Notes under the pieces: model-generated | What the model saw: the letters and a program-made list of their open reading frames with translations, nothing else | What the model was told of the DNA's origin: nothing | The model's database searches: none | Position numbers and translations under genes: made by a program | IMG/VR virus record: IMGVR_UViG_3300027770_000026 | Span: 62,001 to 126,000 of that record | Strand: one strand, 5' to 3' | DNA length: 64,000 bases | In this document: positions 1 to 64,000 of the stretch, one piece after another | Position numbering within the stretch: the stretch's first letter is position 1 | How the letters are laid out: each line of letters opens with the position of its first letter

Positions 1-288
1 CTCCAAATCTACTGCTTCATACAGCATGTTGTGTATAGTCAAGTATCCCGAGTACTGTGCCGGTGCATAAGAATCTGTACCAAACTCAAACACATCGTAT
101 AGTACTCCGCGGTAGCTTTGACGTTCCTTGATCTCGCCTCGGTATATACGTCTAACTACAGCACAGAATAGCATAAGCTGCTGGTCTTTGTCAAGTGCAT
201 TCCACGCTGCTTCGCTGTCTGCATCAAACTGCTTTGCAGCCTCACGCATGGCTTCACCTGCTGCAGCTAGTTCCTGCAGTAGATCCAT
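1..288 (-). CDS. hypothetical phage protein (runs off window start)
   Basis: Open frame from ATG at 288 (MDLLQELAAAGEAMREAAKQF...) to the window edge; not in ORF track because it has no stop in the window. Confidence 0.7.
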   Translation of the reverse strand, partial: MDLLQELAAAGEAMREAAKQFDADSEAAWNALDKDQQLMLFCAVVRRIYRGEIKERQSYRGVLYDVFEFGTDSYAPAQYSGYLTIHNMLYEAVDLE

Positions 289-295
289 ATTTGTT

Positions 296-610
296 TTATC
301 TGCTGTACTGACCATATATGTATGTTAACACTTCTTCAGGATAAGTTGCAAGTACTTCTCGGGGGGTGCGACTATCAAATGCCAAATTAGGTGACGCCAA
401 CCATTCCTCCACCAACTCGTCGCTGCCTAATATTGGTAGTAGCAACTGGTTAATTTCATTACGAATATGGTTATACCTTAACCAATCACTACACCATCGC
501 ATGTGGTCGTCTCGCTGTATACGAACTTTGTCGTTAGACAGCTCCACATAATCACGAGCGATGGTGTAGATTAGGTCTTCTGCACTAAGTCGATTAGTGT
601 ACTGGCTCAC
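296..610 (-). CDS. protein with C-terminal Xre/MbcA/ParS antitoxin-like domain
   Basis: WLASPNLAFDSRTPREVL matches the W..pn.af.g.tP.e.l signature; start re-set to GTG at 610. Confidence 0.55.
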   Translation of the reverse strand: MSQYTNRLSAEDLIYTIARDYVELSNDKVRIQRDDHMRWCSDWLRYNHIRNEINQLLLPILGSDELVEEWLASPNLAFDSRTPREVLATYPEEVLTYIYGQYSR

Positions 611-905
611 TTGGTGTCTCGGTTGCAACTGATGGAACAGTTTCAGCGGGTGCCACTGGCTCTTCTGGATCAGGTTCAGGTGCAAACACTGCCGGTTCAG
701 ACTCGGACGGTGATGTGCAAGTAGTCCATGCAAACTCTCCGGTCAGATCATCAAACCGTGCGCCGCAATTTTGTGTAGCAGCTTTCTGCAGCTTTGCAGT
801 GGCAATATTACTACCAACTACAGCACCAGTACCAAACACAACAATTGCTGCACCAATTACGATACACAGTAGTGTTAACTTTTCAAATCCTGTACGCTCT
901 GACAT
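594..905 (-). CDS. membrane-anchored hypothetical protein with acidic Pro/Glu tail
   Basis: N-terminal hydrophobic helix; GGAG SD upstream. Confidence 0.75.
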   Translation of the reverse strand: MSERTGFEKLTLLCIVIGAAIVVFGTGAVVGSNIATAKLQKAATQNCGARFDDLTGEFAWTTCTSPSESEPAVFAPEPDPEEPVAPAETVPSVATETPSEPVH

Positions 906-920
906 TATGGTCTCCTTATA

Positions 921-1103
921 TTACCATTCTGAATTTTCAAGTCTAAACTTGCTCTTGGGAGCAGCACGGTTTAGTACCTGGATTAGTTCTGCACCAAGCA
1001 GTTCAAAGTTTGGTGCTTCAAATATGGGATGCTCGCTATCGTTATCGATTACAATAATAGGATGCGTTTCGTCGTCTTGATAGATTAAAATTGATTTAAT
1101 CAT
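921..1103 (-). CDS. hypothetical protein
   Basis: ORF track; ATGA overlap with upstream small ORF; GAGG upstream. Confidence 0.6.
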   Translation of the reverse strand: MIKSILIYQDDETHPIIVIDNDSEHPIFEAPNFELLGAELIQVLNRAAPKSKFRLENSEW

Positions 1104-1225
1104 AGTTGTTGTTCCTCATCATACGGCAACCAGTTCTTAGATTGTATCTGCTTAAGTGTATGTAGTACTACTGCAAACACCAAACCAATAAAAAATCCAC
1201 CTAAAAATACCAATGTATCATGCAT
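1100..1225 (-). CDS. small membrane protein (41 aa)
   Basis: MHDTLVFLGGFFIGLVFAVVLHTLKQ..., fills the gap and overlaps the next start (ATGA). Confidence 0.55.
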   Translation of the reverse strand: MHDTLVFLGGFFIGLVFAVVLHTLKQIQSKNWLPYDEEQQL

Positions 1226-1235
1226 ATTTTATACT

Positions 1236-1457
1236 TTATGATTCGTCAACAGTAGTTAGTACGTTATGTACATCTGCAATATACCGCCAGGGATCAAAGC
1301 GATGACTGCGGCAACGATGTACAGTATCTAACCATGCCCAATAGCCATCTTCGGACAATACAGGAAACCATGCGTATGCTGTATGCCACTTACGCTGGGC
1401 TTGCATCTTCTCGTCTTTTGCTAAACGTTGAAGATTGGCTCGTTTAGTTGCGGTCAT
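1236..1457 (-). CDS. hypothetical phage protein
   Basis: WHTAYAWFPV...WAWL motif typical of small phage proteins; start re-set to MTATK. Confidence 0.6.
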   Translation of the reverse strand: MTATKRANLQRLAKDEKMQAQRKWHTAYAWFPVLSEDGYWAWLDTVHRCRSHRFDPWRYIADVHNVLTTVDES

Positions 1458-1656
1458 TTTTGAGCTGTTCCTCAACAGCAACCGTCGCTAGCATGGCAGG
1501 AGTCCCCATCATAATAATTATAAGTAGCACACCGCTAACACCCGATACTGAATATGCCCAGACGCTCCATACGACAAACCATGCAGCGAGAGAGATTACG
1601 GCAAACTTACGGCGAAACATTCGATTGCTCCTTAATAATCTGTATATCTTTAACAC
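1444..1656 (-). CDS. small membrane protein
   Basis: Two hydrophobic segments; start uncertain. Confidence 0.5.
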   Translation of the reverse strand: MLKIYRLLRSNRMFRRKFAVISLAAWFVVWSVWAYSVSGVSGVLLIIIMMGTPAMLATVAVEEQLKNDRN

Positions 1657-1873
1657 ACATAAGGTAGTTATCGTTGACTACCCTAACCAACACACCACCT
1701 TGTTGTTGGCATTTATTCATATAGGCTTTTTGCTCTTTTTTGAAGGCGTCATGCATTAGCCTAAAACCAAATACGCCAAAACCTACGATGATTAGGAATG
1801 GTAGTGTCTTTTTGAATACATCCCACGCCTTGCCTAATCGCAGTGCTGTGGTTTCTGTTACGGGAATACGCAT
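1607..1873 (-). CDS. membrane-anchored protein with Cys pair
   Basis: TM helix followed by C..GG.....C. Confidence 0.6.
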   Translation of the reverse strand: MRIPVTETTALRLGKAWDVFKKTLPFLIIVGFGVFGFRLMHDAFKKEQKAYMNKCQQQGGVLVRVVNDNYLMCVKDIQIIKEQSNVSP

Positions 1874-1979
1874 ATTTTCTCTACTTAGTTGTGCTAGAAC
1901 CGTGTACTAGTATTTTAGCAGGGTGTGCGGGGTAATGCAAGAGCATGTCCAAAATATAAAATTTTGGATAAATATTGGC

Positions 1980-2291
1980 ATGAAGTCCACCACCCTAAAA
2001 GTTGCCCTAGCAGTTATTACCACTGTGGGTTCAATTGCTGTTGCAGCATTGACCTTGTTTGGTGGTGGGGACGAAAAAGCTGAACCTGCATCTAATACAC
2101 CGTCTATTGTATTGAGTCCTTCAATGAACCAATCTAGCGTTAATAGCAATACTAATACTGCAACAAATCAAAGTTCAAAGCCCGAACGTCCACCAGTTGT
2201 AAACAATTATATTATCCAACCTGCAGAAGAAAGCCCCGATGAAGAATACGAAGAAATCGTAGACGACACCGAGGCTACAGTAGAACCTTAG
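1980..2291 (+). CDS. membrane-anchored low-complexity protein, late-promoter driven
   Basis: TAAATA at 1969-1974, 5 nt before ATG 1980; N-terminal signal/TM, Asn/Thr-rich middle, acidic tail. Confidence 0.65.
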   Translation: MKSTTLKVALAVITTVGSIAVAALTLFGGGDEKAEPASNTPSIVLSPSMNQSSVNSNTNTATNQSSKPERPPVVNNYIIQPAEESPDEEYEEIVDDTEATVEP

Positions 2292-2293
2292 TT

Positions 2294-3298
2294 TTACTTT
2301 TCAAGCCTAGTAACAATTGTAGGCTGCTTAGGACACTTGTTCTTATACTTGATCTTGGTAATCACTTTAGGTGGTGGTGTAGGATGGAATACCACTTCTC
2401 GAACTACTTCCCTGATAATCTGCTGCGGAGGCGGCGCAAGCGGTGCCACAGTTACTGCCGCAGTGGGGGGAGCCGATGGAATTGGTACGTCTTTGGTGAT
2501 AATTGGAGGCGGTTCACGGCATTCAACCCCAGCAGCAGCCATTGCCTTATCAATCTTTGGATCCTGTCGAGCATAGAAACAAGCTGCACTCGGTAGTCCC
2601 ATTGTTAGCAGCAACTTGGTGTTCTTGATCATAACACAGTTTTCATCAACCACAGTCTTGCCACCGCTTACGCCTAGGATCTGTGTCTGCACTCCGCCTG
2701 TTACCGAACCCAAGCAGGTGTCTGCACCTGCAGTTAGATTGCTGCCAACAGCACTGTTAACTGGGTTCAGTCGTTCACGATAAACATCGCTAAATGACTG
2801 ATTCACCGTAGTAGAGTTACCGCTACCATTACCACTTGCAGTAGCGTTGCCACCTTGTGCAGTTGCTACCGAATAACCGCCATTGGCTACCTGATGCTGT
2901 TCCTGTCCCTGTAGTTGATCCTGAACCTGTGTTTGGTTCTGATCTAGTGCATTAACATTGTCGTTACGGTTGTTGTTAGCATTACTGCTAGTGCTAGTGT
3001 TAGTGTTGCTGCTGTTGACTGTGTTGTTATTACGATTAGCAACATGGTTAACATTGGACAATGTATTGGTGTTATCAATAGCGTTGTTATTAGTATTAGC
3101 ACCATTTAAACTATTATTGTTGGTGTTATTACCAGTGAGTGAATTGGTATTGTTACCAACCAGGCTGTTGGTATTAGTACCAGTAACAGTTCCTGACGTT
3201 CCCACAAGAGGACTACCGCCTTCGTTATCATTGCTGGCCATTGCCACACTAGTACACAATACAGCAGCAATAGCTGCTGATAGAATAAACTTCTTCAT
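2294..3298 (-). CDS. secreted Asn/Thr/Gln-rich repeat protein
   Basis: Sec signal (MKKFILSAAIAAVLCTSVAMA), NTNxLxG repeats, Cys-containing C-terminal domain; AAGGAG SD. Confidence 0.8.
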   Translation of the reverse strand: MKKFILSAAIAAVLCTSVAMASNDNEGGSPLVGTSGTVTGTNTNSLVGNNTNSLTGNNTNNNSLNGANTNNNAIDNTNTLSNVNHVANRNNNTVNSSNTNTSTSSNANNNRNDNVNALDQNQTQVQDQLQGQEQHQVANGGYSVATAQGGNATASGNGSGNSTTVNQSFSDVYRERLNPVNSAVGSNLTAGADTCLGSVTGGVQTQILGVSGGKTVVDENCVMIKNTKLLLTMGLPSAACFYARQDPKIDKAMAAAGVECREPPPIITKDVPIPSAPPTAAVTVAPLAPPPQQIIREVVREVVFHPTPPPKVITKIKYKNKCPKQPTIVTRLEK

Positions 3299-3326
3299 TA
3301 AAACTCCTTTAACAGTTATAGGTCGT

Positions 3327-3355
3327 AGTATACGCAGTCATCAACATGGTGTCAA
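3327..3355 (-). promoter_or_regulatory. sigma70-type promoter
   Basis: TTGACA-17nt-TATACT. Confidence 0.75.
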
Positions 3356-3778
3356 CTATTCGCACCAAGACTTCTTAGCATCACCAAAATATTCTCGAGC
3401 ATGCCCATTTGCGATCAACAATGCGCGAAGACTCTTGCCATCCAATTCAGCATCACCTAAAATACGACCACCAAACTTGTCCCATTCCTTGATAGTGATT
3501 TGAACCTTCTTTGCATCCTTTAATTGCGCTTTAGCAAATGCTGTAGCAGCTTCACCACGAGCAGCTTCACTTGGGCACTTAGCACGACCACCCTTCTCGG
3601 GAGTATCAACACCATAGATACGTATGCGAATAGTCTTACCTAGTTCGCTTGGTAACCAAACTGCTTCAACTTCTAGTGTATCGCCATCAACGGCTCGAAC
3701 TACCTTCCAATCGTAGGGATTGGCATTTGCTGCAAAACTTAGCATAGCAGCGACTGTAAACATGATTAATTTCTTCAT
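3356..3778 (-). CDS. thermonuclease (SNase-like) with signal peptide
   Basis: VVRAVDGDT, IRIYGVDTPE, DKFGGRIL motifs; N-terminal signal peptide. Confidence 0.9.
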   Translation of the reverse strand: MKKLIMFTVAAMLSFAANANPYDWKVVRAVDGDTLEVEAVWLPSELGKTIRIRIYGVDTPEKGGRAKCPSEAARGEAATAFAKAQLKDAKKVQITIKEWDKFGGRILGDAELDGKSLRALLIANGHAREYFGDAKKSWCE

Positions 3779-3797
3779 AACAACTCCTTATTGTGAA

Positions 3798-4619
3798 CTA
3801 TTTAAGTTCAAATACCAGGTTGCTATTAAATTCTGAATTCAGGTAATGACCATGGTAGCCACGTGGATTGCACACTACTCTACAGCCTTCTACCATGTAG
3901 TCCATGCTGTCGTGCATGTGACCATGGAACCAATACTTGATATGCGGTGCCGAGATCATAATGTTTTCCAAGTCGCTAGCATATGCGTCGTTCAACAAGC
4001 TACCCTTGTAGATTTCATGTACGCTATTGTAGCTAGGTGCATGGTGGCTCATCACAATGAGCTTACGCATGTCTAGTGCAAGATCTTCTACGCACTTGCT
4101 TAGTTCGTGCATAAACTGTTCATGATCCGCTAGCGCATCGTTGGGGTAAAACTGCGGACGATAAGCACGATAGCCACTGGATTCTGCTGACTTGCGAATG
4201 TGCTCGTGATCCGTCATACCACACTGCGCTGCATTCATGCTCATAGGATTGGCATTGCGATAGTTAGTCCACATGGTACCACCAAAGATGGTCCAATCAT
4301 CTACAGTGACTGCTTGCTTTTCTAATAGCGTTACATTGGTACCCGCAAGGTACTCACAAAGTATAGCGGCATTGTTATCAAACACACCACCGTAGTGTTC
4401 ATGGTTACCCATGATATAGTACACAGTATTGTACTTGCTGCATTCGTTGTGAAAGAACATATCGCAGGTTTCGCGATGCCGTATTGCGTCTCGATCGGTA
4501 CGTTCGGCGCGAAAACAATCGGCTACGCAGATATCGCCGGCTAGCAGTAGTACATCGCCTCCAGGCAGTGTCATATCTCCAAACTCCAAGTGGAGGTCAC
4601 TCATTAGCTGTAGTTTCAT
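3798..4619 (-). CDS. calcineurin-like metallophosphoesterase
   Basis: SDLH, AGD, GNHE, SHHAP, HGHMH, NPRGY motifs. Confidence 0.92.
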   Translation of the reverse strand: MKLQLMSDLHLEFGDMTLPGGDVLLLAGDICVADCFRAERTDRDAIRHRETCDMFFHNECSKYNTVYYIMGNHEHYGGVFDNNAAILCEYLAGTNVTLLEKQAVTVDDWTIFGGTMWTNYRNANPMSMNAAQCGMTDHEHIRKSAESSGYRAYRPQFYPNDALADHEQFMHELSKCVEDLALDMRKLIVMSHHAPSYNSVHEIYKGSLLNDAYASDLENIMISAPHIKYWFHGHMHDSMDYMVEGCRVVCNPRGYHGHYLNSEFNSNLVFELK

Positions 4620-4810
4620 GTGCGTAGTTTCTCAAACAACTTCTTGGTATTAGTATACAGGAAATTTACAATGGCGCCGACAGTTCCAATAACAATTATA
4701 ACCAAAGCAAATCCAAAAGCAACAGCTAATCCCGCAAGTTCTGGTTTCATTCTACGTTTCAACTTCGTCTTCGTATACGGCATTGGGTGTGATCTTCTTG
4801 GTGCTGGCAC
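4616..4810 (-). CDS. small membrane protein
   Basis: Single TM helix; start uncertain. Confidence 0.5.
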   Translation of the reverse strand: MPAPRRSHPMPYTKTKLKRRMKPELAGLAVAFGFALVIIVIGTVGAIVNFLYTNTKKLFEKLRT

Positions 4811-5006
4811 GTTTCTTTTTTAACTTGGCCAGTTCGTCTGCTTGCTTCATATCAGTAATAACCTGCAAGTTCAAATAGACGTCACCCAAGGCCATGGTCC
4901 AACGACCATGTTTGGTATCCACATACCACCCCAGGCTTTCCCGAACTTCTATTTTAAGATCCGCAAACTTGGCTTTGAGATCGTGTAGACAGTTAACGCC
5001 CTTCAT
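4752..5006 (-). CDS. hypothetical protein
   Basis: ORF track; overlaps neighbours in operon-like packing. Confidence 0.6.
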   Translation of the reverse strand: MKGVNCLHDLKAKFADLKIEVRESLGWYVDTKHGRWTMALGDVYLNLQVITDMKQADELAKLKKKRASTKKITPNAVYEDEVET

Positions 5007-5194
5007 GCAAGGATGGCGGTATCCCCACCGTAAGCCACTGTTCGGGCAACGTTATTGTTGATTTCTAATAACTTGAACTTGTGTTCCTTTTGAAACGCAG
5101 TCCAACTATTGAGGATTAGCTCGCGACTTCCGCTCTTGATCAAAACTTGATTTCGATCACCATCAACAATTGCAAAGTATCGCACAGTGTCCAT
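5003..5194 (-). CDS. hypothetical protein
   Basis: ORF track; ATGA overlap with the next gene. Confidence 0.5.
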   Translation of the reverse strand: MDTVRYFAIVDGDRNQVLIKSGSRELILNSWTAFQKEHKFKLLEINNNVARTVAYGGDTAILA

Positions 5195-5228
5195 CCTTAG
5201 TTGCCCTTTAAAAGAAATAGCAGGTTAT

Positions 5229-5474
5229 TTATGTCTTGAGGTAACGATCCTTGTTCATATACCAACGCAAGAGTTTCTCGCGGCAAAGATCTGGCACATT
5301 AACATAGGGCTGCTCAAGTAGGAAGGGACAGGGAGAGCCCCAACCTCTATTGTCCATAAATTCCGCAAAGCGGCGGCGGTGATCTACCTTAGAGGGATCA
5401 AACTCTACTTGCCAAATTGCATGACGACCAGTGACACGGGGATTGGACTTTTCCATAAACTTCACAGCGGACAT
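5229..5474 (-). CDS. hypothetical phage protein
   Basis: GGAG SD; FDP...HR..F...W..CPF.LE.PY pattern; downstream of a promoter. Confidence 0.75.
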   Translation of the reverse strand: MSAVKFMEKSNPRVTGRHAIWQVEFDPSKVDHRRRFAEFMDNRGWGSPCPFLLEQPYVNVPDLCREKLLRWYMNKDRYLKT

Positions 5475-5503
5475 TGCTGTCTCCAGTAATTTAACTCAAA
5501 GAT

Positions 5504-5532
5504 ATTGTAACACGGCTGTAACACTGTGTCAA
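5504..5532 (-). promoter_or_regulatory. sigma70-type promoter with internal GTGTTACA direct repeat
   Basis: TTGACA-17nt-TACAAT. Confidence 0.75.
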
Positions 5533-5756
5533 TGGATTTTCCCCATAATTTTAGCTGCTGCTACTTCAGCTTCTAGCTCTGCATGTTTGGGCAAAGTTAA
5601 CCAAATATCAAACTCTTCGGGTGGGATTTCTTCCTCTTCATAGCCCAAAAGCATCATAAGATCGGAACTGCGAAGCTCATCCACTCCCTGCTGTTTGAAT
5701 TGGTACATGATGGAAAGGATTTGGTCACGCAGTGGCTGATCGTCATCATCGTTCAT
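5529..5756 (-). CDS. acidic hypothetical protein
   Basis: ORF track; GGAG SD; ATGA overlap. Confidence 0.65.
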   Translation of the reverse strand: MNDDDDQPLRDQILSIMYQFKQQGVDELRSSDLMMLLGYEEEEIPPEEFDIWLTLPKHAELEAEVAAAKIMGKIH

Positions 5757-6121
5757 TTGGTTGCTCCAATTTTAAAAGTTTTACCAGTTGGTGCGGCTAT
5801 TCGTTGGAGCTCAATGAATTTTTCTAGATCTAAGGTTGCAAGGTCCTGCCACGTTTCTGCATACCTGCATGTCACCCGAAACAGTGTAGCAGTGTCGCTG
5901 GCTGCGGGCATTAGGTTATCAAAACGGTCCGTGCCGTAGTACCTCAACCTAATAGGAAAGATTTGAGCAATATTCCAGGCCATAGCTTTGTTCTCGGGTG
6001 TGTACTGAACCAGAATACTCTGTTTTGCGTTTACATGCATGTAGCACCAATCCTGCTGCTCAGGATTGAGTATGAGAAAACGTAGTGTAGTGTCGTGTAT
6101 GCTGCCTTTTACAAGGGTCAT
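5753..6121 (-). CDS. hypothetical protein
   Basis: ORF track; AAGGA SD. Confidence 0.65.
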   Translation of the reverse strand: MTLVKGSIHDTTLRFLILNPEQQDWCYMHVNAKQSILVQYTPENKAMAWNIAQIFPIRLRYYGTDRFDNLMPAASDTATLFRVTCRYAETWQDLATLDLEKFIELQRIAAPTGKTFKIGATK

Positions 6122-6170
6122 GGTACTGTCCTTATCTTAACGCCTGCTTCATTGTTTATCCTATAGATAT

Positions 6171-6208
6171 GAGGGTTTTTCTGTTGCAGGGAAAACTCAC
6201 AAACCCCG
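6171..6208 (-). repeat. 38-nt copy of the tmRNA coding-piece 3' element (hairpin)
   Basis: 35/38 identical to 8682-8719. Confidence 0.9.
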
Positions 6209-6214
6209 TAATGC

Positions 6215-6451
6215 TTAGATCTTACCGTTAGAGATGAACTCGTTGAGGCGCGAAGCCTTAACAATTACATCTTCTTCAGTAAAGTACTGGGGGAACTCTG
6301 GGGTATCGGGCAATGCCTTTTGATTGTGCATTGCTGATTGAACCTGATTGTTCCAGTCTGTCTCAACAAATCCACGCTTGCTGTGGTATTCGTCGTTGAG
6401 CATGTCCTTTGCGAGCCGTACTAGCTCTAGTCTAATTTCAAATGGTGTCAT
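6215..6451 (-). CDS. conserved small myophage protein (PFEIRLEL family)
   Basis: MTPFEIRLELVRLAKDML...; AAGGAG SD preceded by a CA-rich tract and a GCAGGA/TCCTGC hairpin. Confidence 0.85.
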   Translation of the reverse strand: MTPFEIRLELVRLAKDMLNDEYHSKRGFVETDWNNQVQSAMHNQKALPDTPEFPQYFTEEDVIVKASRLNEFISNGKI

Positions 6452-6539
6452 CTTCGTCTCCTTGTGTGTATGTGTGTACGCAGGATCGTTCCTGCAATTG
6501 TATATAGCAGATAGTTGTACTATTCATATAAATATTGGT

Positions 6540-8681
6540 ATGAAAATACATGATATACTCACCGAAGCACAGCGTTTTGACTTCGACAAACACCGTGATA
6601 CTATTCTGCGTTTTGTGCAAAATACGCTGGCCGGCAAGCCCAATAACAGACAATTCAATCCCTTTTATGAACTGATTGTGGGTGGCGGGCAAGTGGGTGC
6701 CGCAAACAAATTGGGTATTGATCCCAAGATGGCAGCAACATGGAAACAGTACTTCCAAAGCAAGCCCTTCCTAGGTGGAGCCGGTGAACCTTGGAGTCAG
6801 GTTAACATTGGTGATCAGTACGCTAAGGCCACAGGCGATGACCGAACCCTGAACTTTTATGTTACTGTAAGCAAAGACAAGGACAATATAATGAAGTTCT
6901 TTAGGAACTATCACAGCCTTGCTAGCTACTTACAGCCCATAAGTCAACAGAACCAAACGCCTATCAAGTTTAAAACACACAGTATATTAGACAGCTTTAT
7001 TGGGCACAACGACAGTTTCAAGGTCTACTACTACGATCCTAAACTACGGAACCAAATAGTTGCTGCTGTTAAGAAATGGCTCAGTGACAGTGGTGTAAGC
7101 ACTGCTGCAAGATCACACGAACACGGCGTGGACGTAAAGAGTAATGGTGGTAGCTTTGGACAGTTACTAAGCAATCACGTATACGACGAGTTCACCAAAC
7201 TGATAAAAACAAACGGCGCTAAGGTTACTCCTGAACAGTACTTTGACTGGCTTAAGAAGAATCTCCCTGTGTTAATAGCACAGGTAAAGCCTAAGGAGCA
7301 AATGACAGAATCCTGGAGCAAGGGCTACAAGAAGAGCATTGATTGCTCAAATCCAAAAGGGTTTGGTATGAGAGCCAGCGAATTTATAACTGAAACACCA
7401 CTTGATCCTAGCACATCAAGTAAAATACTAGCTATGGCAACACGGCAAAAATACCAACTGCTGGGACAAGGCGCTGATGCTACTGTATTTGGTAGCTCTA
7501 CTCACCGTCCAAAAACGGTAGTTAAGATAACGTCGGGCGAACTATACACATCTGCAAAAAAAGCCAGCATAGGTTTCGACCACTTTTACGAGTTTTGCCA
7601 ACAGCACCCCGATAGCCCCTACCTGCCAAAGTTTGAGGAACGGGGATTCTTTGAAGTAAACAGGGAAAAGATTCCTTGGGTGCGTATGGAGCGTTTGAAC
7701 GAACATCCACAGGATTTGCATATCTATGCTGCTGTAGATACGCTAATAGAGGAATCATTTAAAAACGAATTTGCTGATTGGAAACTTGTGAAGTCTCTGC
7801 ATCCAAAATTGACCCTACAACAGCTGGGGATGCTTAAGAAATTTTACTCCATGCTCTCGGAACTAACAGACTACTTTTGGAAAAAAAGATCCAAATTGAA
7901 GTGGGATCTAGGAAAACGTAATATTATGTACCGTAGTAACGTTCCTGTTATCACAGATCCGTTCATGGCTAAAGAGCGAGAAGAATATGAAGAATCCTGG
8001 AGTAAGAGCTACAAGAAGAGCATTGATTGCTCAAATCCAAAAGGGTTTAGTCAACGTGCTCACTGTGCGGGACGCAAAGCACGACGTGCGGGCAAGAAGA
8101 CCAAAAGCGGTAGCGTAAGTGAAGAAGGAGAACTACTTTGGTCGTCAATGAATGAAGCTAGAGCCAATAGTGTGGAAGATTACAAGCCCACTGACCAACA
8201 ATTAGATGACCTAAAAAGCAAGTATCTTCCCAATTGGGAAATGTCAGATCATAAAATGTTACAGGCACGCTACATAGCCAAAGATCATCGACGTGCTGAA
8301 AAATTTATCAGGTTCATAAACCAAGTATCCGAACGTATGGATCACTTTGCCAAAGTAACTCAGGATGTATCCGAAGTCACTGTGGAAACAACTACCTTTG
8401 ATGTAAAAGGTCTGACTATTTTGGACTTCCAGTTGGCCTCGGCCATAGACAAATATGCAGAAAGAAATCAAATTGAACAGGCGAGGTCAGGCGGTAATTT
8501 TGAAATGTATGAAAACTTTGCAGATGGCGAGAAGCCTGGTCGCAAAGGACTAGCCAAACGTTCAGGTGTTGACTGTAAGCAAAGTGTGAGTAAATTGCGT
8601 AGTGTTGCTAAGAATAGCACAGGTGAAAAGCAGCGTATAGCACATTGGTGTGCCAATATGAAATCAGGGAAGAAAAAATAA
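6540..8681 (+). CDS. capsid-targeted polyprotein: HopA1-like domain, Ser/Thr kinase-like domain, pterin-carbinolamine-dehydratase-like domain and Cys/basic peptide modules
   Basis: TATAAATA at 6527-6534 then ATG 6540 (MKIHDILTE); kinase LGQGADATVF/VVKI/DLGKRNIM/TDP; PCD-like LPNW...MDHF...GLTILDFQLA; modules separated by xxE sites. Confidence 0.8.
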   Translation: MKIHDILTEAQRFDFDKHRDTILRFVQNTLAGKPNNRQFNPFYELIVGGGQVGAANKLGIDPKMAATWKQYFQSKPFLGGAGEPWSQVNIGDQYAKATGDDRTLNFYVTVSKDKDNIMKFFRNYHSLASYLQPISQQNQTPIKFKTHSILDSFIGHNDSFKVYYYDPKLRNQIVAAVKKWLSDSGVSTAARSHEHGVDVKSNGGSFGQLLSNHVYDEFTKLIKTNGAKVTPEQYFDWLKKNLPVLIAQVKPKEQMTESWSKGYKKSIDCSNPKGFGMRASEFITETPLDPSTSSKILAMATRQKYQLLGQGADATVFGSSTHRPKTVVKITSGELYTSAKKASIGFDHFYEFCQQHPDSPYLPKFEERGFFEVNREKIPWVRMERLNEHPQDLHIYAAVDTLIEESFKNEFADWKLVKSLHPKLTLQQLGMLKKFYSMLSELTDYFWKKRSKLKWDLGKRNIMYRSNVPVITDPFMAKEREEYEESWSKSYKKSIDCSNPKGFSQRAHCAGRKARRAGKKTKSGSVSEEGELLWSSMNEARANSVEDYKPTDQQLDDLKSKYLPNWEMSDHKMLQARYIAKDHRRAEKFIRFINQVSERMDHFAKVTQDVSEVTVETTTFDVKGLTILDFQLASAIDKYAERNQIEQARSGGNFEMYENFADGEKPGRKGLAKRSGVDCKQSVSKLRSVAKNSTGEKQRIAHWCANMKSGKKK
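7307..7364 (+). repeat. 58-bp direct repeat, copy 1
   Basis: 56/58 identical to 7991-8048; encodes ESWSKxYKKSIDCSNPKGF. Confidence 0.95.
7991..8048 (+). repeat. 58-bp direct repeat, copy 2
   Basis: 56/58 identical to 7307-7364. Confidence 0.95.
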
Positions 8682-8978
8682 GAGGGTTTTTCTGTTGCCA
8701 GGAAAACCCACAAACCCCGGTCTATTCCGCTATTAGGCGGCTAGTGCCATGTCGTAATTGCTATCGTTTGCAGTTACTGTTTTTGCGCTGATTAAGTCAG
8801 TCGCCTCACTGGTAGCCCTTAGTTTATTACTCACCCTGTCAAACCTGGTCGGCCCCAACAACAACACACTTCGTCCTGCAGTACATTCCTAATAGGTGTG
8901 ACACGGTCTGCAAATGTGCTGTTGGTGGAGCCGGGGGGAATCGCACCCCCGTCCAAGATGCCTTTAGTTAAGAGTTTA
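8682..8978 (-). ncRNA. ssrA: circularly permuted two-piece tmRNA
   Basis: Acceptor piece about 8978-8923 ends CGGCTCCACCA; self-pairing intervening segment 8922-8857; coding piece starts GGGGCCG at 8856 (G3.U70 pair); tag GCA(8771)..TAA(8733) = ANDSNYDMALAA; 3' CTG-GCAA-CAG hairpin; TATAAT at 8989-8984. Confidence 0.93.
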
Positions 8979-8996
8979 CTACCATTATACACTTAC

Positions 8997-9746
8997 TTAT
9001 AGTTTTTGATCATATGGTACTTCAATCCATCTACGATTATTCCACGTTGTATTGATAGTATGCACAACACCTTTCCTTATATCATGATAAAACAGTCTTG
9101 CTTGTGTTTGTGATGTGATGCTATCAACTAATGCCCAAAAACTGCTCGACACACAATGTATTTCTGTTGCGTTTCTGATCAGAGTAACCCACTTTAACAA
9201 GTTACCCTGATCTAGATCCAAAGTAACATAGATTATTTTGATATTAGGTAACCCGTTCACAACACGATATTGTTCAATGTCAATTGGAAAGCCATCTAGG
9301 TAATGACTGGATGATTTATGAATCAATACATATGGTTCTCCGGGGGTAACTAACGAACAGTACAGTTCATCCGAATCATCAATATGTTTTGGTAAACGAA
9401 AATTAGTATATCTCAAAGAGAAAGGCAAGTTATAAGAATCATAATATTGCTGAGAGAAATTAATTGGGATATGAATTCCGTTTATAACTGTGTAATTAAG
9501 CATCCTTCTCTTAATTTGAGAAAGTCCGCTATCTGATATGTATTGAGGTTCATAATTTGGGTGTACAGATACTACCTTAATATTAGGCCAATCTTGATAC
9601 AGACAACGAGTAGTTTCATAATAGCAAGGTTGAGTCGGAATATGTAATTCTCGACACCGATCGCCATAGTAATGAGCTATACCATTGTGAATAAAAGTAT
9701 CACCGAGGCTTTGATAACCTATAAAGAACAAACGATCAAATATCAC
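8997..9746 (-). CDS. glycosyltransferase-like protein, paralog 2
   Basis: SLGD..I.NG N-terminal motif and A.EIHCVSSSF C-terminal motif, GT-B (GT9/GT11-like) pattern; paralog of next gene. Confidence 0.6.
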   Translation of the reverse strand: MIFDRLFFIGYQSLGDTFIHNGIAHYYGDRCRELHIPTQPCYYETTRCLYQDWPNIKVVSVHPNYEPQYISDSGLSQIKRRMLNYTVINGIHIPINFSQQYYDSYNLPFSLRYTNFRLPKHIDDSDELYCSLVTPGEPYVLIHKSSSHYLDGFPIDIEQYRVVNGLPNIKIIYVTLDLDQGNLLKWVTLIRNATEIHCVSSSFWALVDSITSQTQARLFYHDIRKGVVHTINTTWNNRRWIEVPYDQKL

Positions 9747-9748
9747 TT

Positions 9749-10507
9749 TTATACTTTATCGTGATAATTTACAATATTCCAGCAACGACGATTCCATTCA
9801 CTGTTAACACGAGTAACAGAGAAAGCACGAATGTCATGAAAGAACAATTTTGCATTAGTTTGATTAAACATGCTATCTACTAATGCCCAAAAACTACTAG
9901 ATACACAATGTATTTCGCTAGCGTTCTTAATCAACTTAACCCAGCGAAGTAAGTTCCTACCATCCAAACTTTCGTCTACATGTATTACTTTAAGTTGTGG
10001 TAATCCGTTTATTTGTCTAAACCAATCAATATTGATAGATATACCATCCGGATGGTGTCCTGTTTTATTGTGTAATAAAATATAAGGCTCACCGCCCGAC
10101 AATTGATCATATAACTCGTCGCTACCATCTACATAGTTTGGTAAACGAAAGTTAGTATAACGCATGGAAAAAGGTATACTATAGTAGTCGTAGTATTGCA
10201 TGTCAAATGCAACTGGTATTAGCTGCCCGCTTAGATGCACCGAATAAACACTGTTTCTTAGAATGCGAGAAAGTTTATTCTCTGCAACATATTGATCTTC
10301 TCCCTGATTATGCGGCATCAGGGGAACTACAATGATATGGGGATGATCCTGATACAAAGTACGAATAGTATCGTAGTATTTAGGAAGACAAGGTATATGC
10401 AATTCGTCTGTCATATCACCGTAGTAATGTGCAACCCCATTCATTATAAACGCATCGCCAAGACTCATTGGTCCCGTAAAAAACAATCGATCAAAAATCT
10501 TAGTCAC
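9749..10507 (-). CDS. glycosyltransferase-like protein, paralog 1
   Basis: Same motifs; collinear with 8997-9746. Confidence 0.6.
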   Translation of the reverse strand: MTKIFDRLFFTGPMSLGDAFIMNGVAHYYGDMTDELHIPCLPKYYDTIRTLYQDHPHIIVVPLMPHNQGEDQYVAENKLSRILRNSVYSVHLSGQLIPVAFDMQYYDYYSIPFSMRYTNFRLPNYVDGSDELYDQLSGGEPYILLHNKTGHHPDGISINIDWFRQINGLPQLKVIHVDESLDGRNLLRWVKLIKNASEIHCVSSSFWALVDSMFNQTNAKLFFHDIRAFSVTRVNSEWNRRCWNIVNYHDKV

Positions 10508-10679
10508 AATCTTTCCTATTATCTTTCACGCCACAATGTGGACAATACCAGGTCTTAGGTTGCCACCCTGCATCCATTGTAGCAAAACTCCACCATAGAT
10601 AACAATGGTCACAACTAAAATGCCAAATTGTTTCTCTATAGGGAGTTAGCTTGATGTCATCGATCTCGATGGTACTCAT
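10500..10679 (-). CDS. small zinc-ribbon protein
   Basis: CDHC...CPHCG. Confidence 0.65.
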   Translation of the reverse strand: MSTIEIDDIKLTPYRETIWHFSCDHCYLWWSFATMDAGWQPKTWYCPHCGVKDNRKDCD

Positions 10680-10968
10680 ATTCGTCTGAGTCATTCCAAG
10701 CGTAGTCAAAGTCTGCCATGCAACGTTTCATATGGTGATAATATTGTGGATATCGGTATGGCGCACGTTCTTCACAGAAGCGTAGTGCCTTGCGATAGGG
10801 ATAGCGTTCGGGATAGTAACGTGGCTCACGTTCGCGTTCGTGATGTTTGCCAATATGGTAACCAATGACGCCACCGATGATTGCTGCTACGGCGTCATCT
10901 CCTGCAAATGCTGAATTTGGCACTGCTAGCCCTAAAACCATTGCGGAAACAAGTAGAATATTCTTCAT
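10657..10968 (-). CDS. secreted glycine-zipper-like protein
   Basis: Signal peptide ending AFA, then AAIIGGVIGY. Confidence 0.7.
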   Translation of the reverse strand: MKNILLVSAMVLGLAVPNSAFAGDDAVAAIIGGVIGYHIGKHHEREREPRYYPERYPYRKALRFCEERAPYRYPQYYHHMKRCMADFDYAWNDSDEYEYHRDR

Positions 10969-11002
10969 TTGAATGCCCTCATAAGATATTTAGTACAGCG
11001 TA

Positions 11003-11287
11003 CTAGTAGTCCCGTACTTTGTCATGACTAGCACCGCAGCGACCACAGTACCACCAACTCCAACCTAATCCATTGGTGTGGAACTTGGACTTGAGATGCT
11101 CACCATGTTCCTGTACACATTTTTCCTGTATCTCTTTAAGAGCAGGATAGTATACCGTGCGGTCATACTCCTCCATCAGCTCCTGCATCTTCTTCCTGCG
11201 GGCGTCCTGTATCCCCCAGTAAGTATCTGGTGGATCGTTTTTCATTTTGATTGCTCGCGCCATGCGAATGATGTCATCATGGTCCAT
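11003..11287 (-). CDS. hypothetical protein with Cys/His knuckle
   Basis: C...H....CGRCG. Confidence 0.6.
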   Translation of the reverse strand: MDHDDIIRMARAIKMKNDPPDTYWGIQDARRKKMQELMEEYDRTVYYPALKEIQEKCVQEHGEHLKSKFHTNGLGWSWWYCGRCGASHDKVRDY

Positions 11288-11582
11288 TGAATTCCTTTGG
11301 GTCTACAGGCAGTAGTGTTTCAACAGTACCCTCATGATATGCAAATGCGTCTAAGAATCGCTTAGGTGCACCAACTACACCCGCTAGTTGGTATGCTACT
11401 GCCAGCAGGTCGCGCAGGTGTTCATTCTCGTACTGTAGGCGACGGGCTTCGCGTTCGTGACAACTGCCTGTATGAAAGCCTGCACAGTCACAGTACTGTG
11501 GCGGTACACCTTCTTCATTCACGGCGGCTGCTACTTGTATTTTTTTGATTATCTGTAACAACGATGTTGTCTTCGTCATCAT
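11277..11582 (-). CDS. hypothetical protein
   Basis: ORF track; CDC...H...C. Confidence 0.55.
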   Translation of the reverse strand: MMTKTTSLLQIIKKIQVAAAVNEEGVPPQYCDCAGFHTGSCHEREARRLQYENEHLRDLLAVAYQLAGVVGAPKRFLDAFAYHEGTVETLLPVDPKEFNGP

Positions 11583-12042
11583 TCCAGTAATCCATACCTA
11601 TTTTCCACTTGTCGCAATATTGTTTAAAAAATGAATGTAGGAGTGGTTCATACAAATCCATATCATAATCTTTTTCTGGCATAACTGCCAATGGATCCAG
11701 ATGACTATCAAAAAGTACCCTACTGCCATTTAGAATAACATTTTCATCCAATTCCATCATACAATCAAATCTATCAAAAAGTGCCTGCACGACAGCATCG
11801 TTCATTTTTCGTGTTTTACAATATTCAGCTTTTTCTTTTTGAATTTGTTCTCTTTCGAGCGTTTTTTCGTATTCATATTGGCTGTATGTCAGCGTAGCAA
11901 TCCATTCCTGATATTTAATTAATATGTCTGGGGCGCCAAGACGTTTCATTGCACCAACTATCTTTCTTTGTCTAGACCTGTGTTCTCTAGTACGCACCAG
12001 TTCGCTATCTATTTCAACGGTCTCATTATCCGGTTCTTCCAT
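11515..12042 (-). CDS. hypothetical protein (AT-rich)
   Basis: ORF track; start probably MEEPD at 12042 or a TTG just upstream. Confidence 0.6.
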   Translation of the reverse strand: MEEPDNETVEIDSELVRTREHRSRQRKIVGAMKRLGAPDILIKYQEWIATLTYSQYEYEKTLEREQIQKEKAEYCKTRKMNDAVVQALFDRFDCMMELDENVILNGSRVLFDSHLDPLAVMPEKDYDMDLYEPLLHSFFKQYCDKWKIGMDYWNDDEDNIVVTDNQKNTSSSRRE

Positions 12043-12076
12043 AATTTCTATTTCTTTCTTATTGTACTTTTTCAAG

Positions 12077-12244
12077 TTAATCTCCCCATTCCGTACTGCG
12101 GAGGGTAGCCTGTTCTTCAAGCAGATAGGTTATCTGCTCAATTAGATCTGCGACCTTATCTTTGGCTTGGTCTGACACGGGCAAGTCGTAGATGCGATTT
12201 GCCAAATCGTCAACATCTTCTAAAAACTTATCAAGTGTTCTCAT
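12077..12244 (-). CDS. small hypothetical protein
   Basis: GGAGGT SD; ATGA overlap. Confidence 0.65.
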   Translation of the reverse strand: MRTLDKFLEDVDDLANRIYDLPVSDQAKDKVADLIEQITYLLEEQATLRSTEWGD

Positions 12245-12450
12245 TCTATTACCTCCCATGCATCGTGTAATATCATCCAATCCCATATGCAATCTTCAAA
12301 ACAATAAGTTGCATCCGCATGCTCCCTACCATAGGTGTCGCACTTGCGTTCATGCCATTTGGGATAGTAGTCGCGACGAATATAATTCTCGTTTACGGTA
12401 ACTATTTGTCCGTGTGTAGGATCCGGCTCGTTATATGAAAAATATCTCAT
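12241..12450 (-). CDS. hypothetical phage protein
   Basis: ATGA overlaps at both ends. Confidence 0.7.
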   Translation of the reverse strand: MRYFSYNEPDPTHGQIVTVNENYIRRDYYPKWHERKCDTYGREHADATYCFEDCIWDWMILHDAWEVIE

Positions 12451-12827
12451 TTGATCTTCCGGCCCAGAGTCTGAATCTCAGCTTCGTCGCATACGTATTG
12501 GTAGGCGCCCTTGTTGTAGGCAGGAGCCAGTCGCTTGCTCTTGGCAATGATGGCTTCGCGTACCTCTGGTGCTTCCTTGGCTAACTGCGCAGCATCCATC
12601 ATGCTGTTACGAGCAGTAGCTTGAGATACGTCGTTGGTGGTCACATGCGACTTGAGCGCAAGTGCCGTGTCAGCACCTGGTCGCAGAGGGCGGCCATTGT
12701 AGGTTGGTGAATGGTCAACTTGAAGACGACGAAGCCTGCTGACATCAAGTTTGACGGCAACAGGCCCGGCAGGTTTCTTTTTACTCTTGCGCCGAGGCTT
12801 GTAACGATTATCTACGTAGATCAACAT
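12447..12827 (-). CDS. conserved basic phage protein
   Basis: C-terminal APAYNKGAYQYV motif; GAGGT SD. Confidence 0.8.
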   Translation of the reverse strand: MLIYVDNRYKPRRKSKKKPAGPVAVKLDVSRLRRLQVDHSPTYNGRPLRPGADTALALKSHVTTNDVSQATARNSMMDAAQLAKEAPEVREAIIAKSKRLAPAYNKGAYQYVCDEAEIQTLGRKIK

Positions 12828-12886
12828 TGCAAGTACCTCAAGTTAAAAGTGGTGTTTTAAAAGGATAACACCTAACCTGGGGGACG

Positions 12887-13225
12887 TCAAGCCGCAGTGG
12901 TAGTCTTCGCCTTGGCCTTGCTCTTGGGAGCAACAACCTCGGCAACAACTTCAGCAACAGCCTCTTCAACCTCGTCAGCACCAACCAGTGCCCGCTTGAG
13001 CGCAACGCCAGCGCCTGGGGGGATGTTCTGAACGTTATCCAGAACATACTGCGCAGCAGCAACCTTGGTCATCTCCTCGGGAAGGTCGAGGAAGGTAACC
13101 TCAGTCTGGCCTGCACGGACCAGGAGCGCGGTACGCGCCTTTGCAGTAGTATTGGCGAAACGAGCCTTGTACTGGCCGTTCGTGAGCTTGCTGTAACCAG
13201 CGATCGAGAAAGTCTTGTTCGACAT
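12887..13225 (-). CDS. early phage protein with Lys/Ala tail ending -AA
   Basis: GAGGTG SD, own promoter, GC-rich codon usage. Confidence 0.8.
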   Translation of the reverse strand: MSNKTFSIAGYSKLTNGQYKARFANTTAKARTALLVRAGQTEVTFLDLPEEMTKVAAAQYVLDNVQNIPPGAGVALKRALVGADEVEEAVAEVVAEVVAPKSKAKAKTTTAA

Positions 13226-13291
13226 GATAAACACCTCAGTTTCAATTAAATTAAGTAAACTATCAAACTAGCACATAAGCCGTGCCGTGCT

Positions 13292-13320
13292 ATTGTACTA
13301 CCAAGTCAAGCCGTTATCAA
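13292..13320 (-). promoter_or_regulatory. sigma70-type promoter
   Basis: TTGATA-17nt-TACAAT. Confidence 0.65.
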
Positions 13321-13483
13321 GCCTTGATAGCTCAAATCCAAGCGTTGTGATATTCTACCGCAACGCACATCTCTACCAAATCCTCAACCTCGTATTGGTC
13401 GGGATCGTTAATACCAAACTCTTCCTCCGCTACGGAGTAGATGAGTCGATCATTACGCAGTTCAGTGCGCAATTCGTTCAAGC

Positions 13484-13512
13484 AGTTTAGCACCGTATTG
13501 TCCATATGTCAA
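13484..13512 (-). promoter_or_regulatory. sigma70-type promoter
   Basis: TTGACA-17nt-TAAACT. Confidence 0.6.
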
Positions 13513-13700
13513 GCCTTTTTGCTAGGATAATAATTAGTGTTCACAAACACGAGCAGCACAAATCCTGCTAGCCACGTCTTGAACGTATAAGGAATGGTCA
13601 AGGGGAACAAGGTGTTCAGTGCCCAAACCAATGCCCACGGGATGAGGATAACCCCCACCAGCAGTGCAATGCCTGCTGTCGTTTTGAGAAAATTAACCAT
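13509..13700 (-). CDS. small two-TM membrane protein
   Basis: WALNTLFPL.IPYTF.TW motif; hydrophobic. Confidence 0.75.
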   Translation of the reverse strand: MVNFLKTTAGIALLVGVILIPWALVWALNTLFPLTIPYTFKTWLAGFVLLVFVNTNYYPSKKA

Positions 13701-13806
13701 TGCGGGTTGTCCAGCGGTAGTAAATGCGCTGTGGGATGCCCAACTTGGCGGCCCACAGTACGTCCATGACTACCATCCCCAAAAGAAACATACCCAAGTC
13801 ACGCAT
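13693..13806 (-). CDS. small membrane protein (37 aa)
   Basis: GGGAG SD; MRDLGMFLLGMVVMDVLWAAKLGIPQRIYYRW... Confidence 0.6.
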   Translation of the reverse strand: MRDLGMFLLGMVVMDVLWAAKLGIPQRIYYRWTTRNG

Positions 13807-13831
13807 TACTATCTCCCTAATCATTTCGTAT

Positions 13832-13860
13832 ACTATAATATCTGTGTTTGGGCGTGTCAA
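13832..13860 (-). promoter_or_regulatory. sigma70-type promoter
   Basis: TTGACA-17nt-TATAGT. Confidence 0.75.
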
Positions 13861-14072
13861 CCACTAATTTTAGAAATTTCTTTGTGTTCTAAAATCACGC
13901 GGTCGCGCACTGCCCCGTAAACCGTAATGGGTTGGTCAAGAACCACATGATGGGAGATGGTGCCGCCGTACTTTACACGGCTCAGCTCCACAGTGCCCGA
14001 GACATCAAACTGATTCATGTAGCGTCCGTAAACCCGGAGCCCTTCCAACTGCCACTGCGTCACTGAGTACAT
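13857..14072 (-). CDS. conserved early phage protein
   Basis: AAGGAG SD; SRVKYGG...H.V.LD.PI.VYG. Confidence 0.8.
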   Translation of the reverse strand: MYSVTQWQLEGLRVYGRYMNQFDVSGTVELSRVKYGGTISHHVVLDQPITVYGAVRDRVILEHKEISKISG

Positions 14073-14103
14073 GTTCTGCTCCTTTCCCTAACCCTATGTG
14101 CAT

Positions 14104-14164
14104 ATTATAGGTTCTGGGTACCCATAACGCAAGAACTAAATTTCCAATAGAATCAATGACTTAC
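14104..14164 (-). promoter_or_regulatory. sigma70-type promoter with upstream IHF-consensus site
   Basis: TTGCGT-17nt-TATAAT (14132-14104); AATCAATGACTTA at 14151-14163 matches WATCAANNNNTTR. Confidence 0.65.
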
Positions 14165-14219
14165 GTTTTTGAGTCCAAAATACCTACTTCTAGCCCACGT
14201 TTTCTGCTTAAATAGTGTC

Positions 14220-14759
14220 ATGAAACTGACAGAAATTGGGGAGTCCAAGCCCCACTTGTACTTGGATATGGACGGGGTTCAGGCGGACTTTTTCACTGCA
14301 TGGGCTCGTATACACGATAAGGATCGTTACAAAGAGATTGGAGACAAGGAAGCTCGTGAAGCCAGCATTGTCGATATGGCTGCACGGGGTCCGGAGTTCG
14401 TTGAGGACTTCTTTACTAACTTGGAACCCCTGCCAGGTGGCACCAAGCTGGTTGCATGGCTCAAGGCCAACAGCATCCCCTTCACTATTCTCAGTGCTCC
14501 GCTGCGTGACCAGCGTACGGCCAGTGTAAAGGGCAAACGAGCTTGGTTGGACCAGCATAATCCTGGCACTAGCGACACTGCTAAGTTTGATGGCTTTAAG
14601 GAACGCTACGCTGTTACCGGCGGGCGTGTTAACTTGCTAATTGACGACCATAAGAAGTATATTGGTCGTTGGGAGGAAAAGGGCGGCCTTGGTATTCTCT
14701 ACCGCGATGACCATGTTGACGAAGTCATCGGCCGCCTCAAGGAAATCTACGGCGTTTAG
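14220..14759 (+). CDS. HAD-family 5'(3')-deoxyribonucleotidase (NT5C-like) with capsid-targeting-like N terminus
   Basis: YLDMDGVQADF, ILSAP, LLIDD motifs; TAAATA 14209-14214 then MKLTEIGE. Confidence 0.85.
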   Translation: MKLTEIGESKPHLYLDMDGVQADFFTAWARIHDKDRYKEIGDKEAREASIVDMAARGPEFVEDFFTNLEPLPGGTKLVAWLKANSIPFTILSAPLRDQRTASVKGKRAWLDQHNPGTSDTAKFDGFKERYAVTGGRVNLLIDDHKKYIGRWEEKGGLGILYRDDHVDEVIGRLKEIYGV

Positions 14760-14974
14760 ATTCCTGCCTTACTAAGTCCAGCTGCTGCTAGTGCGGCACT
14801 GGACTTGTCTACTCGTGCCTTAACAAGTTCAACACGTTCCTTTGCTTTAGTGATTGCTTCCTCATTGGGCTCTTTTGAGTTCTTGAGAGTCTTAAGCTTG
14901 CGTCTGGCTAACGTTAGGTCTCGCTGAGCACAAACATATTCCAATTCTGAACTTTGAATTCTACCGTTACGCAT
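14756..14974 (-). CDS. hypothetical coiled-coil protein
   Basis: ORF track; AAGGA SD. Confidence 0.6.
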   Translation of the reverse strand: MRNGRIQSSELEYVCAQRDLTLARRKLKTLKNSKEPNEEAITKAKERVELVKARVDKSSAALAAAGLSKAGI

Positions 14975-14985
14975 ATATATTATCC

Positions 14986-15198
14986 TTAGATTTGATCGGG
15001 GTCTAGCACGATGTCGATACCTGCTACCTTACCAAGATACTTACCAGTCTTGACATCCAACTTCATAATAACTATATGGTTAGTTGGTAAACGTGCCCAT
15101 AGTTTATTTTCTTGGTAATCGATATCAACTATTAAAACAATAACTTCCTTTTTGGAACGATCGCTAGTTACAGCAAGTTTCATACCTTTCTCAATCAT
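14986..15198 (-). CDS. hypothetical protein
   Basis: Start re-set to MIEKG (ATGA overlap). Confidence 0.6.
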   Translation of the reverse strand: MIEKGMKLAVTSDRSKKEVIVLIVDIDYQENKLWARLPTNHIVIMKLDVKTGKYLGKVAGIDIVLDPDQI

Positions 15199-15737
15199 AG
15201 AGTCCTTACTCCCAGTTGTTTCAAACAATATTGAACCTGTTCCGCTTGCCACCTAACATCGTACAGTGCATCGTGCGCACCTTTGCCCTTAGCAGGTACG
15301 GTTGGTACAAAACTTAATAGTGTACGACTGTCGCGCCATTGCCAATAATGCCAAGGGCGTGGCATGCTGCAAGTAGTATATGCTGCTTCAAGTAATGGTG
15401 GGTCAAAGTTCATGCCCTGACACCATAGACGATTTGCATTAGCAACAAACTTGCTCAGTTGTTCTAATGCGTTGGGCAGGGTAACACGTGGTCCACTTTC
15501 AAATGCTTTAGCACGTACTTCGGGTGCTTGCTTCTCCCACCATGCAATGGTGTCCGCATCGTAAGAGAGATTCCATTTTTCCAAACAATCGTCTGGATCA
15601 ACTAGTGCTTCAAATTCTACTACAGTATCCGAACGACCCAGTGCATCAAATCTAATGGCTGCAATGCTGAGAATAGCAGAGCCAGGTTGCGTACCCAGCG
15701 TTTCAATGTCGATCATGCAGTCTGGTGGGGCAATCAT
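15195..15737 (-). CDS. DEDDh 3'-5' exo(ribo)nuclease (Rv2179c-like)
   Basis: MIDIETLG, FD, RDSRT, HDALYD motifs. Confidence 0.9.
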   Translation of the reverse strand: MIAPPDCMIDIETLGTQPGSAILSIAAIRFDALGRSDTVVEFEALVDPDDCLEKWNLSYDADTIAWWEKQAPEVRAKAFESGPRVTLPNALEQLSKFVANANRLWCQGMNFDPPLLEAAYTTCSMPRPWHYWQWRDSRTLLSFVPTVPAKGKGAHDALYDVRWQAEQVQYCLKQLGVRTL

Positions 15738-15738
15738 G

Positions 15739-16524
15739 TTAGGTCCAAAGGTACTTGCGTAGTTTAACTAGTCGCACCATCATTTCCGTATCCTCGTCCT
15801 CATAGTTTTTTTCAATCTTGTGAGACAAGTCTAGTATAGCATGTATACGCGCCTGTGTATATGGTTCTACATATGAATCCATACCAACCTTGTTTACTTC
15901 GCGCCAACGGTTGTATTCGGACCAACCAGATGCGTCAAGTGGCTCCGGACGATGAAAACGGTGGCATGTCCACCAAAAGTATAATTCCAATACTTCTTTA
16001 CCACTAGCGTCTGGAGCTAGTCCACTATTAAACTGAAAGGATGAGTTTTCAGCAATTTGCTCGCGAAAGTATTGAACACCTAATTCTGAACTGCGCCATA
16101 TGCGGAACCAACGACGCCACTTGGGTGGTGCTGTTGGATGATCGTGCTTGTCGCCCCATCCACCGGTGGTAAACAGTGCGCACTCTACTTCTACAAAGTC
16201 TACTAGTTCAGTGAACATACCATGTAGTAGACGATTTTCAAACTCATGCCATTGACCAGGTTCTAGACTGGTCTTCATGTAGTGCGTCTTGTCAATCCAA
16301 CGATTGACTGCATAACAGCGAGCACCCCAAAGTTTATCTTTGGGCCAGCATACAATGTTCTGTAATTTGTTTAGCAGTTCCTCTGCAAGCCAATGTCGTA
16401 CGGGATTGGCAGTCTTGGCTTTGTCTTGCCATTCATCCCATTCATCCAATGTAGCATATGTTGGACGTGGGGTACCACGAATCCAGTGAGCGAGCTTGCT
16501 ATCGCTCCAGTATTTGAATCGCAT
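15739..16524 (-). CDS. conserved hypothetical phage protein
   Basis: Long ORF, GAGG SD, Trp-rich. Confidence 0.8.
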   Translation of the reverse strand: MRFKYWSDSKLAHWIRGTPRPTYATLDEWDEWQDKAKTANPVRHWLAEELLNKLQNIVCWPKDKLWGARCYAVNRWIDKTHYMKTSLEPGQWHEFENRLLHGMFTELVDFVEVECALFTTGGWGDKHDHPTAPPKWRRWFRIWRSSELGVQYFREQIAENSSFQFNSGLAPDASGKEVLELYFWWTCHRFHRPEPLDASGWSEYNRWREVNKVGMDSYVEPYTQARIHAILDLSHKIEKNYEDEDTEMMVRLVKLRKYLWT

Positions 16525-16540
16525 ATTAACCTCTAGTGGG

Positions 16541-16843
16541 TCAGGCTGGTTTAACTTTTACTTCTAATGGATAACCGTTGCGCCGGGCAGCATAAGTGCA
16601 TTCCAACGCTCGCTGTTCTGCCAACTCGTAGTGATAAGTGGCAACAACAGCCTGACCCTGCTCATGGACCAGCATCATGATTTCAAAGCTGCGGGTATTA
16701 TCATATTCAAAAATCTCAGCCAACAATTGAATAACAAAGTCCATACTGGTTACATTGTCATTCATAAAAATCACATTAAACTTTTTGGGTTCTTCTGTTG
16801 TGATGCTATTTTTGATTTTGGGTTTTACTGCAACTTCTGTCAT
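16541..16843 (-). CDS. clpS: ATP-dependent Clp protease adaptor ClpS
   Basis: F.VIF.ND..TSMDFV...IMM.VH..G.AVV...E.AE...GYPL. Confidence 0.92.
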   Translation of the reverse strand: MTEVAVKPKIKNSITTEEPKKFNVIFMNDNVTSMDFVIQLLAEIFEYDNTRSFEIMMLVHEQGQAVVATYHYELAEQRALECTYAARRNGYPLEVKVKPA

Positions 16844-16858
16844 AATGCTATCCTTTTA

Positions 16859-17284
16859 TTAGCTGCGCTTGATTTCGATCTTGCGTGGCTTGAGCTCTTC
16901 TGGTACCTTCTTGACTAATTGTACAGTCAACAGGCCGTTTTTGCAAGTGGCAGATTCAACTTCCACATGCTCACCGAGACGCCAATTCAATTCAAAGTCT
17001 CGATTAGCAATGCCCTTGTACACATAGTCACGTGGCTCTTCATCCGGTACTCGTGAGCCAGTAACGTGCAGCACGTTATTGTCCACAGTAACTTCAATAT
17101 CGTCCGGAGAGAAGCCAGCAACTGCAACAGTGATGCTCCAGGTATTGTCTTCGAGTCGTTCGATATTGTATGGTGGATACTTGGCCTGAGGTAAACCGTT
17201 TCGTCCCATAAGGTCATTGAGATATTCAAACCCTACGGTTAAACGGTTCAGATGGTCGTTGAGATTTGTAGTTGTTACATTCAT
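16859..17284 (-). CDS. small heat shock protein Hsp20 (IbpA-like)
   Basis: YPPYNI, AVAGF, YKGIA.R.F, NGLL motifs. Confidence 0.95.
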   Translation of the reverse strand: MNVTTTNLNDHLNRLTVGFEYLNDLMGRNGLPQAKYPPYNIERLEDNTWSITVAVAGFSPDDIEVTVDNNVLHVTGSRVPDEEPRDYVYKGIANRDFELNWRLGEHVEVESATCKNGLLTVQLVKKVPEELKPRKIEIKRS

Positions 17285-17368
17285 TTTATTGCTCCTTTAA
17301 AAGCGAGTTGTATGGAACCCCAATTGGGCGTTCCTTGTAGTACGCACACCATGTGCCTACTACAATTT
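17285..17368 (-). promoter_or_regulatory. ROSE-like RNA thermometer in the hsp20 leader
   Basis: Two hairpins followed by CTCGCT-TTTAA-AGGAG, pairing U(U/C)GCU with the SD. Confidence 0.65.
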
Positions 17369-17399
17369 TATTTATACACGAACTATCGAGTCAAGTCAA
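17369..17399 (-). promoter_or_regulatory. overlapping late (TATAAATA) and sigma70-like promoter
   Basis: TTGACT-17nt-TATAAA(TA). Confidence 0.6.
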
Positions 17400-17617
17400 G
17401 TTTTAATTTTTTGCTCGCGACGAGTGCGGGCGACAGCTTTGGCTTTAGCACGGCGTGCAACAATGCTGGGCTTGAGGTATTCACGCTTCTTGTCCAGATC
17501 GTCCAAACGTCCACTGTTCTCTACTTTCTTTTTGAACTTGCGCAGCATCTTCTCAAAACTATCGCTGCCGTTATCGTCTACACGTAGACCTTTGATAATT
17601 GGTTCTTTATGTCTCAT
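17396..17617 (-). CDS. rpsU: 30S ribosomal protein bS21
   Basis: FEKMLRKFKKKVENSG.L....KREYLKPS..RR. Confidence 0.88.
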   Translation of the reverse strand: MRHKEPIIKGLRVDDNGSDSFEKMLRKFKKKVENSGRLDDLDKKREYLKPSIVARRAKAKAVARTRREQKIKT

Positions 17618-18861
17618 TATACACCTTTTTTCTTTTGCTTGTGCTTTATCAAAGGCATTTCTTCTGTACCGTTGATATACTCTTTAGTTATCGTTACTGT
17701 GCTTACTGTTTGTAAATTCTTATGGCTAAGACTGTACTGCAACGGTGTTAACTTCTTCTCTAATATACTGCGCAAACTACGTGCGCCTGTTCCCTGCTTG
17801 ATAGCTTTTTGTGCAATACTACTCAGTGCTTCCGGTGCAAACTTTAATTTTACGGGAGAGAACATAGCTTCATACTGTTTGATGATACTGTCTTTTGGTT
17901 CCGTAAGGATCTTGACCATTTGTTCTTCTGTTAGCATTTCAGTGGAAGTGATAACCGGCAAGCGTCCCATTAGTTCTGGGATCATACCATACTTTACCAA
18001 ATCTGTTGCAGCCAATAAGTCCCAATTAATTTTCTTGTTAGATGTTACATTAGCAGAAAATCCAATACCAGTGCTAGTGGACTGTTGCTGCTCTAGATGT
18101 TTCTCTAGTCCAACAAATGCTCCACTACACACAAAGAGGATATTACTAGTGTCCATCTTAACAGTATCACCTAGTCCAAATGGCTTATCTGGATCTGTGG
18201 GTACACTGATCTCGCAGCCTTCGATCATTTTTAGTAGTGCTTGCTGCACACCTTCGCCCGACACATCTCGTTCTACCGTAGCACCACTGTGTGCCCGTGC
18301 GATCTTGTCAATCTCGTCAATAAAGATTATACCTTGTTCAGCTAGTTGTACATTACCATTAGCTGCTTGCAGCAATCTACTTAGGAGTACATCTGCATCG
18401 TCACCTGCATAACCTGCTTGAGTCAGTGCAGTAGCGTCTCCGATTATCATTGGTACACTTAGCAAGTTAGCAATGGCTTTGACCATTAGAGTTTTACCCG
18501 AACCAGTTGGTCCAAGTAACAAGATGTTGCTCTTATCTACTCGTACACTTTCTTTGTCTGCTTTACGGAACAATCGTTTGTAATGATTGTGTACAGCAAC
18601 ACTAAGGACTACCTTAGCTTTATCCTGACCAATTACAATTGTATCAAGATATTCTTTAATCTCAATCGGTGTTATTATTTTAGGTTTAGTTTTAGGTTGG
18701 GGCGTTTTGACTTCGGGTACTTTTTTAACTAATAGGTCTACTATAGACTGTACACATATGTTGCAGATACCCGCTGTTTCACCAACAATCAGACGCTCAA
18801 CTTCTGCCTGAGTTCGCTGACAAAAACTACAGTGCTTTACCGTATTTTTTTTGGATTGCAT
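17617..18861 (-). CDS. clpX: ClpX AAA+ unfoldase
   Basis: C4 zinc finger (CSFC...CNIC), [36 protein letters not shown] loop, GARSLRSI. Confidence 0.96.
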
Positions 18862-19222
18862 TATTCACCAGTAAGTTAATGTTTTCTTCTACAATGTGTC
18901 GTAATGACAACTTGTACAATGTATTTAAGCTCGCGCTGTCATATTCCATGTAATAGCAATTTGGCAGCGATAGTATGTAGCCTGTTAACCAGTGAAACAA
19001 GTTTGGGTTGTTAAATATTATTAGATTGCTTGTTTCTAGCACTGCTAGAACATACTCAATGTCGTTAGTTTGTGGGGATAGATCGTATAACGCAATGTTA
19101 CCGTCTATTTCAACTTCATTGAGTAATGTTGTAACTTTTTCCTGAACTTCTGAATCTAGGCCGATAACCGTTACTTTGAAACCGGTGTATGTAATATCAG
19201 GTGATGTTAACAGACTGATCAT
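18827..19222 (-). CDS. hypothetical protein
   Basis: ORF track; overlaps neighbours. Confidence 0.65.
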
Positions 19223-20495
19223 TGTCTAGGTATTTAAGAATGGCGGCACACTGCACCCAACTTAGTTCGTCAACGGTCATGTTATTGTTAGTAAGTTGAT
19301 CCATTAGATTACGCACAGTTTCTAAACTAATTAGTTCAGGCTTCTCCCTCAAAGAGTCAAGAGAAATAATTTTACCATCAAACCTTACGTAGTCGGGACC
19401 AATCTGTTGATAACGATTTGAGATTAGTTCTCTTGTATTATCCGGTGTCTCTTCTACCGGTGCTTCAACTATAACCCAATTACGTTTTGCTGAATCCCAT
19501 GTCATACTTCCGGGTGTGCTGCTAACAGTGTCATAATTGAATACTTCAGCATGTGGCGGTAATTCGTCGATAAGTGGTGTCGAAGCTACCTCATCTGGTA
19601 CAATCTCAAGATCTGCAGGAGTTGAATCAATTTCTAATTCTATCGGAACTACCACTTCCTCTGCTTTAACTTCCGGCACAGGTTCAACTACTGCAACAGG
19701 TGCAGGTGGTTCTACTGGAAGGATGGGATCGACTGCAGTTTTTGCTGCCTGTTCCTTACGGTGCAGTGCCATGCCAAAGTTAGCAGCAATAAGCATGATA
19801 ACTGCTAGTGGGTCAAACACCACAATAAGGATAATGATTACTGAACGCACTGCTTGGTCAAAGTGACTCTTAGCTTGTTCGCCGTAGATTAGTTCTGCAA
19901 TATACTTTAGCGGGCCAATCTCCGCTTCTACTTTGCGATTGCTAATATCCAGCGGAATCTTTTCTTCGTATAACTTGTCAATGTCTGTTTGTAATGCTTT
20001 CTTTTCGTTTGCAACACCACGAAGCTCGCGTTTCATTCGATCACGCTGTGCCAATGCTTGGCTTACACGATCCTTTTCAATTAGCGCGTCAACTGCATGG
20101 TTGAGACGGTCTTCGGTACCAGTTAGTCTTTCCAGCTGCTTTTCCTTAACAGCAATGTCTTGCTCCATACGTTCCAACTGCAAGCTAGTGTCCGATGTTG
20201 CAGCACGTTGTTCCAAGTGTGCTTTTGATAGATAACCAAAGATTCCCATGCTGGTAATGAACATGAGCACAACTACTGCTGCACTCATATAGGCTTTCAG
20301 CGCACGTGGTGCAGCGATCCAATTGTTATACACCCAACTGGCGCAAACTAACTTGGCTACTTCCAATGTACCGCCCATGATCATGATGCTGATTGGGGCA
20401 GCAGAGAAGATAGCAATAAGTCCTGCAACAGAGAACCAAGCTGCAACGCCACTAAGGGCAAGTCCAGTTAAAAGCATTAGAATTGTAGCAAACAT
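19197..20495 (-). CDS. multi-TM coiled-coil membrane protein
   Basis: Three N-terminal TMs, ITSMGIFGYLS, coiled coil, EIGPLKYIA, VFDPLAV; TAAATA 7 nt before ATG. Confidence 0.8.
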   Translation of the reverse strand: MFATILMLLTGLALSGVAAWFSVAGLIAIFSAAPISIMIMGGTLEVAKLVCASWVYNNWIAAPRALKAYMSAAVVVLMFITSMGIFGYLSKAHLEQRAATSDTSLQLERMEQDIAVKEKQLERLTGTEDRLNHAVDALIEKDRVSQALAQRDRMKRELRGVANEKKALQTDIDKLYEEKIPLDISNRKVEAEIGPLKYIAELIYGEQAKSHFDQAVRSVIIILIVVFDPLAVIMLIAANFGMALHRKEQAAKTAVDPILPVEPPAPVAVVEPVPEVKAEEVVVPIELEIDSTPADLEIVPDEVASTPLIDELPPHAEVFNYDTVSSTPGSMTWDSAKRNWVIVEAPVEETPDNTRELISNRYQQIGPDYVRFDGKIISLDSLREKPELISLETVRNLMDQLTNNNMTVDELSWVQCAAILKYLDNDQSVNIT

Positions 20496-20519
20496 AAGTT
20501 AATATTTATCCCATATGGG

Positions 20520-21299
20520 TTAAGCGAACGGTGAATACTGTTTGATCTTACGGCGTGTTAATGCGCGTTTATAGTGTATCTTGTAGCTACTCAATTTATT
20601 CTTACCATTTAACGCTTCGTATTCTTCATACATGTCAATATACTTGATCAGTCGCTTGATAAAACGTGCCTGTACTCGTATATTATCTAGTTTAGCATAG
20701 CTTGCTAGTTCCGTGCAATGACTATCACGGGTCTTAAATTTAGCAACACGCTTTCGTGCTTCGCGTATACCAAATCTTGCAACTAGCCCTTGTGCTGCGT
20801 TTAGTGCGTAGCTGTCAATCTCATCTGGGTCTTCAAGATATTCACCGTGCCATTCTAAAAATCTATAATTCTTCTTACGACCTTGTTTGAGATGATTTAA
20901 TTCGTGTGTGATTGTTTTGAATATCTCATTAGCTAGCCATTCTTTAGCACCGGGTGTAGAGTAGTCAGGCCAGTCCCAACGATATATCTTTAACTTGATT
21001 GGTTTCTTTTTGCGCTTGTCTAAATGGTCCTCATACACTCCGCCAACAGCAAATGTATCAATTGGTTTATGTTTGCCTTTAAGCGAACAATACACAATGC
21101 GTACATCAATATAGGGACGCAATGGTTCTACTAGGTATAGTAACCAATCACGGAAGGTTGCGTTCTTGAATTGTTTGCTAGCAAATCTAGTCCATAGATA
21201 GTGTTCTACTTCTATGAACCAGTGCTTGCGGTTAAGATTAACAATGTAATCTTCGGTTAATCTAAATCGTAAACTAGGTTTGCGTTTAGATTTAACCAT
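20520..21299 (-). CDS. basic protein with zincin-like HExxH motif
   Basis: THELNHLKQ...Y..DPDEIDSYA. Confidence 0.6.
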   Translation of the reverse strand: MVKSKRKPSLRFRLTEDYIVNLNRKHWFIEVEHYLWTRFASKQFKNATFRDWLLYLVEPLRPYIDVRIVYCSLKGKHKPIDTFAVGGVYEDHLDKRKKKPIKLKIYRWDWPDYSTPGAKEWLANEIFKTITHELNHLKQGRKKNYRFLEWHGEYLEDPDEIDSYALNAAQGLVARFGIREARKRVAKFKTRDSHCTELASYAKLDNIRVQARFIKRLIKYIDMYEEYEALNGKNKLSSYKIHYKRALTRRKIKQYSPFA

Positions 21300-21302
21300 G
21301 CG

Positions 21303-21623
21303 CTAACCGGTAACTAGGCCTGCTGGCGCTTTAACTATACTGCTCGTAAGAGATTCATAATGATCAGCAATTTCCTTTTCAGGTGCTGCTGTTGCCATAA
21401 CAAACTCAATCTTAAGATCAACCAGTTTATCTTTGTCAGCAAACACTGACCACTTGTTCATCATTGGACCGTTTGGTCCCATGCCCAATGCGCAAGGGCG
21501 ACGCAGTTTAACTGAGTCAGAATCCTTACTCTCAATCCTAGCAATAACTTCTTCGCCGGAAGACAGCTTCAGTACTACAACTTCGCCTACTTCCAATACA
21601 CCTGTATTCTTATTGATTAGCAT
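21303..21623 (-). CDS. Sm-like fold phage protein
   Basis: VVLKLSSGEEVIARI...Y...TS.I pattern. Confidence 0.6.
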   Translation of the reverse strand: MLINKNTGVLEVGEVVVLKLSSGEEVIARIESKDSDSVKLRRPCALGMGPNGPMMNKWSVFADKDKLVDLKIEFVMATAAPEKEIADHYESLTSSIVKAPAGLVTG

Positions 21624-21632
21624 TTGTTTTCC

Positions 21633-22646
21633 TTAAAAGTCAATTGAGTCGAACTTAATATCTTCTGCACGGGCAGTTACTCCACCAATCTGGTAATCGC
21701 TTACTGTACGTTCAAAGAAGTTGGTATGGCTTGCAAGATCCTGCAGTTCAGTGAATGGGAACGGATTGTGTCCGTTGAAGCGGAATTCAATGCCGAGTCG
21801 TGCAAGACGCATGTCTGCAATGAACTTGAGATAGCTTTCCATATCCTTTGCACTGAGTCCTGCAATGCCTAATTCTAGTGTATCCTTGGCAAACTCCATT
21901 TCGCAAGCGATAGCTTCGGTTAGCATTTGTACTACTTTACCTTCTAGCTCGCTGGTCCATAAGTCTGGATATTCGTTACGCACTGTATCCACAATGTCAA
22001 AGGCTACATTCATGTGCATGCTTTCGTCACGGAAGATCCAATTAGTTGCACTAGCCAACCCATGCAACAAGCCCTTGCTGCGTAGGAAGTATACATAAGC
22101 AAACGCACCAAAGAAGAATAGTCCTTCTACTGCGGCAGCAAATGTGATTAGGTTAAGTAGGAACTGCTGACGCTGCTCGTTAGTTTCAATACGATCCATT
22201 TCATTTATACTGTCAATCCATTTGAAGCAGAACTCAGCCTTGTGCTGGATTGCTGGTACGTTGTTGATAGCATCGAATGCTTTGAAGCGTTCCTGATCGT
22301 CTGGTAGATAGTTGTCCAGCAGTGTAAGGTAAGCTTGTACGTGTAGAGCCTCTTCATAGATCTGGCGGCTGTAGTACATACGTGCTTCTGGACTGTTTAC
22401 ATGCTTGTATAGGTTGAGAACTAGGTTGTTACCAACCACGCTGTCGCCTGTGGCAAAGAATGCAACCAAACGTCCAACTACATGTTTCTCCGCAGGTGTT
22501 AACTTGTCGCGCAGGTCAGCAACGTCAGTGCTGAAACTGATTTCATCAACAGTCCAGGTGTTCTTGATGGCGTTTAGATAGTGCTGGTAGAACTGTGGAT
22601 ATTTCATTGGACGTAATGTTAGGTTAAAACCTGGATCGAGTATCAT
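21633..22646 (-). CDS. nrdB: ribonucleotide reductase class Ia beta subunit
   Basis: FFATGD, EEALH..AY, VEGLFF, RDESMH, NFFE motifs. Confidence 0.97.
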   Translation of the reverse strand: MILDPGFNLTLRPMKYPQFYQHYLNAIKNTWTVDEISFSTDVADLRDKLTPAEKHVVGRLVAFFATGDSVVGNNLVLNLYKHVNSPEARMYYSRQIYEEALHVQAYLTLLDNYLPDDQERFKAFDAINNVPAIQHKAEFCFKWIDSINEMDRIETNEQRQQFLLNLITFAAAVEGLFFFGAFAYVYFLRSKGLLHGLASATNWIFRDESMHMNVAFDIVDTVRNEYPDLWTSELEGKVVQMLTEAIACEMEFAKDTLELGIAGLSAKDMESYLKFIADMRLARLGIEFRFNGHNPFPFTELQDLASHTNFFERTVSDYQIGGVTARAEDIKFDSIDF

Positions 22647-22669
22647 ATAGTTTCCTTGTAGAGTTTTAG

Positions 22670-22876
22670 TTATCGCGAAAGCATATCGCCGCCAAACAAA
22701 CTGACGTTCATATTCAGTGCATTATCTGTGGGCTTTTGCTTTTTTGGTAGCTTGTGTTTAGGCTTACGTGAACCACTCAAATATGGATTGGTCACGTGTG
22801 GATTTGCTACGGTTGCAATGCTGCCGGAGCTAGTGCTACCGGCGCTTGCGTCTTCAAGTAGTTCGTGTATTTTCAT
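22670..22876 (-). CDS. small capsid-tagged protein between nrdA and nrdB
   Basis: TAAGTA 5 nt before MKIHELLE; ASAGSTSSGSIA. Confidence 0.7.
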   Translation of the reverse strand: MKIHELLEDASAGSTSSGSIATVANPHVTNPYLSGSRKPKHKLPKKQKPTDNALNMNVSLFGGDMLSR

Positions 22877-22891
22877 ACACGTACTTATACG

Positions 22892-25306
22892 TTACTGGCA
22901 GCTTTCGCACACCTCATCTGCCTCTACTTTTGCAGCAGTTGTAGTGCTGTTTTCAGTAGATGTCAGCTTGTTAATGTTGGTTGCTGCCTTGCTGCGTAGG
23001 TAGTAAGTAGTTTTGACCCCGTTTTCCCAAGCATACATGTACATTGCACTCAATTTTTCAATTTCCGGGGTAGTCATAAACAGGTTTAGACTAGCAGCCT
23101 GGTCAATAAATCGACCACGTGCCACTGCCAAATCAATTAGGGCCCGCTGCTTAATTTCCCAAACAGTCTTGTAGATATTCTTGATATTGTCGGGAATGCT
23201 TGCGATATCCTGAACACTACCATTGGCTGCTTTGATCTGATTCATCATGTCCGGGTTCCACAAACCTAATGCTGTAAGGTCGGCGACCAAGTACTTGTTA
23301 ATAGTGATAAATTCACCGCTCAACGTTTCGCGTTTAAAAAGGTTGCTAATCTGCGGCTCAGTGCATTCATAAGCACCACAGATACCACTAATAGTTGCGG
23401 TAGGTGCAACAGCAATAAGCAAACTATTGCGTAATCCATGTTGTTTAATTTCTTCCTTTAGTTCAATCCATCTCTTATCTTGATTGAGATGATCAGCGCC
23501 GCCTGCTAGATCAAACTGTAGTTTACCCTGTGCAGCATGTGTATGTTCAAAGTCACGATGTGCGCCGTGCTTCTTGGCTAGTTCGCAAGATGTTTTGAGC
23601 GCAACGTAATAAATCTCTTCTTGTATCTTGGCTGCAAGTTCATGTGCAGTCTGGCTTTCAAATCCCAACTTGAGTTGGAACAACATGTCCTGCCACCCCA
23701 TTAAGCCCAGTCCAACTGGACGCCAATGGTTGTTGCTGTTCTTAGCTTCGGGCACTGGATAGAAGTTCTTGTCAATGACACGGTCTAGGAACTTGACAGC
23801 CACTGCTATATTCTTGCGCAGCTTCTTGTAATCAACCTTGCCGTCGTGTGTAACATACTTGGCTAGGTTAATGCTGCCTAGATTGCATACTGCGATCTCG
23901 CCGCTTTCCATTACTTCCAATTCATCAGTCATGGGATTGTAGCCAATCACACGAGCATTGTTAGCATGCTCTGGCAGGAAGTCTTCGCGTTTGACACGAG
24001 TACGCCGGCCAGCAAAGGTTGGCTCGATAATTTCAGTACATAGGTTACTATTACGAACAACATGTCCATTTACTGCACTGTTGCAACGCTTGTTACTGGT
24101 GTCCTTCCAAGTCATCCAACCATTGCCAGTTTCAGCAAGTGTACGCATCATACGAGCATAAACCTTACGTGCTGGCAACTGCTTGACGTATTCCCCAGCT
24201 TCTTCTAGACGCTGATATTCTGTATCAAAGTCTTCGCCAAACAGGTCAAGTAATTGTGGATGCAGGCTGGGTTCAAACAAACTCCACACGCTATCTTCCC
24301 TGAGACGCTTCATAAACAAATCTGGAATCCAGTTAGCTAGATTTAGATTGTAGGCGCGCTTCTCTCTGTCACCAGTGTTGTCACGCAGTTCCAAGAACTC
24401 CATGATGTCCGGATGCCATGTTTCCAAGTATACGCAAGCACTGCCCTTGCGCTTGCCACCTTGATTAACTGCTGCTACGTTTGAACTTAGGCTGTGCAGG
24501 AATGGAATGATACCATTGCTCTTACCGTTAGTGCCCTTGATCAGTGCGCCACTGCCACGTACACGGCTGTAGTTAAGACCAATGCCGCCTGCCCACTTAC
24601 TGAGCTGTGCAATGTCTGCGTGACGCTTTTCAATATCTTCCAGCTCGTCTAGCGGACTATCCAGCAAGTAGCAACTGCTCATCTGACTATGCTGCGTACC
24701 ACTGTTGAACAGCGTTGGCGTGCTAGTCATATATTCGAGACTGCTGAGCAGGTTGTAGAGTTCAACGGCCTCATCAACCGACTCAGCAAGACCGCAACTT
24801 ACTCGCATTAGAAAGTACTGAGGTGTTTCCAACACCAGTCGGCGTGTTGGATGCTTCAGCAAGTAGCGGTCATAAACTGTTCTGATACCGTAATATTCAA
24901 ACAAGTCATTACGTTCAGGCTTTACTGCGTGATTTAATTTACGCTTGTTAGATTGTACAAACTCTTGTACTGTCTTGTCAATAAGGCCAGCCGTAAAACA
25001 TGCGTCTACACTCTGACTAAAACTTTCTACATCCTGGCCACTTACTTCCTTGTCGATGTAGCGGCTTAGTAGGCGCGCAGCAACACGACTGTATTCAGGG
25101 CTTTCTGCAATAAATCCCACTGCAGTTTGAATGCTGAGTAGGTCTAGTTCAGTAGTTGGTACACCATCATACAAACCTCCTACAGTCTTAGTTGCAATCT
25201 TGTAGGGATCAATATCTACTAAACCATCACTCACAAAGCCTAGTGCTCGTGTAATCTTTTCCAAATTAACTTCTTCTAATGCGCCGGAACGCTTGCGTAC
25301 TTTCAT
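22892..25306 (-). CDS. nrdA: ribonucleotide reductase class Ia alpha subunit
   Basis: ATP cone, TPTLFNSG, SSCYL, SNLCTEI, VCNLGS, APTA, KTTYYLR, C-terminal CESC. Confidence 0.98.
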   Translation of the reverse strand: MKVRKRSGALEEVNLEKITRALGFVSDGLVDIDPYKIATKTVGGLYDGVPTTELDLLSIQTAVGFIAESPEYSRVAARLLSRYIDKEVSGQDVESFSQSVDACFTAGLIDKTVQEFVQSNKRKLNHAVKPERNDLFEYYGIRTVYDRYLLKHPTRRLVLETPQYFLMRVSCGLAESVDEAVELYNLLSSLEYMTSTPTLFNSGTQHSQMSSCYLLDSPLDELEDIEKRHADIAQLSKWAGGIGLNYSRVRGSGALIKGTNGKSNGIIPFLHSLSSNVAAVNQGGKRKGSACVYLETWHPDIMEFLELRDNTGDREKRAYNLNLANWIPDLFMKRLREDSVWSLFEPSLHPQLLDLFGEDFDTEYQRLEEAGEYVKQLPARKVYARMMRTLAETGNGWMTWKDTSNKRCNSAVNGHVVRNSNLCTEIIEPTFAGRRTRVKREDFLPEHANNARVIGYNPMTDELEVMESGEIAVCNLGSINLAKYVTHDGKVDYKKLRKNIAVAVKFLDRVIDKNFYPVPEAKNSNNHWRPVGLGLMGWQDMLFQLKLGFESQTAHELAAKIQEEIYYVALKTSCELAKKHGAHRDFEHTHAAQGKLQFDLAGGADHLNQDKRWIELKEEIKQHGLRNSLLIAVAPTATISGICGAYECTEPQISNLFKRETLSGEFITINKYLVADLTALGLWNPDMMNQIKAANGSVQDIASIPDNIKNIYKTVWEIKQRALIDLAVARGRFIDQAASLNLFMTTPEIEKLSAMYMYAWENGVKTTYYLRSKAATNINKLTSTENSTTTAAKVEADEVCESCQ

Positions 25307-25373
25307 CGTAAACTCCTAAGAACTATTGTTAGTATCGTAGTGGTATTTACGTTAGTTGCAAGTGATACTCAAA

Positions 25374-26987
25374 TCATTCGATGAGTAAATTGGTTGCAGA
25401 AACTACCAATGTTGCGGCCGTTAATCCAGCATTATCGCAGTCAATTGACACTTCGCTTGTTGCACCGTCCCGTGATGCAGAGAATGAAATATCGTCATCT
25501 ACGGTTGAAGATCCAACATAATTGTACTCTTCTGTTAAGTCAAAACTAGTGGAATGTACTGCTAGTCGTAGTGTACCTGTTCTTGTATAACTAGTACCTA
25601 CTTTAAGTACGTATCGTATTTCCTGATGGTAGGTATTGCCATTGTAGCCTACACTAGGTTTTACACGTATCTCGTATAAATTTTCTGTTGTACCATCACT
25701 CACTGTATAACTGTATGTGCGTAATGTCTCTTTGAGCCCCCAACGGAAACGATCTTCTGAATTAGCGTATGCTATTGTTTGCGCTGCGCCAGACGATGTA
25801 ACGTTAATACGCTGTAGATCACCCGGAGTTAGTTCTGTAGCCAAACGATCAAAGCGATCCATCCAGCTGACACTACCTTCGCCTTCGCTAGTTAATACCG
25901 AATACAATGGAGAACCCGTACCTTGATTGCCCACGTTAACAAAACGATTACTAATACTGGTAAACTTTGTTGTATTTCCTGCGTAAATTGCTTCTCTGCT
26001 GATGTCATGGAAATAGCAATTCTGCACCGTAACGGGATCTAGTATGTCTGGGTCGGTGATATCTAAGTTTATACCAATCCAACAAGTATCAAACAAGCAA
26101 CGATCAAAGCTAATATCGTACAACAATTCAGTTTGCTCGAACGCACGACCTAGCTGACGAAATCTGCTGCCTGTCACTGTGATTTTACCACTTGCACTTG
26201 GACTTCCGGGACTAACAAAACCTAGTCCTATCTGTCCCGAATTAGTTACATCGCTGGAGATATCAGTATACGCACCCAAGAATTCTACACGATCTAATAC
26301 AAGATTCGTTGTGCTACGTAATTCTGTCATGTCTGTATCGGTTGTTGCCCAGAATGTAACATCACGTATTAATATGTTATTAGGTAGTTGGGTTGACACT
26401 AATCCCATCGAACCACCACTGTCGCCGTTTCCGTCTACTGTTCTAATTAAAGGAACAGTGCTATTTGTTTTGATAATAGTATTGCCCATACCGTCGCCAA
26501 CAATAATAGTGTTAGGAGGTAATTCTAGTGCGGAGCCAATTAGATATGTGCCCGCAGGGAAATACAAGGTCATACGTGTTTGTTGATCGCCTGTTCTGAA
26601 CAGATCACTTAGTGCTTGGTTGATTGCACCGCTACACTCGTTACCGTCACCGTCGGCTCCAAAGTCTCTAACTGATACAGTATCGTTAAGCTTGCTAGCA
26701 ATTGTACGCTCTACACCTGATGCAACGGGTGCTGCTACGCTATTGCTTGTAAATGTGAATGAGTTTGCTGTCGATCCTAAAAAGCCCAGCAACGATGCTA
26801 GATCAGAATGTTCTGTTAGTATTTCAGTATTACCAACATATGGCGCACCTTCTGCTAGGCTACCATTACCAATGTACAACTGTTGAGAATCTATTGCCCA
26901 ACCAAGTTCGCCACTAGCTAGTGGTGTAGGCAAATCTGCGCGATCGCCTCTGCGGTGTTGAATTCGAGTGATGTTGACAATGGCCAT
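25374..26987 (-). CDS. tail fibre/spike-type protein with pectate-lyase-like beta-helix
   Basis: RIQHRRG...L.SGELGW N-terminal anchor; VSVRDFGA.GDG, LYFPAGTY; late promoter upstream. Confidence 0.8.
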   Translation of the reverse strand: MAIVNITRIQHRRGDRADLPTPLASGELGWAIDSQQLYIGNGSLAEGAPYVGNTEILTEHSDLASLLGFLGSTANSFTFTSNSVAAPVASGVERTIASKLNDTVSVRDFGADGDGNECSGAINQALSDLFRTGDQQTRMTLYFPAGTYLIGSALELPPNTIIVGDGMGNTIIKTNSTVPLIRTVDGNGDSGGSMGLVSTQLPNNILIRDVTFWATTDTDMTELRSTTNLVLDRVEFLGAYTDISSDVTNSGQIGLGFVSPGSPSASGKITVTGSRFRQLGRAFEQTELLYDISFDRCLFDTCWIGINLDITDPDILDPVTVQNCYFHDISREAIYAGNTTKFTSISNRFVNVGNQGTGSPLYSVLTSEGEGSVSWMDRFDRLATELTPGDLQRINVTSSGAAQTIAYANSEDRFRWGLKETLRTYSYTVSDGTTENLYEIRVKPSVGYNGNTYHQEIRYVLKVGTSYTRTGTLRLAVHSTSFDLTEEYNYVGSSTVDDDISFSASRDGATSEVSIDCDNAGLTAATLVVSATNLLIE

Positions 26988-27030
26988 AGCGTTTCCTAAT
27001 CCTGTGCTGTATTTATAGCCAGATTAGGTT

Positions 27031-27711
27031 TTAGGTGCTATGGTATTTTTGATAGTATTGATCTACTCGTTCCCACCACTTGGTTTGATGCGCGGCCCAT
27101 TCGTCTCCCTCAATTTCAAATATCTGAGGCTCTAGGTCCTTGGTGCAAACCAGTACAACACCCTTTTTAATATCAGTTCCGTAGACTTCGTTGTGACATT
27201 CTGCGTATGCTACCAGCTGGCAGAAGTAATCCTCAATCCATTCACGCTTCTTGGGCTTGTTACTTTGTTTGAAGTCCATGATTGCAGGCGTACCTTTCCA
27301 TGTTCCCGCAAGGTCACAGGTTCCTGCATACAGTTCAGGAAAATACAGAGGAATTTCGTTACCCCATGCTTCAGTCAGATTGGGCTTTAGAACCTGTTCA
27401 ATCATTACGGTGGCCATCTTATGGGCGTGTTGCTGTACTAGATTACTACCTGGAGTCTTTTCTGCTTGGTGCAACCAGTTTTCAATAAACTTGTGCATGG
27501 TTGTACCACGCCCAGCAGCTTCCGTGGTAATGCGTTGTGCTTCCACTTCGCCCACACGTTTACGCCACGCAATTAAGTGCGTTTTGTCCTTAGTCTTATC
27601 GAGGATTGTGGTAACACTAGGTAGTGCAACATTACCCGGAGTAACGTAATAACGTCCCCGTGTTGTGCTTTCTCTAGTAAGTGCGTGATATTTGTATGGG
27701 TTTGTTAGCAT
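27031..27711 (-). CDS. PD-(D/E)XK exonuclease
   Basis: PSVTTIL, RGT.MH, YAGTCD, IMDFKQS, QLVAYA. Confidence 0.9.
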   Translation of the reverse strand: MLTNPYKYHALTRESTTRGRYYVTPGNVALPSVTTILDKTKDKTHLIAWRKRVGEVEAQRITTEAAGRGTTMHKFIENWLHQAEKTPGSNLVQQHAHKMATVMIEQVLKPNLTEAWGNEIPLYFPELYAGTCDLAGTWKGTPAIMDFKQSNKPKKREWIEDYFCQLVAYAECHNEVYGTDIKKGVVLVCTKDLEPQIFEIEGDEWAAHQTKWWERVDQYYQKYHST

Positions 27712-27741
27712 GATACAAATATGTATCACCTGCTAAAAGGT

Positions 27742-28089
27742 TTACCAAGTAATGTACCACAGGAACGTGGTGTTGCTAGTTGCTGCGTTTGCTACACGCT
27801 TGATGCCGTAGCCTAATTTACTAAAGTTATCAATCACAGCCTGCATGTTTGCACTTTTAGTATCATCTTCTACTGTGCCTTTCCATACATTGTAATATGC
27901 TTGAGCTGTGGTGAGCGGTGAACCTGCTGTGGTATTGGTCATAGTTGTACTACCACCAACAGCAGGATCGCGTAATGAGCTAGCTTGTATTGCTGCTAGC
28001 ACCGCACTTTCAATGGTGTGTATTTCGTTTAGCACAGTGGTGTTACCTACTGCTTGGCTACGTGCTTGTGTTGCGGTAGGGAAACTCAC
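27742..28089 (-). CDS. putative virion structural protein
   Basis: Thr/Ala-rich, ends F.WYITW; late block. Confidence 0.6.
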   Translation of the reverse strand: MSFPTATQARSQAVGNTTVLNEIHTIESAVLAAIQASSLRDPAVGGSTTMTNTTAGSPLTTAQAYYNVWKGTVEDDTKSANMQAVIDNFSKLGYGIKRVANAATSNTTFLWYITW

Positions 28090-28565
28090 AGACTTCTCCT
28101 CTTAGCAGCACGGGCTGCTGCTTTTCTTAATAGATCTGGACCAGCTGGTGCCTCGATTGCTGCTTCAGGTTCTGCCATAGCAGGCTCTGCACCCATTGGT
28201 GCACCGCCCATACCCATATCACCTTCGGGAGCAGGTTCTTCAGGTGGCATTTCTTCACCTTCGGGCGGCATGTCCATAATGGGTTCAGCTGCGGCTGCAG
28301 CAATGTCCGAGGCAACACCAGTTGCATCTACTTCAATATTGGTTTCGTCAAAGTTGCTAAACTTACTAGCTAGTTCCGGATTACTATTCATTACTGTTTC
28401 TAAATCTGACTTAGATAGTTCACCTGGATAGTCAATCATATGAGCTAATTGAGTGTAGTCGATAGAATAGGGCTCGCCCGTAGTCTTACTACGAGCAAGC
28501 ATAACTCCAATCGCATCTTTGATTCGAGAATTGATAGGATCCTCGATTAGCTCCATTAATCGCAT
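28086..28565 (-). CDS. acidic capsid-tagged protein (core/scaffold-like)
   Basis: MRLMELIE; Pro/Glu/Met-rich region, basic tail. Confidence 0.7.
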   Translation of the reverse strand: MRLMELIEDPINSRIKDAIGVMLARSKTTGEPYSIDYTQLAHMIDYPGELSKSDLETVMNSNPELASKFSNFDETNIEVDATGVASDIAAAAAEPIMDMPPEGEEMPPEEPAPEGDMGMGGAPMGAEPAMAEPEAAIEAPAGPDLLRKAAARAAKRRSL

Positions 28566-28566
28566 T

Positions 28567-29124
28567 TTACTTCTTTTTCTTCTTCTGCATCATTAGCATT
28601 TTAGCTGGCAGCTTCTTCTTAGCGCGTTTGGCTTCAAAAATCTTTCTTTCAATTGATTCAATCATGGCCTTCATTCTGCGCTCACGTGATTCACGCTTGC
28701 TGCGACCCAATGGTTCCTCGCCGCCTGCTGCAGTATCACCCATCGCTGCGCTCATATCCTCTTCACCTTCTGGTGCTGCGCCTTCTTCACCGCCTAGATC
28801 CATTGCTTGCTCAATGTCAGCTTCGCCACCCATTGGCATACTGCCGTCACCTGTGATAGCCAGTGTAGCTTGGTCCACTTGCTTGTTTGATTCTGTAACA
28901 GCGTCAATTGCTGATTGCAATGCATTGCTTACTGCAGTTTCAAACTTAGTTGCTGTATCGTTGTCGATGCTGGAACGTAGACCTTCTTTAATAGCAGGTA
29001 GCTCTTCAACCTTGAGTTTGGTCAACTTTGCTATCATGTCCTGCAGCTGATCTACCATGTCTCTTGCTGCTAGTTGCAGCTGAGCCTTTTCCAATTCACC
29101 TTCTAATAGTGTTTTTAATGACAT
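28567..29124 (-). CDS. acidic coiled-coil prohead core/scaffold-like protein
   Basis: LLE site, acidic linker, LGRSKRES; late promoter upstream. Confidence 0.65.
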   Translation of the reverse strand: MSLKTLLEGELEKAQLQLAARDMVDQLQDMIAKLTKLKVEELPAIKEGLRSSIDNDTATKFETAVSNALQSAIDAVTESNKQVDQATLAITGDGSMPMGGEADIEQAMDLGGEEGAAPEGEEDMSAAMGDTAAGGEEPLGRSKRESRERRMKAMIESIERKIFEAKRAKKKLPAKMLMMQKKKKK

Positions 29125-29149
29125 ACAAAAATTCCCGTTGTTATATTAT

Positions 29150-29548
29150 TTAGTCTAAAATATTTAATACCAGCCGCGCAAGCGACTGCATGTGTTCTCT
29201 GTGACGCTGCTCAGCCTGCTGCTGTTTGGCCACAAGTGGATCATCATTATCGTCCACTGCTTTGGCAATAGATTTCATGTGATTATCAAGTGAGCCTGCT
29301 TGCTCATCCAGTTGCTTGATCTGATTAGCAGTATAGTTATCATTCATTTGTAAACACCTTGCATAGCCCATAGCACCCATTCTGGTACTAAAGTTTTCTA
29401 CTACGCCCTTGCCCGTCATTATCCAATTACCTGATTGCCGATGACTGATCTTATAGGGACCAACTCGCACATAACGTGCGCTCTGTTCTCTGTAGGGCAA
29501 TAGATCAAACTGTTCGATAATTCTCTTGACACCGTCTAGCTTTTTCAT
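29150..29548 (-). CDS. hypothetical protein
   Basis: ORF track; ATGA overlap. Confidence 0.65.
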   Translation of the reverse strand: MKKLDGVKRIIEQFDLLPYREQSARYVRVGPYKISHRQSGNWIMTGKGVVENFSTRMGAMGYARCLQMNDNYTANQIKQLDEQAGSLDNHMKSIAKAVDDNDDPLVAKQQQAEQRHREHMQSLARLVLNILD

Positions 29549-29712
29549 TCCACTAACCCCTTTATTTTGAGACTGTGCAGAACGATTTCACGTTCCCGCT
29601 CAGTTAATTTACTCGTTTTTGGGTCATGGCGTAACTTTTTCAACAGGTCGCGTTCCTCATTACTGAGATGAACTTTCATTCGTATCTGACCCGTTAGTTC
29701 GTGTAGTTTCAT
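29545..29712 (-). CDS. small protein (55 aa) with capsid-tag-like start
   Basis: MKLHELTGQIRMKVHLSNEERDLLKKL...; below ORF-track cutoff; fills the gap exactly. Confidence 0.7.
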   Translation of the reverse strand: MKLHELTGQIRMKVHLSNEERDLLKKLRHDPKTSKLTEREREIVLHSLKIKGLVE

Positions 29713-29713
29713 T

Positions 29714-30019
29714 TTAGTGTGGCGTTGACATTATCATAGCAACCAGTCCTAATAGACCAGCAATTACTGTTGCACTGCTGGTAATGATGGCGGTTCTGAG
29801 GCTTTGACTTTCTTTGATATTTTCTTCGCGCAAGGCCTTGATCTCCACGAGATATTCCTGCCGCATATCTTTAACATCTTCTGCTAAACTATCAACTTTT
29901 TCTTCCACGCTGCTGATACGTTCTTGTAAACGTTGGTAACGCTGCCAGCACAGTTCTACGTGTGCTTCAAGATTTTCTTTTTCAATACCGGTCGCAATAG
30001 ACATAGGTGACTCCGACAT
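29714..30019 (-). CDS. coiled-coil protein with C-terminal TM (XhlA-like)
   Basis: IEKENLEAHVELC..RY, heptads, hydrophobic C terminus. Confidence 0.7.
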   Translation of the reverse strand: MSESPMSIATGIEKENLEAHVELCWQRYQRLQERISSVEEKVDSLAEDVKDMRQEYLVEIKALREENIKESQSLRTAIITSSATVIAGLLGLVAMIMSTPH

Positions 30020-30056
30020 AATTCCACCCTCGTTTGAGAAGGGGTACTGTTATGTA

Positions 30057-30392
30057 TCAGTCCCCAGTTGAATTATTTATGGCAATTGACTCAAAAGTTA
30101 ATAACGATTCCGCAAGTACTACTTTGCCTTTATGGTGCACCATAAGAACAGATAAGTCCTGTTTGAGCAATGCTTGATCGTCACCCCAGTATTCGGGACG
30201 CTCGAGGAATATTACTAATTCGCCTTGCTTCTTATTATTGATCAAGCTAACAACTTCAATCTGACTACGAAATCCTGCAGATGTAGTGAGTAGATTAAGA
30301 TTTTTTCGACCAATGGGGTCAGCTGGATCTATATTGAATTTGGTTGTAATTTTAATGTTCATACAGTATCTATCCTGATCTTGGATGAACAC
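30057..30392 (-). CDS. hypothetical protein
   Basis: ORF track; start may be MNIKI. Confidence 0.55.
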   Translation of the reverse strand: MFIQDQDRYCMNIKITTKFNIDPADPIGRKNLNLLTTSAGFRSQIEVVSLINNKKQGELVIFLERPEYWGDDQALLKQDLSVLMVHHKGKVVLAESLLTFESIAINNSTGD

Positions 30393-30393
30393 C

Positions 30394-30423
30394 CAAAAAG
30401 AAAGGGCCTTGCGACCCTTTCTT
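30394..30423 (-). terminator. intrinsic terminator, copy 1
   Basis: AAGAAAGGGTC-GCAA-GGCCCTTTCTT-TTT; identical to 30894-30923. Confidence 0.9.
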
Positions 30424-30444
30424 AATTAACAGTTTAAAAAACTA

Positions 30445-30837
30445 TTACAGCTCTAGATCCTTAGCTGTTACTGTTGATGCACTTAGGTCAACTGCACCAA
30501 CTAGGTTCAGCGCACGGATTGCATCACGTAGTCCGGTTGCTGCTGTGAGATCTGCATTAGCACCGCCTGGGTACTCAACGGCAAATGACTGCTTGGTTGC
30601 TGAACCAATATAACCATCGTTTACACCAGCAAATACTGAACCAATGTATGCGATTGTGCCGTAGTTCTGAATTGTGTTGATCACTGCAGTTATTGCGCCC
30701 GAAGGGCCTGTTTCTGCTGCTACGTTCGATGCACCAGCTGAGCCAATGTACGCAACTGTGATAAACTTTAGCGATGTACCCTGTAGGTTGACATTGCCTA
30801 CTGTTGCTGCTGGGTTAACTTTTGTAATACCTACCAT
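30445..30837 (-). CDS. small virion (decoration-like) protein, paralog B
   Basis: MVGITKVNPAAT; late promoter, leader hairpin, AGGAG. Confidence 0.7.
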   Translation of the reverse strand: MVGITKVNPAATVGNVNLQGTSLKFITVAYIGSAGASNVAAETGPSGAITAVINTIQNYGTIAYIGSVFAGVNDGYIGSATKQSFAVEYPGGANADLTAATGLRDAIRALNLVGAVDLSASTVTAKDLEL

Positions 30838-30893
30838 AAAATAATCTCCTAGTAATGTAGTCTCTTGGACTATGCTTTTATTTATGCAAAACT

Positions 30894-30923
30894 CAAAAAG
30901 AAAGGGCCTTGCGACCCTTTCTT
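30894..30923 (-). terminator. intrinsic terminator, copy 2
   Basis: Identical 30 bp to 30394-30423. Confidence 0.9.
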
Positions 30924-30944
30924 TATCAAAATAATACTATTGTA

Positions 30945-31283
30945 TTACTTGGTCAGTGTTGTAGTTGCTACTGTAGCTGAGTTGTTTGCCTCTGTTGCAG
31001 CAACTGCGGTCTGCAATGCTGTAATTGATGTTGCGTCAACTGGACCACCGCTTACACCAAACATCTGCTGTGAACCAGTGTCGTACAATGGGCCAATTGC
31101 TTCAATTGTGTAGCCCATGTTGTCAAACACGCGAAGAACCTGCTGCTGAATACCTGTTACACCAGCTGGTGTTGCACCACTTACGTCGTCGATGTAGTCA
31201 ACAATCAAGAATGTAATATCGCGACCAACTAGCTCAACGCCTGTTGTTGTTGCTGATGGGTTTGCCTTTGAAATACCTGCCAT
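30945..31283 (-). CDS. small virion (decoration-like) protein, paralog A
   Basis: MAGISKANPSAT; TATAAATA, leader hairpin, AGGAG. Confidence 0.7.
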   Translation of the reverse strand: MAGISKANPSATTTGVELVGRDITFLIVDYIDDVSGATPAGVTGIQQQVLRVFDNMGYTIEAIGPLYDTGSQQMFGVSGGPVDATSITALQTAVAATEANNSATVATTTLTK

Positions 31284-31354
31284 AAAATTAATCTCCTATA
31301 TATTTGCTTGCTGCTGCAAGCTGTAATGTATTTATACTCTAAAGGAAAAATGGG

Positions 31355-31993
31355 CTACTTTCCCAGTCTTTTCCCTATCTGATAACCAATTGTTGCCACT
31401 GCACCCACCGTAAGTGCCCACATCAGCAAGCTCTTGCCCATGCTAGTATGGGCTTTTGTGGAGCCAATGTCCAACATGTCGCTTTTTCCGCCAAACGGCC
31501 CGTAGTACCGCGCCATGTCTGCTAGTAATTCTTCACGCTGATGCACAGATAAGTGTTCAAAATCGCCCACGCGACGACGAACACCCGTTAGCATGGAACT
31601 GGATATGTCAAAACTGCGTTGTGCATCCATGGTAAACTTAGCATAGTCTGAATTCTTTGCTCTTCCCACACTAGCATCACGTAGAATTTTCATTAACAAG
31701 GGTATATTGATAACGCCGTGTCTGATGCCTAGCTTGGTGCGATGCTCGGGACTGTTTAATGCTGTGGCTGCGTTGTACAAGTCAGTACCAAACATACGCC
31801 AACGCATGAACATGCCGCTGTCTAGAGAATTCTTTGCATACTTTTGTGCGGCTTTTTCGTTTTGAAACAGTACTACTGCACCAAGTTCTAGAAACAACAA
31901 ACGCATAACACTGTCAGGTCCAACTTTGCTTAGTTGTCCCACGCGGCTTAGTGCCCGTCCTTCGTCTAGTTGTTGTATGAATTCTAATTGCAT
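31355..31993 (-). CDS. late protein with C-terminal TM
   Basis: TAAATA 5 nt before MQLEFIQQLDE; TDLYN motif. Confidence 0.75.
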   Translation of the reverse strand: MQLEFIQQLDEGRALSRVGQLSKVGPDSVMRLLFLELGAVVLFQNEKAAQKYAKNSLDSGMFMRWRMFGTDLYNAATALNSPEHRTKLGIRHGVINIPLLMKILRDASVGRAKNSDYAKFTMDAQRSFDISSSMLTGVRRRVGDFEHLSVHQREELLADMARYYGPFGGKSDMLDIGSTKAHTSMGKSLLMWALTVGAVATIGYQIGKRLGK

Positions 31994-32001
31994 GTGAGTA
32001 T

Positions 32002-32448
32002 TTAGCGTTCGTCAGCTTGTTGCATGAGTTCAACGCTGTCGTCGTCTTGCAGCAGTTCACGAAAGCCTGGATGCATGGGCTTAGGCCAATGTCCGTAGCT
32101 GATCCATTTGAATTCAGAATTTTCCCAGTTCAGCTTTGGTTCAAACTCTTCGAGAACAATTCCCAAGTAATTAAAATATACACTTTCATCTGAGATGTTT
32201 ACTAGCATGGGCATGAGATTGATTTCACCAAAATAGCCTGCTTCTTCACCTACTTCACGAAGCACTGTGGTCTCAGGTGATTCACCTGCTTCCATCTTGC
32301 CACCCCATGTGCTCCAATGATTGGGATAACTTATTTCTCTATTACTACGACGTGCAACACAGAACCTACGTGTCTCGGGGCAGAAGAATATACAGCCTGC
32401 AGCACGACGCTTCGTTTCGTTGGTAGGATGGAACTCATTTATTTTCAT
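32002..32448 (-). CDS. Nudix hydrolase with capsid-tag-like N terminus
   Basis: GGKMEAGESPETTVLREVGEEAG Nudix box; LNWE; MKINEF start. Confidence 0.92.
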   Translation of the reverse strand: MKINEFHPTNETKRRAAGCIFFCPETRRFCVARRSNREISYPNHWSTWGGKMEAGESPETTVLREVGEEAGYFGEINLMPMLVNISDESVYFNYLGIVLEEFEPKLNWENSEFKWISYGHWPKPMHPGFRELLQDDDSVELMQQADER

Positions 32449-33536
32449 TAATAGTTATTCCATACTGATCGAACTTTTTCCAATCCTAAACGAATCTTTT
32501 CTTTGTCGCGATCAGCTTTGGCTTGTGCTTCTGGTGTTGCCGCCTTGGCTCGCTTGCTGGATTCTATATCTCGATTGGCCTTGTCTTCGTATGTGGTCCA
32601 AAATGCATCGCGGAATGCATCGGCGTTGGGGAATGCTTCTAAGTGTCCTTTGCCGTACATGTTGTTTGCAGTAAAGCTACGTGCAAGTCCATGCACGCCT
32701 GCAACCAGGTCACTTATGCGTGAATGCGATGGGTCCATGTGTACCTGTGGATTGACCCCAGGGTGCTGCGTTAGTAGTACGTCTATCTTAGCAGGACCCT
32801 GCTTATCCTGTACCTTATACTCGTGATCAAAAATATCACGGATAAAAGTATCCGGCTCATCTGATAGTGTGTATAAGGTTACATCCTTACGGGTAGTAAA
32901 TGGCACACGCTTGCCGTCTCTTGCTTTGTATTGTACGCCCGCATGTTGTATGCTGAAGCCCAGCAGCTCGCCTAGTACGGAGAACATGTTGCCATGTAGC
33001 AATCCTTTTAGTCCACGCTCGGGTGTGACTCTTGCTTTACCCCAACGCGCATTAGCGTGAGGCATGAGGTCTACTTGTGCGTACATGCTGCCGTTGGTTG
33101 CATCACTGATGTCTAGTATCAAGTGACCACGGAACTGATTTGTACCTTCTTCATTCCTCTTTAGTGTATCTTCGTGTACGTAAGGCGGCTTGGTAGTTTC
33201 GATAAACTCCAACCACTTTGCATACCAATAATTCTGTAGTTGTGTGTATGCTAGTCCTGCGTATAGATCCAACTTGGGAACTTCAATCTGCAGATCCACA
33301 TCACCATATTCTGTATCGGGTTTTTCTTTGAGGTCTTGCCGCCAATGGCTGCTACTACCTGTTGGAGATCCTACACGTATTTCGTGCCAACCTTTATCGT
33401 TGGCGTATGTATTAAAGTCTTGTACAAACTTTTCTACTATTTTAATAATCTTGGGTACTATAGCAGGTGTGAGTCGTGTGCCCTGTGTTACGACACTGTC
33501 CCATCCACCTTCACGTAGTATTTCGCGTATGCGCAT
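32448..33536 (-). CDS. pol-beta-superfamily nucleotidyltransferase-like protein, capsid-tagged
   Basis: MRIREILRE|GG; TGS...YGDVDL...QVDLM. Confidence 0.7.
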   Translation of the reverse strand: MRIREILREGGWDSVVTQGTRLTPAIVPKIIKIVEKFVQDFNTYANDKGWHEIRVGSPTGSSSHWRQDLKEKPDTEYGDVDLQIEVPKLDLYAGLAYTQLQNYWYAKWLEFIETTKPPYVHEDTLKRNEEGTNQFRGHLILDISDATNGSMYAQVDLMPHANARWGKARVTPERGLKGLLHGNMFSVLGELLGFSIQHAGVQYKARDGKRVPFTTRKDVTLYTLSDEPDTFIRDIFDHEYKVQDKQGPAKIDVLLTQHPGVNPQVHMDPSHSRISDLVAGVHGLARSFTANNMYGKGHLEAFPNADAFRDAFWTTYEDKANRDIESSKRAKAATPEAQAKADRDKEKIRLGLEKVRSVWNNY

Positions 33537-33547
33537 TATTATTCTCT

Positions 33548-33576
33548 AAAAAACAGTGGGCGTTACCGCCCACTGT
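33548..33576 (-). terminator. intrinsic terminator
   Basis: ACAGTGGGCG-GTAA-CGCCCACTGT-TTTTT. Confidence 0.9.
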
Positions 33577-33593
33577 ATATAGCTCAATTGCTA

Positions 33594-34757
33594 TTAGGCG
33601 TTCTCGACTTGTACGCTGGTGTTGAGTACAGCAGCAGTTAATTTCCAAGGAACTGTAACTCCGCTTGCAAACTCATATGCTGCACCATTAATAGCCTTGC
33701 GTGTCAATAGCGCACGGTGAGCTGTTAGTTTGGTTACATAATATTCGTTTGTGTCGCTGTCAACTGCAACAATAGTTGCTTCACCAGCAGCCGGACCTGC
33801 AGCTACTAGCTTGACTTGGCTTTGGCCTTGTGCAGTGTCTACTAGATAACGACGGCTTGCTTCCTGCTTGATGATATCACCAGCTACTGCTGAACTTCCG
33901 CCAACGACCCATGCAGTGATCTTGATAGCATTTGCCTTAGTTGAAGTTAGTGTGATAGTCTGTAGTGTTACGCTTTGTGTAACGCTTGAACTTGGAGCAG
34001 TATAATAACCTGCACCAGCAGTTGTGATCACTACTGACTTAGCACGATATGTTGGCGTAATTGTTAGACCAGCACCGTATGTATCACATACAGCAGCTTG
34101 TGCACCTGTTACTAGTGCTTCAAATTCGCCACGGTTAACTGGGGTCAGTGCCGTGACTGTGCCGTATGTTACACCGCGTGTGAATGTTGCACCTGTTACA
34201 GTTGAACCACCAATTGCTAGTGGACTGGTTGCAGCTACTGCATCAGCATAGGTAGCATACAGTGTTGCAGCAGTTGCTGTTGTTGGTGCTCCAACGTAGT
34301 AAATCTGTCCGCCAGCAATAGTTGTACCACCAATGGTCAAGTTACCAGTAACTGTTCCAGTAATGTGAATACTGGTACCAGAAATCATTGCAGTTGTAGT
34401 GGTGGTGAAGCTGATCTGAGTGTTAGCAGAGTTAGCTATGCTTGATAGTGCGCTGGATGTTACAGTTGCAGTGTATGTTGATGTTGTTGTACCACCAACA
34501 AAACTGATTGCACCTGCTGTAATAGGATAAGCACGAGTCTGTGTGCCACCAATCGCAACACTTAACACTTCTGATGTGATAGTACCTAGTGCTAGTACAC
34601 CACCTGACGCTACTGGAACGTCAGGGTTACCAAATGTGATCAACGGACGAGTGGTGTATGAACCTGCAGCATTAACTGCTGCGCTTGCTACACCTTCACC
34701 ACCTACTGGTGGGCTGTTTGTATTACCAAAATATTTCTTATGAATCGGGCGTCCCAT
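33594..34757 (-). CDS. virion structural protein (Thr/Ala/Gly-rich)
   Basis: MGRPIHKKYFG start, beta-rich, IIKQEASRRYLV; own late promoter and terminator. Confidence 0.75.
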   Translation of the reverse strand: MGRPIHKKYFGNTNSPPVGGEGVASAAVNAAGSYTTRPLITFGNPDVPVASGGVLALGTITSEVLSVAIGGTQTRAYPITAGAISFVGGTTTSTYTATVTSSALSSIANSANTQISFTTTTTAMISGTSIHITGTVTGNLTIGGTTIAGGQIYYVGAPTTATAATLYATYADAVAATSPLAIGGSTVTGATFTRGVTYGTVTALTPVNRGEFEALVTGAQAAVCDTYGAGLTITPTYRAKSVVITTAGAGYYTAPSSSVTQSVTLQTITLTSTKANAIKITAWVVGGSSAVAGDIIKQEASRRYLVDTAQGQSQVKLVAAGPAAGEATIVAVDSDTNEYYVTKLTAHRALLTRKAINGAAYEFASGVTVPWKLTAAVLNTSVQVENA

Positions 34758-34845
34758 TTTGTTTCTCCTTAAGTGAGTTAAAGTCGTTCTAGGACTTACG
34801 CGGTGGGGACCGCATAACTCTGTTATTGAACAGACAATGTATTTA
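34758..34845 (-). promoter_or_regulatory. late promoter and three-hairpin 5' leader
   Basis: TAAATA 34845-34840; hairpins TCTGTT/AACAGA, TATGCGGT/ACCGCGTA, AGTC/GACT; AAGGAG. Confidence 0.55.
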
Positions 34846-34847
34846 GC

Positions 34848-35849
34848 TTATTTTGCGGAGAAGTGTACTTTGGGCATTGCGTCACGATCGCTACCCCAAA
34901 TCTGTGGAGAAGATACACGCATCTTGTCCATTACGTCTGCAATGTCAGTGAAGTACAGGGAAGTTTGGCTAGGATAGTCTAGCATGAGAATGCCAGAGAA
35001 TCCACTGGTTGCTACGTAATTATAAAAGCTGGACATACCATATCCGCGACGTATACCTTCGAGGTCACCGCGAACTAGTGCGGCATGCAGTTCTGTTGTC
35101 TTATCCGTAAAGCGGAACATGTTCTTGACCACGCTATCAGCTACAGACTTGCGTTGGGGTGCGGTCAGAGTAGGGAAATAGTTTTGCACATAGTCTATCG
35201 CAGTAAGTGATTGCTTGCCCGACAGATCAATGCCAACACTGGTCAGTGTCTGCTCCACGGCCTGTGGCTGAAACTTGGATTTAGCGGGGTCGTACAATCG
35301 ACCAGCATTGACCACACGCGACTTTATTTCAACTGCTTGCTTGCCTACCTGTATGTCGCCGCCGCCTTCGCTGCTGCCTGACCATTTGATATGTGGATTG
35401 AGCAATGCAAATGCTCGCTCGCCAGGACCAATTCCAGCACTTCTGAGCGCACTGTGACTGCTCAGTGAATTAAACAGTGCAACCGACATTGGGCCACCCA
35501 TCATCCAACTGCTAAAAGATTGAATCTGGTTTGTGGCAAGTAGTTCCGATGCATCAACATAGCCCGACGAGCCATAGCTCTTGAGCATGGCTTCTTTGGA
35601 TTCAAAACTGCCCGGTAGTCGTTCCACAATGTCAGTAAATACCGACAGGTGTTCCTTGACCATACCGTTGGCCAATGATATGTTTTCGCAAAGATGTTCG
35701 ATGTGCTTGCGATTAAGAATGGTGTAAACCTGGTTGAGCATTTCCACATCTTCGGATGCATTTACTAGCTTGTTGATTTCCAAACGGATGTCCACTGACA
35801 TCTTGTCAGTATCCTCGATCAGAAACGTATCAAAATCCAAACACTTCAT
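34848..35849 (-). CDS. PD-(D/E)XK restriction-endonuclease-like protein
   Basis: GPGE...GDIQV...VEIK; start MKCLDFDTFLIE (ATGA overlap). Confidence 0.6.
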   Translation of the reverse strand: MKCLDFDTFLIEDTDKMSVDIRLEINKLVNASEDVEMLNQVYTILNRKHIEHLCENISLANGMVKEHLSVFTDIVERLPGSFESKEAMLKSYGSSGYVDASELLATNQIQSFSSWMMGGPMSVALFNSLSSHSALRSAGIGPGERAFALLNPHIKWSGSSEGGGDIQVGKQAVEIKSRVVNAGRLYDPAKSKFQPQAVEQTLTSVGIDLSGKQSLTAIDYVQNYFPTLTAPQRKSVADSVVKNMFRFTDKTTELHAALVRGDLEGIRRGYGMSSFYNYVATSGFSGILMLDYPSQTSLYFTDIADVMDKMRVSSPQIWGSDRDAMPKVHFSAK

Positions 35850-36331
35850 TTTGTACTCCAGACCCATGCAGCACTACGTGCGGCACCAATGGGTGTTTCT
35901 AAGTATGTAGGTATTTTCAGCAGGTCAATGCCCAATGCTTTGCTACACTTAAAGTAGTTATCTTTTCCAACGATTTTTATAAATCCCCGTCCACGATAGT
36001 CCCATCCATCGGGTCGAGGTTCGTTTCCATTGCCATATTTACCACTGTAAACCCGTATGGCAATCTTGTCCTGTTTGTGTTCGTATAGGCTTGCTAGTGT
36101 ATAGTCAGGAAACTGTTTGGGAAAGTGTTTTTGCAAATCTGCAGCAGAATATTTGAAAGTTTCCGTCAATTTAGTTAAATTATCGCTGGCTTTCACAATG
36201 TCAACGATAAAATTGGGGCTATCTATCCTAAATTCTGCCATTGCGTCTAGTATAGCAGGCAGATATTTGTTGGCTAACACAGGTTTGACATTTGGAAACT
36301 GTTCCAAAAATTGTTCTATGGTAATGTGCAT
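35846..36331 (-). CDS. degenerate GH19 lysozyme/chitinase-like protein
   Basis: Y...GNG...DGWDYRGRGFIKIVGKDNY; HES catalytic motif absent. Confidence 0.75.
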   Translation of the reverse strand: MHITIEQFLEQFPNVKPVLANKYLPAILDAMAEFRIDSPNFIVDIVKASDNLTKLTETFKYSAADLQKHFPKQFPDYTLASLYEHKQDKIAIRVYSGKYGNGNEPRPDGWDYRGRGFIKIVGKDNYFKCSKALGIDLLKIPTYLETPIGAARSAAWVWSTK

Positions 36332-36338
36332 GTTGTAT

Positions 36339-37037
36339 TTAATCCAAACTTAGCTGTTGGATTAAAGAATGGTTAATGAATTCACTTAGCTTGTCAAGAT
36401 ATCCCTGATTGCGTAATACCTTAAAGGTCAGGTTCTCTACACCATACTGACCATTCTTTGCAAGGCCTGCTTTGCGCATGTTGTTGATCTTGTCTTTAAT
36501 CTCACGCGCCTCGTCAACATCACCGTGTTCAATCGTTTGATCAACCTGACTCATGTAGCTTTTAACACGGGCACTCACATTGCGATCATTTACTGCTGGT
36601 TGTTCCTTGCGTGGCTTCTCTATCCATTTGTCGCGTAATACTGAATAGCAGCCATTGGTAACATTAACTTGATCGATGTCTTGTGCATATAATTCTACTG
36701 GATGTCCGTGAATTTCAACGGGCATATTAAAATTCCACAAACGCTTTTTAGCGTCAAACAATTGTTCTACCAGTTCAGGATCGCAAGTTAGTTTCTTCTT
36801 GTCAACGATTAGGTGTAAGTCAAAGTCACTGTAGTCTGTATAGTTGTAACTGGCCAGACTGCCCGTTAGCTGTACGTCAACTAGGGGTAGCGGATCTATT
36901 TTAAGACTACGTGCGAATTGAAGTGCAGTTTGCAATAAATGCACCTGCACTTCTTTATCTAGCTTGCCCTGATTCCAAACTTTAGGATTAAGCTTGTCAT
37001 GGAATTGAACATTCTTATCAACGTAGCTCTGTTCCAT
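36339..37037 (-). CDS. pol-beta-superfamily nucleotidyltransferase
   Basis: LTGSLASYNY..YSDFDLH, PVELY.QD, ENLTFK.LR. Confidence 0.8.
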   Translation of the reverse strand: MEQSYVDKNVQFHDKLNPKVWNQGKLDKEVQVHLLQTALQFARSLKIDPLPLVDVQLTGSLASYNYTDYSDFDLHLIVDKKKLTCDPELVEQLFDAKKRLWNFNMPVEIHGHPVELYAQDIDQVNVTNGCYSVLRDKWIEKPRKEQPAVNDRNVSARVKSYMSQVDQTIEHGDVDEAREIKDKINNMRKAGLAKNGQYGVENLTFKVLRNQGYLDKLSEFINHSLIQQLSLD

Positions 37038-37903
37038 TACACTGGATACTTACACTTGCCCTTGGTTTCTTCGGGTGGTAGGTACTTGCCGTAATACTTG
37101 ACAATGAGACAGTTGAGGAAGTCTGTGTATTCGGGAATCTTGCTCAACAGCGCGATATCCGCTTGGTTAATTGCCGAGTCTCGCTCGTCCATGAACTGAC
37201 CTGATTCGTAGTGTAGCTGCCACTTTCTCAGCTTACCGCCTGCCTTGGCCATGATAATGTACAGTGGACCTTGGCTGTGATAGTGGGTAAATCTATTGTT
37301 GGTGTCGCCTGCGGTACACCAGCGTGTGCCCGAGCCAATTCTGCAAGCAGCTTCCTCAGTTTGTGGAATGTAGACCTTGAAGTTAGGAGTGTCAATTACC
37401 TTGTTTGCACCCTGCATTTCCTGACGTGCAACTTCCTTGCCGGATACGTCTTCTGCACCGCCTGACAGGTCGGCTAGGTCGTAGAGATCGTTTAGGCTCT
37501 TTAGCTGTAGTAGGTCAGCAACACCATTGGGATACTTGGCTAACAGTTCTTCATTGCCTGGCTCTTTGAGCTTGGTCAGAATGGTACGCTGCGACTTCTT
37601 GAACTTGTCAATGTCTGTCTTAACTTGGTTGAGGTCTTCCATCTTGAACTGACCAGCAATGTACATGTTAGCAATGAACTGTAGATTCTTGCCCTGTGGA
37701 TCAGGGTCTGCTTTCTTAAGTGCTGCTACTATGTCCCTGGAGTCTGGTTGTTTTCCTGCTGGTGTAGGATATGAATTGTCCTTTTGCGCCGCAGCTTCTA
37801 GCTTGGCCTTGAGGTTAGTGGCAATATAATCTGCACGGTCTTCCAATAGCATGGAAGCCCAGTTGCCACGTGATTCTACAATTCGTATTTCTCTAATCTT
37901 CAT
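37037..37903 (-). CDS. capsid-tagged WCT-motif (PcfJ-like) domain protein
   Basis: MKIREIRIVE; EAAC.IG.GTRWCTA...F.HY...GPLYII...KWQLH...FMD..D. Confidence 0.7.
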   Translation of the reverse strand: MKIREIRIVESRGNWASMLLEDRADYIATNLKAKLEAAAQKDNSYPTPAGKQPDSRDIVAALKKADPDPQGKNLQFIANMYIAGQFKMEDLNQVKTDIDKFKKSQRTILTKLKEPGNEELLAKYPNGVADLLQLKSLNDLYDLADLSGGAEDVSGKEVARQEMQGANKVIDTPNFKVYIPQTEEAACRIGSGTRWCTAGDTNNRFTHYHSQGPLYIIMAKAGGKLRKWQLHYESGQFMDERDSAINQADIALLSKIPEYTDFLNCLIVKYYGKYLPPEETKGKCKYPV

Positions 37904-37932
37904 ACCAAATTCTCCATTATGCTTTATTTAGT

Positions 37933-39231
37933 TCAGAGGTTCTTAATATATTCTTTATACTTTGCGGGACTTTGCTTTTGTAGCAAACGGTCAAACGCTG
38001 GCCACCCGTTATTGTCACGATTGCGGCTATAATTTGCAATACTGCCTGCAGCAATTGTGCCACTTATAACAGCATTGACCATAATGGGAGCTATCACTTT
38101 TTCAAGTTGTACTAGAAAACGCTCTGAGGCATCATTATAATCTGCAGATTCTGTTAGTTCGGCTGCAAAATCTAATAGTTGCCGCGGCGAACTGTATTTT
38201 ACTATAGTGGGTATGCAGCCAGTCCATATGGAGCTGGTGCCGTGCTCGCTTACTAACGCATTTAGCGAATATACTACAAGGTCCTCAGCATCTTGTTCTT
38301 TAACTGCATGATCCAATAGCCAGGGTTCAAATGCTTTCACTCTATCCCCAATGAATCTCACATACGCTAATGCTGTTCTAGTATCGTTGAGTAGCATGAC
38401 CGCATGCTCTACAAAGGCATTACGATCAATGCCTTCTTCATCCTCGCTAGATGCTACATAGTTGTCTAGCAGTGTTTTTAGCAGTGCTTGATCACGTTCT
38501 ATTATCCCGTATATTGCTGGATTTATTTTATTATCAAAGTCAGTATATTCTAGGTAACCTGCTGCTGCTTGCGGGTCATTTAATTTCACAATATAGGGTT
38601 CAAGTTCAGGCAATCTGCTACTGGTATAATCACTTTTTTCATTGAGATATGCTATAAGCGATTGTGGAGACTTTGCAATTGCAGGTAATGCTTCCTTCCA
38701 CAACCTGTCGGTTAGTAACCGAGATTCGTAGTGGGCAATGCCCGCAGGGTCTTGCATTATGCGAGCTTGTATTTCGGATGTGGGCTTTATCATTGCAGCA
38801 TCGATATAGTACACCAGCTGCCTGACTGTTCCTGAAGCCATTATGGTGTTTAGGGCTTCAGGCCATACCATTGGTTTGTTAGTATTTTGAGCCCGTCTCC
38901 AAATGTATACCTCAATGAGTTCTGGATCGTTTACTATGAGTTTTTCAATTGACGGATCCCTCTTAGTGCCATTACTCATTCCACCATTCATAGTATATGC
39001 AAGTAATGCTTTCTGAAATACGTTTGAATCCTTTATATACAAGGGCATCCAGGCTAGTAGTTCCCCGCGGCGGGTTTTGCGATCCTCGGGGGTTTTTTCG
39101 CGATAATTGATCCGATGTAGCTTGCACTGCTTCCGCCAAACATATGACGGAATATGCTGTTCTCGCGTTTTATAACCCACTAATTTAGTGGGCGCAGTGT
39201 GAAATTTAAATAGGTCTATTGAATCAAACAT
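37933..39231 (-). CDS. helical-repeat protein, LYxYH array member 7
   Basis: DLFKFHTAPTKLVGY; WPEA, RLPELE, WPAFD repeats. Confidence 0.8.
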   Translation of the reverse strand: MFDSIDLFKFHTAPTKLVGYKTREQHIPSYVWRKQCKLHRINYREKTPEDRKTRRGELLAWMPLYIKDSNVFQKALLAYTMNGGMSNGTKRDPSIEKLIVNDPELIEVYIWRRAQNTNKPMVWPEALNTIMASGTVRQLVYYIDAAMIKPTSEIQARIMQDPAGIAHYESRLLTDRLWKEALPAIAKSPQSLIAYLNEKSDYTSSRLPELEPYIVKLNDPQAAAGYLEYTDFDNKINPAIYGIIERDQALLKTLLDNYVASSEDEEGIDRNAFVEHAVMLLNDTRTALAYVRFIGDRVKAFEPWLLDHAVKEQDAEDLVVYSLNALVSEHGTSSIWTGCIPTIVKYSSPRQLLDFAAELTESADYNDASERFLVQLEKVIAPIMVNAVISGTIAAGSIANYSRNRDNNGWPAFDRLLQKQSPAKYKEYIKNL

Positions 39232-39234
39232 ATG

Positions 39235-39981
39235 TTATCTTCTTGCTATCTTGTTTTCTTTGTCGGCTACCCACTGTCTATGCAGCTGATCAATTTCACT
39301 TTGACTTGTGCCAGTATGACGCAGCGCATTATAGAAATATGGATACCATTCGTCAGAATTGGCTTTAACAATGGGCTCTAACTCCGGATGACGCACGCCT
39401 GTTTCCCAAGTAAAATCAATGACCAGACGTGTACTCTGTTTAATTATATCCATTAATTTACTGGGTATTTGTATATCATTTTCAAAAAGATATCCTGCAT
39501 ACTCAATTAGTATAGTATTGCGAGTATCTCTTTTATATGAGTCAGTTGTGTCCATATTCGTCAGTACGTTTTCCAATTCAGGCCAACGCTCCCCAATGGC
39601 CTCTTTGACATATTTCATTATTATTTCCGACTTGCTGATGAGCTTGAAATTTAATAGTCTGGGTTCTATTCCGGGCAATCTTTTTCCTAGTTTAGAAGCA
39701 TATCCCACAGCAAGATGTGGACTTAGTGCTAGTACTTCTTGCACATCTAGGCCAAGATCACCTGTTTCTATTGAATACCACATGGCGTCTGCTGCATCGT
39801 GCATGAATAGTGGTTTACGTTTAACTATCTGAGATCGTTCCATGGGAATTTTATCACGGAAGAATCTCACAAAGTCAGGATGTATGTCCATTACAGCCTT
39901 TGCTGCAGTTAAAGTCTCAGGATTGCTGTGGTAATTGTACAGCATAAAATCAATTTCTTGCGATGGATCCATCTCTTCCAT
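39235..39981 (-). CDS. helical-repeat protein, LYxYH array member 6
   Basis: MLYNYHSNPETL; RLPGIE, RWPELE, RHPELE. Confidence 0.8.
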   Translation of the reverse strand: MEEMDPSQEIDFMLYNYHSNPETLTAAKAVMDIHPDFVRFFRDKIPMERSQIVKRKPLFMHDAADAMWYSIETGDLGLDVQEVLALSPHLAVGYASKLGKRLPGIEPRLLNFKLISKSEIIMKYVKEAIGERWPELENVLTNMDTTDSYKRDTRNTILIEYAGYLFENDIQIPSKLMDIIKQSTRLVIDFTWETGVRHPELEPIVKANSDEWYPYFYNALRHTGTSQSEIDQLHRQWVADKENKIARR

Positions 39982-39982
39982 A

Positions 39983-40213
39983 TTATTTGTCCTTGTCCGC
40001 TACGGGCTTTTCGCCTGTGAGATAGGGCTTGCTAAACCACAGTTTAAACCATGCATCAGTACCGGGCTTGATATTTTTCTCGCGTTCTATTTTACGCTTC
40101 TCGGTGCCAGTCATGCTGACATTGCTGCCAGGGTATTTACTCCAGTCTACTGGCTTGGAGCTGTTAGCATAGTGATCCAACCCCGCTAGTTTACGTAGTT
40201 CATCGAGGTTCAT
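39983..40213 (-). CDS. small phage protein interrupting the array
   Basis: LDELRKLAGL...NIKPGT.AWFKLWF. Confidence 0.75.
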   Translation of the reverse strand: MNLDELRKLAGLDHYANSSKPVDWSKYPGSNVSMTGTEKRKIEREKNIKPGTDAWFKLWFSKPYLTGEKPVADKDK

Positions 40214-40319
40214 ATTTTTTGATATCCCAATTTAAATTCACGGCCATTAAATCCGTAACGAGCAATGGCACTAATTTTTTATCCACATGATACTTGTATA
40301 AATTTAATACTTGTTTCAT
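40200..40319 (-). pseudogene. truncated LYxYH array member (39 aa)
   Basis: ATG 40319 overlaps the upstream TGA; MKQVLNLYKYHVDKKLVP...EPR*; no repeats. Confidence 0.6.
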
Positions 40320-41095
40320 CGGAAAACCCTTCCTTTAAATCCGCGCTCTTTTATCAATTGATATCTTGCTGAAAGATTGTGTAATTGCGCTAGATACAAA
40401 TTCCACGGTGAGTCAAAGTGTGGATAATCTTTAAGTTTTACTGAAGGTGATTCTTCATCCCAGTCGATGTCAACCGGTAGATCCATGTAATCTTCCTCGG
40501 CAGTTTCCAACCACTCTCGCCTATTAGGATTCCAATTGTAGATAGCATCCTCTAGCTCGGGTATACGTTCCCATCGTTTGCCGCCTGTGACGGCCTGATG
40601 GAAAGCTGTTACAGGATCGTCACTTATGCGGGCTAAGACTTTTTTCACAAAGTCAGGATACTTTTTTATCAGATCTTTAAGCTCAAAATGCCCAAGATAT
40701 TCGTTTAGTATTTCTGGTGCGGCTTTTATTATCTGATCAAAATACTCAGGTGCAACTATACCTAGCACATCACTGGTATAATCCGCTATCGATTCGGGAT
40801 CAGTTGCTATAATCTGCTCTACTGCGCCACGTCGTGGCCACAACTGGTCTGACACACCCTGCTTTGTGGTGCAATTCTGATAGATTTTTGCCGAACGATA
40901 TGCTATGTCTGGATCTTTTCCCAGTACGGACTGATATTTGTGTATTGCAGCAACTGCCATTTTTGCCTCGGTTGGCCCTCTCCAATAGTCAGTGTTGGCT
41001 ACTTGTTTAAACGCAATAGTTGGCACAGTTAATTGCTTATCATAGCCAATTAACTCGTTGGGAGAGCTGTGATATGTATATAAATTAAGTCTCAT
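40316..41095 (-). CDS. helical-repeat protein, LYxYH array member 5
   Basis: Start re-set to MRLNLYTYHSSPNELIGY; LGKDPDIA, LWP, RIPELE. Confidence 0.8.
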   Translation of the reverse strand: MRLNLYTYHSSPNELIGYDKQLTVPTIAFKQVANTDYWRGPTEAKMAVAAIHKYQSVLGKDPDIAYRSAKIYQNCTTKQGVSDQLWPRRGAVEQIIATDPESIADYTSDVLGIVAPEYFDQIIKAAPEILNEYLGHFELKDLIKKYPDFVKKVLARISDDPVTAFHQAVTGGKRWERIPELEDAIYNWNPNRREWLETAEEDYMDLPVDIDWDEESPSVKLKDYPHFDSPWNLYLAQLHNLSARYQLIKERGFKGRVFR

Positions 41096-41804
41096 AACCG
41101 GCTGCGCTTGCGTCTGATACTGCTTGTCTTCCGTCTTGGAAGGCCAAAGTACTAAGGTAATATTCCCATGCTGTTTTGTAAGATGTTGTGAGGCCATGGT
41201 GTCGTGTAAAGCTAAGGTGATTTAACTGAGGACTATTCTTAATGAGATCCTGCCAGTCATCCTCGGACATGCGCAATAATACGGGCTCTATTACAGTATT
41301 ACGCCGCGTGGACCGAGCAGAATATGCAATTGAAGCTGCAATATCTTTACTGAGCATTTTCAGCACCTTATATTTAAAATCAGGATCCACGTAATAGTTG
41401 TCTTTTACCAGATAGCCTAGATATTTTGCCACAAATACTGGATCCAGTTGACCTAGTATGTCTAGATATCTTGGATCCCGTTGTAATTTACTGCCAATAT
41501 GATATTTTAAATGCTCGTCACGATGCTGGGGCGAACGCAACAGTGCCATTTCAACTTCGCCACCAACAGGCCATAAATTATCAATTTCGCTATTTTTGTA
41601 TATTTCCGCTGCACGTATTGCAACGTCTAGGTCTTTACCCAGTACATCCTGATACTGTTTCATTAGTCTGACTTTTGCGTCAGTGCCAGGTATGTTTCTA
41701 ATTTTATCAAATAGAATTGTAGGGATCATCTCATGGGATTCATACCCTATTAATTCCATTGGATCAGTGTGAAATGCAAAAATGTTTCGTTTAATATTTG
41801 TCAT
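41085..41804 (-). CDS. helical-repeat protein, LYxYH array member 4
   Basis: Start re-set to MTNIKRNIFAFHTDPMELIGY; YQDVLGKDLDVA, LWP. Confidence 0.8.
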   Translation of the reverse strand: MTNIKRNIFAFHTDPMELIGYESHEMIPTILFDKIRNIPGTDAKVRLMKQYQDVLGKDLDVAIRAAEIYKNSEIDNLWPVGGEVEMALLRSPQHRDEHLKYHIGSKLQRDPRYLDILGQLDPVFVAKYLGYLVKDNYYVDPDFKYKVLKMLSKDIAASIAYSARSTRRNTVIEPVLLRMSEDDWQDLIKNSPQLNHLSFTRHHGLTTSYKTAWEYYLSTLAFQDGRQAVSDASAAGYET

Positions 41805-41805
41805 T

Positions 41806-42651
41806 TTATTTTGTAAATCTCGATGCACGGCGTCGTGCTGCTTCTGCTTCACGTGGGGTTAGCATGCTCAGATAAAGGTCCCACGCAGTTTCATCTGACG
41901 GGAATCCTGTTTCACCGCGCCAATTTTTATTTTTATTAAAATATATTATGCGTTCTGCTTTTAGGAAAGGTGTACGCACATCTGCAATTTGTACATACAT
42001 TAAGCTTGCTAGCACATCTTGTGCTATAATATCTTCTAGTTTGCCTCTGAATTCAGGTGGAGTTCCAGCCCAATCTTCGTGTCCATGATCTTCAAGATAA
42101 TCCACTGCATCTCGCGGAGATAACTGTAATAGTGTGGGCTCTAGTTCGGGAATATGGCGCGTGACCACGAACCTTGCAAAGCGCGAAGCAAATACAGGAT
42201 CCTGTTTAATTAATTCAAATTCACGACTGTTCTTGGGCCATATGAGGTCTTTACCGTTGCCTTCATATCTAACGGATAAAGGCATTTGGTTTACTTGATC
42301 AAGAATATTGCGTAATGTTTCTTTTGGTCCAGGATATACTGCGGTACTGCGTAATAATTGCTGTATAAGGTTGAGTAATTCCTTGCTGGCACTTTTACAT
42401 AATCGTGTAATATGATATACTTCCTCAACCGATTCGGCATAACGATGTCGATTATTAATTAATTTAGTTAGAACTCTAAAAGTATTTTCCACAAGAAGTA
42501 TTAGGTCGTTGTCATGTGGCCCTCTTATTAATTTATTTTGTAGTGCGTTTGTCTGCATACTAAGTTGATTTTTAATATAGGGCAGCAGATTCATGCGCTC
42601 TTTATAGCCACTTAATTTAGAGGGTGTATCGTGATAGTCGTATAGTCGCAT
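41806..42651 (-). CDS. helical-repeat protein, LYxYH array member 3
   Basis: MRLYDYHDTPSKLSGY; IWP, QDPVFA, HIPELE. Confidence 0.8.
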   Translation of the reverse strand: MRLYDYHDTPSKLSGYKERMNLLPYIKNQLSMQTNALQNKLIRGPHDNDLILLVENTFRVLTKLINNRHRYAESVEEVYHITRLCKSASKELLNLIQQLLRSTAVYPGPKETLRNILDQVNQMPLSVRYEGNGKDLIWPKNSREFELIKQDPVFASRFARFVVTRHIPELEPTLLQLSPRDAVDYLEDHGHEDWAGTPPEFRGKLEDIIAQDVLASLMYVQIADVRTPFLKAERIIYFNKNKNWRGETGFPSDETAWDLYLSMLTPREAEAARRRASRFTK

Positions 42652-43406
42652 TAGTTTTGATGCTCGCGCTTGTTATCAATTTGTCGCATTCTCAGCGTCA
42701 AATCATCCGCGTCACTGGGATTCTTCATGCCTTTGGCTATTTCTCCCACTGCCCATCTGATCAATGCCCCACTGTTTGGATCTGCAGCATATTCTTGCAT
42801 TAGTAATTCCTCGCCCTCGGCCCAACGTTTTTTAATCATAGCTAGGAATACTGCTGTTGCCGTTACGTCTGACAACATGCGTTCACGCGCACGTTCCCAA
42901 AAACTTGCAGGCGTTTGGTTGTATTTCTTTCCTTCAAATTGTGCAGCATACAATGCAATATCCATTGCAGGAGCTGTGAGAATCCGCTCGTTGTATTGTG
43001 AATCCAATGGCAAATCAACTATGCGTTCCGCGTATTTCATACGATCTGATATGGTTCCGTCTTGATCAATTCTGTTGCGCATGTCAACATTAACGCCAAA
43101 CTTTTCCATGTATCTTATCAGATTTGTTAAATCCCGTGCATTGGCTGCTGCAAATTTTTCTTCGTTTCCGTATAACGGGGCACCTTGATACATGAAGGCA
43201 AATTCTGCAGCAAGATCAGGATCTTGCGTTATTGTTTTTCTATAATGACGCAGTGCCTGTTCATGATCGCCGGTAAGTTTGCGACTTGAACTTGCCGACG
43301 GGACCAAGGAGCGCAATCGCTGATATGCTATCGCAGGTATTTCACTTTGATAGTCATCGCCTACTAAGTGCGGGCCAGTATAATAATTGTATAGATTTAA
43401 AGGCAT
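42651..43406 (-). CDS. helical-repeat protein, LYxYH array member 2
   Basis: TAAATA 4 nt before MPLNLYNYYTGPHLVG; QDPDLA, KRWAEGE. Confidence 0.8.
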   Translation of the reverse strand: MPLNLYNYYTGPHLVGDDYQSEIPAIAYQRLRSLVPSASSSRKLTGDHEQALRHYRKTITQDPDLAAEFAFMYQGAPLYGNEEKFAAANARDLTNLIRYMEKFGVNVDMRNRIDQDGTISDRMKYAERIVDLPLDSQYNERILTAPAMDIALYAAQFEGKKYNQTPASFWERARERMLSDVTATAVFLAMIKKRWAEGEELLMQEYAADPNSGALIRWAVGEIAKGMKNPSDADDLTLRMRQIDNKREHQN

Positions 43407-43436
43407 GCAGTATTTAGCTGCAGGTTGGGATATGGG

Positions 43437-44168
43437 TTAGTCTCCCGGTACGTAACCCCACTTCTTAGCAGCTTCCGTACGTTCAGGAAAATCTGCTAGG
43501 TATGTTCTAACATAGTTGGCTTTTACTAATGTGCGCTCGCCTTCGGGCCAAGGTGCTTTGACCACACGCTGAATATAGGTCAGTGTAGGGTATCCCATTC
43601 TGAGGATAGTGGGTTCTGCTGCAGGCCAACGTTTACCCATTATCTGAGCGTAGAAAACCAAAAACTTGTTTTTATATTTTAGTTCGTCGTGTGTTCTTTC
43701 GGGTAAATCTAGTAGAATTTTTTCCAAGTCTGGCCAGGATTTTAAACCCACTTGCTGCATATAGAACATGGTATGATGCAGGGTGTCTGAATCGATATTA
43801 CTTTTTATTATTTTCTGTATTGCTAATTTTTCAAATTCTGGCCAATGACCTTTAAAAAATTGATGTACGTATGGTGCTAACTGTTGAATTTCAACATCTA
43901 AATCCTTATGCAATATTGCATGTTCAATTGCAGGCGATCGTTTATTGGCAATTGCAGTAGCATAAAACAATGCTTGACCAACATCGCCGGCAGCAGCCAG
44001 AGCTTTTTGCAGATATTCATCTTGCTGCTCGTATGCTTCTTCAGGAAAATCATCAGGATCTAATTCTCCCCCGTAGTATGACGCAAGAGTACGAAGCTGC
44101 GCACGGTCTGAACCAATTAGCTGCTTGGGATCATTATGATATCCCCATAAGTTCATACTTAAACTCAT
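43437..44168 (-). CDS. helical-repeat protein, LYxYH array member 1
   Basis: MNLWGYHNDPKQLIG; five Y...(R/H/S/P)(W/S)PxxE repeats. Confidence 0.8.
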   Translation of the reverse strand: MSLSMNLWGYHNDPKQLIGSDRAQLRTLASYYGGELDPDDFPEEAYEQQDEYLQKALAAAGDVGQALFYATAIANKRSPAIEHAILHKDLDVEIQQLAPYVHQFFKGHWPEFEKLAIQKIIKSNIDSDTLHHTMFYMQQVGLKSWPDLEKILLDLPERTHDELKYKNKFLVFYAQIMGKRWPAAEPTILRMGYPTLTYIQRVVKAPWPEGERTLVKANYVRTYLADFPERTEAAKKWGYVPGD

Positions 44169-45100
44169 GACTCATCCAGTTCCCATGGACCGTAGTTTTT
44201 AGTCTTAACCATCCATTTAAGTGCAGCAGTTCTGTCGTATTTGCGATACTGCCCTGGGTCGTTGGCATTTACTTTGCCCAATTCGTAGTACTGTTCCTTG
44301 CGCATCACAATGTTTCTGCCATTACTGGTATCAAGTACAACATCGCCTACTTCATTCCAAGCATGCTCATGGCGCACACCTTCGATGCCACCCTGTCCGG
44401 TAACCATAGCGTGTACTAGCACTAGCCCCGGTATCTCATCGCGTATTACGTTCTTACCCGCAGCCTTAAAGCAATCGCCTAGTTCTTTGGCCTCACGTAG
44501 TTTCTTCTTACGCATTAGCAGTGCAGGATATCCATCACGGTTCACTTTGCTACCAAACTTAGCGGCTTCAATGGAGGTTTGATTTAATCCCACATCCTGT
44601 GTAACATTCTGCGGAGTAATACGTCCCACACCTTCGTTAACCATGCGCTTAAACAATGGTCCACGCTTTAAAGCTCGTGTACGCTCCAGGTACATACCCT
44701 GGTTCAGTGCTTCAATTATCTTGGGAGTTAGGTCACGATTACGTATGTCGTCCCTAAAGAACAGGTGTGTCTCTATAGGTATATTGCCTTCTAGCTCTTG
44801 CACAATCTGCATGCGATTACGACCTTCGTGGCTCACTACTTGTGCGGGCTCGGAATAGTCGCTGGAATCAAACCAAGCTACGGGTATTTGTATAATAAGG
44901 AAAGGTGCGCCAATTGCAGCACCGTCCTCGATAGCTTTTTCTACGTGTGTGTTTCTGTTGTCACGCGGCAAAAATGCAGCAAGGTCTAGAAATACAGATG
45001 GCTTCATTAGCACACGAAGACCGCGGTAGTCTACTTCTTGGTTATAGGGCGTTGCGCCCAGACCCTTACGGTTGTCAATTGTTACTTCGCTGATCTTCAT
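44165..45100 (-). CDS. capsid-tagged polyprotein: ParB/Srx-like domain, short module, transglutaminase/papain-like domain
   Basis: MKISEV; HEGRNR; VNE|GVGRI; LRE|...GDCF...HAW.E...VLD. Confidence 0.6.
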   Translation of the reverse strand: MKISEVTIDNRKGLGATPYNQEVDYRGLRVLMKPSVFLDLAAFLPRDNRNTHVEKAIEDGAAIGAPFLIIQIPVAWFDSSDYSEPAQVVSHEGRNRMQIVQELEGNIPIETHLFFRDDIRNRDLTPKIIEALNQGMYLERTRALKRGPLFKRMVNEGVGRITPQNVTQDVGLNQTSIEAAKFGSKVNRDGYPALLMRKKKLREAKELGDCFKAAGKNVIRDEIPGLVLVHAMVTGQGGIEGVRHEHAWNEVGDVVLDTSNGRNIVMRKEQYYELGKVNANDPGQYRKYDRTAALKWMVKTKNYGPWELDES

Positions 45101-45720
45101 TACAATTCCTCGGCAAACCAGGGATCAATTACTACCAGTGTGCCGTCTCTGCGCCGCATGACGTTTTCTGTGTGCAAGTCCCAGCCTAAATTATTTAGCA
45201 ATCCGGTGTTGTATAACAGTTGCAGTAGAACATACAGCACATGATACTTTTCCCAAGCACGTGGCTTAATACGTCTGATACTGTTTATTATTTCAGGATT
45301 GTCATACGTAGCCCATTCTGCGGAATCCTGCAGCTTGTGGTGTACCTGCGCCCACTTTATGTCCTTGCGAGCGTATTCACTCAGCTGCCATACTACAGCT
45401 TCTTGTGTGCTGCCCTTGCGCACGGGATATAGTCGTTCCATTGCGATACGGTGATAGTGTATGCCATTGTGTATAAATGGTTCATGATGTTTGCCGCTGG
45501 GTAGTGTATGGAATCTTGGTAGATTTTCAATATCACTGTTACGTTGGCAAAAGTGATAGAACTTCTTAAAGGTGCGTACAGCATGGCTTAGTTTACCTTC
45601 GGGCATGAGTATTTTAATCACATGCTCGCTGCTACTGGTCCACACGCTAGCGTCTGCGCCATGCCCAAGCTTTTTATAGCCCTGACGATGCAGATCATGC
45701 TCTAGATCTTCTAATATCAT
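45100..45720 (-). CDS. Ser/Thr protein kinase-like protein
   Basis: LGHGADASVW, VIKI, MERL, DLHTENVM, VIDP. Confidence 0.85.
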   Translation of the reverse strand: MILEDLEHDLHRQGYKKLGHGADASVWTSSSEHVIKILMPEGKLSHAVRTFKKFYHFCQRNSDIENLPRFHTLPSGKHHEPFIHNGIHYHRIAMERLYPVRKGSTQEAVVWQLSEYARKDIKWAQVHHKLQDSAEWATYDNPEIINSIRRIKPRAWEKYHVLYVLLQLLYNTGLLNNLGWDLHTENVMRRRDGTLVVIDPWFAEEL

Positions 45721-46982
45721 TTGGGCAATTTAACGGGAGTTTGTTTACGAGTCATTAGTGCAGCAAGATCGCTGCGATTAATGTAGCCAATTCTATACTG
45801 TTCCATTGGCGGTAAATCTCGCATAGATTTAAATTTGGCACTTGGTACACTGTATATCAGCTTGTAGACCTTGGTTAGGTATTCTTGTCGATATGCTTGC
45901 GGATCCACAGCAGCTTCTAATGCTACTACCAATCGGTTCACTGTGTCAACGATTTTTTCAACGGGTTCACTAAGCCAATCCCCGCCCGCTGAACGTAGTT
46001 CAATGCGGTCAGACTGAAAGTTAACACTAAGTCTACCAAATATTCGTAGAGCTTTTTGTGCTGCAGCCATATCACCTGTACGTAGTGCATCGGCGATTTC
46101 TAGTTCAGCTGCGGGAGATGCTATTTTACCCGATGCGCGAACACGATTAGCTGCGCTGGGAGCATAGCTATTAAGTTCTCTCTTAAATTGTTTCAGCACA
46201 TATTCATCGCCAAGCAGTGTAATCAACTTGAGATAATCCAGCTTGTCGTAGTTTGGTACGCTGACGTTAATGTGCAGTCCGCAAGTGCGATTGGTTTCTG
46301 CTTTTACTTTATATGCATAAAATTTAACATTATTAATGGCGTCTATAATGTCGTCTACAGCCATGGGATAGCTGACAATCTCCGCACCAATCCATTCTTC
46401 ATTACCGTCGTGGTGTTGCACAGTGCTGTCCGTTTCAAAGGTAAAATGATTGGGTTCACGTGGTCCACCATGTCCATTAAATGGTACAGTGGCATAGCCT
46501 GTTATTTTTGAAAAGCGATCTGCAGCTACTTTTATTTCTTCTAGTGCAGTACTACTAGTGGGATTTTCATAAGGCCAATCCACAATGTGGTCATACCCTT
46601 CATATACTGTCAAAGTATAATCTAGGTCTTCAGCTTCTAGAAAATCTTGCTGTTCATTTTGTACTGCATTACGAATAAATTGTTCGTAGTCATCATCTTC
46701 AATATCCAGTTCTTCTGATAGTGCTACCGCCCAGTCGTGTAGTCTACGTTCAAGCTGGGCGTTCAGTCTCGCAATTGATCCACTGCTATTAACCCCTAAT
46801 TCCCCAAAGAACTCTAGTATTTCGTCAATGCTGGTAACACGACGATTGTAAGTAAAGTCTGGAACAATTACATTATCATCACGTGGAACCAGCATCTCAA
46901 ATTCAATGCCAACTAATGCCTTGCTGCCATAAGCCTGCGCAGCAAGCCGCTGCGAACTCATTTTGATCTCGCTGAGTCTCAT
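45717..46982 (-). CDS. putative amidoligase (COOH-NH2 ligase)
   Basis: GIEFE, ETDST, EIVSYP, TCGLHINVS, IELRSAGG; MRLSEI start. Confidence 0.82.
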   Translation of the reverse strand: MRLSEIKMSSQRLAAQAYGSKALVGIEFEMLVPRDDNVIVPDFTYNRRVTSIDEILEFFGELGVNSSGSIARLNAQLERRLHDWAVALSEELDIEDDDYEQFIRNAVQNEQQDFLEAEDLDYTLTVYEGYDHIVDWPYENPTSSTALEEIKVAADRFSKITGYATVPFNGHGGPREPNHFTFETDSTVQHHDGNEEWIGAEIVSYPMAVDDIIDAINNVKFYAYKVKAETNRTCGLHINVSVPNYDKLDYLKLITLLGDEYVLKQFKRELNSYAPSAANRVRASGKIASPAAELEIADALRTGDMAAAQKALRIFGRLSVNFQSDRIELRSAGGDWLSEPVEKIVDTVNRLVVALEAAVDPQAYRQEYLTKVYKLIYSVPSAKFKSMRDLPPMEQYRIGYINRSDLAALMTRKQTPVKLPK

Positions 46983-48124
46983 TTTTTGTCTAGTTTCAAC
47001 GCAGAACGTGCAATTGCGCTCTTAGCAGTTTCCTCGATTGGTACGCAATTGTTCACACGCACACCATCTTTTACTTTGGTCTTAGGGTTGCCAATCTTTT
47101 TACCTTTCCAGCATTTGGGATCTAGTCGTGTTTTGATTGCTTTCTTTTCCAACAAGTTCTGCTGTTGTTCTGGTGGGCTTTCTTCGTCCCCGCTAGCCCA
47201 CGATATTGGAAAGATACGGCCGAGATTTAATATTTCGTGCCCAACATCATATTCTGTTCCGATGAACTCAGATGCTTTAGACTTTTTCTTAATTTCATCT
47301 GCATTCTTAGCCATTAGTTCCCCTATCTTTTTCATAAGACCGGGAAACAAACTGGCAAACCTTAGATCGTTAATGTCTAGACTATGTCTGTTTTCCTGTT
47401 CCGCATTTACTAACTGACGGGTTGACGCATGCAATTGCCACTTGCCGTTTTTATTCTCAAGATTTGTTTTGTCTGCAATCATGATAATTGGACCGTCAGG
47501 CATGTATCTACGTGACCAAGTTAGTCCGTTGCTACCGCCCGTACAGAAGTTGGCCTGTATGCCTTCAGCATTATTGAACGTATAGCAAGAACCATAGTTG
47601 TAGGGAATCATTATATAGAAACGATCATCGTTCATTAGCACAGTTTCGCTTCTCTCACGCTTGTGCTTTTCAACCATTTCTTGATTCTTAATTTGATCCA
47701 ATTGCGAGCTGTACTTGCGCATGGCTTTTTGTATGTCTTCAATGTTTTTAAATCTATTAAAGTCCTGATCCTTAGGCTCTAGCAAAGACCGTATGTTAAG
47801 TGCATGCCATTTGCCCAGCGTGTCTGCAGCTTCGCCGCTGATGTCTTCCCAGTTTGCATGTCCGTTTGCATACTGGCGTGCAACCCATAGGTCAAACTTA
47901 CCGCCCGACAAGTCACCATAGTTACTGGTGCTCATTACTCGATCCAGCATGTCGCTCCAGGCTTGTACGATTTTCTGTTCACTGGGACGTGGTCCCAACT
48001 TGGCAACTACATAGGGAGGAAGTGTGCCATCTGTATTCCAGTTAATCGCTATGAACTTGGCTAGTCTGGGATCTGCTTTTAGCTTTTCTGCAACGTTTGC
48101 TTCTAGTATTTTTTCTAATCTCAT
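46979..48124 (-). CDS. capsid-tagged FCT-motif (PcfJ-like) protein with C-terminal CWKG...NCVP module
   Basis: MRLEKILE; ANFCTG...Y..DGPI...KWQLH; LLE|...CWKG...VNNCVPIEE. Confidence 0.7.
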   Translation of the reverse strand: MRLEKILEANVAEKLKADPRLAKFIAINWNTDGTLPPYVVAKLGPRPSEQKIVQAWSDMLDRVMSTSNYGDLSGGKFDLWVARQYANGHANWEDISGEAADTLGKWHALNIRSLLEPKDQDFNRFKNIEDIQKAMRKYSSQLDQIKNQEMVEKHKRERSETVLMNDDRFYIMIPYNYGSCYTFNNAEGIQANFCTGGSNGLTWSRRYMPDGPIIMIADKTNLENKNGKWQLHASTRQLVNAEQENRHSLDINDLRFASLFPGLMKKIGELMAKNADEIKKKSKASEFIGTEYDVGHEILNLGRIFPISWASGDEESPPEQQQNLLEKKAIKTRLDPKCWKGKKIGNPKTKVKDGVRVNNCVPIEETAKSAIARSALKLDKK

Positions 48125-48133
48125 AGTATGATC

Positions 48134-49114
48134 CTATTTTACCAACATCATGTAGCGTTTGAAGTAGTAGAGTACTTCAGACAGAATCTTTCCATCGCCG
48201 CCGCTAGCTCTCTCTAGAATTTCACGAAAGTGATCCGCTGCTACGTCAACAGTGACGTTTTCTCCCCATCCACCTAAACGAGCAGTGCTTATATCAAACT
48301 CTCTTACTGCAGTCATGTTAATGGCATAACTCACTGCTTTTCTTACTAGATCAGTTGAATTGGAATCTTCCACACCATTTTCTAGTTGGGACAATACTTT
48401 GTTAATTATCTTTAGTCTGTTTATTATTTTGCTTGCACGTTCATATCCTTTAGCCTTGATAGCAATGCTTAACACACCCGATAGTTCGGCATCTGCTTGT
48501 ATTATAGTTTTCTTTACTATGGGTTTGAATTTGCGTACTATTACATCTTGTGTAATAGTTCCTTTGCTTGTTGTAGCTAATGTGGTGCGAAGTTGTCGTT
48601 TGTTTTGCTGCTTGTCAGTTTCTCGGGCACTGTAAACTTTTTTTATTTTGCCAACAGCAACACGTATCGCTTTTAGCATCTCATCTTTTCGCTCAATTGC
48701 CATATCAATAACATTGTCATTGATATTAACTCTAGAGGAAACAACGTTATCAATTTCTTTTTGCGCACGTTCAATTGCTGTGGTAACTATGCCAGTATCT
48801 GGATCTACATTGTCGGACCCAGTTAACCATGCATTGTTGGACAACACAAGGGTATAGCTGTTGTGTGGGCCGCTGCGGCGTATTGCTGCAACGCCGTTAT
48901 CGCATTTGAATAGCAACCAAGCTCGTAGTGTCTTAAAATCAGCCCAATTGATTTGATTTTTATCGAGGGGAAGGAATTCCAAGTTGTGCGGTGCTGCTTT
49001 TTGTTTGTGTAGATATTTCAACAGTCGATGAACATCTTCGCTACTGCCCAGTGTAGCGGATATTGTGCTAGCTTCGTCTAGTTGTGTGGTAGATACAGTC
49101 ACGCCATACTCCAT
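48134..49114 (-). CDS. hypothetical late protein
   Basis: TAAATA upstream; LDE|A site near the N terminus. Confidence 0.7.
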   Translation of the reverse strand: MEYGVTVSTTQLDEASTISATLGSSEDVHRLLKYLHKQKAAPHNLEFLPLDKNQINWADFKTLRAWLLFKCDNGVAAIRRSGPHNSYTLVLSNNAWLTGSDNVDPDTGIVTTAIERAQKEIDNVVSSRVNINDNVIDMAIERKDEMLKAIRVAVGKIKKVYSARETDKQQNKRQLRTTLATTSKGTITQDVIVRKFKPIVKKTIIQADAELSGVLSIAIKAKGYERASKIINRLKIINKVLSQLENGVEDSNSTDLVRKAVSYAINMTAVREFDISTARLGGWGENVTVDVAADHFREILERASGGDGKILSEVLYYFKRYMMLVK

Positions 49115-49133
49115 AATCGTATAGAGTATTTAG

Positions 49134-50090
49134 CTATTCGTCTAGATCAGTGATGTTCAATCCTAGACGTTTGAGGTCTCGCATGTAGCGATGTTCCTCT
49201 TCCTCACTGCCAAAACTCAGCATGGTTTGCGGCGGGCCTGTACCAAAGTCCTTAGGATCTGCGTCATCTAGATCGTTGATATGTGTGCCCAGCTTGTACC
49301 AGTCGTATACGTCGCGTACACCCACTTTTACTGTACCTTTGGGGAAGGGAATTAAACTATGCTTGTGACTTTCTTCGCCCTCTTCGCCTTGCTCATCGTC
49401 GGCGTCTTCGTTGGTTTGTTCAGCATCGTCTACATCTTTTTTGTACTTTTTGTACAGCTCGCGTCTACGATCCAAATGACTCAACCCTGCATTAATTTTG
49501 CGGGTAGTAGCGGTCATACCTTTCTTTACCGTATTACCTACACGGGACTTCCAATACCATACTGCAATTCGTGCTGCATGTTTAGGTTCTGCTGCTAGGT
49601 CAGGATTGTTTACTAGGTCTAAGCCCAGTGCTTTGCCAGCTTTAGCGTAGTTATAACGTCCAGTTAATTGAATGTAACCTCGGCCGTGGAACAGTTCTCC
49701 ATCCCCGTCTTCTGTGTTGCCCAATAACTTTGCAGTTGTGGGATTGTATTTCTTTTCGTACTTGTGAAAGTGTGGATCATTATCGTTTGGCGTTTCGTGC
49801 ATGCGAGTAAAGCCCATGCTTTCGTGTGCTGTATGTGCTAGAAACTGTGCAAGCTCGTCGCCCGCCATCTTTGCATCAAGTGCTGCACGTAGTATTATGC
49901 GCTCGGGCTGTAGTAGTTCGTGCGCAGAATGAATCACTTGAACAGGGTTAGCACCAAGTTCTTGTTTGTAGTGATCCAATACGCCCTTGCTGATTGCGCC
50001 AATTCCAAATGCTGCAAGTAGAATAGCTCCAATCTTTTCCTTAATCGATGCTTCTTCTAGTGTTTGTTCAGTAAGCTCATGTGCTCGCAT
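49134..50090 (-). CDS. capsid-tagged GH19 lysozyme/chitinase with extra C-terminal module
   Basis: AQFLAHTAHES, FHGRGYIQLTGRYNY, AVWYW, TRKINAG; MRAHELTE. Confidence 0.9.
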   Translation of the reverse strand: MRAHELTEQTLEEASIKEKIGAILLAAFGIGAISKGVLDHYKQELGANPVQVIHSAHELLQPERIILRAALDAKMAGDELAQFLAHTAHESMGFTRMHETPNDNDPHFHKYEKKYNPTTAKLLGNTEDGDGELFHGRGYIQLTGRYNYAKAGKALGLDLVNNPDLAAEPKHAARIAVWYWKSRVGNTVKKGMTATTRKINAGLSHLDRRRELYKKYKKDVDDAEQTNEDADDEQGEEGEESHKHSLIPFPKGTVKVGVRDVYDWYKLGTHINDLDDADPKDFGTGPPQTMLSFGSEEEEHRYMRDLKRLGLNITDLDE

Positions 50091-52091
50091 TTACCACTTC
50101 CTACAAGACCAATAACGAGCTTTGGTTCTTGGTCCCGGAGTTTCGCAGTGATGACGTGCGCGGAAGCTTCTACGGCGGGCAGGATTGCTCTTCTTGATGC
50201 GCATGTTAGGATCGCCAAAGTTTACTTTCTTAATGTTGCCAGTCTTGGGATCCTTCACATAGACCTTAAATTTTTTAACATCGCCCTGCATGGGTTTACC
50301 CAATTGCACCTTGTGTCCGTGATATTCAGCTTCCATGATAGAGGAAGCATCTAGCATGGCCATTGTTGCGTTGTCTGCAGCTAGTAGTACAGTGTCGTGA
50401 TTGGCACGTAGCACTGTGGTTTCGATCAGTGTGTTGCCCATTTCAATAAAGAATACGTCGCCTTCGGATACATCTTCACTCTTGTTATTCTTGTGTTGAA
50501 ACAGATTGAATGCTTGACGAGCTGTTGCTGGCATGCTACCGATGTAGAATTTCATTGCAGGGACTCTGTCATACTGCTTAGTTAATACAGTCTCTGGCTT
50601 ATCCAGGTTTACTGTTGCTGTCATCTCACCGTCGCGTGATTTTATTGTAAGTGTTGCTTTAGTGGCATCAATTTTCTCAAACTTTATGACGAGGAAGGTC
50701 CCAGATATGCCATCGCCAATACCAGAGTGATTCTTTACTTTAACACGAATTGGCTGATCTTTGTAAGCATCATACCATTCCATGTCAGCATTGCTACCAT
50801 GCCATTTAGGATCTGCTGAGTTTCCTGTTCCCTCTTCCATTGGTCCAGCTTGTCCTGCACGACGTTGATTAGCGTCTAGTTTTTCAGACACACGTTGTCC
50901 TAGTTGCTTTTTAATCCATGGTATTACTGTATCGTTAATATACTTTTGTGCAGCAGGATCATCGTTAGGGTCTACCCCAGGCTTTAGTTTAGGCAAGGAT
51001 TTCAATTGTGACAGAATCTTTCCTTTAACTGCTGGATCAGCTTTGCTAAGTGCTATGCTGATAAATTGTTCACCTTCTTGGTGTCTACCTTGCATAAAAT
51101 ACACTATTGCTTTGGCTAGTTTAGCATCGCTAAATCCAGCACCCATAGCACCAAACGCTCCGCCTATCTGATTACCGGTATTTTCTTCTACATCCTGTTC
51201 GTGTATTGGATCACCATATTCAGTCCAACGGTCGTGTTTTGGATCAAAAATGGGTTTGTCGTTAATAGCAGCATCGCGGAACATTTTAGCTATTTCCTTG
51301 CTCATGCCGTACTTGTCTTCAAACTCTTCGTCACTTATGTTGGGATCATGTATGTCGTCGTCAATTTCTGGGTTGTCTAGCTCGGCGTCAAGTCTTGACA
51401 TTTTGCTTTCATGTACTGTAGCTGGCTCTAGGTCTGCTAGATCAACTTCTGATCCAACAGGCTCATGGCCATCATCAATTTCAAAATCTACTAGCGCAGC
51501 ATTGTCGGCTAATAGCTTTACTAGCACGCCATATAGTTCTGGATGACCTTTGACTCTGACTTCATCACCTGGACTAAAACGTGCAGGCATGTTTATTTGT
51601 TTTTCCGTAATATGAGGGCGTGGGCCAGCAGGAGTTGGCTCTGCCTTAGTTGGCTTGACTTCCCATTTGCGCCCAGTTTGTACACTCTTTCGATTGCACA
51701 TTTTTTCTAATCTATCCATCTCACTACGTTGTGCAAGGCTATTGTCTGGGCCTGCACCCTTAAATACTCGCCACGAACGACCGTTAATAAAGACTTGAAA
51801 GTTTGTAGTTACCGCAGTCGAAGCTGAAGGGGTAATAGTATCATTTGGTTCCTGAGAAGTTGATCGCCATGACCATACTTTGCCGCTCTCTGCAGTTTTG
51901 CGTTGGCACATGCCTGCTATACGATTTTCCTCACGCACCTGTTCGGGACTGTCATCCGGACCTTTACCTGGCAATATCTTCCAAGGTTGACCGTCGATAC
52001 GTATTTCAAAATTGTTTACTTCATGTTCTACGCCATGATTGCGGTCGCGGCTGGCCATATTCTCGTTAACTTGTATATCGTGTAGTCTCAT
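50091..52091 (-). CDS. capsid-tagged multi-module polyprotein
   Basis: MRLHDIQVNE; duplicated NF.I.I.G..W...G.GPD.S..Q...C.RK....G..W module; C-terminal basic FG.PNM...RR.SFRARH.C...ARYWSC module. Confidence 0.75.
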   Translation of the reverse strand: MRLHDIQVNENMASRDRNHGVEHEVNNFEIRIDGQPWKILPGKGPDDSPEQVREENRIAGMCQRKTAESGKVWSWRSTSQEPNDTITPSASTAVTTNFQVFINGRSWRVFKGAGPDNSLAQRSEMDRLEKMCNRKSVQTGRKWEVKPTKAEPTPAGPRPHITEKQINMPARFSPGDEVRVKGHPELYGVLVKLLADNAALVDFEIDDGHEPVGSEVDLADLEPATVHESKMSRLDAELDNPEIDDDIHDPNISDEEFEDKYGMSKEIAKMFRDAAINDKPIFDPKHDRWTEYGDPIHEQDVEENTGNQIGGAFGAMGAGFSDAKLAKAIVYFMQGRHQEGEQFISIALSKADPAVKGKILSQLKSLPKLKPGVDPNDDPAAQKYINDTVIPWIKKQLGQRVSEKLDANQRRAGQAGPMEEGTGNSADPKWHGSNADMEWYDAYKDQPIRVKVKNHSGIGDGISGTFLVIKFEKIDATKATLTIKSRDGEMTATVNLDKPETVLTKQYDRVPAMKFYIGSMPATARQAFNLFQHKNNKSEDVSEGDVFFIEMGNTLIETTVLRANHDTVLLAADNATMAMLDASSIMEAEYHGHKVQLGKPMQGDVKKFKVYVKDPKTGNIKKVNFGDPNMRIKKSNPARRRSFRARHHCETPGPRTKARYWSCRKW

Positions 52092-52390
52092 AGCTTTTTA
52101 ATACTCTTAATGAACTCAGTAAGGTCAGTATCACTGACATCACTTGCTTGTTCTTCTATACGACGAAGACTGTTAGTAAATTTACTAGCATCTCGCGCAC
52201 GTACTGCATTTAGTAACTTGCGTTCTAGGTTTTCTGCAGTTTCGCGGTCGTAAGATTCGTGAATGCTATCAAGAAAATTAATAAAACTACTCAGCACGTG
52301 ACTGGCACGGCTATTGATTACTTCCTGGCGACTCTTATTTGGTACCAAGTCATTAATCTCTTCAAGTATGCTGCGAGTTTTACGCTTCAT
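52088..52390 (-). CDS. conserved late phage protein
   Basis: MKRKTRSILEEI...L.R..LNA.R.RD..KF. Confidence 0.75.
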   Translation of the reverse strand: MKRKTRSILEEINDLVPNKSRQEVINSRASHVLSSFINFLDSIHESYDRETAENLERKLLNAVRARDASKFTNSLRRIEEQASDVSDTDLTEFIKSIKKL

Positions 52391-52401
52391 ATATGTTACT
52401 C

Positions 52402-53238
52402 TTAGATGTTATCTAGTTTCTGAGCAAATTCACTTAGAATTTGATCGTCAATACTTTCTTTGACAATTTTAACCTGCTGCGGGCCAAGTTTCTTCATGCC
52501 GCCTGCCTTTTGTGTAGCTTGTCTTGCTTGTGCTGCTTGCCCGCGTTGTGCAATTGTTTGGCGTTCGGGTTTAGGAGCAGCTGGTTGTGGTTCAGGCGCA
52601 GCGGGTGCTGGTTGTGGTTGTGGTTCAGGCGCAGCGGGTGCTGGTTGTGGTTGCGGGGCAGGTGCAGCAGGTGCTGGTTGTGGTTGTGGTTCAGGCGCAG
52701 CGGGTGCTGGTTGTGGTTGCGGGGCAGGTGCAGCAGGTTGTGGTTCAGGTGCTGCTTGCTGAGGTGTAGGTTGTAGTTGTGGTGTAGGTTGTACTTGGGG
52801 AGCAGCGGTTTGTGGCTGGTCCTGTGCAGCTTGCTGATTGCCTCCACTTTGTGGATTTGCTACAGCATCTCTACGAGAAGACTGCTGTAAATATCCAACT
52901 AGTACTTTACCCAGCTGGCGCATGCTTAATTTTGCATCACCGTCAATTCCTGCTTTCTGTATAGCAGTATTCATTATGCCCTGATCAAATCTACCTTGCT
53001 GGATGCTAACTACATTAACGAGATCATTGGCGCTTACGGCCCGTTCGCCCGATTGCCCCATCCATTTCTTTACCTGCTTGTATAGATTGTTAGCTTCGTG
53101 CGCTACATCTAGCTTACCTAAGGCTTTCTGACTGCCAAGTGTTGCGCCTAGCTTATATAAGCCTCGCTTCCATAGCGGCACTGCACCTATCTCATCGAGA
53201 AATTCTTGTTCTTTAACAGCAAATTCAGAAATCTTCAT
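52402..53238 (-). CDS. capsid-tagged protein with Pro/Gln/Ala linker
   Basis: MKISEF...LDE; PQPAPAAPE repeats; late promoter and GGAG. Confidence 0.75.
   Translation of the reverse strand: MKISEFAVKEQEFLDEIGAVPLWKRGLYKLGATLGSQKALGKLDVAHEANNLYKQVKKWMGQSGERAVSANDLVNVVSIQQGRFDQGIMNTAIQKAGIDGDAKLSMRQLGKVLVGYLQQSSRRDAVANPQSGGNQQAAQDQPQTAAPQVQPTPQLQPTPQQAAPEPQPAAPAPQPQPAPAAPEPQPQPAPAAPAPQPQPAPAAPEPQPQPAPAAPEPQPAAPKPERQTIAQRGQAAQARQATQKAGGMKKLGPQQVKIVKESIDDQILSEFAQKLDNI
52604..52735. repeat. perfect 2 x 66-bp tandem duplication within the PQPA linker
   Basis: 52604-52669 is identical to 52670-52735. Confidence 0.9.
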
Positions 53239-53282
53239 TAGATTAACTCCAGCATTGCTTTATTTAGCAAGGCTGCAATCAA

Positions 53283-54713
53283 TTATTGATTCAAATTGCC
53301 CAGCATCTGTTTGAGACGACTGCTACTGGTGTTTGCTGTAATCTTCCCAACGGGTTCGTCCCATGCTGCACTAGGTGAATCTGACCCAGTATTAAATGTT
53401 GTACCTGGATCTGCAGCAATTGTACTACGTGTTTTAATGTTCTGATATAATGCTGTAGATGCGGGTTGATTGTTACTGTTAGTGCTGTTCTTAATACGCA
53501 GTGTTTCTGTGTCAAACTCAAGTTCAACCTTGCGTCCTACCCCGTTACTGCTGCGTGTTTTCATAAACTGTACCTGATACAGCCCACGCTCACGCATGGC
53601 TCTACTGGTAAAGATACCAATCACGTTGTCTGCAGTGTTGATCTTACTCATACCACCTGCAATATGACTGTGGTCAAACTCCACTTCCTCAACTGCTGCA
53701 CGGTTAAGCTGACTGCCAGTAATGCAAATAGCGTTCAGTTCTTTGGCCAAGTTGCGCATCTCTTCACTTACGTACTTGTCCTTCACGAACAAGTTACCTG
53801 GGTCTATAGTCTTGCTATTGGGACTGCACAAGTCCAGATAGTCAATAGCAACAAAGTCTGGTTTGTGCCCTGTGCGTGTGGTGTATTCTTTGATGTAACT
53901 GCGGAAGTCGTTACAACTGCTGCCTGATGGCATGTACTTGATCTGAAGTGCTCCTGACCGCTTGCCCGCCATACGCACCTTAAGCTCAACGTCGTCGATA
54001 CGTTTAAATACATCGCGCGAACTGACTTCTGCAACCATACTGTCCAGTCGCATGCTGCACAGTGCTTCGCTAAGTTCCAGTGTAAAGTAAATGCCGTTTA
54101 ATCCTGCTAGTACCCAGTTGAGACTGAGGTTCTGCATAAGCAAGCTCTTGCCTGAACCTGAGCCACCTGCCCAAATAGTAAGCTCGCCGCGATTTAGTCC
54201 ACCATACAGTGCATGGTCAATATCGGTCCAACCGCTGCTGATCTGTCCGTTACCGTCTCGCAATCCAGTCAGTCGAGCGCGGGGGTCTTCAAAGTAATTG
54301 GTACCAATATCCTTGGTAAGCCCAATCTGTACTGCGGCTTTGATCTTGTTTTCTACATCGCCATAGTGTCCCTTTTCCAACATATCTGCACTGGCAATGA
54401 TTGCTCGCTCTAATGCCTTATGCCTTGCAAAGGTTTCAAACTCATCCATCAACCAGTCAAGGTGAGCGGGAGTAATACCCTCAATTCGATCAAACTTTTG
54501 ATTAGTAGTAGCCTGTATCTGTTCTAGTGTGGGCAGTACCTTGTATTCGCTAACGTGGGTGTTAATGAATTCTGCAGTGGGTCGCAGATTACGATCAAAG
54601 CTTTCTGGATCAAAGATACTTTGTACACGCACAAAGGTTTCGGCATCATGCAACAGCATCTGCAGATACAGTTTTTGGATATCTATATCGTAGTTTTTAA
54701 TTTGTTCTTTCAT
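53283..54713 (-). CDS. replicative DnaB/gp41-type helicase
   Basis: GGSGSGKS, TLELSE, IDYLDL, SQLNR, KTRSS. Confidence 0.93.
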   Translation of the reverse strand: MKEQIKNYDIDIQKLYLQMLLHDAETFVRVQSIFDPESFDRNLRPTAEFINTHVSEYKVLPTLEQIQATTNQKFDRIEGITPAHLDWLMDEFETFARHKALERAIIASADMLEKGHYGDVENKIKAAVQIGLTKDIGTNYFEDPRARLTGLRDGNGQISSGWTDIDHALYGGLNRGELTIWAGGSGSGKSLLMQNLSLNWVLAGLNGIYFTLELSEALCSMRLDSMVAEVSSRDVFKRIDDVELKVRMAGKRSGALQIKYMPSGSSCNDFRSYIKEYTTRTGHKPDFVAIDYLDLCSPNSKTIDPGNLFVKDKYVSEEMRNLAKELNAICITGSQLNRAAVEEVEFDHSHIAGGMSKINTADNVIGIFTSRAMRERGLYQVQFMKTRSSNGVGRKVELEFDTETLRIKNSTNSNNQPASTALYQNIKTRSTIAADPGTTFNTGSDSPSAAWDEPVGKITANTSSSRLKQMLGNLNQ

Positions 54714-55695
54714 GCTTGAGCTTGTGCCTTAATTGTTTGATTCGCAAAGTAGCGGATACTTTATTGCGAGTTGCTGATGTAATTATGCTTAGTAAAGTGG
54801 CTTCCCGACCATATCGGACTACGGCATCATTAATATCTTTGCAGTCTTGCCAGTGCGGGATACTAATAGCCCATCCCCATCCCCATGCTAACACTCGCTC
54901 GGCTACCCTAAGCCCAGTTTCGTCTTGGTCGGCTACCCATATAATCTGTTTACCTGATCGTTCAATATGTTCTCGCTGTTTATTAGACATTGAACTACCT
55001 AGTACAGCAACACCACCTATTATATCAGCATCGAGTACACCTTCACACACAATCATCACTGTCCAGTCTGGGTGCTGATGATCTAGCCCATATACATATC
55101 CGTTAGGCACATAACTAAGATACTTTGGTTTTGTTTTTCCTATACTTCTCGCAGTCCATCCTACGTTTTTATTATGCCATGTAAACGGAATAATCCAGCG
55201 ATTGGGCATGTCCGGCGACCAGTAATACTTGCCGAGATCCAGTTGTCTTGCTAGTATGCGATTGCATACTTCGACGAGTTGTTGATTATCAGCATGTTCA
55301 ACTAGTGCTTGTGCGATAGGAATTGCTTGCTCGGGCAAATCGTGAAGGGGAAATGCTGCTGCTACGGTGTCTCGCGTGTTTAAAAGAGGTATGTCCTCTT
55401 TTAGTCTCAATGCTATCATTGACAGTTGAGACAACTGGTCATCACTTGCACCAAGTTTATGTATGAAGTCTCTATTCTTAACTGACAGTAATCGACCGGG
55501 CATCCAACCAGTTTTAAACTGGCAATTAAAACAATGCCAATTCCAAGATCCGTCAACATCTGATCGCAGACCGCCTCGCCCTCTGCGGTCATCGCAGCAC
55601 ACAGCGTTACCACTAATCCAACCTGTTGGACTAAGTTTGGTTTTCCTACCCTGTCTCCAAAGATCAACTACAGTTTGTGTTAAGGCATTAGTCAT
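54697..55695 (-). CDS. DNA primase (Zn finger plus TOPRIM)
   Basis: CC...HCFNC, KPKYL, CEGVLDA, D.DETG, KDINDAV. Confidence 0.9.
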   Translation of the reverse strand: MTNALTQTVVDLWRQGRKTKLSPTGWISGNAVCCDDRRGRGGLRSDVDGSWNWHCFNCQFKTGWMPGRLLSVKNRDFIHKLGASDDQLSQLSMIALRLKEDIPLLNTRDTVAAAFPLHDLPEQAIPIAQALVEHADNQQLVEVCNRILARQLDLGKYYWSPDMPNRWIIPFTWHNKNVGWTARSIGKTKPKYLSYVPNGYVYGLDHQHPDWTVMIVCEGVLDADIIGGVAVLGSSMSNKQREHIERSGKQIIWVADQDETGLRVAERVLAWGWGWAISIPHWQDCKDINDAVVRYGREATLLSIITSATRNKVSATLRIKQLRHKLKHERTN

Positions 55696-55735
55696 ACATG
55701 TATTGTATACTTAAATGCTGGTCAAAATCAAGTTT

Positions 55736-56440
55736 TTAAAACAATCTATAGTATAAAGTTTGGATAGTGCCGCTGCTATAAATGGACGGTGTAAAACGGA
55801 AACGAAGGCGTTCATAGATACCATAAAAATTGTTGTAACTGTTTGTTGTTCCCGCAGTGAGCGTTATGGTATATGCTGTTGCCCATGTTGCGTTGGTCAT
55901 GTTGTTTGATACTTCAACAGTTAGTTTACCGTCTGCTCCTGCATCTTTGAATACTGCAATGGTATGCATGGGACTGAGTTGGCTACCTGTTAGCGCATCT
56001 AATGTGACTACGCCACTTAGTATGTCATTGGTAACATTGGTAGTGTTTGCGTCCAATGTCCATGTGTCCAATACTGCAGATACTAGTGCGTCATCTGCGT
56101 AGCTCCAATCTGATATCTCAAGTGAACCTTCGGTTGCACCGTTTTGTTCTAGGTATAGTGGACGCTCTAGTCCTTCACCGTCATCAATACTTAAACCCCA
56201 TTTGTATAATGCAGGTTCAAGATCCGCAATCTCGTGACGACTAATGTCTAACGCTAGTCTGTTAGTGAAGCCTTCTCGAAAGTTGAGCTCTTTACTGAGT
56301 ACAGGAATTTCATTGAAGTCCACTGCACGGAATCGTATCACATATGTTCTAACTGGTATAGGCTGTTGATCAAAGTCCTGCACTTGTATATCAAATACGT
56401 TGTCTACACCTTTGAATAGTTTTATAGGTTTATTCCACAT
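55736..56440 (-). CDS. Ig-like/BppU-like virion domain, paralog 3, with C-terminal extension
   Basis: KPIKLFKGVDN...WGLSI...RPLYL..NG..EGSL. Confidence 0.6.
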   Translation of the reverse strand: MWNKPIKLFKGVDNVFDIQVQDFDQQPIPVRTYVIRFRAVDFNEIPVLSKELNFREGFTNRLALDISRHEIADLEPALYKWGLSIDDGEGLERPLYLEQNGATEGSLEISDWSYADDALVSAVLDTWTLDANTTNVTNDILSGVVTLDALTGSQLSPMHTIAVFKDAGADGKLTVEVSNNMTNATWATAYTITLTAGTTNSYNNFYGIYERLRFRFTPSIYSSGTIQTLYYRLF

Positions 56441-56451
56441 GCTTGTTCACC

Positions 56452-56796
56452 TTATGAGATTGGACTATTTTCAACTTGAAGTGTACCTTCGATGTCGCCG
56501 TTTAATGCTAGGAATAAAGGACGAGTTTTGTTGTCCTCATCTACTACGGTAATGCCCCAAACATATGACCCTAGGTCGATACTGTCTAGATCGGCAACTA
56601 GTAAATCTACTGCTAGCTTATCTGTACACCCTTCAACGAAACCTAGTGCTTTGTCTATAATTATGTTAGCTTCTCGATCTCTAACTTTAAAATGAAAAGA
56701 GTATTCGCTAACAGACAAGGATTGTTGTTCTTGGTCTTTTACTGCAACGTCGATGAAATTATCCACGCCCTTAAACACTTTTATACTTCTAGACAT
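56452..56796 (-). CDS. Ig-like/BppU-like virion domain, paralog 2
   Basis: IKVFKGVDNFID...WGITV...RPLFL.LNG.IEG. Confidence 0.6.
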   Translation of the reverse strand: MSRSIKVFKGVDNFIDVAVKDQEQQSLSVSEYSFHFKVRDREANIIIDKALGFVEGCTDKLAVDLLVADLDSIDLGSYVWGITVVDEDNKTRPLFLALNGDIEGTLQVENSPIS

Positions 56797-56799
56797 GGG

Positions 56800-57231
56800 T
56801 TACACCGCGCCAAAGAACCATCTTGCAACCTGTATTGAACCCTCTGCGTTACCGTTAAGTTCTAGGTACAGAGGACGTTTTAACCCATTTTCATCTGTGA
56901 GACTTATGCCCCAAGTATACATTCCAATGTTTACATCTGCTAGATCTGCTTCTAGAATATTAAGTGCTAGGCGATTGGTAAATCCAGTTTTGATAGCAAT
57001 ATCTTTATCTAATAAGAGAGTCTGCTCTCTGTCTCGCACACGGAAGTTGAAAGTGTAAAGGTTAACAGTAGTTGGCTGTAAATCAAAGTCATTGACTACA
57101 ATATCAATGAAATTGTCTGCACCCTTGTACACTCGCAGTGGCTTGTTCCACATAACTGTGTTACGCACAGTATTTGGTTTGTTAAACCTTGCCATCACTT
57201 CTGGGTTGAATAAATAAGCTGTAATTTGCAT
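56800..57231 (-). CDS. Ig-like/BppU-like virion domain, paralog 1
   Basis: TATAAATA 5 nt before ATG; KPLRVYKGADNFID...WGISL...RPLYL.LNG..EG. Confidence 0.6.
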   Translation of the reverse strand: MQITAYLFNPEVMARFNKPNTVRNTVMWNKPLRVYKGADNFIDIVVNDFDLQPTTVNLYTFNFRVRDREQTLLLDKDIAIKTGFTNRLALNILEADLADVNIGMYTWGISLTDENGLKRPLYLELNGNAEGSIQVARWFFGAV

Positions 57232-57247
57232 AAGAGTATTTATACCC

Positions 57248-57625
57248 GTGACAACACCTAAACTACCAGAACTATTAAAAAAGTTTCCCTTTCTAGCAGT
57301 AGTCAGCTACTGTGGAGAAGAATATGTGGGAATAATACAAAACAGTGACGGTAATTTTATAAACTTTTATGATTTCCAAGCAATAGAGTCAGACGATCTA
57401 AAAACATACTTCCTCAGAATGGGAGAACAATGGTGGTGGGAAAGTAATAGAATAATCCCCATCAACTTGTTCTTAAAGGACGATTTCCACCCATTCAGAC
57501 CCTGTCTTAAAACGTTCAGCACCAAAGAAATCAAAATTATTGCGGGACATATGGTTAGTTTACACGATTTCTTTAAGAAGCGTATCAAACGACGCAGTGT
57601 TCAACTAGTCAAGCGGGTTAAGTAA
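57248..57625 (+). CDS. conserved phage protein
   Basis: FPFL...EYVGIIQN...WWWESNR.IPINLFL; basic tail. Confidence 0.75.
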   Translation: MTTPKLPELLKKFPFLAVVSYCGEEYVGIIQNSDGNFINFYDFQAIESDDLKTYFLRMGEQWWWESNRIIPINLFLKDDFHPFRPCLKTFSTKEIKIIAGHMVSLHDFFKKRIKRRSVQLVKRVK

Positions 57626-58186
57626 CTGCTCGCATAGGAGGTTCATATGGACTGCCGCAAGATGAGCGTAAGCAATGCTGTGCGATTGTTTGAATCCAAA
57701 CTTGCCATCATTGGACTTCAACCAAACAGTCTTTTCAACTTCTGCCCAGAGCTGTCCTGTCAGGTGTCGCTTTGCGGGGCGGAGTATAGCCAAGAACATA
57801 GCAAGGTGTTTGATGCTAGTGATGGGCTCGGGCATAGCACGGATTGAATCATAGTGCCCATGGATGTGGATCACTTGGTCTACAAATTCACAATTCTCCA
57901 ATAGTTCCCACAAGGGTTCTTGATTCATCAATTGAATCAAATGTTCTTCATCCCGCACCTGCTGATAAACGTGTACGTTAAGTAAGTCTATCTTAAAGAA
58001 GCCCAACTCCTCTGCTGTATGATAATCTACTGCAGACAATCTAGTTAATGGATCAGTGGGAATGTATTGAAAATATACCCCAGTAGGGTGCTTACCCGCT
58101 ATTCCATCTTTGATACTACTAGCCGGAACGTGTCGTACCAGTTCCATTAACTGTGTTCGATCACCTAGATCGATATCAACGTCCAT
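57605..58186 (-). CDS. minimal C-family (DnaE/Pol III alpha-like) polymerase catalytic core
   Basis: DVDID, KHPTGV, KIDLL, AILRP, FKQSHSIAY. Confidence 0.85.
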   Translation of the reverse strand: MDVDIDLGDRTQLMELVRHVPASSIKDGIAGKHPTGVYFQYIPTDPLTRLSAVDYHTAEELGFFKIDLLNVHVYQQVRDEEHLIQLMNQEPLWELLENCEFVDQVIHIHGHYDSIRAMPEPITSIKHLAMFLAILRPAKRHLTGQLWAEVEKTVWLKSNDGKFGFKQSHSIAYAHLAAVHMNLLCEQLLNPLD

Positions 58187-58890
58187 TAGTTAATGCCTAC
58201 CTGTTCACATATGCTGCAAACAAACTCTATCTGATCTGTTTCTTCTTTGATCTTATTATACCACACAGTTGGATCAATATAACGGATAATCAGATGCACC
58301 TGATCGTCGTTGAACCTTGATAGCAGTTCTTGTCCAGTCTTAGTGCCGTACAACAGCCAAGGACTAACCCTACCGCTGATAATATCATGCACAATCTTGT
58401 TAGTATTTGCATGATATAGATATTGATCCAATGTTAATTTATTCTGTTCAGCCCATTCCTGCATATGATGGAATGTTCGTTCGATACCATTCTCTGCTGA
58501 TTCGTTTGCTAGCAGTTGTGTGAGATAGCGTTCGTATGTGGTGTCGCGGGACCAATACTCTAACTTGATATTATTCTTAATTACCCAATCTACAAACAAC
58601 ATGGGATTGACCACATCCATACTGCGAATGTATTTGGCAAACTTAGTAAAGCCGTTGTAGTATGGACTGTCGGCAAACTGCTCCCATGTTTTACTCTTGC
58701 GTTGAGTCTGTTGATAGAACTTGTCGTATACAGTAAATGCTAATTTACCATCGGCAGTTTGTCCTTCTTGATGGCGTAACTTCTGCCTGCAAGTATGCGA
58801 TAGTAATGTACGTTCACGTTTGAATTCACGCTTGCAAAACTCGCAAGCAAAGTCATTCAAAGTCTGACTCAAATTCTCTGTATTCATCAT
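58186..58890 (-). CDS. replication-cluster protein with N-terminal Zn finger
   Basis: CEFC..EF.RERTL..H.C; GRVSPW. Confidence 0.7.
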   Translation of the reverse strand: MMNTENLSQTLNDFACEFCKREFKRERTLLSHTCRQKLRHQEGQTADGKLAFTVYDKFYQQTQRKSKTWEQFADSPYYNGFTKFAKYIRSMDVVNPMLFVDWVIKNNIKLEYWSRDTTYERYLTQLLANESAENGIERTFHHMQEWAEQNKLTLDQYLYHANTNKIVHDIISGRVSPWLLYGTKTGQELLSRFNDDQVHLIIRYIDPTVWYNKIKEETDQIEFVCSICEQVGIN

Positions 58891-59299
58891 TTATTACCTC
58901 TAGCTCCTGATCAGAAACTGTTTCTGACAGTAGTTCTAAGTCTGCTTGTTTGGCTGCGGGATACAATCGTAGTAGTGCATCTAGCTTCTTGTTTTTCTTT
59001 TTAAACTCGCGCCCAAGATACTCATGTTTAATACGTTGTGTACTGCCCACTTGGGAATACATCAACCACATAAACTTGGGATACCTAGCCAGTGTAAAGT
59101 AGTTGATATTAACCATGCGGTTGGTTTCCTCCACGTACCAGGATTCCAGCACAGGATTACTATTAACTGTGCTAACCCAACGTAGCATGATGTAAGGGCT
59201 AAATGCCTTACGCTCATCGTCGGTTAGGTTATCGTAGAACGTTTTATCTCTGCGGTCTACTGCAGCCAATATACGGAATATATCTAACTTAGCAGCCAT
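58853..59299 (-). CDS. clamp-loader small subunit-like (gp62-like) protein
   Basis: FSPYIMLRWVS...N..VN pattern and location. Confidence 0.5.
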   Translation of the reverse strand: MAAKLDIFRILAAVDRRDKTFYDNLTDDERKAFSPYIMLRWVSTVNSNPVLESWYVEETNRMVNINYFTLARYPKFMWLMYSQVGSTQRIKHEYLGREFKKKNKKLDALLRLYPAAKQADLELLSETVSDQELEVINDEYREFESDFE

Positions 59300-59799
59300 T
59301 ACCAAAGCTCGTCAATCTTCACAATCTGTTGTGTACGACTAATCTCTCGAGCAAAGAACACACAATTGGGATTACTTCCTTCTGTAAGTGGTACTGCTAA
59401 TAGATGCCCCGATTTAAGCTTGGGGAAGTACCACTTGACTTCGGGATATACATCTACAATATCAATCTTCTCAAAGAGAGGACGGAAACCAGTTAGTGGA
59501 TTTACTGTTAGTGTTTCGAACCCACGCTCGCTGATACTAGTAAGCGGTATAACTTCTAGATCGCCAATCTCAGGATCACCTATCATTACCTGCCAGTCCA
59601 ATGGCATCTTAATTGTATGTTTACCTATTTCTAGTATTGCAGCAGGGGCAGTAAAGCTTTCTAGAAAGATCAAGGGAATAAAAAAGTAATCCGGATCGTT
59701 TGGATCGCTGTTGTCTAGTACTGCAAAACGCAAGTCGTCTACCTCTGCAGGTAGTTCTAGCATGCTCATACTAATGTTTTCAATTGTGAGAATATTCAT
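59299..59799 (-). CDS. conserved replication-cluster protein
   Basis: DYFFIPLIFLESF, WYFPKLK; TGATG overlap. Confidence 0.75.
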   Translation of the reverse strand: MNILTIENISMSMLELPAEVDDLRFAVLDNSDPNDPDYFFIPLIFLESFTAPAAILEIGKHTIKMPLDWQVMIGDPEIGDLEVIPLTSISERGFETLTVNPLTGFRPLFEKIDIVDVYPEVKWYFPKLKSGHLLAVPLTEGSNPNCVFFAREISRTQQIVKIDELW

Positions 59800-61241
59800 C
59801 AAATGTTTACCTTTTGTAGTTCCCATTCATAATTTGCATCGTTATAAAACTGTTTGCGTTTGGTCATGTGTCGCTTGCTGAACTTGCAACTGCTAGTCAC
59901 ATCCCAAATCTCTACACTGTCCTTGTCCTGCGCCTTGCGTAATCCACGTCCGATGCTCTGTATAGTGCGCACGAAACTCTTGCCTGGCTCTACTAGTACA
60001 ATGTGAAACAAGCGTGGTAAGTTAATGCCCACTGCTGCTACACCATATGTCGCAACAATTACCTTACCTTCTGCTGTAGCTACTTCGTCGTAGTGTTCTT
60101 GCCTGTCCTGACTTTTAACACCGCCCGAAATAAACACTGCGTTGGGTATACGATCTACCAATTCTTGTCCTGCTTCGATGCGGTCTACAAGTACTAGTGT
60201 ATTGCCTTGCGCACTGATTTGCTTGACTAGTTTGGACATGTAATCTATTCGTTTAGTATCTGTTAGTAGATACTTGAGTTCGCTTTGGTAGTTGGAGAAG
60301 GTGCGTTGGTCCTGTATCTGTACAATATTAACTTTACACTGTGCAAGTACGCCCTGATCCTGCAGATCTGCTGCACGGATCTTGTTTACTACAGCACCAA
60401 TTCCCACATGTAAACAACGCCATTCAAACTCTTCTTTGGGAATGGTTCCTGTCAACCCCCAACGAATTGGCACTTGCGCAAACGGCCCACTTAGCATGGC
60501 TTTGAGTACATCGCCCTTGGCCATGTGGGCTTCGTCTACAATGATGCAGTTAACACCTTGAGCAAACTCCGGCCACTCAACAGGTGCTGTACCGTCTTTG
60601 GTTTTCTTGCCGAGACTATTCAGACTTTGCCATGTGCAAATGGTATGTGTCTTTTGATATTCTTTCTGACTACCATAGAAAACCCCCACATCTAGACCAA
60701 TTAGCTGATAGTCTTTGAGTGTTTGTTTAACCAAGTCCACGTTGGGTACAATGGTTAAGGTACGCCCATACTTCTCTGCGCGGCTGCACAGTGTAGCAGT
60801 CATTATGGTCTTGCCCGCACCTGTGCTAATCTCTTGTATGCTCTGTGGCTCCGCGAGAAATGCATTGATTGCTTCCACTTGATAGTCACGCAGCGTTACA
60901 GGAGTACCAGCAGAAGTATGATTCTCGGGCCAGGATATATGAGCTAGGCTTTGTTCAGTTACTGATTCGAACTCTAGTTCCCACCCCTGCCTGTAGTCTT
61001 CAATTTCAATATCTAGATGTTCAATCTCAGGAAGGATTTCTTCCAGAAGTTTGAGATAGGTTGTGCCGCTAGCGGCAAAGAACTGAATACACCCGTCCCA
61101 ACGTCCCAATCTTACAGCGGGTAGATGTCGTGCATACGGCACTTGGTATTTGAACTTGCTGACTAACTTGCGCCGCATCATGGGCTCAAGTCCTTCAATC
61201 TTAATGTTGACTTCGTCGCGGATAATGATTTTTACTGTCAT
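59799..61241 (-). CDS. uvsW: UvsW-like SF2 helicase
   Basis: WDG, LRDYQ, TGAGKT, DEAH, GLTGT, QSIGRGLR. Confidence 0.92.
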   Translation of the reverse strand: MTVKIIIRDEVNIKIEGLEPMMRRKLVSKFKYQVPYARHLPAVRLGRWDGCIQFFAASGTTYLKLLEEILPEIEHLDIEIEDYRQGWELEFESVTEQSLAHISWPENHTSAGTPVTLRDYQVEAINAFLAEPQSIQEISTGAGKTIMTATLCSRAEKYGRTLTIVPNVDLVKQTLKDYQLIGLDVGVFYGSQKEYQKTHTICTWQSLNSLGKKTKDGTAPVEWPEFAQGVNCIIVDEAHMAKGDVLKAMLSGPFAQVPIRWGLTGTIPKEEFEWRCLHVGIGAVVNKIRAADLQDQGVLAQCKVNIVQIQDQRTFSNYQSELKYLLTDTKRIDYMSKLVKQISAQGNTLVLVDRIEAGQELVDRIPNAVFISGGVKSQDRQEHYDEVATAEGKVIVATYGVAAVGINLPRLFHIVLVEPGKSFVRTIQSIGRGLRKAQDKDSVEIWDVTSSCKFSKRHMTKRKQFYNDANYEWELQKVNI

Positions 61242-61311
61242 AGATACAAGTGTACTAGGTATATGTATTTAAAGCAAGATGCATAGCCGTAATAGTTGGG
61301 CTAAATACCAC

Positions 61312-61929
61312 ATGCGGGCAACAGAATTCATAACGGAATCACTTGATAAACCCTACCCATGGCGACAGGCAAGAGCCAAATACGCTATGGCAAAATATGT
61401 GTTCCGTGCCAACAGTATACTCAAACGCTATCAGATATCATTTGATGTACGAGGAGACAATCGTGTAGAAGTTGGTTTTGGTCGTTACACTCTGACGCGC
61501 GGTTTAGACCTGGGAAAGACCAAAGATAGTTATCAGGAGGCACAGAGAATCTTTGCTACAGTTGGTGCTGTCATAATGGATTTCCTCAAAAATAATCCCA
61601 GCGTGAACACTATTCATTTCAGTGCCCCTGCAGACAAAGGCGAGACTGAAAAAACATCCAGCAGAATACGACTGTATGGTGCACTAGCCAAACGCCTGCA
61701 ACAACAGTTGGCGTGGCCTAATATAACTCGAGAAGTAGAACCCAATCCTTATACCAATGATCCCGTAGTATATTGGGATATCAGTAAGGATGCCAAAAAG
61801 GTAGAGCCCACACAAGATAGAGATTATGCTGCAGCCCAAGCAGCCAAAAATCCTAACCCTATTTTGGATAAAATATATCCAATGAGAAAAGCTCAAGCAG
61901 TAGACCGAATACTGAGTAAAGGTCTATAA
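61312..61929 (+). CDS. capsid-tagged protein (possible GNAT-like fold)
   Basis: TAAATA 61302-61307 then MRATEFITE; IFATV...F.A...SR.RLY. Confidence 0.7.
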   Translation: MRATEFITESLDKPYPWRQARAKYAMAKYVFRANSILKRYQISFDVRGDNRVEVGFGRYTLTRGLDLGKTKDSYQEAQRIFATVGAVIMDFLKNNPSVNTIHFSAPADKGETEKTSSRIRLYGALAKRLQQQLAWPNITREVEPNPYTNDPVVYWDISKDAKKVEPTQDRDYAAAQAAKNPNPILDKIYPMRKAQAVDRILSKGL

Positions 61930-61953
61930 AAAAGCCCCGCACTAGGCGGGGCT
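61929..61953 (-). terminator. intrinsic terminator between convergent genes
   Basis: AGCCCCGC-CTAGT-GCGGGGCT-TTTT. Confidence 0.85.
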
Positions 61954-61977
61954 CCAAGTTGGCACTTGCGGAATTGA

Positions 61978-63051
61978 TTAGCGCATGCAGGTCATGCGCG
62001 TCAGCTCCTGCCAACGGTTGGGGTTAATCTTGTAAAGGTCAGCCACCTTAAGCGCGGCGCGCAAGCTGATCTCGCGCATCTTGTTCGCATTCTCAGTGAT
62101 GAAATTCACAATCTCCGTCGACTGCTCTTCAGTGAAGCCGTACTTCTCAGCGTCGAACAGCGTACCCGTAGCAGCAATCTGACGCAACCGCAGCAGCTTC
62201 TCGCGCGTGGTGTGGATGGTCAGGTCCAAGTAGTGGCAGCGCGACTGGAGTGCGTCAATGTGATCCTTCAGCTTCTTGCTCTTGATGTTATCGAACTTCA
62301 AATTAGTAATGAAGATCACCGAACCCTTAAAGTCGAAAGCGTTGGGGATACCCTCACGACGCAGCAATGCGCTATCGCTGTTCCAGTGAATGCGCCGCCG
62401 GCTGCTGCTGTCGAGCGCAGCCTTGAGGATGTTGAGGCTGAGGTCTTCAAGCAAGATGCTGTCGCAGTCGTCAAACACCAACACGCAGTTGGAGTCGCTG
62501 AAGTCAAACAGCTTCTTGTAGAGGCCAATGGGCGTCATCGCACCCTTGACCACTTCGTGCTTGACGACCTTGATCAGCTTGTCAAACATGCTCGCTGTCT
62601 CTAGCGTCTGTTCAACGCCGTAGCTCTTGCCCACGCCTGGGGCACCGCTCACAATCATTGCGCGGATGTTGCCTTCCTTAGCAGCCATCGTCATCTCGTT
62701 GAGCACCTCAAAGCGGGCACCCACACGTTGCATGATCTGCTCGTCGGTCTCGTCAGTGTCAACGGGCGTCTCGTACATGACGTCGTCATCCTCGCTCTTG
62801 TTAACAACAGCAGGCGTGAACGCAATCACGTTGTTGGGAATTTCGCTAGCAGCAACGGGCTGGATAGAGCGAATGCTCTCTACCGTAATACGGATGTTCT
62901 TACCGGCGTAGTCGCCCATGTCGTTGCCAGCAAGTACAGTAACGAAGCCGCCCTTGGCGCCTTCCTTGTAATCCTGCACAAGGCGGAACGTCTGATTGCG
63001 GATCTGCATACCGCGATACTTACCGCTAGTAATACGAACGAAATTTGCCAT
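61978..63051 (-). CDS. AAA+ ATPase
   Basis: GAPGVGKS, VFDDCD, IFITN, ALQSR, SLR; start re-set to MANFV (GGAG SD). Confidence 0.85.
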   Translation of the reverse strand: MANFVRITSGKYRGMQIRNQTFRLVQDYKEGAKGGFVTVLAGNDMGDYAGKNIRITVESIRSIQPVAASEIPNNVIAFTPAVVNKSEDDDVMYETPVDTDETDEQIMQRVGARFEVLNEMTMAAKEGNIRAMIVSGAPGVGKSYGVEQTLETASMFDKLIKVVKHEVVKGAMTPIGLYKKLFDFSDSNCVLVFDDCDSILLEDLSLNILKAALDSSSRRRIHWNSDSALLRREGIPNAFDFKGSVIFITNLKFDNIKSKKLKDHIDALQSRCHYLDLTIHTTREKLLRLRQIAATGTLFDAEKYGFTEEQSTEIVNFITENANKMREISLRAALKVADLYKINPNRWQELTRMTCMR

Positions 63052-63088
63052 TTGCTTGTTCTCCATATCGTTGTTCCCTATGTGTCGT

Positions 63089-63224
63089 ATTATACAGCCA
63101 TCCAGGTGCAGTGCAACTCTTTTTGGCAGAAAGAATTCTAATAAAATCAATAACTTAGCAAGGGCGCACGTAAGTCATTGACTCTACAGGGATTTTAGTT
63201 TTCCCAATAAAATCAACAACTTAC
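63089..63224 (-). promoter_or_regulatory. sigma70-type promoter with three IHF-consensus-like sites
   Basis: TTGCAC-16nt-TATAAT; AATCAATAACTTA (63145), inverted AGTCAATGACTTA (63171-63183), AATCAACAACTTA (63211). Confidence 0.65.
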
Positions 63225-63257
63225 GCAGCCTGGGGCTATTTTGAGCGTTTTTTAGGG

Positions 63258-63446
63258 TTAATCTACCCCAAAATCGTCGTCTAAATCGTCATCAACTTGG
63301 TTTTGCCACTTGCGCAGGTCTGCAGCAGTAGCACGACGGTAGTCGTGATCAGATGGTTCCACGCGATGCTTGAATTGGTCATCCTCGCGCAGGGCCCGGG
63401 CAACAGGGTTACGCTTGATAACCTTGCTGGGATTCTTCGACTTCAT
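63258..63446 (-). CDS. ArfA-like small protein
   Basis: IKRNPVARALREDDQFKHRVE resembles ArfA [20 protein letters not shown]; start 63446 or 63461. Confidence 0.45.
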   Translation of the reverse strand: MKSKNPSKVIKRNPVARALREDDQFKHRVEPSDHDYRRATAADLRKWQNQVDDDLDDDFGVD

Positions 63447-63457
63447 AACGCTCTTTT

Positions 63458-64000
63458 TCACTCCTTAACAAGATAAAGCACACGATTTAGTTTGGTGGTG
63501 TTGCCGTCTATGTGCGCCTTAACGGTACCACGTATGTAAACGTAATCATCTTCGTAAACATCTTGCTTGCTATGCCAGTAGAGGTAGAGATTGCCATCGT
63601 CTCCCAGCAAAATATGTCCATTGGTTTCTTGATATACTGTGTTCTTTGAAGGAAATACACGCAACACAGTACCACGTACTTCAATACGGTCCTTGAGCTT
63701 GCCCACACAACGAGAGGTCAGTTTGGACCGTTCAATCAGCTCGCCACGACGCTGATTTTCGCGATGTGTAATATAGTAGCCGGGCTGGTTAACCCCAAAC
63801 GTAAAGTTAGTAGATTGGTTAACATCAACTTCTTCCTGCATAAACAGGGTGACTACAATCTTGCCATAGTTGCTGATCTTGCCTGCAATCATATCCAGCA
63901 AGCGACCACGCTGATACTCAATCAGTTCCTGCGCAAGAGCTCGGTCGTCCTCTGTAATTAGAGAGTCATCAGCTAGTGCTGCTTGAGCAAACTGTTGGCG
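63458..64000 (-). CDS. OB-fold-like phage protein (start beyond window end)
   Basis: Frame open to 64000; D..GN...W...IRGTVKAH...TKLNRV. Confidence 0.7.
   Translation of the reverse strand, partial: RQQFAQAALADDSLITEDDRALAQELIEYQRGRLLDMIAGKISNYGKIVVTLFMQEEVDVNQSTNFTFGVNQPGYYITHRENQRRGELIERSKLTSRCVGKLKDRIEVRGTVLRVFPSKNTVYQETNGHILLGDDGNLYLYWHSKQDVYEDDYVYIRGTVKAHIDGNTTKLNRVLYLVKE

What the first reader, a model, noticed from the sequence alone, without database searches (positions are those of the whole stretch)
1969..61314. Late genes with TAAATA 4-7 nt before ATG: apparently leaderless portable cassettes
Seen: TAAATA-N4-7-ATG with no room for an SD at starts 1980(+), 6540(+), 14220(+), 61312(+), 20495(-), 31993(-), 36331(-), 43406(-) and 57231(-), and TAAGTA at 22876(-). 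Other late genes have TAAATA plus a hairpin leader and SD. Known: T4 late promoters are a lone TATAAATA -10 box with the start site a few nt downstream. Inference: a leaderless late class. About 40 bp (promoter, ATG, capsid tag) would make any gene late-expressed and packaged, which fits the lone plus-strand genes. Phage bS21 may bias initiation between the two classes.
Basis: partly seen in the sequence, partly recalled or inferred. Interest (0 to 1): 0.72.

Follow-up and report, generated by a model that had tools for sequence, protein, structure and literature searches.

The report
Late phage promoters abutting start codons
In this uncultured freshwater jumbo phage, about a third of the T4-type late promoters (TAAATA) sit exactly 4-7 bases before the ATG of a gene, so those late messages most likely have no leader and no ribosome-binding site; no transcript 5' end has been mapped yet.

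Summary
All ten sites are in the sequence as described. TAAATA-N4-7-ATG in front of an ORF of at least 60 aa occurs 9 times in the window, against 0.14 in shuffles.

Across the 266-kb genome, TAAATA is about 16-20 times denser between genes than inside them. Its distance to the next long-ORF ATG is bimodal: 29 at 3-8 nt (peak at 5), 2 at 9-14, 45 at 15-50 (mostly with an SD).

The phage is a PA5oct-like jumbo phage. It encodes a gp55-family late sigma. The same box precedes the sheath, tube, baseplate and tape-measure genes, so it is a late promoter. With T4 geometry (box at -11 to -6), N5 puts the A of ATG at +1.

TAA[AG]TA lies 5-8 nt before the TerL ATG in 40 of 63 distinct relatives. A few relatives have box, leader and SD instead. 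Cultured Pelagibacter phage HTVC008M shows the same architecture; T4, KVP40, Syn9 and S-PM2 do not.

An N-terminal tag resembling the T4 capsid-targeting sequence exists on about 20 unrelated proteins. It is enriched in this class but not restricted to it.

No TSS data cover these sites, and the bS21 idea is untested.

Verdict: a probable leaderless late class, a new variant of known things.

The parts
1969..1982 (+). TAAATA-N5-ATG. Start of a 103-aa protein (1980-2291) with a signal-peptide-like N-terminus (MKSTTLKVALAVITTVGSIA). Lone plus-strand gene.
   Evidence: no ortholog in relative G001
6529..6542 (+). TAAATA-N5-ATG. Start of a 713-aa protein (6540-8681) with a pterin-4a-carbinolamine dehydratase domain. 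N-terminal tag MKIHDILTE. Lone plus-strand gene.
   Evidence: no ortholog in G001
14209..14222 (+). TAAATA-N5-ATG. Start of a 179-aa 5'-3' deoxyribonucleotidase (14220-14759). The tag MKLTEIGE precedes the HAD motif DMDGV by 12 residues.
   Evidence: the G001 ortholog keeps TAAATA-N5-ATG with a different spacer
61302..61314 (+). TAAATA-N4-ATG. Start of a 205-aa protein (61312-61929). Tag MRATEFITE. Lone plus-strand gene.
20493..20508 (-). TAAATA-N7-ATG. Start of a 432-aa membrane protein (19197-20495).
   Evidence: in G001 the ortholog has TAAATA 19 nt upstream with a weak SD, i.e. a class switch
31991..32004 (-). TAAATA-N5-ATG. Start of a 212-aa protein (31355-31993). The TAA of the box is the stop codon of the upstream gene.
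   Evidence: ortholog: TAAATA-N4-ATG, N-terminus conserved; homologs with N5 in 5 further loci
36329..36341 (-). TAAATA-N4-ATG. Start of a 161-aa GH19-type endolysin (35846-36331). The TAA of the box is the stop codon of the upstream gene.
43404..43416 (-). TAAATA-N4-ATG. Start of a 251-aa protein of unknown function (42651-43406).
57229..57242 (-). TAAATA-N5-ATG. Start of a 143-aa protein (56800-57231).
   Evidence: the G001 ortholog keeps TAAATA-N5-ATG; N-terminus MQ[IL]TAYLFNPE conserved
22874..22887 (-). TAAGTA-N5-ATG variant. Start of a 68-aa tagged protein (22670-22876, MKIHELLE) between the two ribonucleotide reductase genes.
   Evidence: TAAGTA-N5 is frequent before TerL in relatives; weak variant in this genome
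34757..34845 (-). Long-leader class example. TAAATA at 34840-34845, a 5' hairpin starting at the 6th nt after the box, SD AAGGAG, ATG at 34757 (387-aa gene).
   Evidence: RNA contig 34674-34824 stops 10 nt short of the predicted +1
31283..31334 (-). Leader class. TAAATA at 31329-31334, 5' hairpin (z -4.5), SD AGGAG, ATG at 31283.
37903..37930 (-). Short-leader class. TAAATA at 37925-37930, 21 nt with GGAG, ATG at 37903. The product is a 288-aa tagged protein (MKIREIRIVE) homologous to PA5oct virion protein gp279.
53238..53266 (-). Short-leader class. TAAATA at 53261-53266, 22 nt with GGAG, ATG at 53238 (278-aa tagged protein, MKISEFAVKE).
25306..25349 (-). Leader class in front of the ribonucleotide reductase large subunit. 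TAAATA at 25344-25349, 37 nt, SD AGGAG.
17396..18927 (-). TAAATA (18922-18927) with a hairpin leader, then a Lon-like ATPase (17617-18861), then phage bS21 (17396-17617). bS21 appears to be co-transcribed from a late-type promoter.

Best explanation
TAAATA is the -10-like element of this phage's gp55-type late promoter.

The promoters come in three layouts. (a) The box lies 3-8 nt (mode 5) before an ATG. (b) The box lies 15-24 nt before an SD-led start. (c) The box is followed by a longer leader that opens with a 5' hairpin and ends in an SD.

In layout (a), T4 geometry (box at -11 to -6) puts the A of ATG at +1. The late mRNA would therefore start with, or within about 2 nt of, its AUG. It has no Shine-Dalgarno sequence and must be translated by the leaderless pathway, in which ribosomes bind a 5'-terminal AUG.

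The class holds low-copy late functions: large terminase, endolysin, minor virion proteins, and enzymes. It also holds most lone, opposite-strand accessory genes. High-copy virion proteins (major capsid, sheath, tube) are SD-led.

Shown here: the motif, its statistics, its conservation, the gp55 homolog, and the gene classes. Inferred: the TSS position, leaderless translation, and the expression-level rationale.
For: Promoter identity:
- The genome encodes a gp55-family sigma (phrog_12791 E 1e-79; phrog_234 E 4e-24).
- The box precedes sheath, baseplate wedge, tape measure, tube and fibre genes.
- It is about 16-20 times denser between genes and is depleted on both strands inside genes.
- Both classes share the same flanks: G at -3 and no G just after the box.
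- PA5oct and CBB/GAP32 have the same box before structural genes (PMC5259590).

Geometry:
- The T4 box runs from -13 to -6 (PMC2988020).
- The TerL position-weight matrix in 63 relatives reads T-11 A-10 A-9 R-8 T-7 A-6 when counted from the ATG.

Two classes with an empty zone between them:
- 29 at 3-8 nt, 2 at 9-14 nt, 45 at 15-50 nt.
- The same shape appears in 800 kb of related loci.

Conservation:
- 40 of 63 distinct TerL upstream regions have TAA[AG]TA 5-8 nt before the ATG, 29 of them at N5. A further 4-5 have box, about 25 nt and an SD.
- In G001, three orthologs keep the layout with changed spacers and one is leadered.

Independent calibration of +1:
- tRNA 5' ends lie 6-8 nt after the box.
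- 5' hairpins of long leaders begin 5-8 nt after the box.

Features expected of leaderless mRNA:
- 29 of 31 starts are ATG.
- The first 36 nt fold more weakly than in SD-led genes (-1.9 against -3.2 kcal/mol, p 6e-4).

The starts are genuine:
- One N-terminus carries a signal peptide and another a lipobox signal peptide.
- A Walker A motif sits at residues 9-17 of one protein.
- Ortholog N-termini are conserved.
- No nearby in-frame start has a well-placed SD.

Specific to late promoters: TATAAT is not enriched before ATGs.

Same layout in a cultured phage: HTVC008M has 12 TAAATA-N5-ATG that coincide with annotated starts of late genes.

The major capsid protein is SD-led in both phages.
Against: - No transcript 5' end has been mapped. 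The only RNA run holding this phage gave five read-length contigs, none over a leaderless-type start.
- Start-site choice by this longer, 270-aa gp55 homolog is assumed to equal T4's.
- No gp45-type clamp was found, so the activation mechanism may differ.
- Spacings of 4, 7 and 8 nt need start-site flexibility or 1-3 nt leaders.
- The host is unknown, so its capacity for leaderless translation is unknown.
- Several of these genes lie inside same-strand gene rows and could also be read from upstream transcripts.
- The box also precedes non-structural genes (ribonucleotide reductase, a helicase), so 'late' may be 'middle plus late'.
Confidence: 0.7

Rival explanations
1. The box is a real late promoter, but the proteins are made mainly from longer read-through or polycistronic transcripts. 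Initiation at the SD-less ATG would then depend on termination-reinitiation coupling or on an A/U-rich, S1-dependent mechanism. The leaderless transcripts would be minor or poorly translated.
For: Many minus-strand cases lie in tight same-strand gene rows. At window 32002-32004 and 36339-36341 the TAA of the box is the stop codon of the upstream gene. Few terminators precede these genes in this genome, 3 of 29. About 60 other genes also lack a recognisable SD.
Against: All four credible plus-strand genes of the window have no co-oriented upstream gene, yet show the layout. In many relatives an intrinsic terminator lies directly upstream of the box before TerL. The spacing is fixed relative to the box, not to an upstream stop codon. 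The 9-14 nt gap and the switching between classes are not predicted by coupling.
Confidence: 0.17
2. TAAATA near the ATG acts at the RNA level, as a translation enhancer or as a stop codon plus A/U-rich spacer, and is not a promoter at these sites.
For: The sequence is A/U-rich, lies just 5' of the start, and contains TAA.
Against: The same hexamer at the same 6-8 nt distance precedes three tRNA genes. It lies upstream of SDs and of 5' hairpins in the leader classes. It is depleted on the antisense strand of genes as well. A gp55 homolog is present. Single-base variants show no such signal.
Confidence: 0.05
3. The starts are mis-assigned and the true starts are SD-led codons further downstream or upstream.
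For: At 14220 a TTG 12 codons downstream would give a typical HAD N-terminus, with GGAG 12 nt before it. At 6540 and 61312 the frame is open upstream.
Against: N-terminal residues are conserved in orthologs, and the NT5C extension is kept as a pattern. One N-terminus carries a signal peptide, another a lipobox signal peptide, and a third has a Walker A motif at residues 9-17. In-frame stops lie 3-18 nt upstream at several sites. The ATG keeps its distance to the box in 40 of 63 TerL relatives. HTVC008M annotated starts coincide with the pattern.
Confidence: 0.04

Closest known systems
T4 late promoters (TATAAATA, gp55 / gp33 / gp45 system)
   Same: A lone A/T-rich box at the -10 position with no -35 element, and a gp55-family sigma encoded by the phage. 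The box precedes virion genes. The geometry is -11 to -6 relative to the presumed +1.
   Different: The core here is 6 bp (TAAATA, in relatives also TAAGTA), with no fixed TA before it. In T4 the box is followed by leaders of about 16-31 nt with an SD, and there is no N4-6-ATG class. The sigma homolog is 270 aa against 185 aa in T4. No gp45-type clamp was detected.
Leaderless phage mRNAs: lambda cI from PRM; (from my own knowledge) the many leaderless middle and late transcripts of Thermus phages P23-45/P74-26 and of mycobacteriophages
   Same: Transcription starts at the A of the AUG. There is no SD, and translation begins on a 5'-terminal AUG (PMC10491246).
   Different: Those use host sigma-70/sigma-A-type promoters. 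They are either single regulatory genes or occur in hosts where leaderless mRNAs are common. Here the class hangs on a phage-specific gp55-type promoter and coexists with SD-led late genes driven by the same promoter type.
Pelagibacter phage HTVC008M (cultured T4-like myophage that encodes bS21)
   Same: There are 12 TAAATA-N5-ATG at annotated starts of late genes: tape measure, DNA end protector, head closure, and tail-tube cap. The major capsid protein is SD-led. The phage encodes bS21.
   Different: It is a different lineage (Kyanoviridae-like, 147 kb, 33% GC). Its consensus is ATAAATAG. It has hardly any short-leader class. I found no paper describing this layout.
PA5oct / Atu_ph07 / CBB-GAP32 jumbo phages (nearest cultured relatives)
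   Same: Synteny, with 47-55% identity in DnaB and TerL. PA5oct has a gaTAAATA box before structural genes, and CBB/GAP32 an ATAAATA motif. bS21 is present in PA5oct and Atu_ph07 (PMC5259590).
   Different: Their boxes are mostly 23-33 nt from SD-led starts. In 41 kb of PA5oct only gp262 has TAAATA-N5-ATG. In five of the six cultured relatives examined TerL is SD-led or otherwise leadered. In Phosso the ATG is preceded by a one-mismatch CAAATA 7 nt upstream and no SD. The PA5oct paper reports only sigma-70-like promoters (PMC7318152).
T4 capsid-targeting sequence (CTS, MKTYQEFIAE) of the internal proteins
   Same: A short N-terminal peptide shared by otherwise unrelated proteins and ending in [LIF]-x-E, together with an encoded gp21-type protease. 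In T4 the CTS is the only conserved part of a diverse protein set, and it packages foreign proteins (PMC3012670).
   Different: The consensus here is M[KR][ILA]x[ED][ILF]x(x)E, on about 20 proteins that include enzymes. Packaging and cleavage are not shown.

Membership tests
gp55-type (T4-like) late promoter system | The phage encodes a gp55-family late sigma factor | tested here: met
   phrog_12791 E 1.3e-79 and phrog_234 E 4e-24 at genome 200923-201699. phrog_234 is the family of T4 gp55 itself.
gp55-type (T4-like) late promoter system | A TATAAATA-like box at -10 with no conserved -35 element | tested here: met
   TAAATA core with only weak flanking preferences and nothing conserved upstream. 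Only 13 full TATAAATA occur in the genome.
gp55-type (T4-like) late promoter system | The box precedes virion (late) genes | tested here: met
   Sheath, baseplate wedge, tape measure, tube, fibre, TerL and endolysin. It also precedes ribonucleotide reductase and a helicase.
gp55-type (T4-like) late promoter system | gp45 sliding clamp (and gp33 co-activator) as activators | tested here: inconclusive
   PF02916 and PF09116 gave no match. The record is about 80% complete and the clamps are divergent. gp33 was not searched.
gp55-type (T4-like) late promoter system | Transcription starts about 6 nt after the box | not testable with these tools
   The RNA run has no coverage at the sites. Indirect support comes from tRNA 5' ends at +6 to +8 and hairpins starting at +5 to +8.
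Leaderless mRNA | The primary transcript starts at, or within a few nt of, the start codon | not testable with these tools
   Inferred from promoter geometry only.
Leaderless mRNA | No Shine-Dalgarno sequence, and an AUG start codon | tested here: met
   Only 3-8 nt lie between the box and the ATG. 29 of 31 starts are ATG. SD-led genes are common elsewhere in the genome.
T4-type capsid-targeting sequence | A short conserved N-terminal peptide on otherwise unrelated proteins | tested here: met
   19-20 proteins carry it. No pairwise similarity remains once the first 12 residues are removed.
T4-type capsid-targeting sequence | The peptide ends in a gp21-type cleavage site ([LI]-x-E), and the phage encodes such a protease | tested here: met
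   Tags end in ELIE, ELTE, ILTE, FITE and similar. Peptidase_S77 E 1.2e-26 at genome 214675-215106. The site rule itself is from my own knowledge of T4.
T4-type capsid-targeting sequence | Tagged proteins are found inside capsids and are N-terminally processed | not testable with these tools
   Only one tagged protein (window 37903) has a PA5oct homolog seen in virions by mass spectrometry.

The most novel reading that the evidence does not exclude
Phage-encoded bS21, made from a TAAATA-driven operon, remodels host ribosomes late in infection so that they can translate, or balance, the leaderless late mRNAs. In this reading, late promoter + AUG + capsid-targeting tag forms a roughly 40-bp portable module that turns any acquired gene into a late-expressed, packaged and injected protein.

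So far the leaderless-type late class is seen only in gp55 phages that carry bS21 (this clade and HTVC008M). It is absent from four bS21-negative T4-like phages. PA5oct also carries bS21 yet has few such genes, and the ATAAATA-N4-6-ATG pattern shows no excess in Atu_ph07. The published work I read points the other way for E. coli: losing bS21 favours leaderless mRNA (PMC10491246).
Probability: 0.1. Interest if true: 0.85.

Novelty: new variant of a known kind. Interest (0 to 1): 0.6.

Why it matters
If the predicted start sites hold, gp55-type late promoters can be fused directly to start codons. That would give a second, SD-independent translation class inside the late regulon of a very large uncultured phage clade: at least 590 IMG/VR contigs carry relatives of the marker genes. 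An abundant marine phage, HTVC008M, would share it.

Practical and conceptual consequences:
- Gene callers and start-site annotation for these phages should take the layout into account.
- It suggests a simple way in which these phages could set protein dosage: SD-led for high-copy virion proteins, leaderless for low-copy ones.
- It suggests how newly acquired single genes could be plugged into late expression with about 15 bp of DNA.
- With the tag, it points to a set of about 20 candidate packaged or injected proteins, enzymes included.
- It offers a concrete, testable context for the long-standing question of why phages carry bS21.

Tried and rejected
- RNA evidence. Both run searches found one lake metatranscriptome (X14). 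Laying it on 31001-37000 gave five read-length contigs, all in SD-led long-leader genes and none at 31993 or 36331. There is therefore no TSS evidence either way.
- Megablast of 10 kb against phage records found nothing.
- The search for related loci with the 251-aa protein (43406) found no relative.
- PA5oct genome-wide TAAATA-N3-7-ATG shows no excess over the control, 52 against 78, because the genome is AT-rich. A closer look showed the same box there, mostly leadered.
- Terminator-promoter modules are frequent before TerL in relatives but occur at only 3 of 29 sites in this genome, so I did not use them as general evidence.
- Host inference from bS21 failed. The only homologs were metagenomic, plus a 34% match to a Lentimicrobiaceae MAG.
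- The published bS21-phage clade (PMC9723584) infects Bacteroidetes and has a different bS21 context. It is not this clade.
- Rejected: a host sigma-70 box as the source of the pattern (TATAAT 1 against 4.4 expected).
- Rejected: the tagged proteins being a paralog family.
- Rejected: chance.
- Literature searches for a leaderless late class in gp55 phages found nothing in the held library. That is absence of evidence only.

Full report
WHAT THE WINDOW IS

The window is bases 62001-126000 of a 265,892-bp IMG/VR virus record from a freshwater metagenome, estimated about 80% complete. Its nearest cultured relatives are Pseudomonas phage PA5oct and Agrobacterium phage Atu_ph07 (DnaB-like helicase 46-47% identical to both; TerL 55% and 48%). 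Gene order is shared with PA5oct. More than 590 IMG/VR contigs carry relatives of its helicase or terminase at 56-63% identity, so it belongs to a large uncultured clade.

THE OBSERVATION

In the window TAAATA-N4-7-ATG occurs 14 times, against 4.3 +/- 2.1 in dinucleotide shuffles. Nine of these open ORFs of at least 60 aa, against 0.135 in shuffles.

TAAATA as such is under-represented in the window, 40 against 52.5 expected. In the whole genome, 81 of its 137 copies lie in the 15.6% that is intergenic. That is about 2.0 per kb, against about 0.1 per kb on either strand inside genes. No single-base variant behaves like this: they are 10-32% intergenic against 59% for TAAATA.

An unbiased scan found TAAATA at N5 to be the most enriched hexamer upstream of long-ORF ATGs, 13 against 0.94.

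THE BOX IS A LATE PROMOTER

The genome encodes a gp55-family late sigma factor.

With a 15-60 nt leader and an SD, the box precedes the tail sheath, baseplate wedge, tape measure, tail tube, a virion protein and a tail fibre gene. PA5oct has the same gaTAAATA before its mass-spectrometry-confirmed structural genes. An ATAAATA late motif was predicted for CBB and GAP32 (PMC5259590).

The box also precedes ribonucleotide reductase and a helicase. 'Late' may therefore include an earlier phase.

THREE LAYOUTS AND A FORBIDDEN ZONE

I measured the distance from the box to the first ATG that opens an ORF of at least 50 aa. It is 3-8 nt in 29 cases (14 at exactly 5), 9-14 nt in 2, and 15-50 nt in 45. 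Same-composition control hexamers give 1-15 at 3-8 nt.

The same bimodal shape appears in 800 kb of related loci. Counts are 35, 51, 14, 13, 9 at 4-8 nt, then 1-5 per position at 9-15 nt, then 6-22 per position at 16-26 nt. Those loci are homologous to one another, so the counts are not independent.

A leader of 3-8 nt is too short for an SD and too long for a 5'-terminal AUG. The gap is what a leaderless class and an SD-led class would predict.

T4 itself has only the leadered class. KVP40, Syn9, S-PM2 and Atu_ph07 show no excess of the narrower ATAAATA-N4-6-ATG pattern.

WHERE TRANSCRIPTION SHOULD START

In T4 the box occupies -13 to -6 (PMC2988020). TAAATA-N5 therefore puts the next base at +1. 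Three observations in this phage agree with that.

- Counted from the TerL ATG in 63 distinct relatives, the conserved positions are T-11 A-10 A-9 R-8 T-7 A-6.
- Three tRNA genes begin 6, 7 and 8 nt after a TAAATA. The start site cannot lie further downstream than that.
- In the long-leader genes of the window, stable hairpins (z -2.3 to -5.3) begin 5-8 nt after the box. That is where a protective 5'-terminal stem-loop should begin.

EVOLUTIONARY SUPPORT

TerL of this phage (genome 151297) has TAAATA-N5-ATG. Among 63 distinct upstream regions of TerL orthologs, 40 have TAA[AG]TA 5-8 nt before the ATG, 29 of them at N5. The sequence around the box is not conserved, and an intrinsic terminator often lies just upstream. 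Four or five relatives instead have the box, about 25 nt, and an SD.

In a 108-kb relative (G001), orthologs of 14220, 31993 and 57231 keep the layout with different spacers and conserved N-termini. The ortholog of 20495 is leadered.

Of 124 leaderless-type ORFs in the helicase neighbourhoods of relatives, 90 have no homolog in this genome. The layout is therefore common on variable genes.

THE STARTS ARE REAL, AND THE mRNAs LOOK RIGHT

- N-termini include one signal peptide and one lipobox signal peptide.
- One protein has a Walker A motif at residues 9-17.
- In-frame stops lie 3-18 nt upstream at several sites.
- No nearby in-frame start has a well-placed SD.
- Start codons are ATG in 29 of 31 cases.
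- The first 36 nt fold more weakly than in SD-led genes at equal G+C.
- The host-type TATAAT box is not enriched before ATGs, so the layout is specific to the late box.

WHICH GENES

The leaderless-type class includes TerL, the GH19 endolysin (36331) and three virion-protein families. It also includes a P-loop kinase, a deoxyribonucleotidase (14220) and a 713-aa protein with a pterin dehydratase domain (6540). The rest are membrane or secreted proteins and unknowns.

The major capsid protein is SD-led here and in HTVC008M. I infer that high-copy proteins use an SD and low-copy ones the leaderless layout.

All four credible plus-strand genes of the window are of the leaderless type. Three of them have no ortholog in G001.

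THE TAG

About 20 proteins begin with M[KR][ILA]x[ED][ILF]x(x)E. Examples are MRIHELTE, MKIHDILTE, MRATEFITE and MRLMELIE. Nothing is shared beyond residue 12.

T4 begins two genes with MKTYQEFIAE. [quoted passage not shown] In T4 that sequence is the only conserved part of a diverse set of packaged proteins, and it can carry foreign proteins into the head (PMC3012670).

This phage encodes a gp21-type prohead protease. The tags end in [LIF]-x-E, which fits that protease's site rule as I know it for T4.

The tag is over-represented on leaderless-type genes: 12 of 169 against 6 of 519 distinct N-termini in relatives, p 1.6e-4. Most tagged genes in this genome are nevertheless SD-led or coupled. 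The 'cassette' is a tendency, not a rule, and packaging is not shown.

bS21

The gene (17396-17617) follows a Lon-like ATPase behind a TAAATA with a hairpin leader.

bS21 is present in G001, HTVC008M, PA5oct, Atu_ph07, Phosso and a Vibrio jumbo phage. It is absent from T4, Syn9, S-PM2, KVP40, XaC1, GAP32 and 121Q.

Both lineages with the leaderless-type class carry bS21. So does PA5oct, which has few such genes. Atu_ph07 also carries it, and the narrower pattern shows no excess there. In E. coli, loss of bS21 favours leaderless mRNA (PMC10491246). The link is open.

A CULTURED PHAGE WITH THE SAME LAYOUT

Pelagibacter phage HTVC008M has 12 TAAATA-N5-ATG, against 0-2 in controls. They coincide with the annotated starts of the tape measure, DNA end protector, head closure and tail-tube cap genes. 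I found no paper that describes this.

WHAT IS MISSING

No 5' end has been mapped. The one metatranscriptome that holds the phage gave five short contigs, all in SD-led late genes. One ends 10 nt short of a predicted +1 and does not cross the box, which is compatible but not informative.

VERDICT

The best reading, at about 0.7, is a leaderless late mRNA class created by placing a gp55-type promoter 5 nt before the ATG. This is a new variant of two known things: T4-type late promoters and leaderless phage mRNAs. It is shared by a large uncultured clade and by HTVC008M.

Noticed in passing
G000:C1:37680, 49366 and 52914 (minus strand; outside the window): tRNA-Gly, tRNA-Pro and tRNA-Ala begin 7, 6 and 8 nt after a TAAATA. 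tRNA-Thr and tRNA-Lys begin 9 nt after a TATAAT. The primary transcripts would have almost no 5' leader for RNase P to remove. The 58-aa 'ORF' at 52917 is really the tRNA-Ala.
   Followed up: partly
NC_020484 (Pelagibacter phage HTVC008M): 6280, 7562, 11972, 16007, 18916, 18943, 19456 and others: A cultured T4-like phage with an annotated bS21 has 12 TAAATA-N5-ATG at annotated gene starts, including tape measure, DNA end protector, head closure and tail-tube cap. It has almost no short-leader class, and its major capsid protein is SD-led.
   Followed up: partly
window 28565, 33536, 37903, 45100, 46982, 50090, 52091, 53238 (minus strand) and 6540, 14220, 61312 (plus strand): About 20 unrelated proteins share an N-terminal M[KR][ILA]x[ED][ILF]..E peptide that resembles the T4 capsid-targeting sequence. 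They include a deoxyribonucleotidase and a protein with a pterin dehydratase domain. These are candidate packaged or injected proteins.
   Followed up: partly
window 32002-32004 and 36339-36341 (minus strand): The TAA of the promoter box is also the stop codon of the upstream gene. Stop codon, promoter and next start codon are packed into 14 nt.
   Followed up: no
window 17284-17374, 18861-18927, 30019-30079, 30837-30884, 31283-31334, 34757-34845 (minus strand): Long late leaders open with a stable hairpin that begins 5-8 nt after the box, i.e. at the predicted first transcribed base. This looks like a 5' stabiliser.
   Followed up: partly
L010:1921-1950 (PA5oct record 128846-128875): The annotated PA5oct TerL start lies inside a terminator-like hairpin. 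Homology to this phage's TerL begins at the ATG 27 nt downstream, so the annotated start is probably too far upstream.
   Followed up: no
window 17396-17617 (minus strand): Phage bS21 lies directly behind a Lon-like ATPase and next to the ribonucleotide reductase genes. In the published Bacteroidetes bS21-phage clade it lies in the capsid gene block instead. bS21 is conserved in PA5oct, Atu_ph07, Phosso and relative G001.
   Followed up: partly
window 22670-22876 (minus strand): A 68-aa tagged ORF (MKIHELLE) sits between the two ribonucleotide reductase genes. PA5oct has only a 53-nt gap at that place.
   Followed up: no

What the first reader, a model, noticed from the sequence alone, without database searches (positions are those of the whole stretch)
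6171..6510. An ordinary gene carries a copy of the tmRNA 3' element
Seen: the 38-nt element ending the tmRNA coding piece (8682-8719) recurs at 6171-6208 with 35/38 identity. In both places it starts a few nt after a TAA stop (6 nt here, 13 nt after the tag). This 78-aa gene also has a hairpin plus ACACACATACACACA leader. Inference: either the mRNA borrows a tmRNA processing/stability signal and is co-regulated with it, or the repeat is the scar of a 2.5-kb insertion at the tmRNA 3' end. No integrase is visible.
Basis: partly seen in the sequence, partly recalled or inferred. Interest (0 to 1): 0.7.

Follow-up and report, generated by a model that had tools for sequence, protein, structure and literature searches.

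The report
Phage tmRNA end-hairpin copied behind neighbour gene
A jumbo freshwater phage carries a second, slightly worn copy of the hairpin that ends its two-piece tmRNA, placed just after the small gene that normally follows tmRNA in over a hundred related phage loci; it most likely serves as an RNA 3'-end stem-loop and is not the scar of an insertion.

Summary
The repeat is real: 6171-6208 matches 8682-8719 at 35/38. These are the only two copies in the 266-kb phage genome.

Copy 8682-8719 is the conserved 3'-terminal hairpin of a permuted, two-piece tmRNA on the minus strand. It may form a pseudoknot. Its stem covaries strongly across 30 distinct phage tmRNAs.

The 78-aa gene is not ordinary. 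It is the conserved downstream neighbour of phage tmRNA: tmRNA lies upstream in at least 65 of 85 loci, and the protein family has 2346 clusters of unknown function.

The insertion-scar idea fails. Relatives L004, L085 and L094 lack the 713-aa plus-strand ORF, yet their 78-aa gene is still flanked by two hairpin copies. The 713-aa ORF is a separate, later insertion of about 2.2 kb between the tmRNA hairpin and the gene's CA-rich leader.

About 96% of family loci have an ordinary GC-rich terminator hairpin at the second position. Elsewhere, similar copies follow other small ORFs downstream of tmRNA.

Best reading: the hairpin was duplicated locally and is kept similar to the tmRNA copy by gene conversion. 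It is reused as an intercistronic 3' stem-loop for end protection or processing. It is not a terminator, because it has no U-tract. The window's copy is weakened, so function here is uncertain. Interest is moderate.

The parts
8659..9038 (-). Permuted (two-piece) tmRNA gene. Acceptor piece about 8983-8923, intervening segment 8922-8857, coding piece from 8856, tag ANDSNYDMALAA ending with TAA at 8735-8733.
   Evidence: Rfam RF04321 142.1 bits and RF01850 124.5 bits; ARAGORN; landmarks computed.
8679..8721 (-). Copy c2: the 3'-terminal hairpin of the tmRNA coding piece. Stem GGGUUUU/AAAACCC with an inner CUG/CAG helix and a GCAA loop. A pseudoknot is possible between the upstream G-run and the loop CCU.
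   Evidence: Model R1 scores 38.2 bits. MFE is -12.7 kcal/mol. It is homologous to the hairpin modelled in RF01850. The family stem has 7 of 8 pairs with compensatory changes.
8667..8681 (-). U-rich tract after c2 (UCUUAUUUUUUCUUC on the RNA). With c2 it looks like an intrinsic terminator for the tmRNA. Its complement encodes the last codons (GKKK, stop) of the 713-aa ORF.
   Evidence: Read directly from the sequence. The consensus terminator scan does not call it, because the stem is interrupted.
6540..8681 (+). 713-aa ORF on the opposite strand, inserted between the tmRNA and its partner gene. It is a fusion of three modules that exist as separate phage proteins: residues 1-284 unknown, 280-481 faintly T7-kinase-like, 529-653 Pterin_4a. 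The modules are joined by a repeated linker, ESWSK.YKKSIDCSNPKGF.
   Evidence: Translation; Pfam Pterin_4a E 2.7e-16; Atlas structural rows. In IMG/VR it occurs only in this phage. It is absent from L004, L085 and L094.
6479..8671 (.). Approximate extent of the insertion (about 2.2 kb) relative to L004, L085 and L094.
   Evidence: In those relatives the hairpin is followed within about 10 nt by the CA-rich leader (alignment; sequences).
6480..6495 (-). Perfect 6-bp hairpin (GCAGGA/UCCUGC) directly upstream of the CA-rich leader. It is unique to the window. It may form the 5' stem-loop of a now independent 78-aa mRNA, starting from an extended -10-like TGcTATATA at about 6509-6501.
   Evidence: Sequence. 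The scan lists it as terminator-like on the + strand. The promoter assignment is by eye only.
6458..6479 (-). CA-rich leader (6462-6479) and the Shine-Dalgarno GGAG (6458-6461) of the 78-aa gene. The leader is conserved wherever this gene directly follows the tmRNA.
   Evidence: L004, L085, L094, L010, L034, L063, L023, L049 and L116 show the same CA-rich leader.
6215..6451 (-). 78-aa gene, the conserved downstream partner of phage two-piece tmRNA. Function unknown. It is mildly acidic and is predicted to be a long helix plus a short helix.
   Evidence: More than 590 relatives in IMG/VR and 2346 clusters. tmRNA lies upstream on the same strand in at least 65 of 85 loci. AlphaFold2 pLDDT 93. 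pI about 5.
6168..6210 (-). Copy c1: the second copy of the tmRNA 3' hairpin. It starts 6 nt after the TAA of the 78-aa gene and ends about 45 nt before the start of the next gene. There is no U-tract. The canonical stem is weakened by a G-to-A change, and an alternative 7-bp stem GGGGUUU/AAACCCU is predicted.
   Evidence: 35/38 identity. R1 scores 25.0 bits, E about 1e-3, with a model built without it. MFE is -8.5 kcal/mol against -12.7 for c2.
5753..6121 (-). Next gene downstream (122 aa, orphan). It marks the end of the cassette shared with other phages.
   Evidence: Its only relative is the same phage in another sample. tblastx of L004 against the window shows that only the tmRNA and the 78-aa gene are shared.

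Best explanation
c2 (8679-8721, minus strand) is the conserved last structural element of the phage's two-piece tmRNA. It is a hairpin with a conserved loop, probably closed into an H-type pseudoknot, lying just after the tag stop.

In this phage family the tmRNA and the 78-aa gene form one cassette on one strand. Often only about 40 nt separate the hairpin from the gene's start codon. The mRNA must therefore be a 3' extension of the tmRNA precursor, and the tmRNA's 3' end must be made by processing back to this hairpin.

In one sub-lineage (window, L004, L085, L094) the hairpin was duplicated to the 3' side of the 78-aa gene. Other family members have an ordinary GC-rich terminator hairpin at that position.

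The two copies are kept alike within a genome by re-copying or gene conversion.

The second copy (c1, 6168-6210) most likely acts as an intercistronic 3' stem-loop. It would stop 3'-to-5' exonucleases or mark a processing boundary of the polycistronic RNA. It does not terminate transcription.

The 713-aa ORF is a later, unrelated insertion. It cut the 78-aa gene off from the tmRNA promoter.

Shown: the identity of the element, the conserved cassette, the presence of two copies in relatives that lack the insertion, and the covariation of the stem. Inferred: the RNA-level function, gene conversion, and the pseudoknot.
For: c2 is part of the tmRNA. RF01850 aligns its own 3' hairpin to it. All phage tmRNAs examined carry the element right after the tag. 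In 30 distinct sequences, 7 of 8 stem pairs show compensatory changes, with 0 of 500 shuffles reaching the observed score.

The cassette is conserved. tmRNA lies upstream of the 78-aa gene in at least 65 of 85 loci, and the gap from tag end to ATG is as short as 92 nt.

The hairpin looks like an end-defining structure. In L173, L175 and L186 a tRNA gene starts 6-7 nt after the hairpin with no terminator between them.

Second copies behind the 78-aa gene occur without any insertion:
- L004: 43.3 bits.
- L085: 49.3 bits, identical to its tmRNA copy over about 40 nt.
- L094: 28.3 bits.

The L004 second copy differs from its first by two compensatory pair swaps. It is more stable than the first (-15.6 against -13.6 kcal/mol, z -3.9).

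Similar copies follow other small ORFs downstream of tmRNA in L023, L116 and L117, with intact stems.

In the 97 of 101 distinct family loci that lack the copy, an ordinary terminator-like hairpin occupies this position. This is consistent with a generic 3' stem-loop role.

The two copies resemble each other within a genome more than they resemble the same-position copy in other genomes.
Against: There are no RNA data. Only DNA runs hold this sequence.

The window's c1 is the weakest second copy. It scores 25 bits against 38 for c2. Its MFE is -8.5 against -12.7 kcal/mol, no better than shuffles (z -0.4). The G-to-A change breaks the canonical stem.

In L005-L011 the corresponding hairpin appears to have lost most of its loop. 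The tmRNA-specific features are therefore dispensable at this site.

The pseudoknot helix is only 3-5 bp and is not significant against shuffles.

Only 4 of 101 distinct loci have the arrangement.
Confidence: 0.5

Rival explanations
1. c1 is a functionless relic. A local duplication or recombination left a copy of the tmRNA 3' hairpin behind the 78-aa gene, and in the window it is drifting away.
For: All three substitutions in c1 fall within the canonical hairpin and its predicted MFE is weaker (-8.5 against -12.7 kcal/mol), with a switch to another stem. Its model score is low (25 bits). The arrangement is rare (4 of 101 loci). Apparent loop-deleted remnants occur in L005-L011.
Against: The repeated segment coincides exactly with the structural unit in four genomes. 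The L004 second copy keeps all 9 stem pairs through two double changes and keeps the loop. The L085 copies are identical although the adjacent gene is only 68% identical to L004's. A window-type strain from another study seems to carry a variant with an intact GGG stem, though this rests on one short contig.
Confidence: 0.3
2. The copies matter mainly at the DNA level. Short repeated regulatory sequences bracket the gene and promote cassette exchange, loop-out or gene conversion, like the PeSL cassettes of T4-type phages.
For: The tmRNA plus 78-aa cassette sits in unrelated genomes. Only these two features are shared between L004 and the 64-kb window. The region is a mosaic: L004 and L085 tmRNAs are 99-100% identical, while their 78-aa genes are 68% identical. 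The region between the tmRNA and the 78-aa gene is hypervariable, with a gap of 92 to 3965 nt holding different small ORFs, some followed by hairpin copies. PeSL precedent: PMC2839356.
Against: In L004 the right-hand breakpoint of the window-like tract lies inside the conserved 3' end of the gene, not in the second hairpin (sequences). No contig joins c2 to c1 with the interval deleted. The element contains no promoter. Most loci shuffle genes without a second copy.
Confidence: 0.1
3. Both copies are binding sites for one trans-acting factor that co-regulates the tmRNA and its partner mRNA. The factor could be the 78-aa protein itself (autoregulation), a ribosomal protein or an RNase.
For: The loop core (UUC.YNG.AACAGAA) is conserved across classes of the hairpin and in the second copies of L004, L085 and L094. 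The hairpin, leader and 78-aa gene are tightly linked.
Against: The 78-aa family is mildly acidic (pI 5-6.7) and shows no RNA-binding fold or family. Copies in L023, L116 and L117 have shortened or altered loops. The protein-RNA complex prediction was not folded, so it is no evidence either way.
Confidence: 0.07
4. One reading: the repeat is the att-like scar (displaced tmRNA 3' fragment) of a 2.5-kb element integrated at the tmRNA 3' end.
For: A direct repeat brackets 2.5 kb next to a tmRNA gene. tmRNA genes are a classical integration target in bacteria (PMC4383910).
Against: L004, L085 and L094 lack the 713-aa ORF but have both copies. The true insertion boundaries (about 6479 and 8671) are not at the repeat. 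There is no integrase or other recombinase. The 78-aa gene inside the interval is the ancestral neighbour of the tmRNA, not cargo.
Confidence: 0.02

Closest known systems
3'-terminal hairpin/pseudoknot of betaproteobacterial-type two-piece tmRNA (Rfam RF01850 beta_tmRNA; permuted tmRNA RF04321)
   Same: c2 is that element. It has the same position after the tag stop and a stem of the same kind with a related conserved loop. RF01850 aligns to it.
   Different: In bacteria and in some phages (L006, L008) a separate terminator hairpin follows. In the window the hairpin itself is followed by the U-tract. A second copy outside the tmRNA gene (c1) is not part of the family description as far as I know (own knowledge).
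Intercistronic or 3' stem-loops that protect upstream mRNA from 3' exonucleases (REP elements in malEFG, the puf operon hairpins)
   Same: A stable stem-loop a few nt after a stop codon, inside a polycistronic unit, without a U-tract. This is the role proposed for c1. The comparison rests on my own knowledge of those systems.
   Different: Here the stem-loop is a copy of a functional part of a neighbouring structured RNA and keeps that RNA's loop sequence. No stability data exist.
PeSL promoter/stem-loop cassettes of T4-type phages (PMC2839356, PMC4122927)
   Same: Short conserved regulatory repeats flank small variable ORFs in a hyperplastic region and are associated with modular exchange between phages.
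   Different: PeSLs combine a strong early promoter with a terminator and occur many times per genome. This element has no promoter, occurs twice, and derives from the tmRNA.
Genomic islands or prophages integrated into tmRNA/tRNA genes with a displaced 3' gene fragment (Islander, PMC4383910)
   Same: A direct repeat of the 3' part of a tmRNA gene brackets a block of DNA next to the gene.
   Different: There is no integrase. The setting is a phage genome. The repeat is present in relatives without the extra DNA. The bracketed 78-aa gene is the ancestral neighbour.

Membership tests
Two-piece (permuted) tmRNA | tRNA-like domain, tag reading frame and permuted gene order, detected above the curated Rfam thresholds | tested here: met
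   RF04321 scores 142.1 bits (gathering score 47) and RF01850 scores 124.5 bits (gathering score 84). ARAGORN reports a permuted tmRNA with tag ANDSNYDMALAA**.
Two-piece (permuted) tmRNA | The 38-nt element is an integral, conserved part of the RNA | tested here: met
   It is present after the tag in all phage tmRNAs examined. The stem covaries (7 of 8 pairs). RF01850 models the homologous hairpin. This holds for c2 only; c1 lies outside any tmRNA.
H-type pseudoknot | A second helix between upstream bases and the hairpin loop, supported by covariation | tested here: inconclusive
   The 3-bp helix is paired in 95.6% of cells, but the alignment shows one-sided changes only. GGG:CCU against GAG:CUU appears compensatory after hand realignment. 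It is not significant against shuffles in single sequences.
Intrinsic (Rho-independent) terminator | A stable GC-containing hairpin directly followed by a U-tract | tested here: not met
   c1 is followed by CAUAUCUAUAGG, with no U-tract. c2 does have a U-rich tail by eye, but the consensus scan does not call it.
Integrative element at a tmRNA gene (tDNA island) | An integrase or recombinase gene within the bracketed DNA | tested here: not met
   Pfam and PHROGs on the 713-aa and 78-aa proteins give only Pterin_4a. The Atlas modules are unknown, kinase-like and Pterin_4a.
Integrative element at a tmRNA gene (tDNA island) | The repeat arises with the insertion, so empty sites have a single copy | tested here: not met
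   L004, L085 and L094 lack the 2.2-kb insert and still have two copies.
PeSL-type mobile regulatory cassette | A sigma-70 early promoter fused to a terminator stem-loop, repeated many times in hyperplastic regions | tested here: not met
   There is no promoter-like site in or at the element. There are only two copies in 266 kb.
3'-end protective / processing stem-loop | RNA 3' ends map just downstream of the structure, and removing it shortens the half-life | not testable with these tools
   No RNA run holds the sequence. There is indirect support only: tRNA genes start 6-7 nt after the tmRNA hairpin in L173, L175 and L186.

The most novel reading that the evidence does not exclude
The tmRNA terminal hairpin or pseudoknot is a portable, specifically recognised RNA 3'-end or processing signal. 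Freshwater phages would attach it to mRNAs of the tmRNA operon, so that the tmRNA and its universally linked 78-aa partner protein are matured and regulated together by one factor. If so, the 78-aa family would be a phage-specific component of the trans-translation system.
Probability: 0.12. Interest if true: 0.65.

Novelty: new variant of a known kind. Interest (0 to 1): 0.4.

Why it matters
A structural module of tmRNA can be copied and reused outside the tmRNA gene. The same hairpin ends the tmRNA in polycistronic phage transcripts.

The analysis also brings out a very large, unstudied gene pair. A phage two-piece tmRNA is followed by a conserved protein of about 80-90 aa (2346 clusters), whose function may bear on why phages carry tmRNA at all.

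For genome annotation, a direct repeat of a tmRNA 3' end is not by itself evidence of an integrated element.

Tried and rejected
**Identity of the 78-aa protein**
- Pfam gave no hit and PHROGs only sub-threshold ones (best E 0.0051).
- A PDB profile search gave only a chance hit.
- Foldseek against PDB gave nothing. BFVD gave only uncharacterised phage proteins.
- tblastn against GenBank phages found no match.
- hhalign against T4 gp33, tested as a late-transcription co-activator idea, gave probability 0.3% and was rejected.
- The JGI name 'proteasome lid subunit RPN8/RPN11' carried by some members looks spurious.

**Protein-RNA binding**
- The protein-RNA complex prediction was counted but not folded, so it is no evidence.

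**Relatives and transcription data**
- The upstream 249-aa gene has no relatives in IMG/VR.
- A search for RNA-seq found only DNA runs.
- Laying contigs showed fragments and strain variants, but no junction that deletes the c1-c2 interval.

**Structure tests**
- The shuffle test of the pseudoknot helix was not significant.
- My first regex for the loop motif was wrong and its output was discarded.

**Other context**
- Stenotrophomonas phages with a related tmRNA have tRNA genes, not the 78-aa gene, next to it.
- The Sharkady and Williams 2004 paper on beta two-piece tmRNA is not held. The pseudoknot assignment therefore rests on Rfam and my own reading.

Full report
**1. Observation**

The window is bases 62001-126000 of a 265,892-bp IMG/VR virus record. 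The stretch carries ribonucleotide reductase, DnaB-like helicase and other replication genes.

A permuted, two-piece tmRNA lies on the minus strand. RF04321 scores 142 bits at 8733-8983. RF01850 scores 124.5 bits at 8659-9038. ARAGORN reads the tag ANDSNYDMALAA**.

The 38-nt element at 8682-8719 recurs at 6171-6208 with 3 mismatches, against 0 expected by chance. These are the only copies in the whole genome, both by pattern search and by covariance model. The stated spacings, 6 nt after the TAA of the 78-aa gene and 13 nt after the tag's TAA, are correct.

**2. What the element is**

Read on the RNA strand, c2 is a hairpin directly after the tag stop. Its stem is GGGUUUU/AAAACCC, with an inner CUG/CAG helix capped by GCAA. 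A U-rich tail follows.

The same element follows the tag in every phage two-piece tmRNA fetched here. In 30 distinct sequences the 8-bp stem shows compensatory changes at 7 pairs. It is paired in 90% of cells, and 0 of 500 shuffles reach the observed score. The 15-nt loop is conserved (consensus UCCUCGUAACAGAAU).

RF01850 models the homologous hairpin of bacterial beta-type tmRNA and aligns it to c2.

An upstream G-run can pair with the loop's CCU to make an H-type pseudoknot. The pairing is kept in 95.6% of cells. It is short, however, and not significant against shuffles. I therefore call it probable, not shown.

A second class of the hairpin, to which the window's belongs, ends the tmRNAs of 20 further viral contigs with other tags. 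In three of those, a tRNA gene starts 6-7 nt after the hairpin with no terminator between. The hairpin is therefore the last structured element of a tmRNA that is cut out of a longer transcript.

**3. The gene is not ordinary**

The 78-aa protein has more than 590 relatives in IMG/VR, 486 in JGI metagenomes and 2346 clusters in the large protein collection. None has a Pfam domain.

In at least 65 of 85 loci with enough upstream sequence, ARAGORN finds a permuted tmRNA upstream on the same strand. ARAGORN misses some that the hairpin model finds.

The distance from tag end to ATG ranges from 92 to 3965 nt. When it is short, the hairpin is followed by a CA-rich leader and the start codon with no room for a promoter. 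The mRNA is then a continuation of the tmRNA precursor. Where the distance is long, small secreted-looking or OMP-like ORFs fill the space.

The protein is predicted with high confidence (pLDDT 93) as a long helix, a loop and a short helix. It is mildly acidic. It has no informative relative by sequence or fold and is not related to T4 gp33.

**4. The insertion-scar hypothesis fails**

L004 has 91% amino-acid identity in the 78-aa protein. Its tmRNA hairpin is followed after about 10 nt by the CA-rich leader and the gene, with no 713-aa ORF. A second hairpin copy follows the gene's stop. L085 (66% identity) and L094 (55%) show the same layout.

The pair of copies flanking the 78-aa gene therefore predates the window's extra DNA and is independent of it.

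Relative to these loci the window does have an insertion of about 2.2 kb (about 6479-8671). It holds the plus-strand 713-aa ORF and lies between c2's U-tract and the leader. The repeat does not bound it, and it encodes no recombinase.

Loose ends in the source sample show L085-type junctions from hairpin to leader. Relatives without the insertion therefore coexist with this phage.

**5. How common, and how the copies evolve**

Among 101 distinct loci with sequence downstream of the 78-aa gene, the hairpin model hits right after the gene in four: window, L004, L085 and L094. The rest have ordinary GC-rich terminator-like hairpins there.

L005-L011 belong to the same sub-lineage. They carry a short hairpin with the same stem as L094's second copy but with most of the loop missing, followed by a terminator. 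This looks like decay of an older copy.

Hairpin copies also follow other ORFs downstream of tmRNA:
- L023: 40.3 bits, after a 60-aa secreted-looking ORF, with a G-C to A-U swap in the stem.
- L116: three copies, two of them in tandem.
- L117, and the L049 type: a variant loop but an intact stem.

Within a genome the two copies resemble each other:
- Window: 35/38.
- L085: identical over about 40 nt.
- L004: 86%, with two compensatory pair swaps and a conserved loop. The second copy is more stable than the first.

The hairpin regions differ strongly between genomes (65-70% identity), although the mature tmRNA parts are 91-93% identical. This pattern points to repeated copying or gene conversion between the two sites.

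L094 is the exception. Its two copies belong to different classes, and its second copy with its terminator resembles the tmRNA 3' end of the L008 type. That fits recombination between lineages.

The region is mosaic. L004 and L085 tmRNAs are 99-100% identical, but their 78-aa genes are only 68% identical. L004's gene is of the window type.

The cassette also sits in unrelated genomes. Only the tmRNA and the 78-aa gene are shared between the 16-kb L004 locus and the 64-kb window.

**6. Mechanism**

The second copy occupies the place of a 3' hairpin, starts 4-10 nt after a stop codon, and has no U-tract in the window, L004 or L085. The next gene's ribosome-binding site follows within 10-45 nt.

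I therefore propose that it is an intercistronic stem-loop. It would protect the upstream mRNA from 3' exonucleases or mark a processing boundary, which is the job the same structure does at the end of the tmRNA. This is inference, because no RNA data exist.

In the window the copy is weakened. A G-to-A change breaks the canonical stem, the predicted fold switches to an alternative 7-bp stem, and the energy drops from -12.7 to -8.5 kcal/mol. A functionless relic is therefore a serious rival.

One short contig from another study suggests a window-type strain whose second copy keeps the GGG stem.

The insertion has separated the 78-aa gene from the tmRNA promoter. An extended -10-like motif and a perfect 6-bp hairpin lie just upstream of the leader. 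They may now give the gene its own transcript with a 5' stem-loop. This was assigned by eye only.

**7. Comparison with known systems, and verdict**

c2 is a member of the tmRNA family. c1 is a copy of a tmRNA part outside any tmRNA.

It works most like the intercistronic 3' stabiliser hairpins of bacterial operons. It also shares with the PeSL cassettes of T4-type phages (PMC2839356) the property of being a short regulatory repeat in a variable region.

It is not an intrinsic terminator, not an att scar, and not a PeSL.

The second alternative is refuted. The novelty is modest: a new variant of a known kind. The more interesting by-product is the very widespread, unstudied pairing of phage tmRNA with the 78-aa protein family.

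Noticed in passing
window 6215-6451 (-) and loci L004-L163: The 78-aa protein family (2346 clusters, no Pfam domain, predicted helical hairpin) sits downstream of a permuted tmRNA on the same strand in most of about 100 distinct phage loci. It may be a phage-specific partner of trans-translation. Function unknown. Some JGI records name it 'proteasome lid subunit RPN8/RPN11', which looks spurious.
   Followed up: partly
window 6540-8681 (+): The 713-aa ORF is a fusion of three modules that occur as separate phage proteins: unknown, faintly T7-kinase-like, and Pterin_4a. They are joined by a repeated linker, ESWSK.YKKSIDCSNPKGF. A related Cys- and basic-rich motif ends the protein. Its last codons are the complement of the tmRNA's U-tract. 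An identical 69-kb contig from another sample (L003/L165) breaks at the first linker repeat.
   Followed up: partly
window 34755-34834 (-): A freshwater-2 RNA motif (RF02980, 64.7 bits) lies immediately upstream of the ORF 33594-34757 and ends with its ribosome-binding site and ATG.
   Followed up: no
loci L014-L083; e.g. L023 7000-7960, L049 7300-7970, L116 1960-2600: The space between the tmRNA and the 78-aa gene is hypervariable (92 to 3965 nt). It holds small ORFs with signal-peptide-like N-termini and Ala/Pro/Lys-rich or AKKE-repeat tails, and OMP-like ORFs.
   Followed up: partly
L116 1871-1957: Two different hairpin copies stand in tandem directly after the tmRNA tag (36.7 and 62.3 bits). 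A third, shortened copy lies at 2250-2284, after an AKKE-repeat ORF.
   Followed up: partly
L173 3630-3753, L175 6303-6426, L186 4725-4847: In other phages with the window-type hairpin, a tRNA gene (Asn or Gly) starts 6-7 nt after the tmRNA hairpin. ARAGORN's tmRNA span overlaps the tRNA.
   Followed up: yes
window 8857-8922 versus L004 and L085: The intervening segment that is removed from the permuted tmRNA precursor is unrelated between the window and L004 (53% identity). The mature pieces are 91-93% identical. L004 and L085 are 100% identical in this segment.
   Followed up: partly
family loci, first ~12 nt after the 78-aa gene stop (e.g. L013, L020, L022): Many family members end the gene with TGATAGGGAT(T/C)GG before an ordinary terminator hairpin. 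This resembles the UAGGGUUUCGG that precedes the tmRNA hairpin. It may be coincidence or a trace of an old copy.
   Followed up: no

What the first reader, a model, noticed from the sequence alone, without database searches (positions are those of the whole stretch)
7307..8048. Kinase cassette inserted in frame between 58-bp direct repeats
Seen: 56/58-identical repeats 684 bp (228 codons) apart flank a kinase that keeps its own start and tag (ATG 7368, MRASEFITE, nearly the same as MRATEFITE at 61312). Copy 1 encodes a truncated peptide module and copy 2 the complete one. Inference: a formerly free-standing gene was recently captured by recombination through a shared peptide module, and recombination between the repeats would excise it in frame. 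This suggests how such polyproteins grow and shrink.
Basis: partly seen in the sequence, partly recalled or inferred. Interest (0 to 1): 0.72.

Follow-up and report, generated by a model that had tools for sequence, protein, structure and literature searches.

The report
Kinase gene fused into phage polyprotein
In an uncultured T4-like jumbo phage, a small protein-kinase gene that still has its own start codon and a T4-type capsid-targeting tag sits in frame inside a multi-enzyme protein between two near-identical 61-bp repeats, and a close relative lacks exactly those 684 bp, which shows how such phage proteins gain and lose modules.

Summary
Window 7307-7367 and 7991-8051 are 58/61 identical and 684 bp (228 codons) apart, inside one 713-aa ORF (6540-8681, +). 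Copy 1 encodes a truncated basic Cys-His module. Copy 2 encodes the complete one.

The 208 aa between them form a minimal protein-kinase-like domain with K, D-x4-N and D intact. The AF2 model has pLDDT 90, and its Foldseek matches are PknB and APH. Most homologues are free-standing 200-230-aa genes that begin with the same tag.

The genome is a 266-kb T4-like phage with a Gp23 capsid protein and a gp21-type S77 prohead protease. The tag MRASEFITE resembles the T4 capsid targeting sequence MKTYQEFIAE and ends in ITE, a known gp21 cleavage motif. In 70/70 related proteins the module follows a Glu, and in 67/70 a hydrophobic residue sits at P3.

Orthologous loci at 82-96% identity carry other modules and no kinase. 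One metagenomic contig joins 7323 to 8008 exactly.

My best reading is a capsid-targeted, protease-processed polyvalent injected protein whose modules are swapped at tag and linker junctions. Packaging and cleavage are inferred, not shown. Whether the kinase arrived by insertion or by deletion-fusion is unresolved.

The parts
6527..6534 (+). TATAAATA, the T4 late-promoter consensus, ending 5 nt before ATG 6540
   Evidence: The same 5-nt geometry is found at another tagged gene (genome 54444, -, MRIHELTE). The motif is not enriched genome-wide (13 copies), so this is weak evidence.
6540..8681 (+). 713-aa polyvalent protein gene (P0002), on the opposite strand to its neighbours
   Evidence: The start is fixed by the orthologues P0003 and P0005. 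Synteny with a 78-aa minus-strand gene upstream is shared with relatives.
6540..6566 (+). N-terminal tag MKIHDILTE, CTS-like, ending in LTE
   Evidence: T4 Alt is cut at ITE-6 and LTE-619 (PMC5694885).
6567..7307 (+). Module A, the conserved anchor of the locus. Possible HopA1/LxmY-like (phospho-lyase) fold, which is a lead only.
   Evidence: Shared at 62-96% identity with P0003-P0009. AF2 pLDDT 69. Atlas, Foldseek and VIA results are weak but convergent.
7307..7367 (+). Repeat copy 1: truncated basic Cys-His module (ESWSKGYKKSIDCSNPKGF-G), preceded by MTE
7368..7394 (+). Internal ATG plus tag MRASEFITE. It is preceded by TTGGT, as at 6540, and by an AAGGG Shine-Dalgarno-like stretch supplied by the PKGF codons.
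7368..7991 (+). Kinase cassette (208 aa): minimal protein-kinase-like domain with G-loop, VVK, D-x4-N and DPF
7991..8051 (+). Repeat copy 2, the 5' part of the complete module
7992..8123 (+). Complete basic Cys-His module (ESWSKSYKKSIDCSNPKGFSQRAHCAGRKARRAGKKTKSGSVSE; residues 486-529 SWSK…VSEE have 12 K+R against 3 D+E)
   Evidence: The module also exists as a stand-alone 51-aa tagged protein in T4-like phages.
8124..8156 (+). EGELLWSSMNE junction element. In P0003 a nucleotidyltransferase lies between VSE and this element.
8190..8453 (+). Pterin-4a-carbinolamine dehydratase (PCD/DCoH)-like domain
   Evidence: Pfam PF01329, E 2.7e-16
8514..8678 (+). C-terminal basic module NFADGEKPGRKGL...HWCANMKSGKKK, preceded by MYE
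61312..61929 (+). Free-standing 205-aa gene with the tag MRATEFITE. It is not a kinase (weak DUF6934 match, phrog_6387).
45100..45720 (-). Untagged free-standing kinase paralogue (P0271)

Best explanation
The window comes from a 266-kb T4-like jumbo phage. Gene 6540-8681 encodes a multi-module ('polyvalent') protein. Its order is: tag, module A, truncated basic module, tag, kinase, basic Cys-His module, PCD-like domain, basic C-terminal module.

The 9-residue tags (M-[KR]-x-x-[ED]-[FIL]-[ILV]-x-E) are the local form of the T4 capsid targeting sequence. I infer that they direct the protein into the prohead core. I also infer that the gp21-type prohead protease then cuts after the Glu of each [ILVMF]-x-E that borders a module. 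This would free the enzymes and the small basic peptides inside the head for injection with the DNA.

Because every free-standing gene of this pool already begins with tag plus cleavage site, a head-to-tail in-frame fusion costs little: the protease separates the parts again.

The kinase cassette is one such fusion caught young. A tagged stand-alone kinase gene was joined, with its ATG and its 5-nt upstream context, behind codon 20 of the basic module. That left two 95%-identical copies of the module's first 61 nt. T4-type recombination needs less than 50 bp of homology, and the copies share a 41-nt exact core. Recombination between them would delete 684 bp in frame and restore the junction seen in relatives.

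Shown: the repeat, the frame, the kinase fold and motifs, the T4-like head genes, the junction statistics, and the relatives without the cassette. Inferred: packaging, cleavage, injection, late expression, and the direction and mechanism of the event.
For: - Repeat and frame. The two copies are 57/60 nt identical, against 44-49/60 to orthologous modules.
- Kinase: conserved K53, E108, D180-x4-N185 and D197 in a 46-sequence alignment. 12/46 members hit Pfam Kinase-PolyVal. The AF2 model has pLDDT 90. Foldseek gives 318 PDB matches at E<=1e-3, the listed top 50 being protein kinases (PknB first) and APH(2'') phosphotransferases.
- Free-standing tagged homologues. Paralogues in the same genome, one in a tandem pair of tagged genes.
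- T4-like identity: Peptidase_S77 E 1.2e-26 and Gp23 E 4.8e-101. The head-gene order is small protein, acidic protein, protease, scaffold, MCP.
- T4 precedent: the CTS is MKTYQEFIAE, it is cut off by gp21, and it is sufficient to package foreign proteins (PMC8442874; PMC9026906). T4 Alt is cut at ITE-6 and LTE-619 (PMC5694885). Internal proteins are diverse and only the CTS is conserved (PMC3012670).
- Some module-bearing proteins start MKTYQEFVAE or MKTFQEFITE.
- Junction motif: P1 is E in 70/70 and P3 is ILVMF in 67/70, against a 33% background. For the C-terminal module the count is 29/32. This was replicated in 73 IMG/VR modules.
- Module-bearing records that are at least 90% complete all have S77 and Gp23 (3/3), as does a fragment.
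- The module is a 51-aa tagged mini-protein in cultured T4-like cyanophages. Another fused protein keeps an internal MKKTFKQFRE.
- Relatives without the cassette: P0003, P0004 and P0005 at a syntenic locus. Contig rec19 of run X3 joins 7323 to 8008.
- In the source run, depth is equal across flank, cassette and flank: 20.2, 19.5, 16.5.
- Short-homology recombination and minicircle excision in T4-type phages: PMC2839356.
Against: - There is no experimental evidence that this protein is packaged or cleaved.
- The [ILVMF]-x-E motif is short, and 16 such triplets occur in the protein, most of them inside domains.
- The junction before copy 2 has Tyr, not ILVMF, at P3.
- TATAAATA is not enriched in the genome (13 copies). 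Its 5-nt distance from the ATG would imply a leaderless mRNA, which is unproven.
- The kinase cassette itself has no Pfam hit.
- No close free-standing donor was found.
- Only assembled contigs, not raw reads, could be laid. Heterogeneity within the source population and the linkage across the 41-nt exact core are therefore not directly shown.
- The right-hand module is somewhat more diverged from the X3 relative (9/118 nt) than module A is (21/613 nt). That fits a fusion of two genes at least as well as an insertion.
Confidence: 0.62

Rival explanations
1. The products are the same but the history differs. Nothing was inserted. Two neighbouring tagged genes (A-module-... and tag-kinase-module-PCD-Cterm) were fused by one deletion running from codon 20 of the first gene's module to 3 nt before the second gene's ATG. 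On this view the two repeat copies are paralogous modules kept alike by recent duplication or gene conversion.
For: - The left joint is a truncated module abutting the native-looking start context TTGGT-ATG.
- Tandem tagged genes exist in this genome.
- The right-hand module is more diverged from the X3 relative (7.6%) than module A is (3.4%).
- The downstream modules (PCD) differ from those of P0003, P0004 and P0005.
Against: - The 95% nt identity of the copies exceeds that between orthologous modules of relatives, so an extra recent duplication or conversion is needed.
- The X3 contig matches the window again at 8008-8125 directly after 7323, as expected if that half of the module stayed in place.
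Confidence: 0.25
2. The tag and the modules have nothing to do with capsid targeting or the prohead protease. The protein acts uncleaved in the infected cell. On this view the tag is a translation-start or regulatory element and the Cys-His module is a structural or nucleic-acid-binding knuckle.
For: - There are no proteomic data.
- The motif is short.
- Some module-bearing proteins start MSWSKK with no tag.
- The untagged kinase paralogue P0271 sits in a minus-strand operon.
Against: - The tags are near-identical to the experimentally defined T4 CTS, and in some members 9/10 identical.
- ITE and LTE are proven gp21 sites.
- The hydrophobic-x-E is supplied by many unrelated upstream modules.
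- The module occurs strictly together with S77 and Gp23 in complete records.
- In S-SM2 the module gene lies between the terminase genes.
Confidence: 0.2
3. Assembly artefact: the kinase was spliced into the gene by mis-joining at the 41-nt exact repeat core.
For: - Logan unitigs of the source run break at both repeat copies.
- An independent IMG/VR contig with 100% identical module A ends 14 nt into copy 1.
Against: - The 703-nt unitig is bounded by the repeat on both sides. It can lie only between the two copies or form a circle.
- Depths are equal at 20.2, 19.5 and 16.5.
- Copy-specific variants flank the core consistently.
- The frame is kept across both joints.
- The record is present in two collections with the same sequence.
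Confidence: 0.05

Closest known systems
T4 internal proteins (IPI, IPII, IPIII) and Alt with their capsid targeting sequence
   Same: - The genome has a T4-type MCP and a gp21-type protease.
- The ~10-aa N-terminal tag is like MKTYQEFIAE and ends in I/L-x-E.
- The cargo proteins are diverse and share only the tag.
- The small modules are very basic.
- Alt is an injected enzyme that is cut at ITE and LTE.
   Different: - T4 internal proteins are single small proteins. Here several enzymes and basic modules are strung into one ORF with tags and sites kept internally.
- The tag is 9 residues long, not 10.
- Packaging and cleavage were not tested here.
Polyvalent proteins of phages and conjugative elements (Iyer, Burroughs, Anand, de Souza, Aravind 2017, PMC5512222)
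   Same: - Many unrelated effector domains sit in one phage protein that is predicted to be packaged and injected.
- They include a truncated Ser/Thr/Tyr kinase that lacks the C-terminal subdomain and also has stand-alone versions.
- Recombinational cassette exchange was proposed for them.
- Members of the kinase family here hit Pfam Kinase-PolyVal.
   Different: - Those proteins are thought to be released by embedded peptidase domains. T4-like phages and CTS or prohead-protease sites are not part of that description.
- The conserved Cys-His and NFADG basic modules were not found in any searched paper.
PeSL-mediated modular shuffling and the hyperplastic IP loci of T4-type phages (Arbiol et al. 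2010, PMC2839356; Repoila et al. 1994 as cited there)
   Same: - Short conserved repeats flank a cassette in a T4-type genome.
- One close relative has the cassette and another has a single chimeric repeat.
- Excision as a minicircle by the phage's own recombination system is plausible.
   Different: - PeSLs are intergenic promoter plus stem-loop motifs that move whole genes.
- Here the repeats are coding, the exchange is in frame within an ORF, and one repeat copy is truncated.
LanKY / class III-V lanthipeptide dehydratases (kinase plus HopA1-like lyase, e.g. LxmK-LxmY)
   Same: - A small kinase lies next to a domain whose predicted fold weakly resembles LxmY, HopA1 and RamC_N lyase domains.
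   Different: - The fold match is inconclusive (E 0.018, Z about 7, model pLDDT 69).
- Relatives pair module A with other modules and no kinase.
- There is no peptide substrate or cyclase nearby.

Membership tests
Protein-kinase-like superfamily | Gly-rich loop, beta3 Lys, catalytic D-x4-N and Mg-binding Asp (DFG equivalent) | tested here: met
   The cassette has LGQGADATV, VVK, WDLGKRN and ITDPF. K53 and D180 are conserved in at least 90% of 46 homologues, and N185 and D197 are invariant.
Protein-kinase-like superfamily | Bilobal kinase fold | tested here: met
   AF2 pLDDT 90, pTM 0.86. Foldseek gives 318 PDB matches at E<=1e-3, the listed top 50 being protein kinases (PknB first) and APH(2'') phosphotransferases, with TM 0.35-0.48.
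Pfam PF18762 Kinase-PolyVal | Match to the family model | tested here: inconclusive
   The cassette has no Pfam hit at E<=0.1. 12 of 46 homologues match, with a best E of 4.4e-5.
Protein kinase (activity) | Phosphotransfer to a protein substrate | not testable with these tools
   This needs an enzyme assay. APH-like small-molecule kinases are equally near in fold.
T4-type CTS-targeted internal head protein | The genome encodes a gp21-type (S77) prohead protease and a Gp23 capsid protein | tested here: met
   PF03420 at 90.6 bits and PF07068 at 335 bits, both over the curated cut-off.
T4-type CTS-targeted internal head protein | N-terminal ~10-residue leader resembling MKTYQEFIAE with I/L-x-E at its end | tested here: met
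   MRASEFITE, MRATEFITE and MKIHDILTE. The T4 sequence and the roles of its residues come from PMC8442874 and PMC9026906.
T4-type CTS-targeted internal head protein | Presence in the virion and removal of the leader by the prohead protease | not testable with these tools
   The phage is uncultured and no proteome is available.
T4-type CTS-targeted internal head protein | Late expression | tested here: inconclusive
   TATAAATA lies 5 nt upstream of ATG 6540, and the gene is on the strand opposite to the neighbouring nucleotide-metabolism and replication genes. The motif is not enriched genome-wide.
Polyvalent protein (Iyer et al. 2017) | Two or more unrelated effector-type domains in one phage or plasmid polypeptide | tested here: met
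   Module A, the kinase and the PCD-like domain. Relatives add NTase, GNAT, ParB, lysozyme, zeta-like kinase and NT5C.
Polyvalent protein (Iyer et al. 2017) | Embedded peptidase for self-release | tested here: not met
   No peptidase domain was found in the 713-aa protein. Release is proposed to occur in trans.
PeSL regulatory cassette | Intergenic promoter plus stem-loop repeats flanking the mobile gene | tested here: not met
   The repeats flanking the kinase are coding and in frame. A separate 42-nt hairpin repeat flanks the whole gene.
HopA1 / LanY phospho-lyase (module A) | Fold match and catalytic Lys/His | tested here: inconclusive
   Atlas TM 0.58 to a HopA1 cluster. Foldseek to LxmY gives probability 0.95 but E 0.018. 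VIA Z is about 7, which is within noise. There is no Pfam or PDB sequence hit.

The most novel reading that the evidence does not exclude
Tag-plus-cleavage-site boundaries may make the internal-protein genes of T4-like phages a protein-level cassette system. Any tagged gene could be fused or excised in frame without loss of function. In this phage the newest fusion has put a kinase next to a HopA1/LxmY-like lyase. The pair could then act as an injected two-step protein dehydratase that phosphorylates a host protein and then beta-eliminates the phosphate, disabling the protein irreversibly.
Probability: 0.1. Interest if true: 0.85.

Novelty: new variant of a known kind. Interest (0 to 1): 0.62.

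Why it matters
T4's capsid targeting sequence is known from a handful of coliphage proteins and is used as an engineering tool.

These data suggest that environmental T4-like phages use the same tag on a large, fast-changing pool of enzymes. At least 593 IMG/VR loci and cultured cyanophages such as S-SM2 and Bellamy carry the module.

The data also suggest that the tag and its cleavage site double as a neutral in-frame junction. That would explain how multi-effector injected proteins are assembled and taken apart.

The repeat-flanked kinase, together with a natural relative that lacks exactly those 684 bp, is a rare before-and-after pair for such an event.

The idea can be tested directly in cultured cyanophages by virion proteomics. 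It would also give names and a predicted location to many 'hypothetical proteins'.

Tried and rejected
- **No match in cultured phages.** Megablast of the locus and tblastn of the whole protein against 50,697 cultured phage records found nothing. Only the 51-aa mini-module found cyanophages.
- **No close kinase relative.** A word-index search with the kinase alone found nothing. Scans of viral contigs and metagenome contigs found only the window's own record, so no donor can be named.
- **PHROGs** gave nothing for the polyprotein or its neighbours that bears on the finding.
- **Module A.** The PDB sequence profile was empty. Foldseek had no hit at E<=1e-3. VIA-align Z values of 7-8 are shared with ribosomal uL16 and designed proteins, so the lyase idea stays a lead.
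- **Kinase-lyase coupling.** Module A does not co-occur with a kinase in any other fetched protein, so the coupling is not claimed and no complex was predicted.
- **TATAAATA as a genome-wide late promoter.** There are only 13 copies. My own composition estimate is roughly 20 by chance, so no enrichment is claimed. 11 of the 13 do face an ORF.
- **tmRNA insertion site.** I considered that the 42-nt repeat 6167/8678 marks an insertion into the tmRNA gene. Copy 2 is the tmRNA's terminator-like hairpin, copy 1 follows a small minus-strand gene, and the alpha_tmRNA hit at copy 1 is weak (E 0.019). This was not pursued.
- **Fixed ancient architecture** is rejected.
- **Within-population heterogeneity** could not be assessed, because all runs are held only as Logan contigs.
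Full report
**1. The observation**

The window is bases 62001-126000 of a 265,892-bp IMG/VR virus record. The repeat finder reports two 61-nt copies at 7307-7367 and 7991-8051. They are 58/61 identical and start 684 nt apart.

Both copies lie in one open frame. Its true start is ATG 6540 (MKIHDILTE), because close relatives begin there.

- Copy 1 encodes ESWSKGYKKSIDCSNPKGF, then a Gly, then ATG 7368 MRASEFITE.
- Copy 2 encodes ESWSKSYKKSIDCSNPKGF and continues SQRAHCAGRKARRAGKKTKSGSVSE.

A degenerate pattern for the module core matches only these two places, against 0.00 expected. The copies are 57/60 identical at the nucleotide level. Orthologous modules from relatives whose module A is 82% identical are only 44-49/60 identical to them. 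The likeness is therefore recent common descent or conversion, not just selection on the peptide.

In 84 distinct modules from homologous proteins and 73 from IMG/VR loci, copy 1 is the only truncated one. The gene at 61312 does begin MRATEFITE, but it is not a kinase.

**2. The insert is a kinase, and its relatives are free-standing tagged genes**

An exhaustive HMMER search found 164 representative homologues.

- Most are 200-230 aa and align from residue 1.
- Most begin with the same kind of tag, for example MRATEFITE, MRASEFIIE, MKAQDFITE and MRINEIITE.
- A 46-sequence alignment conserves the Gly-rich loop, the VIK lysine, D-x4-N and a DPW/F aspartate. All of these are present in the cassette.
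- Twelve of the 46 members hit Pfam Kinase-PolyVal. A PDB profile search weakly finds NleH1 and APH.
- The AF2 model is confident (pLDDT 90). Foldseek returns 318 matches at E<=1e-3; the 50 listed are protein kinases, led by PknB, and APH(2'') phosphotransferases.

This fits the truncated kinase that Iyer et al. describe for polyvalent proteins, which also has stand-alone versions (PMC5512222).

The genome holds two further paralogues:

- One is untagged, at window 45100-45720 on the minus strand.
- One is at genome 205.7-206.3 kb. Its likely GTG start reads (M)RVVEFITE. It lies directly behind a tagged HExxH-type gene that starts MRSREFITE.

**3. What the tag is**

The genome is T4-like. It has a Peptidase_S77 (gp21-type) prohead protease and a Gp23 capsid protein, both over the curated cut-offs. 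They sit in a T4-like head gene order.

In T4, the internal proteins share only a 10-residue capsid targeting sequence, MKTYQEFIAE. This sequence directs them, or any fused foreign protein, into the prohead core, and gp21 then cuts it off (PMC8442874; PMC3012670). Residues 8 and 10 set the processing (PMC9026906). T4 Alt is cut at ITE-6 and LTE-619 (PMC5694885).

The tags here read M-[KR]-x-x-[ED]-F-I-T-E. Some proteins that carry the same modules start MKTYQEFVAE or MKTFQEFITE.

In the genome, 11 of 3,090 start-like codons in ORFs of at least 60 aa fit the tag pattern, and nearly all of these lie at ORF 5' ends. By my own estimate about one would be expected by chance.

**4. The 'peptide module' and the junction rule**

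The 713-aa protein shares module A with only eight proteins. Its short basic modules, however, are shared with hundreds of multi-domain phage proteins that carry NTase, GNAT, ParB, lysozyme, zeta-like kinase, NT5C and other domains.

- In 70 of 70 distinct internal contexts the Cys-His module is preceded by Glu at P1.
- In 67 of 70 it has I, L, V, M or F at P3, against a 33% background.
- The NFADG C-terminal module shows the same in 29 of 32 cases.
- The rule holds in an independent set of 73 modules from IMG/VR.

The hydrophobic-x-E is supplied by whatever lies upstream: a tag or the end of an unrelated domain. It is therefore a junction feature, not part of the module.

The module also exists alone, as a 51-aa protein MKTFKQFQE-SWSNKYKKSIDCSNPKGFSQKAHC.... 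This form occurs in many IMG/VR loci and in cultured T4-like cyanophages (Bellamy, S-SM2, P-TIM68, S-CAM9 and others), where it is always annotated as hypothetical. In S-SM2 it lies between the two terminase genes.

Another fused protein keeps an internal MKKTFKQFRE in front of the module. That is the same kind of retained start and tag as in the finding.

All three module-bearing virus records that are at least 90% complete have both S77 and Gp23, and so does one fragment.

**5. Relatives with and without the cassette**

P0003 (96% identical in module A), P0004 and P0005 (82%) lie at the syntenic locus, behind the same small minus-strand gene. In each, module A is followed directly by a complete module, and then by other domains: NTase, a small domain, or a ParB-like domain. 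None has a kinase.

Laying Logan contigs gave the following:

- Run X3, a different study, has a 1,242-nt contig that is 96.6% identical over 6711-7323. It continues at 8008, skipping exactly 684 nt, with 41 nt that fit either side. It then replaces 8125-8511 with other sequence.
- In the source run X1, unitigs break at both repeats, as expected for a 41-nt exact core. The depths are equal at 20.2, 19.5 and 16.5.
- Run X4 has a contig in which kinase-like sequence (7479-7965) is followed by module A from 6564. This is a third arrangement.

Other junctions are also polymorphic. P0003 has an NTase between VSE and EG(K/E)LLWSSMNE, where the window has nothing.

**6. How it most likely arose and works**

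The left joint is not a clean module-to-module crossover. The module stops after KGF and is followed by GGT-ATG. The five bases before this ATG (TTGGT) are the same as before ATG 6540, which in turn sits 5 nt after a TATAAATA.

I therefore think a tagged stand-alone kinase gene, together with a few bases of its own leader, was joined behind codon 20 of the module. This could have happened by insertion with duplication of the module's first 61 nt. It could also have happened by a deletion that fused two neighbouring tagged genes. The data do not decide between these.

Either way the product is tolerated if the prohead protease cuts at MTE|S, ITE|T, (Y)EE|S, VSE|E and MYE|N. That would release module A, the kinase, the PCD-like domain (Pfam E 2.7e-16) and very basic peptides (the Cys-His module, residues 486-529, has 12 K+R against 3 D+E; the C-terminal module has 15 against 4).

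T4-type recombination works on patches under 50 bp and makes minicircles from repeat-flanked cassettes (PMC2839356). Loss of the cassette by recombination between the copies is therefore plausible. It would regenerate the junction seen in X3 and P0003.

Packaging, cleavage, injection and late expression are inferences from the T4 precedent.

**7. Comparison with the known, and novelty**

The pieces are known:

- the T4 CTS and the gp21 cleavage sites;
- polyvalent proteins with a truncated kinase;
- repeat-mediated modular shuffling in T4-type phages.

I could not find the combination described. That combination is CTS-tagged internal-protein genes strung into polyproteins, with tags kept as internal junctions, a conserved Cys-His mini-protein serving as a spacer, and a young in-frame fusion with a natural counterpart that lacks it. 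Motif strings and topic searches found nothing. Iyer et al. invoke embedded peptidases, not the prohead protease. I rate the finding a new variant of a known kind.

**8. A lead not established**

Module A weakly resembles HopA1, LxmY and RamC_N lyase domains in three searches. These domains work with a kinase in lanthipeptide dehydratases. The scores are within noise, and module A is not otherwise paired with kinases. This remains a hypothesis only.

Noticed in passing
window 8659-9038 (-): The phage encodes a tmRNA that converges on the polyprotein gene. Rfam gives beta_tmRNA 124.5 bits (E 1.4e-38) and tmRNA_permuted 142 bits (8733-8983). ARAGORN predicts the tag peptide ANDSNYDMALAA. The beta-type model hints at a betaproteobacterial host in fresh water.
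   Followed up: partly
window 6167-6208 and 8678-8719: A 42-nt direct repeat (90% identical) with a GGGTTTT...AAAACCC hairpin brackets the small minus-strand gene plus the whole polyprotein gene. Copy 2 is the terminator-like hairpin at the tmRNA 3' end. Copy 1 gives a weak alpha_tmRNA hit (E 0.019). It could be a PeSL-like shuffling element or an old insertion boundary.
   Followed up: partly
window 6527-6542; genome 54444 (-) and 119244 (-): TATAAATA lies exactly 5 nt before the ATG of the polyprotein gene, of another tagged gene (MRIHELTE) and of a third gene. With T4 late-promoter geometry, transcription would then start at or next to the A of the ATG, giving leaderless mRNAs.
   Followed up: partly
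L002 1495-2542 (-) = G000:C1:205691-206738: A tandem pair of tagged genes in overlapping frames. The first is a 135-aa HExxH metallopeptidase-like protein (MRSREFITE), similar to the N-terminal module of P0007. The second is a kinase paralogue with a probable GTG start, (M)RVVEFITE. This is the kind of two-gene arrangement from which a fusion could arise.
   Followed up: partly
window 8124-8156 versus P0003 residues 300-412: A second module indel exists between close relatives. P0003 has a nucleotidyltransferase between the module's VSE and EGKLLWSSMNE. In the window the two elements are contiguous, and a PCD-like domain follows in place of P0003's next module.
   Followed up: partly
run X4, contig record 25 (838 nt) laid on window 6564-7965: A contig from another metagenome has kinase-like sequence (7479-7965, in patches at 85% or more) followed by module A from 6564. 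The kinase is therefore upstream of module A there, which is a third arrangement of the same two modules.
   Followed up: no
window 6567-7307 (module A): The conserved anchor domain of the locus has invariant K/H/R-rich motifs (KFKTHS, GHNDS, RSHEHGVD). Its predicted fold weakly resembles the HopA1, LxmY and RamC_N lyase domains.
   Followed up: partly
L007 (IMGVR_UViG_3300009161_000044), end of contig = window 7321: An independent 69-kb assembly with a 100% identical module A stops 14 nt into repeat copy 1. This could reflect a graph branch caused by the repeat or by co-existing forms with and without the cassette.
   Followed up: partly
L005 363-593 (G000:C1:213537-213767, +): The 76-aa protein just upstream of the acidic core protein and the protease, in the position of T4 gp67, begins MHLRDLMEN. 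That is a tag-like N-terminus on a likely prohead-core protein.
   Followed up: no
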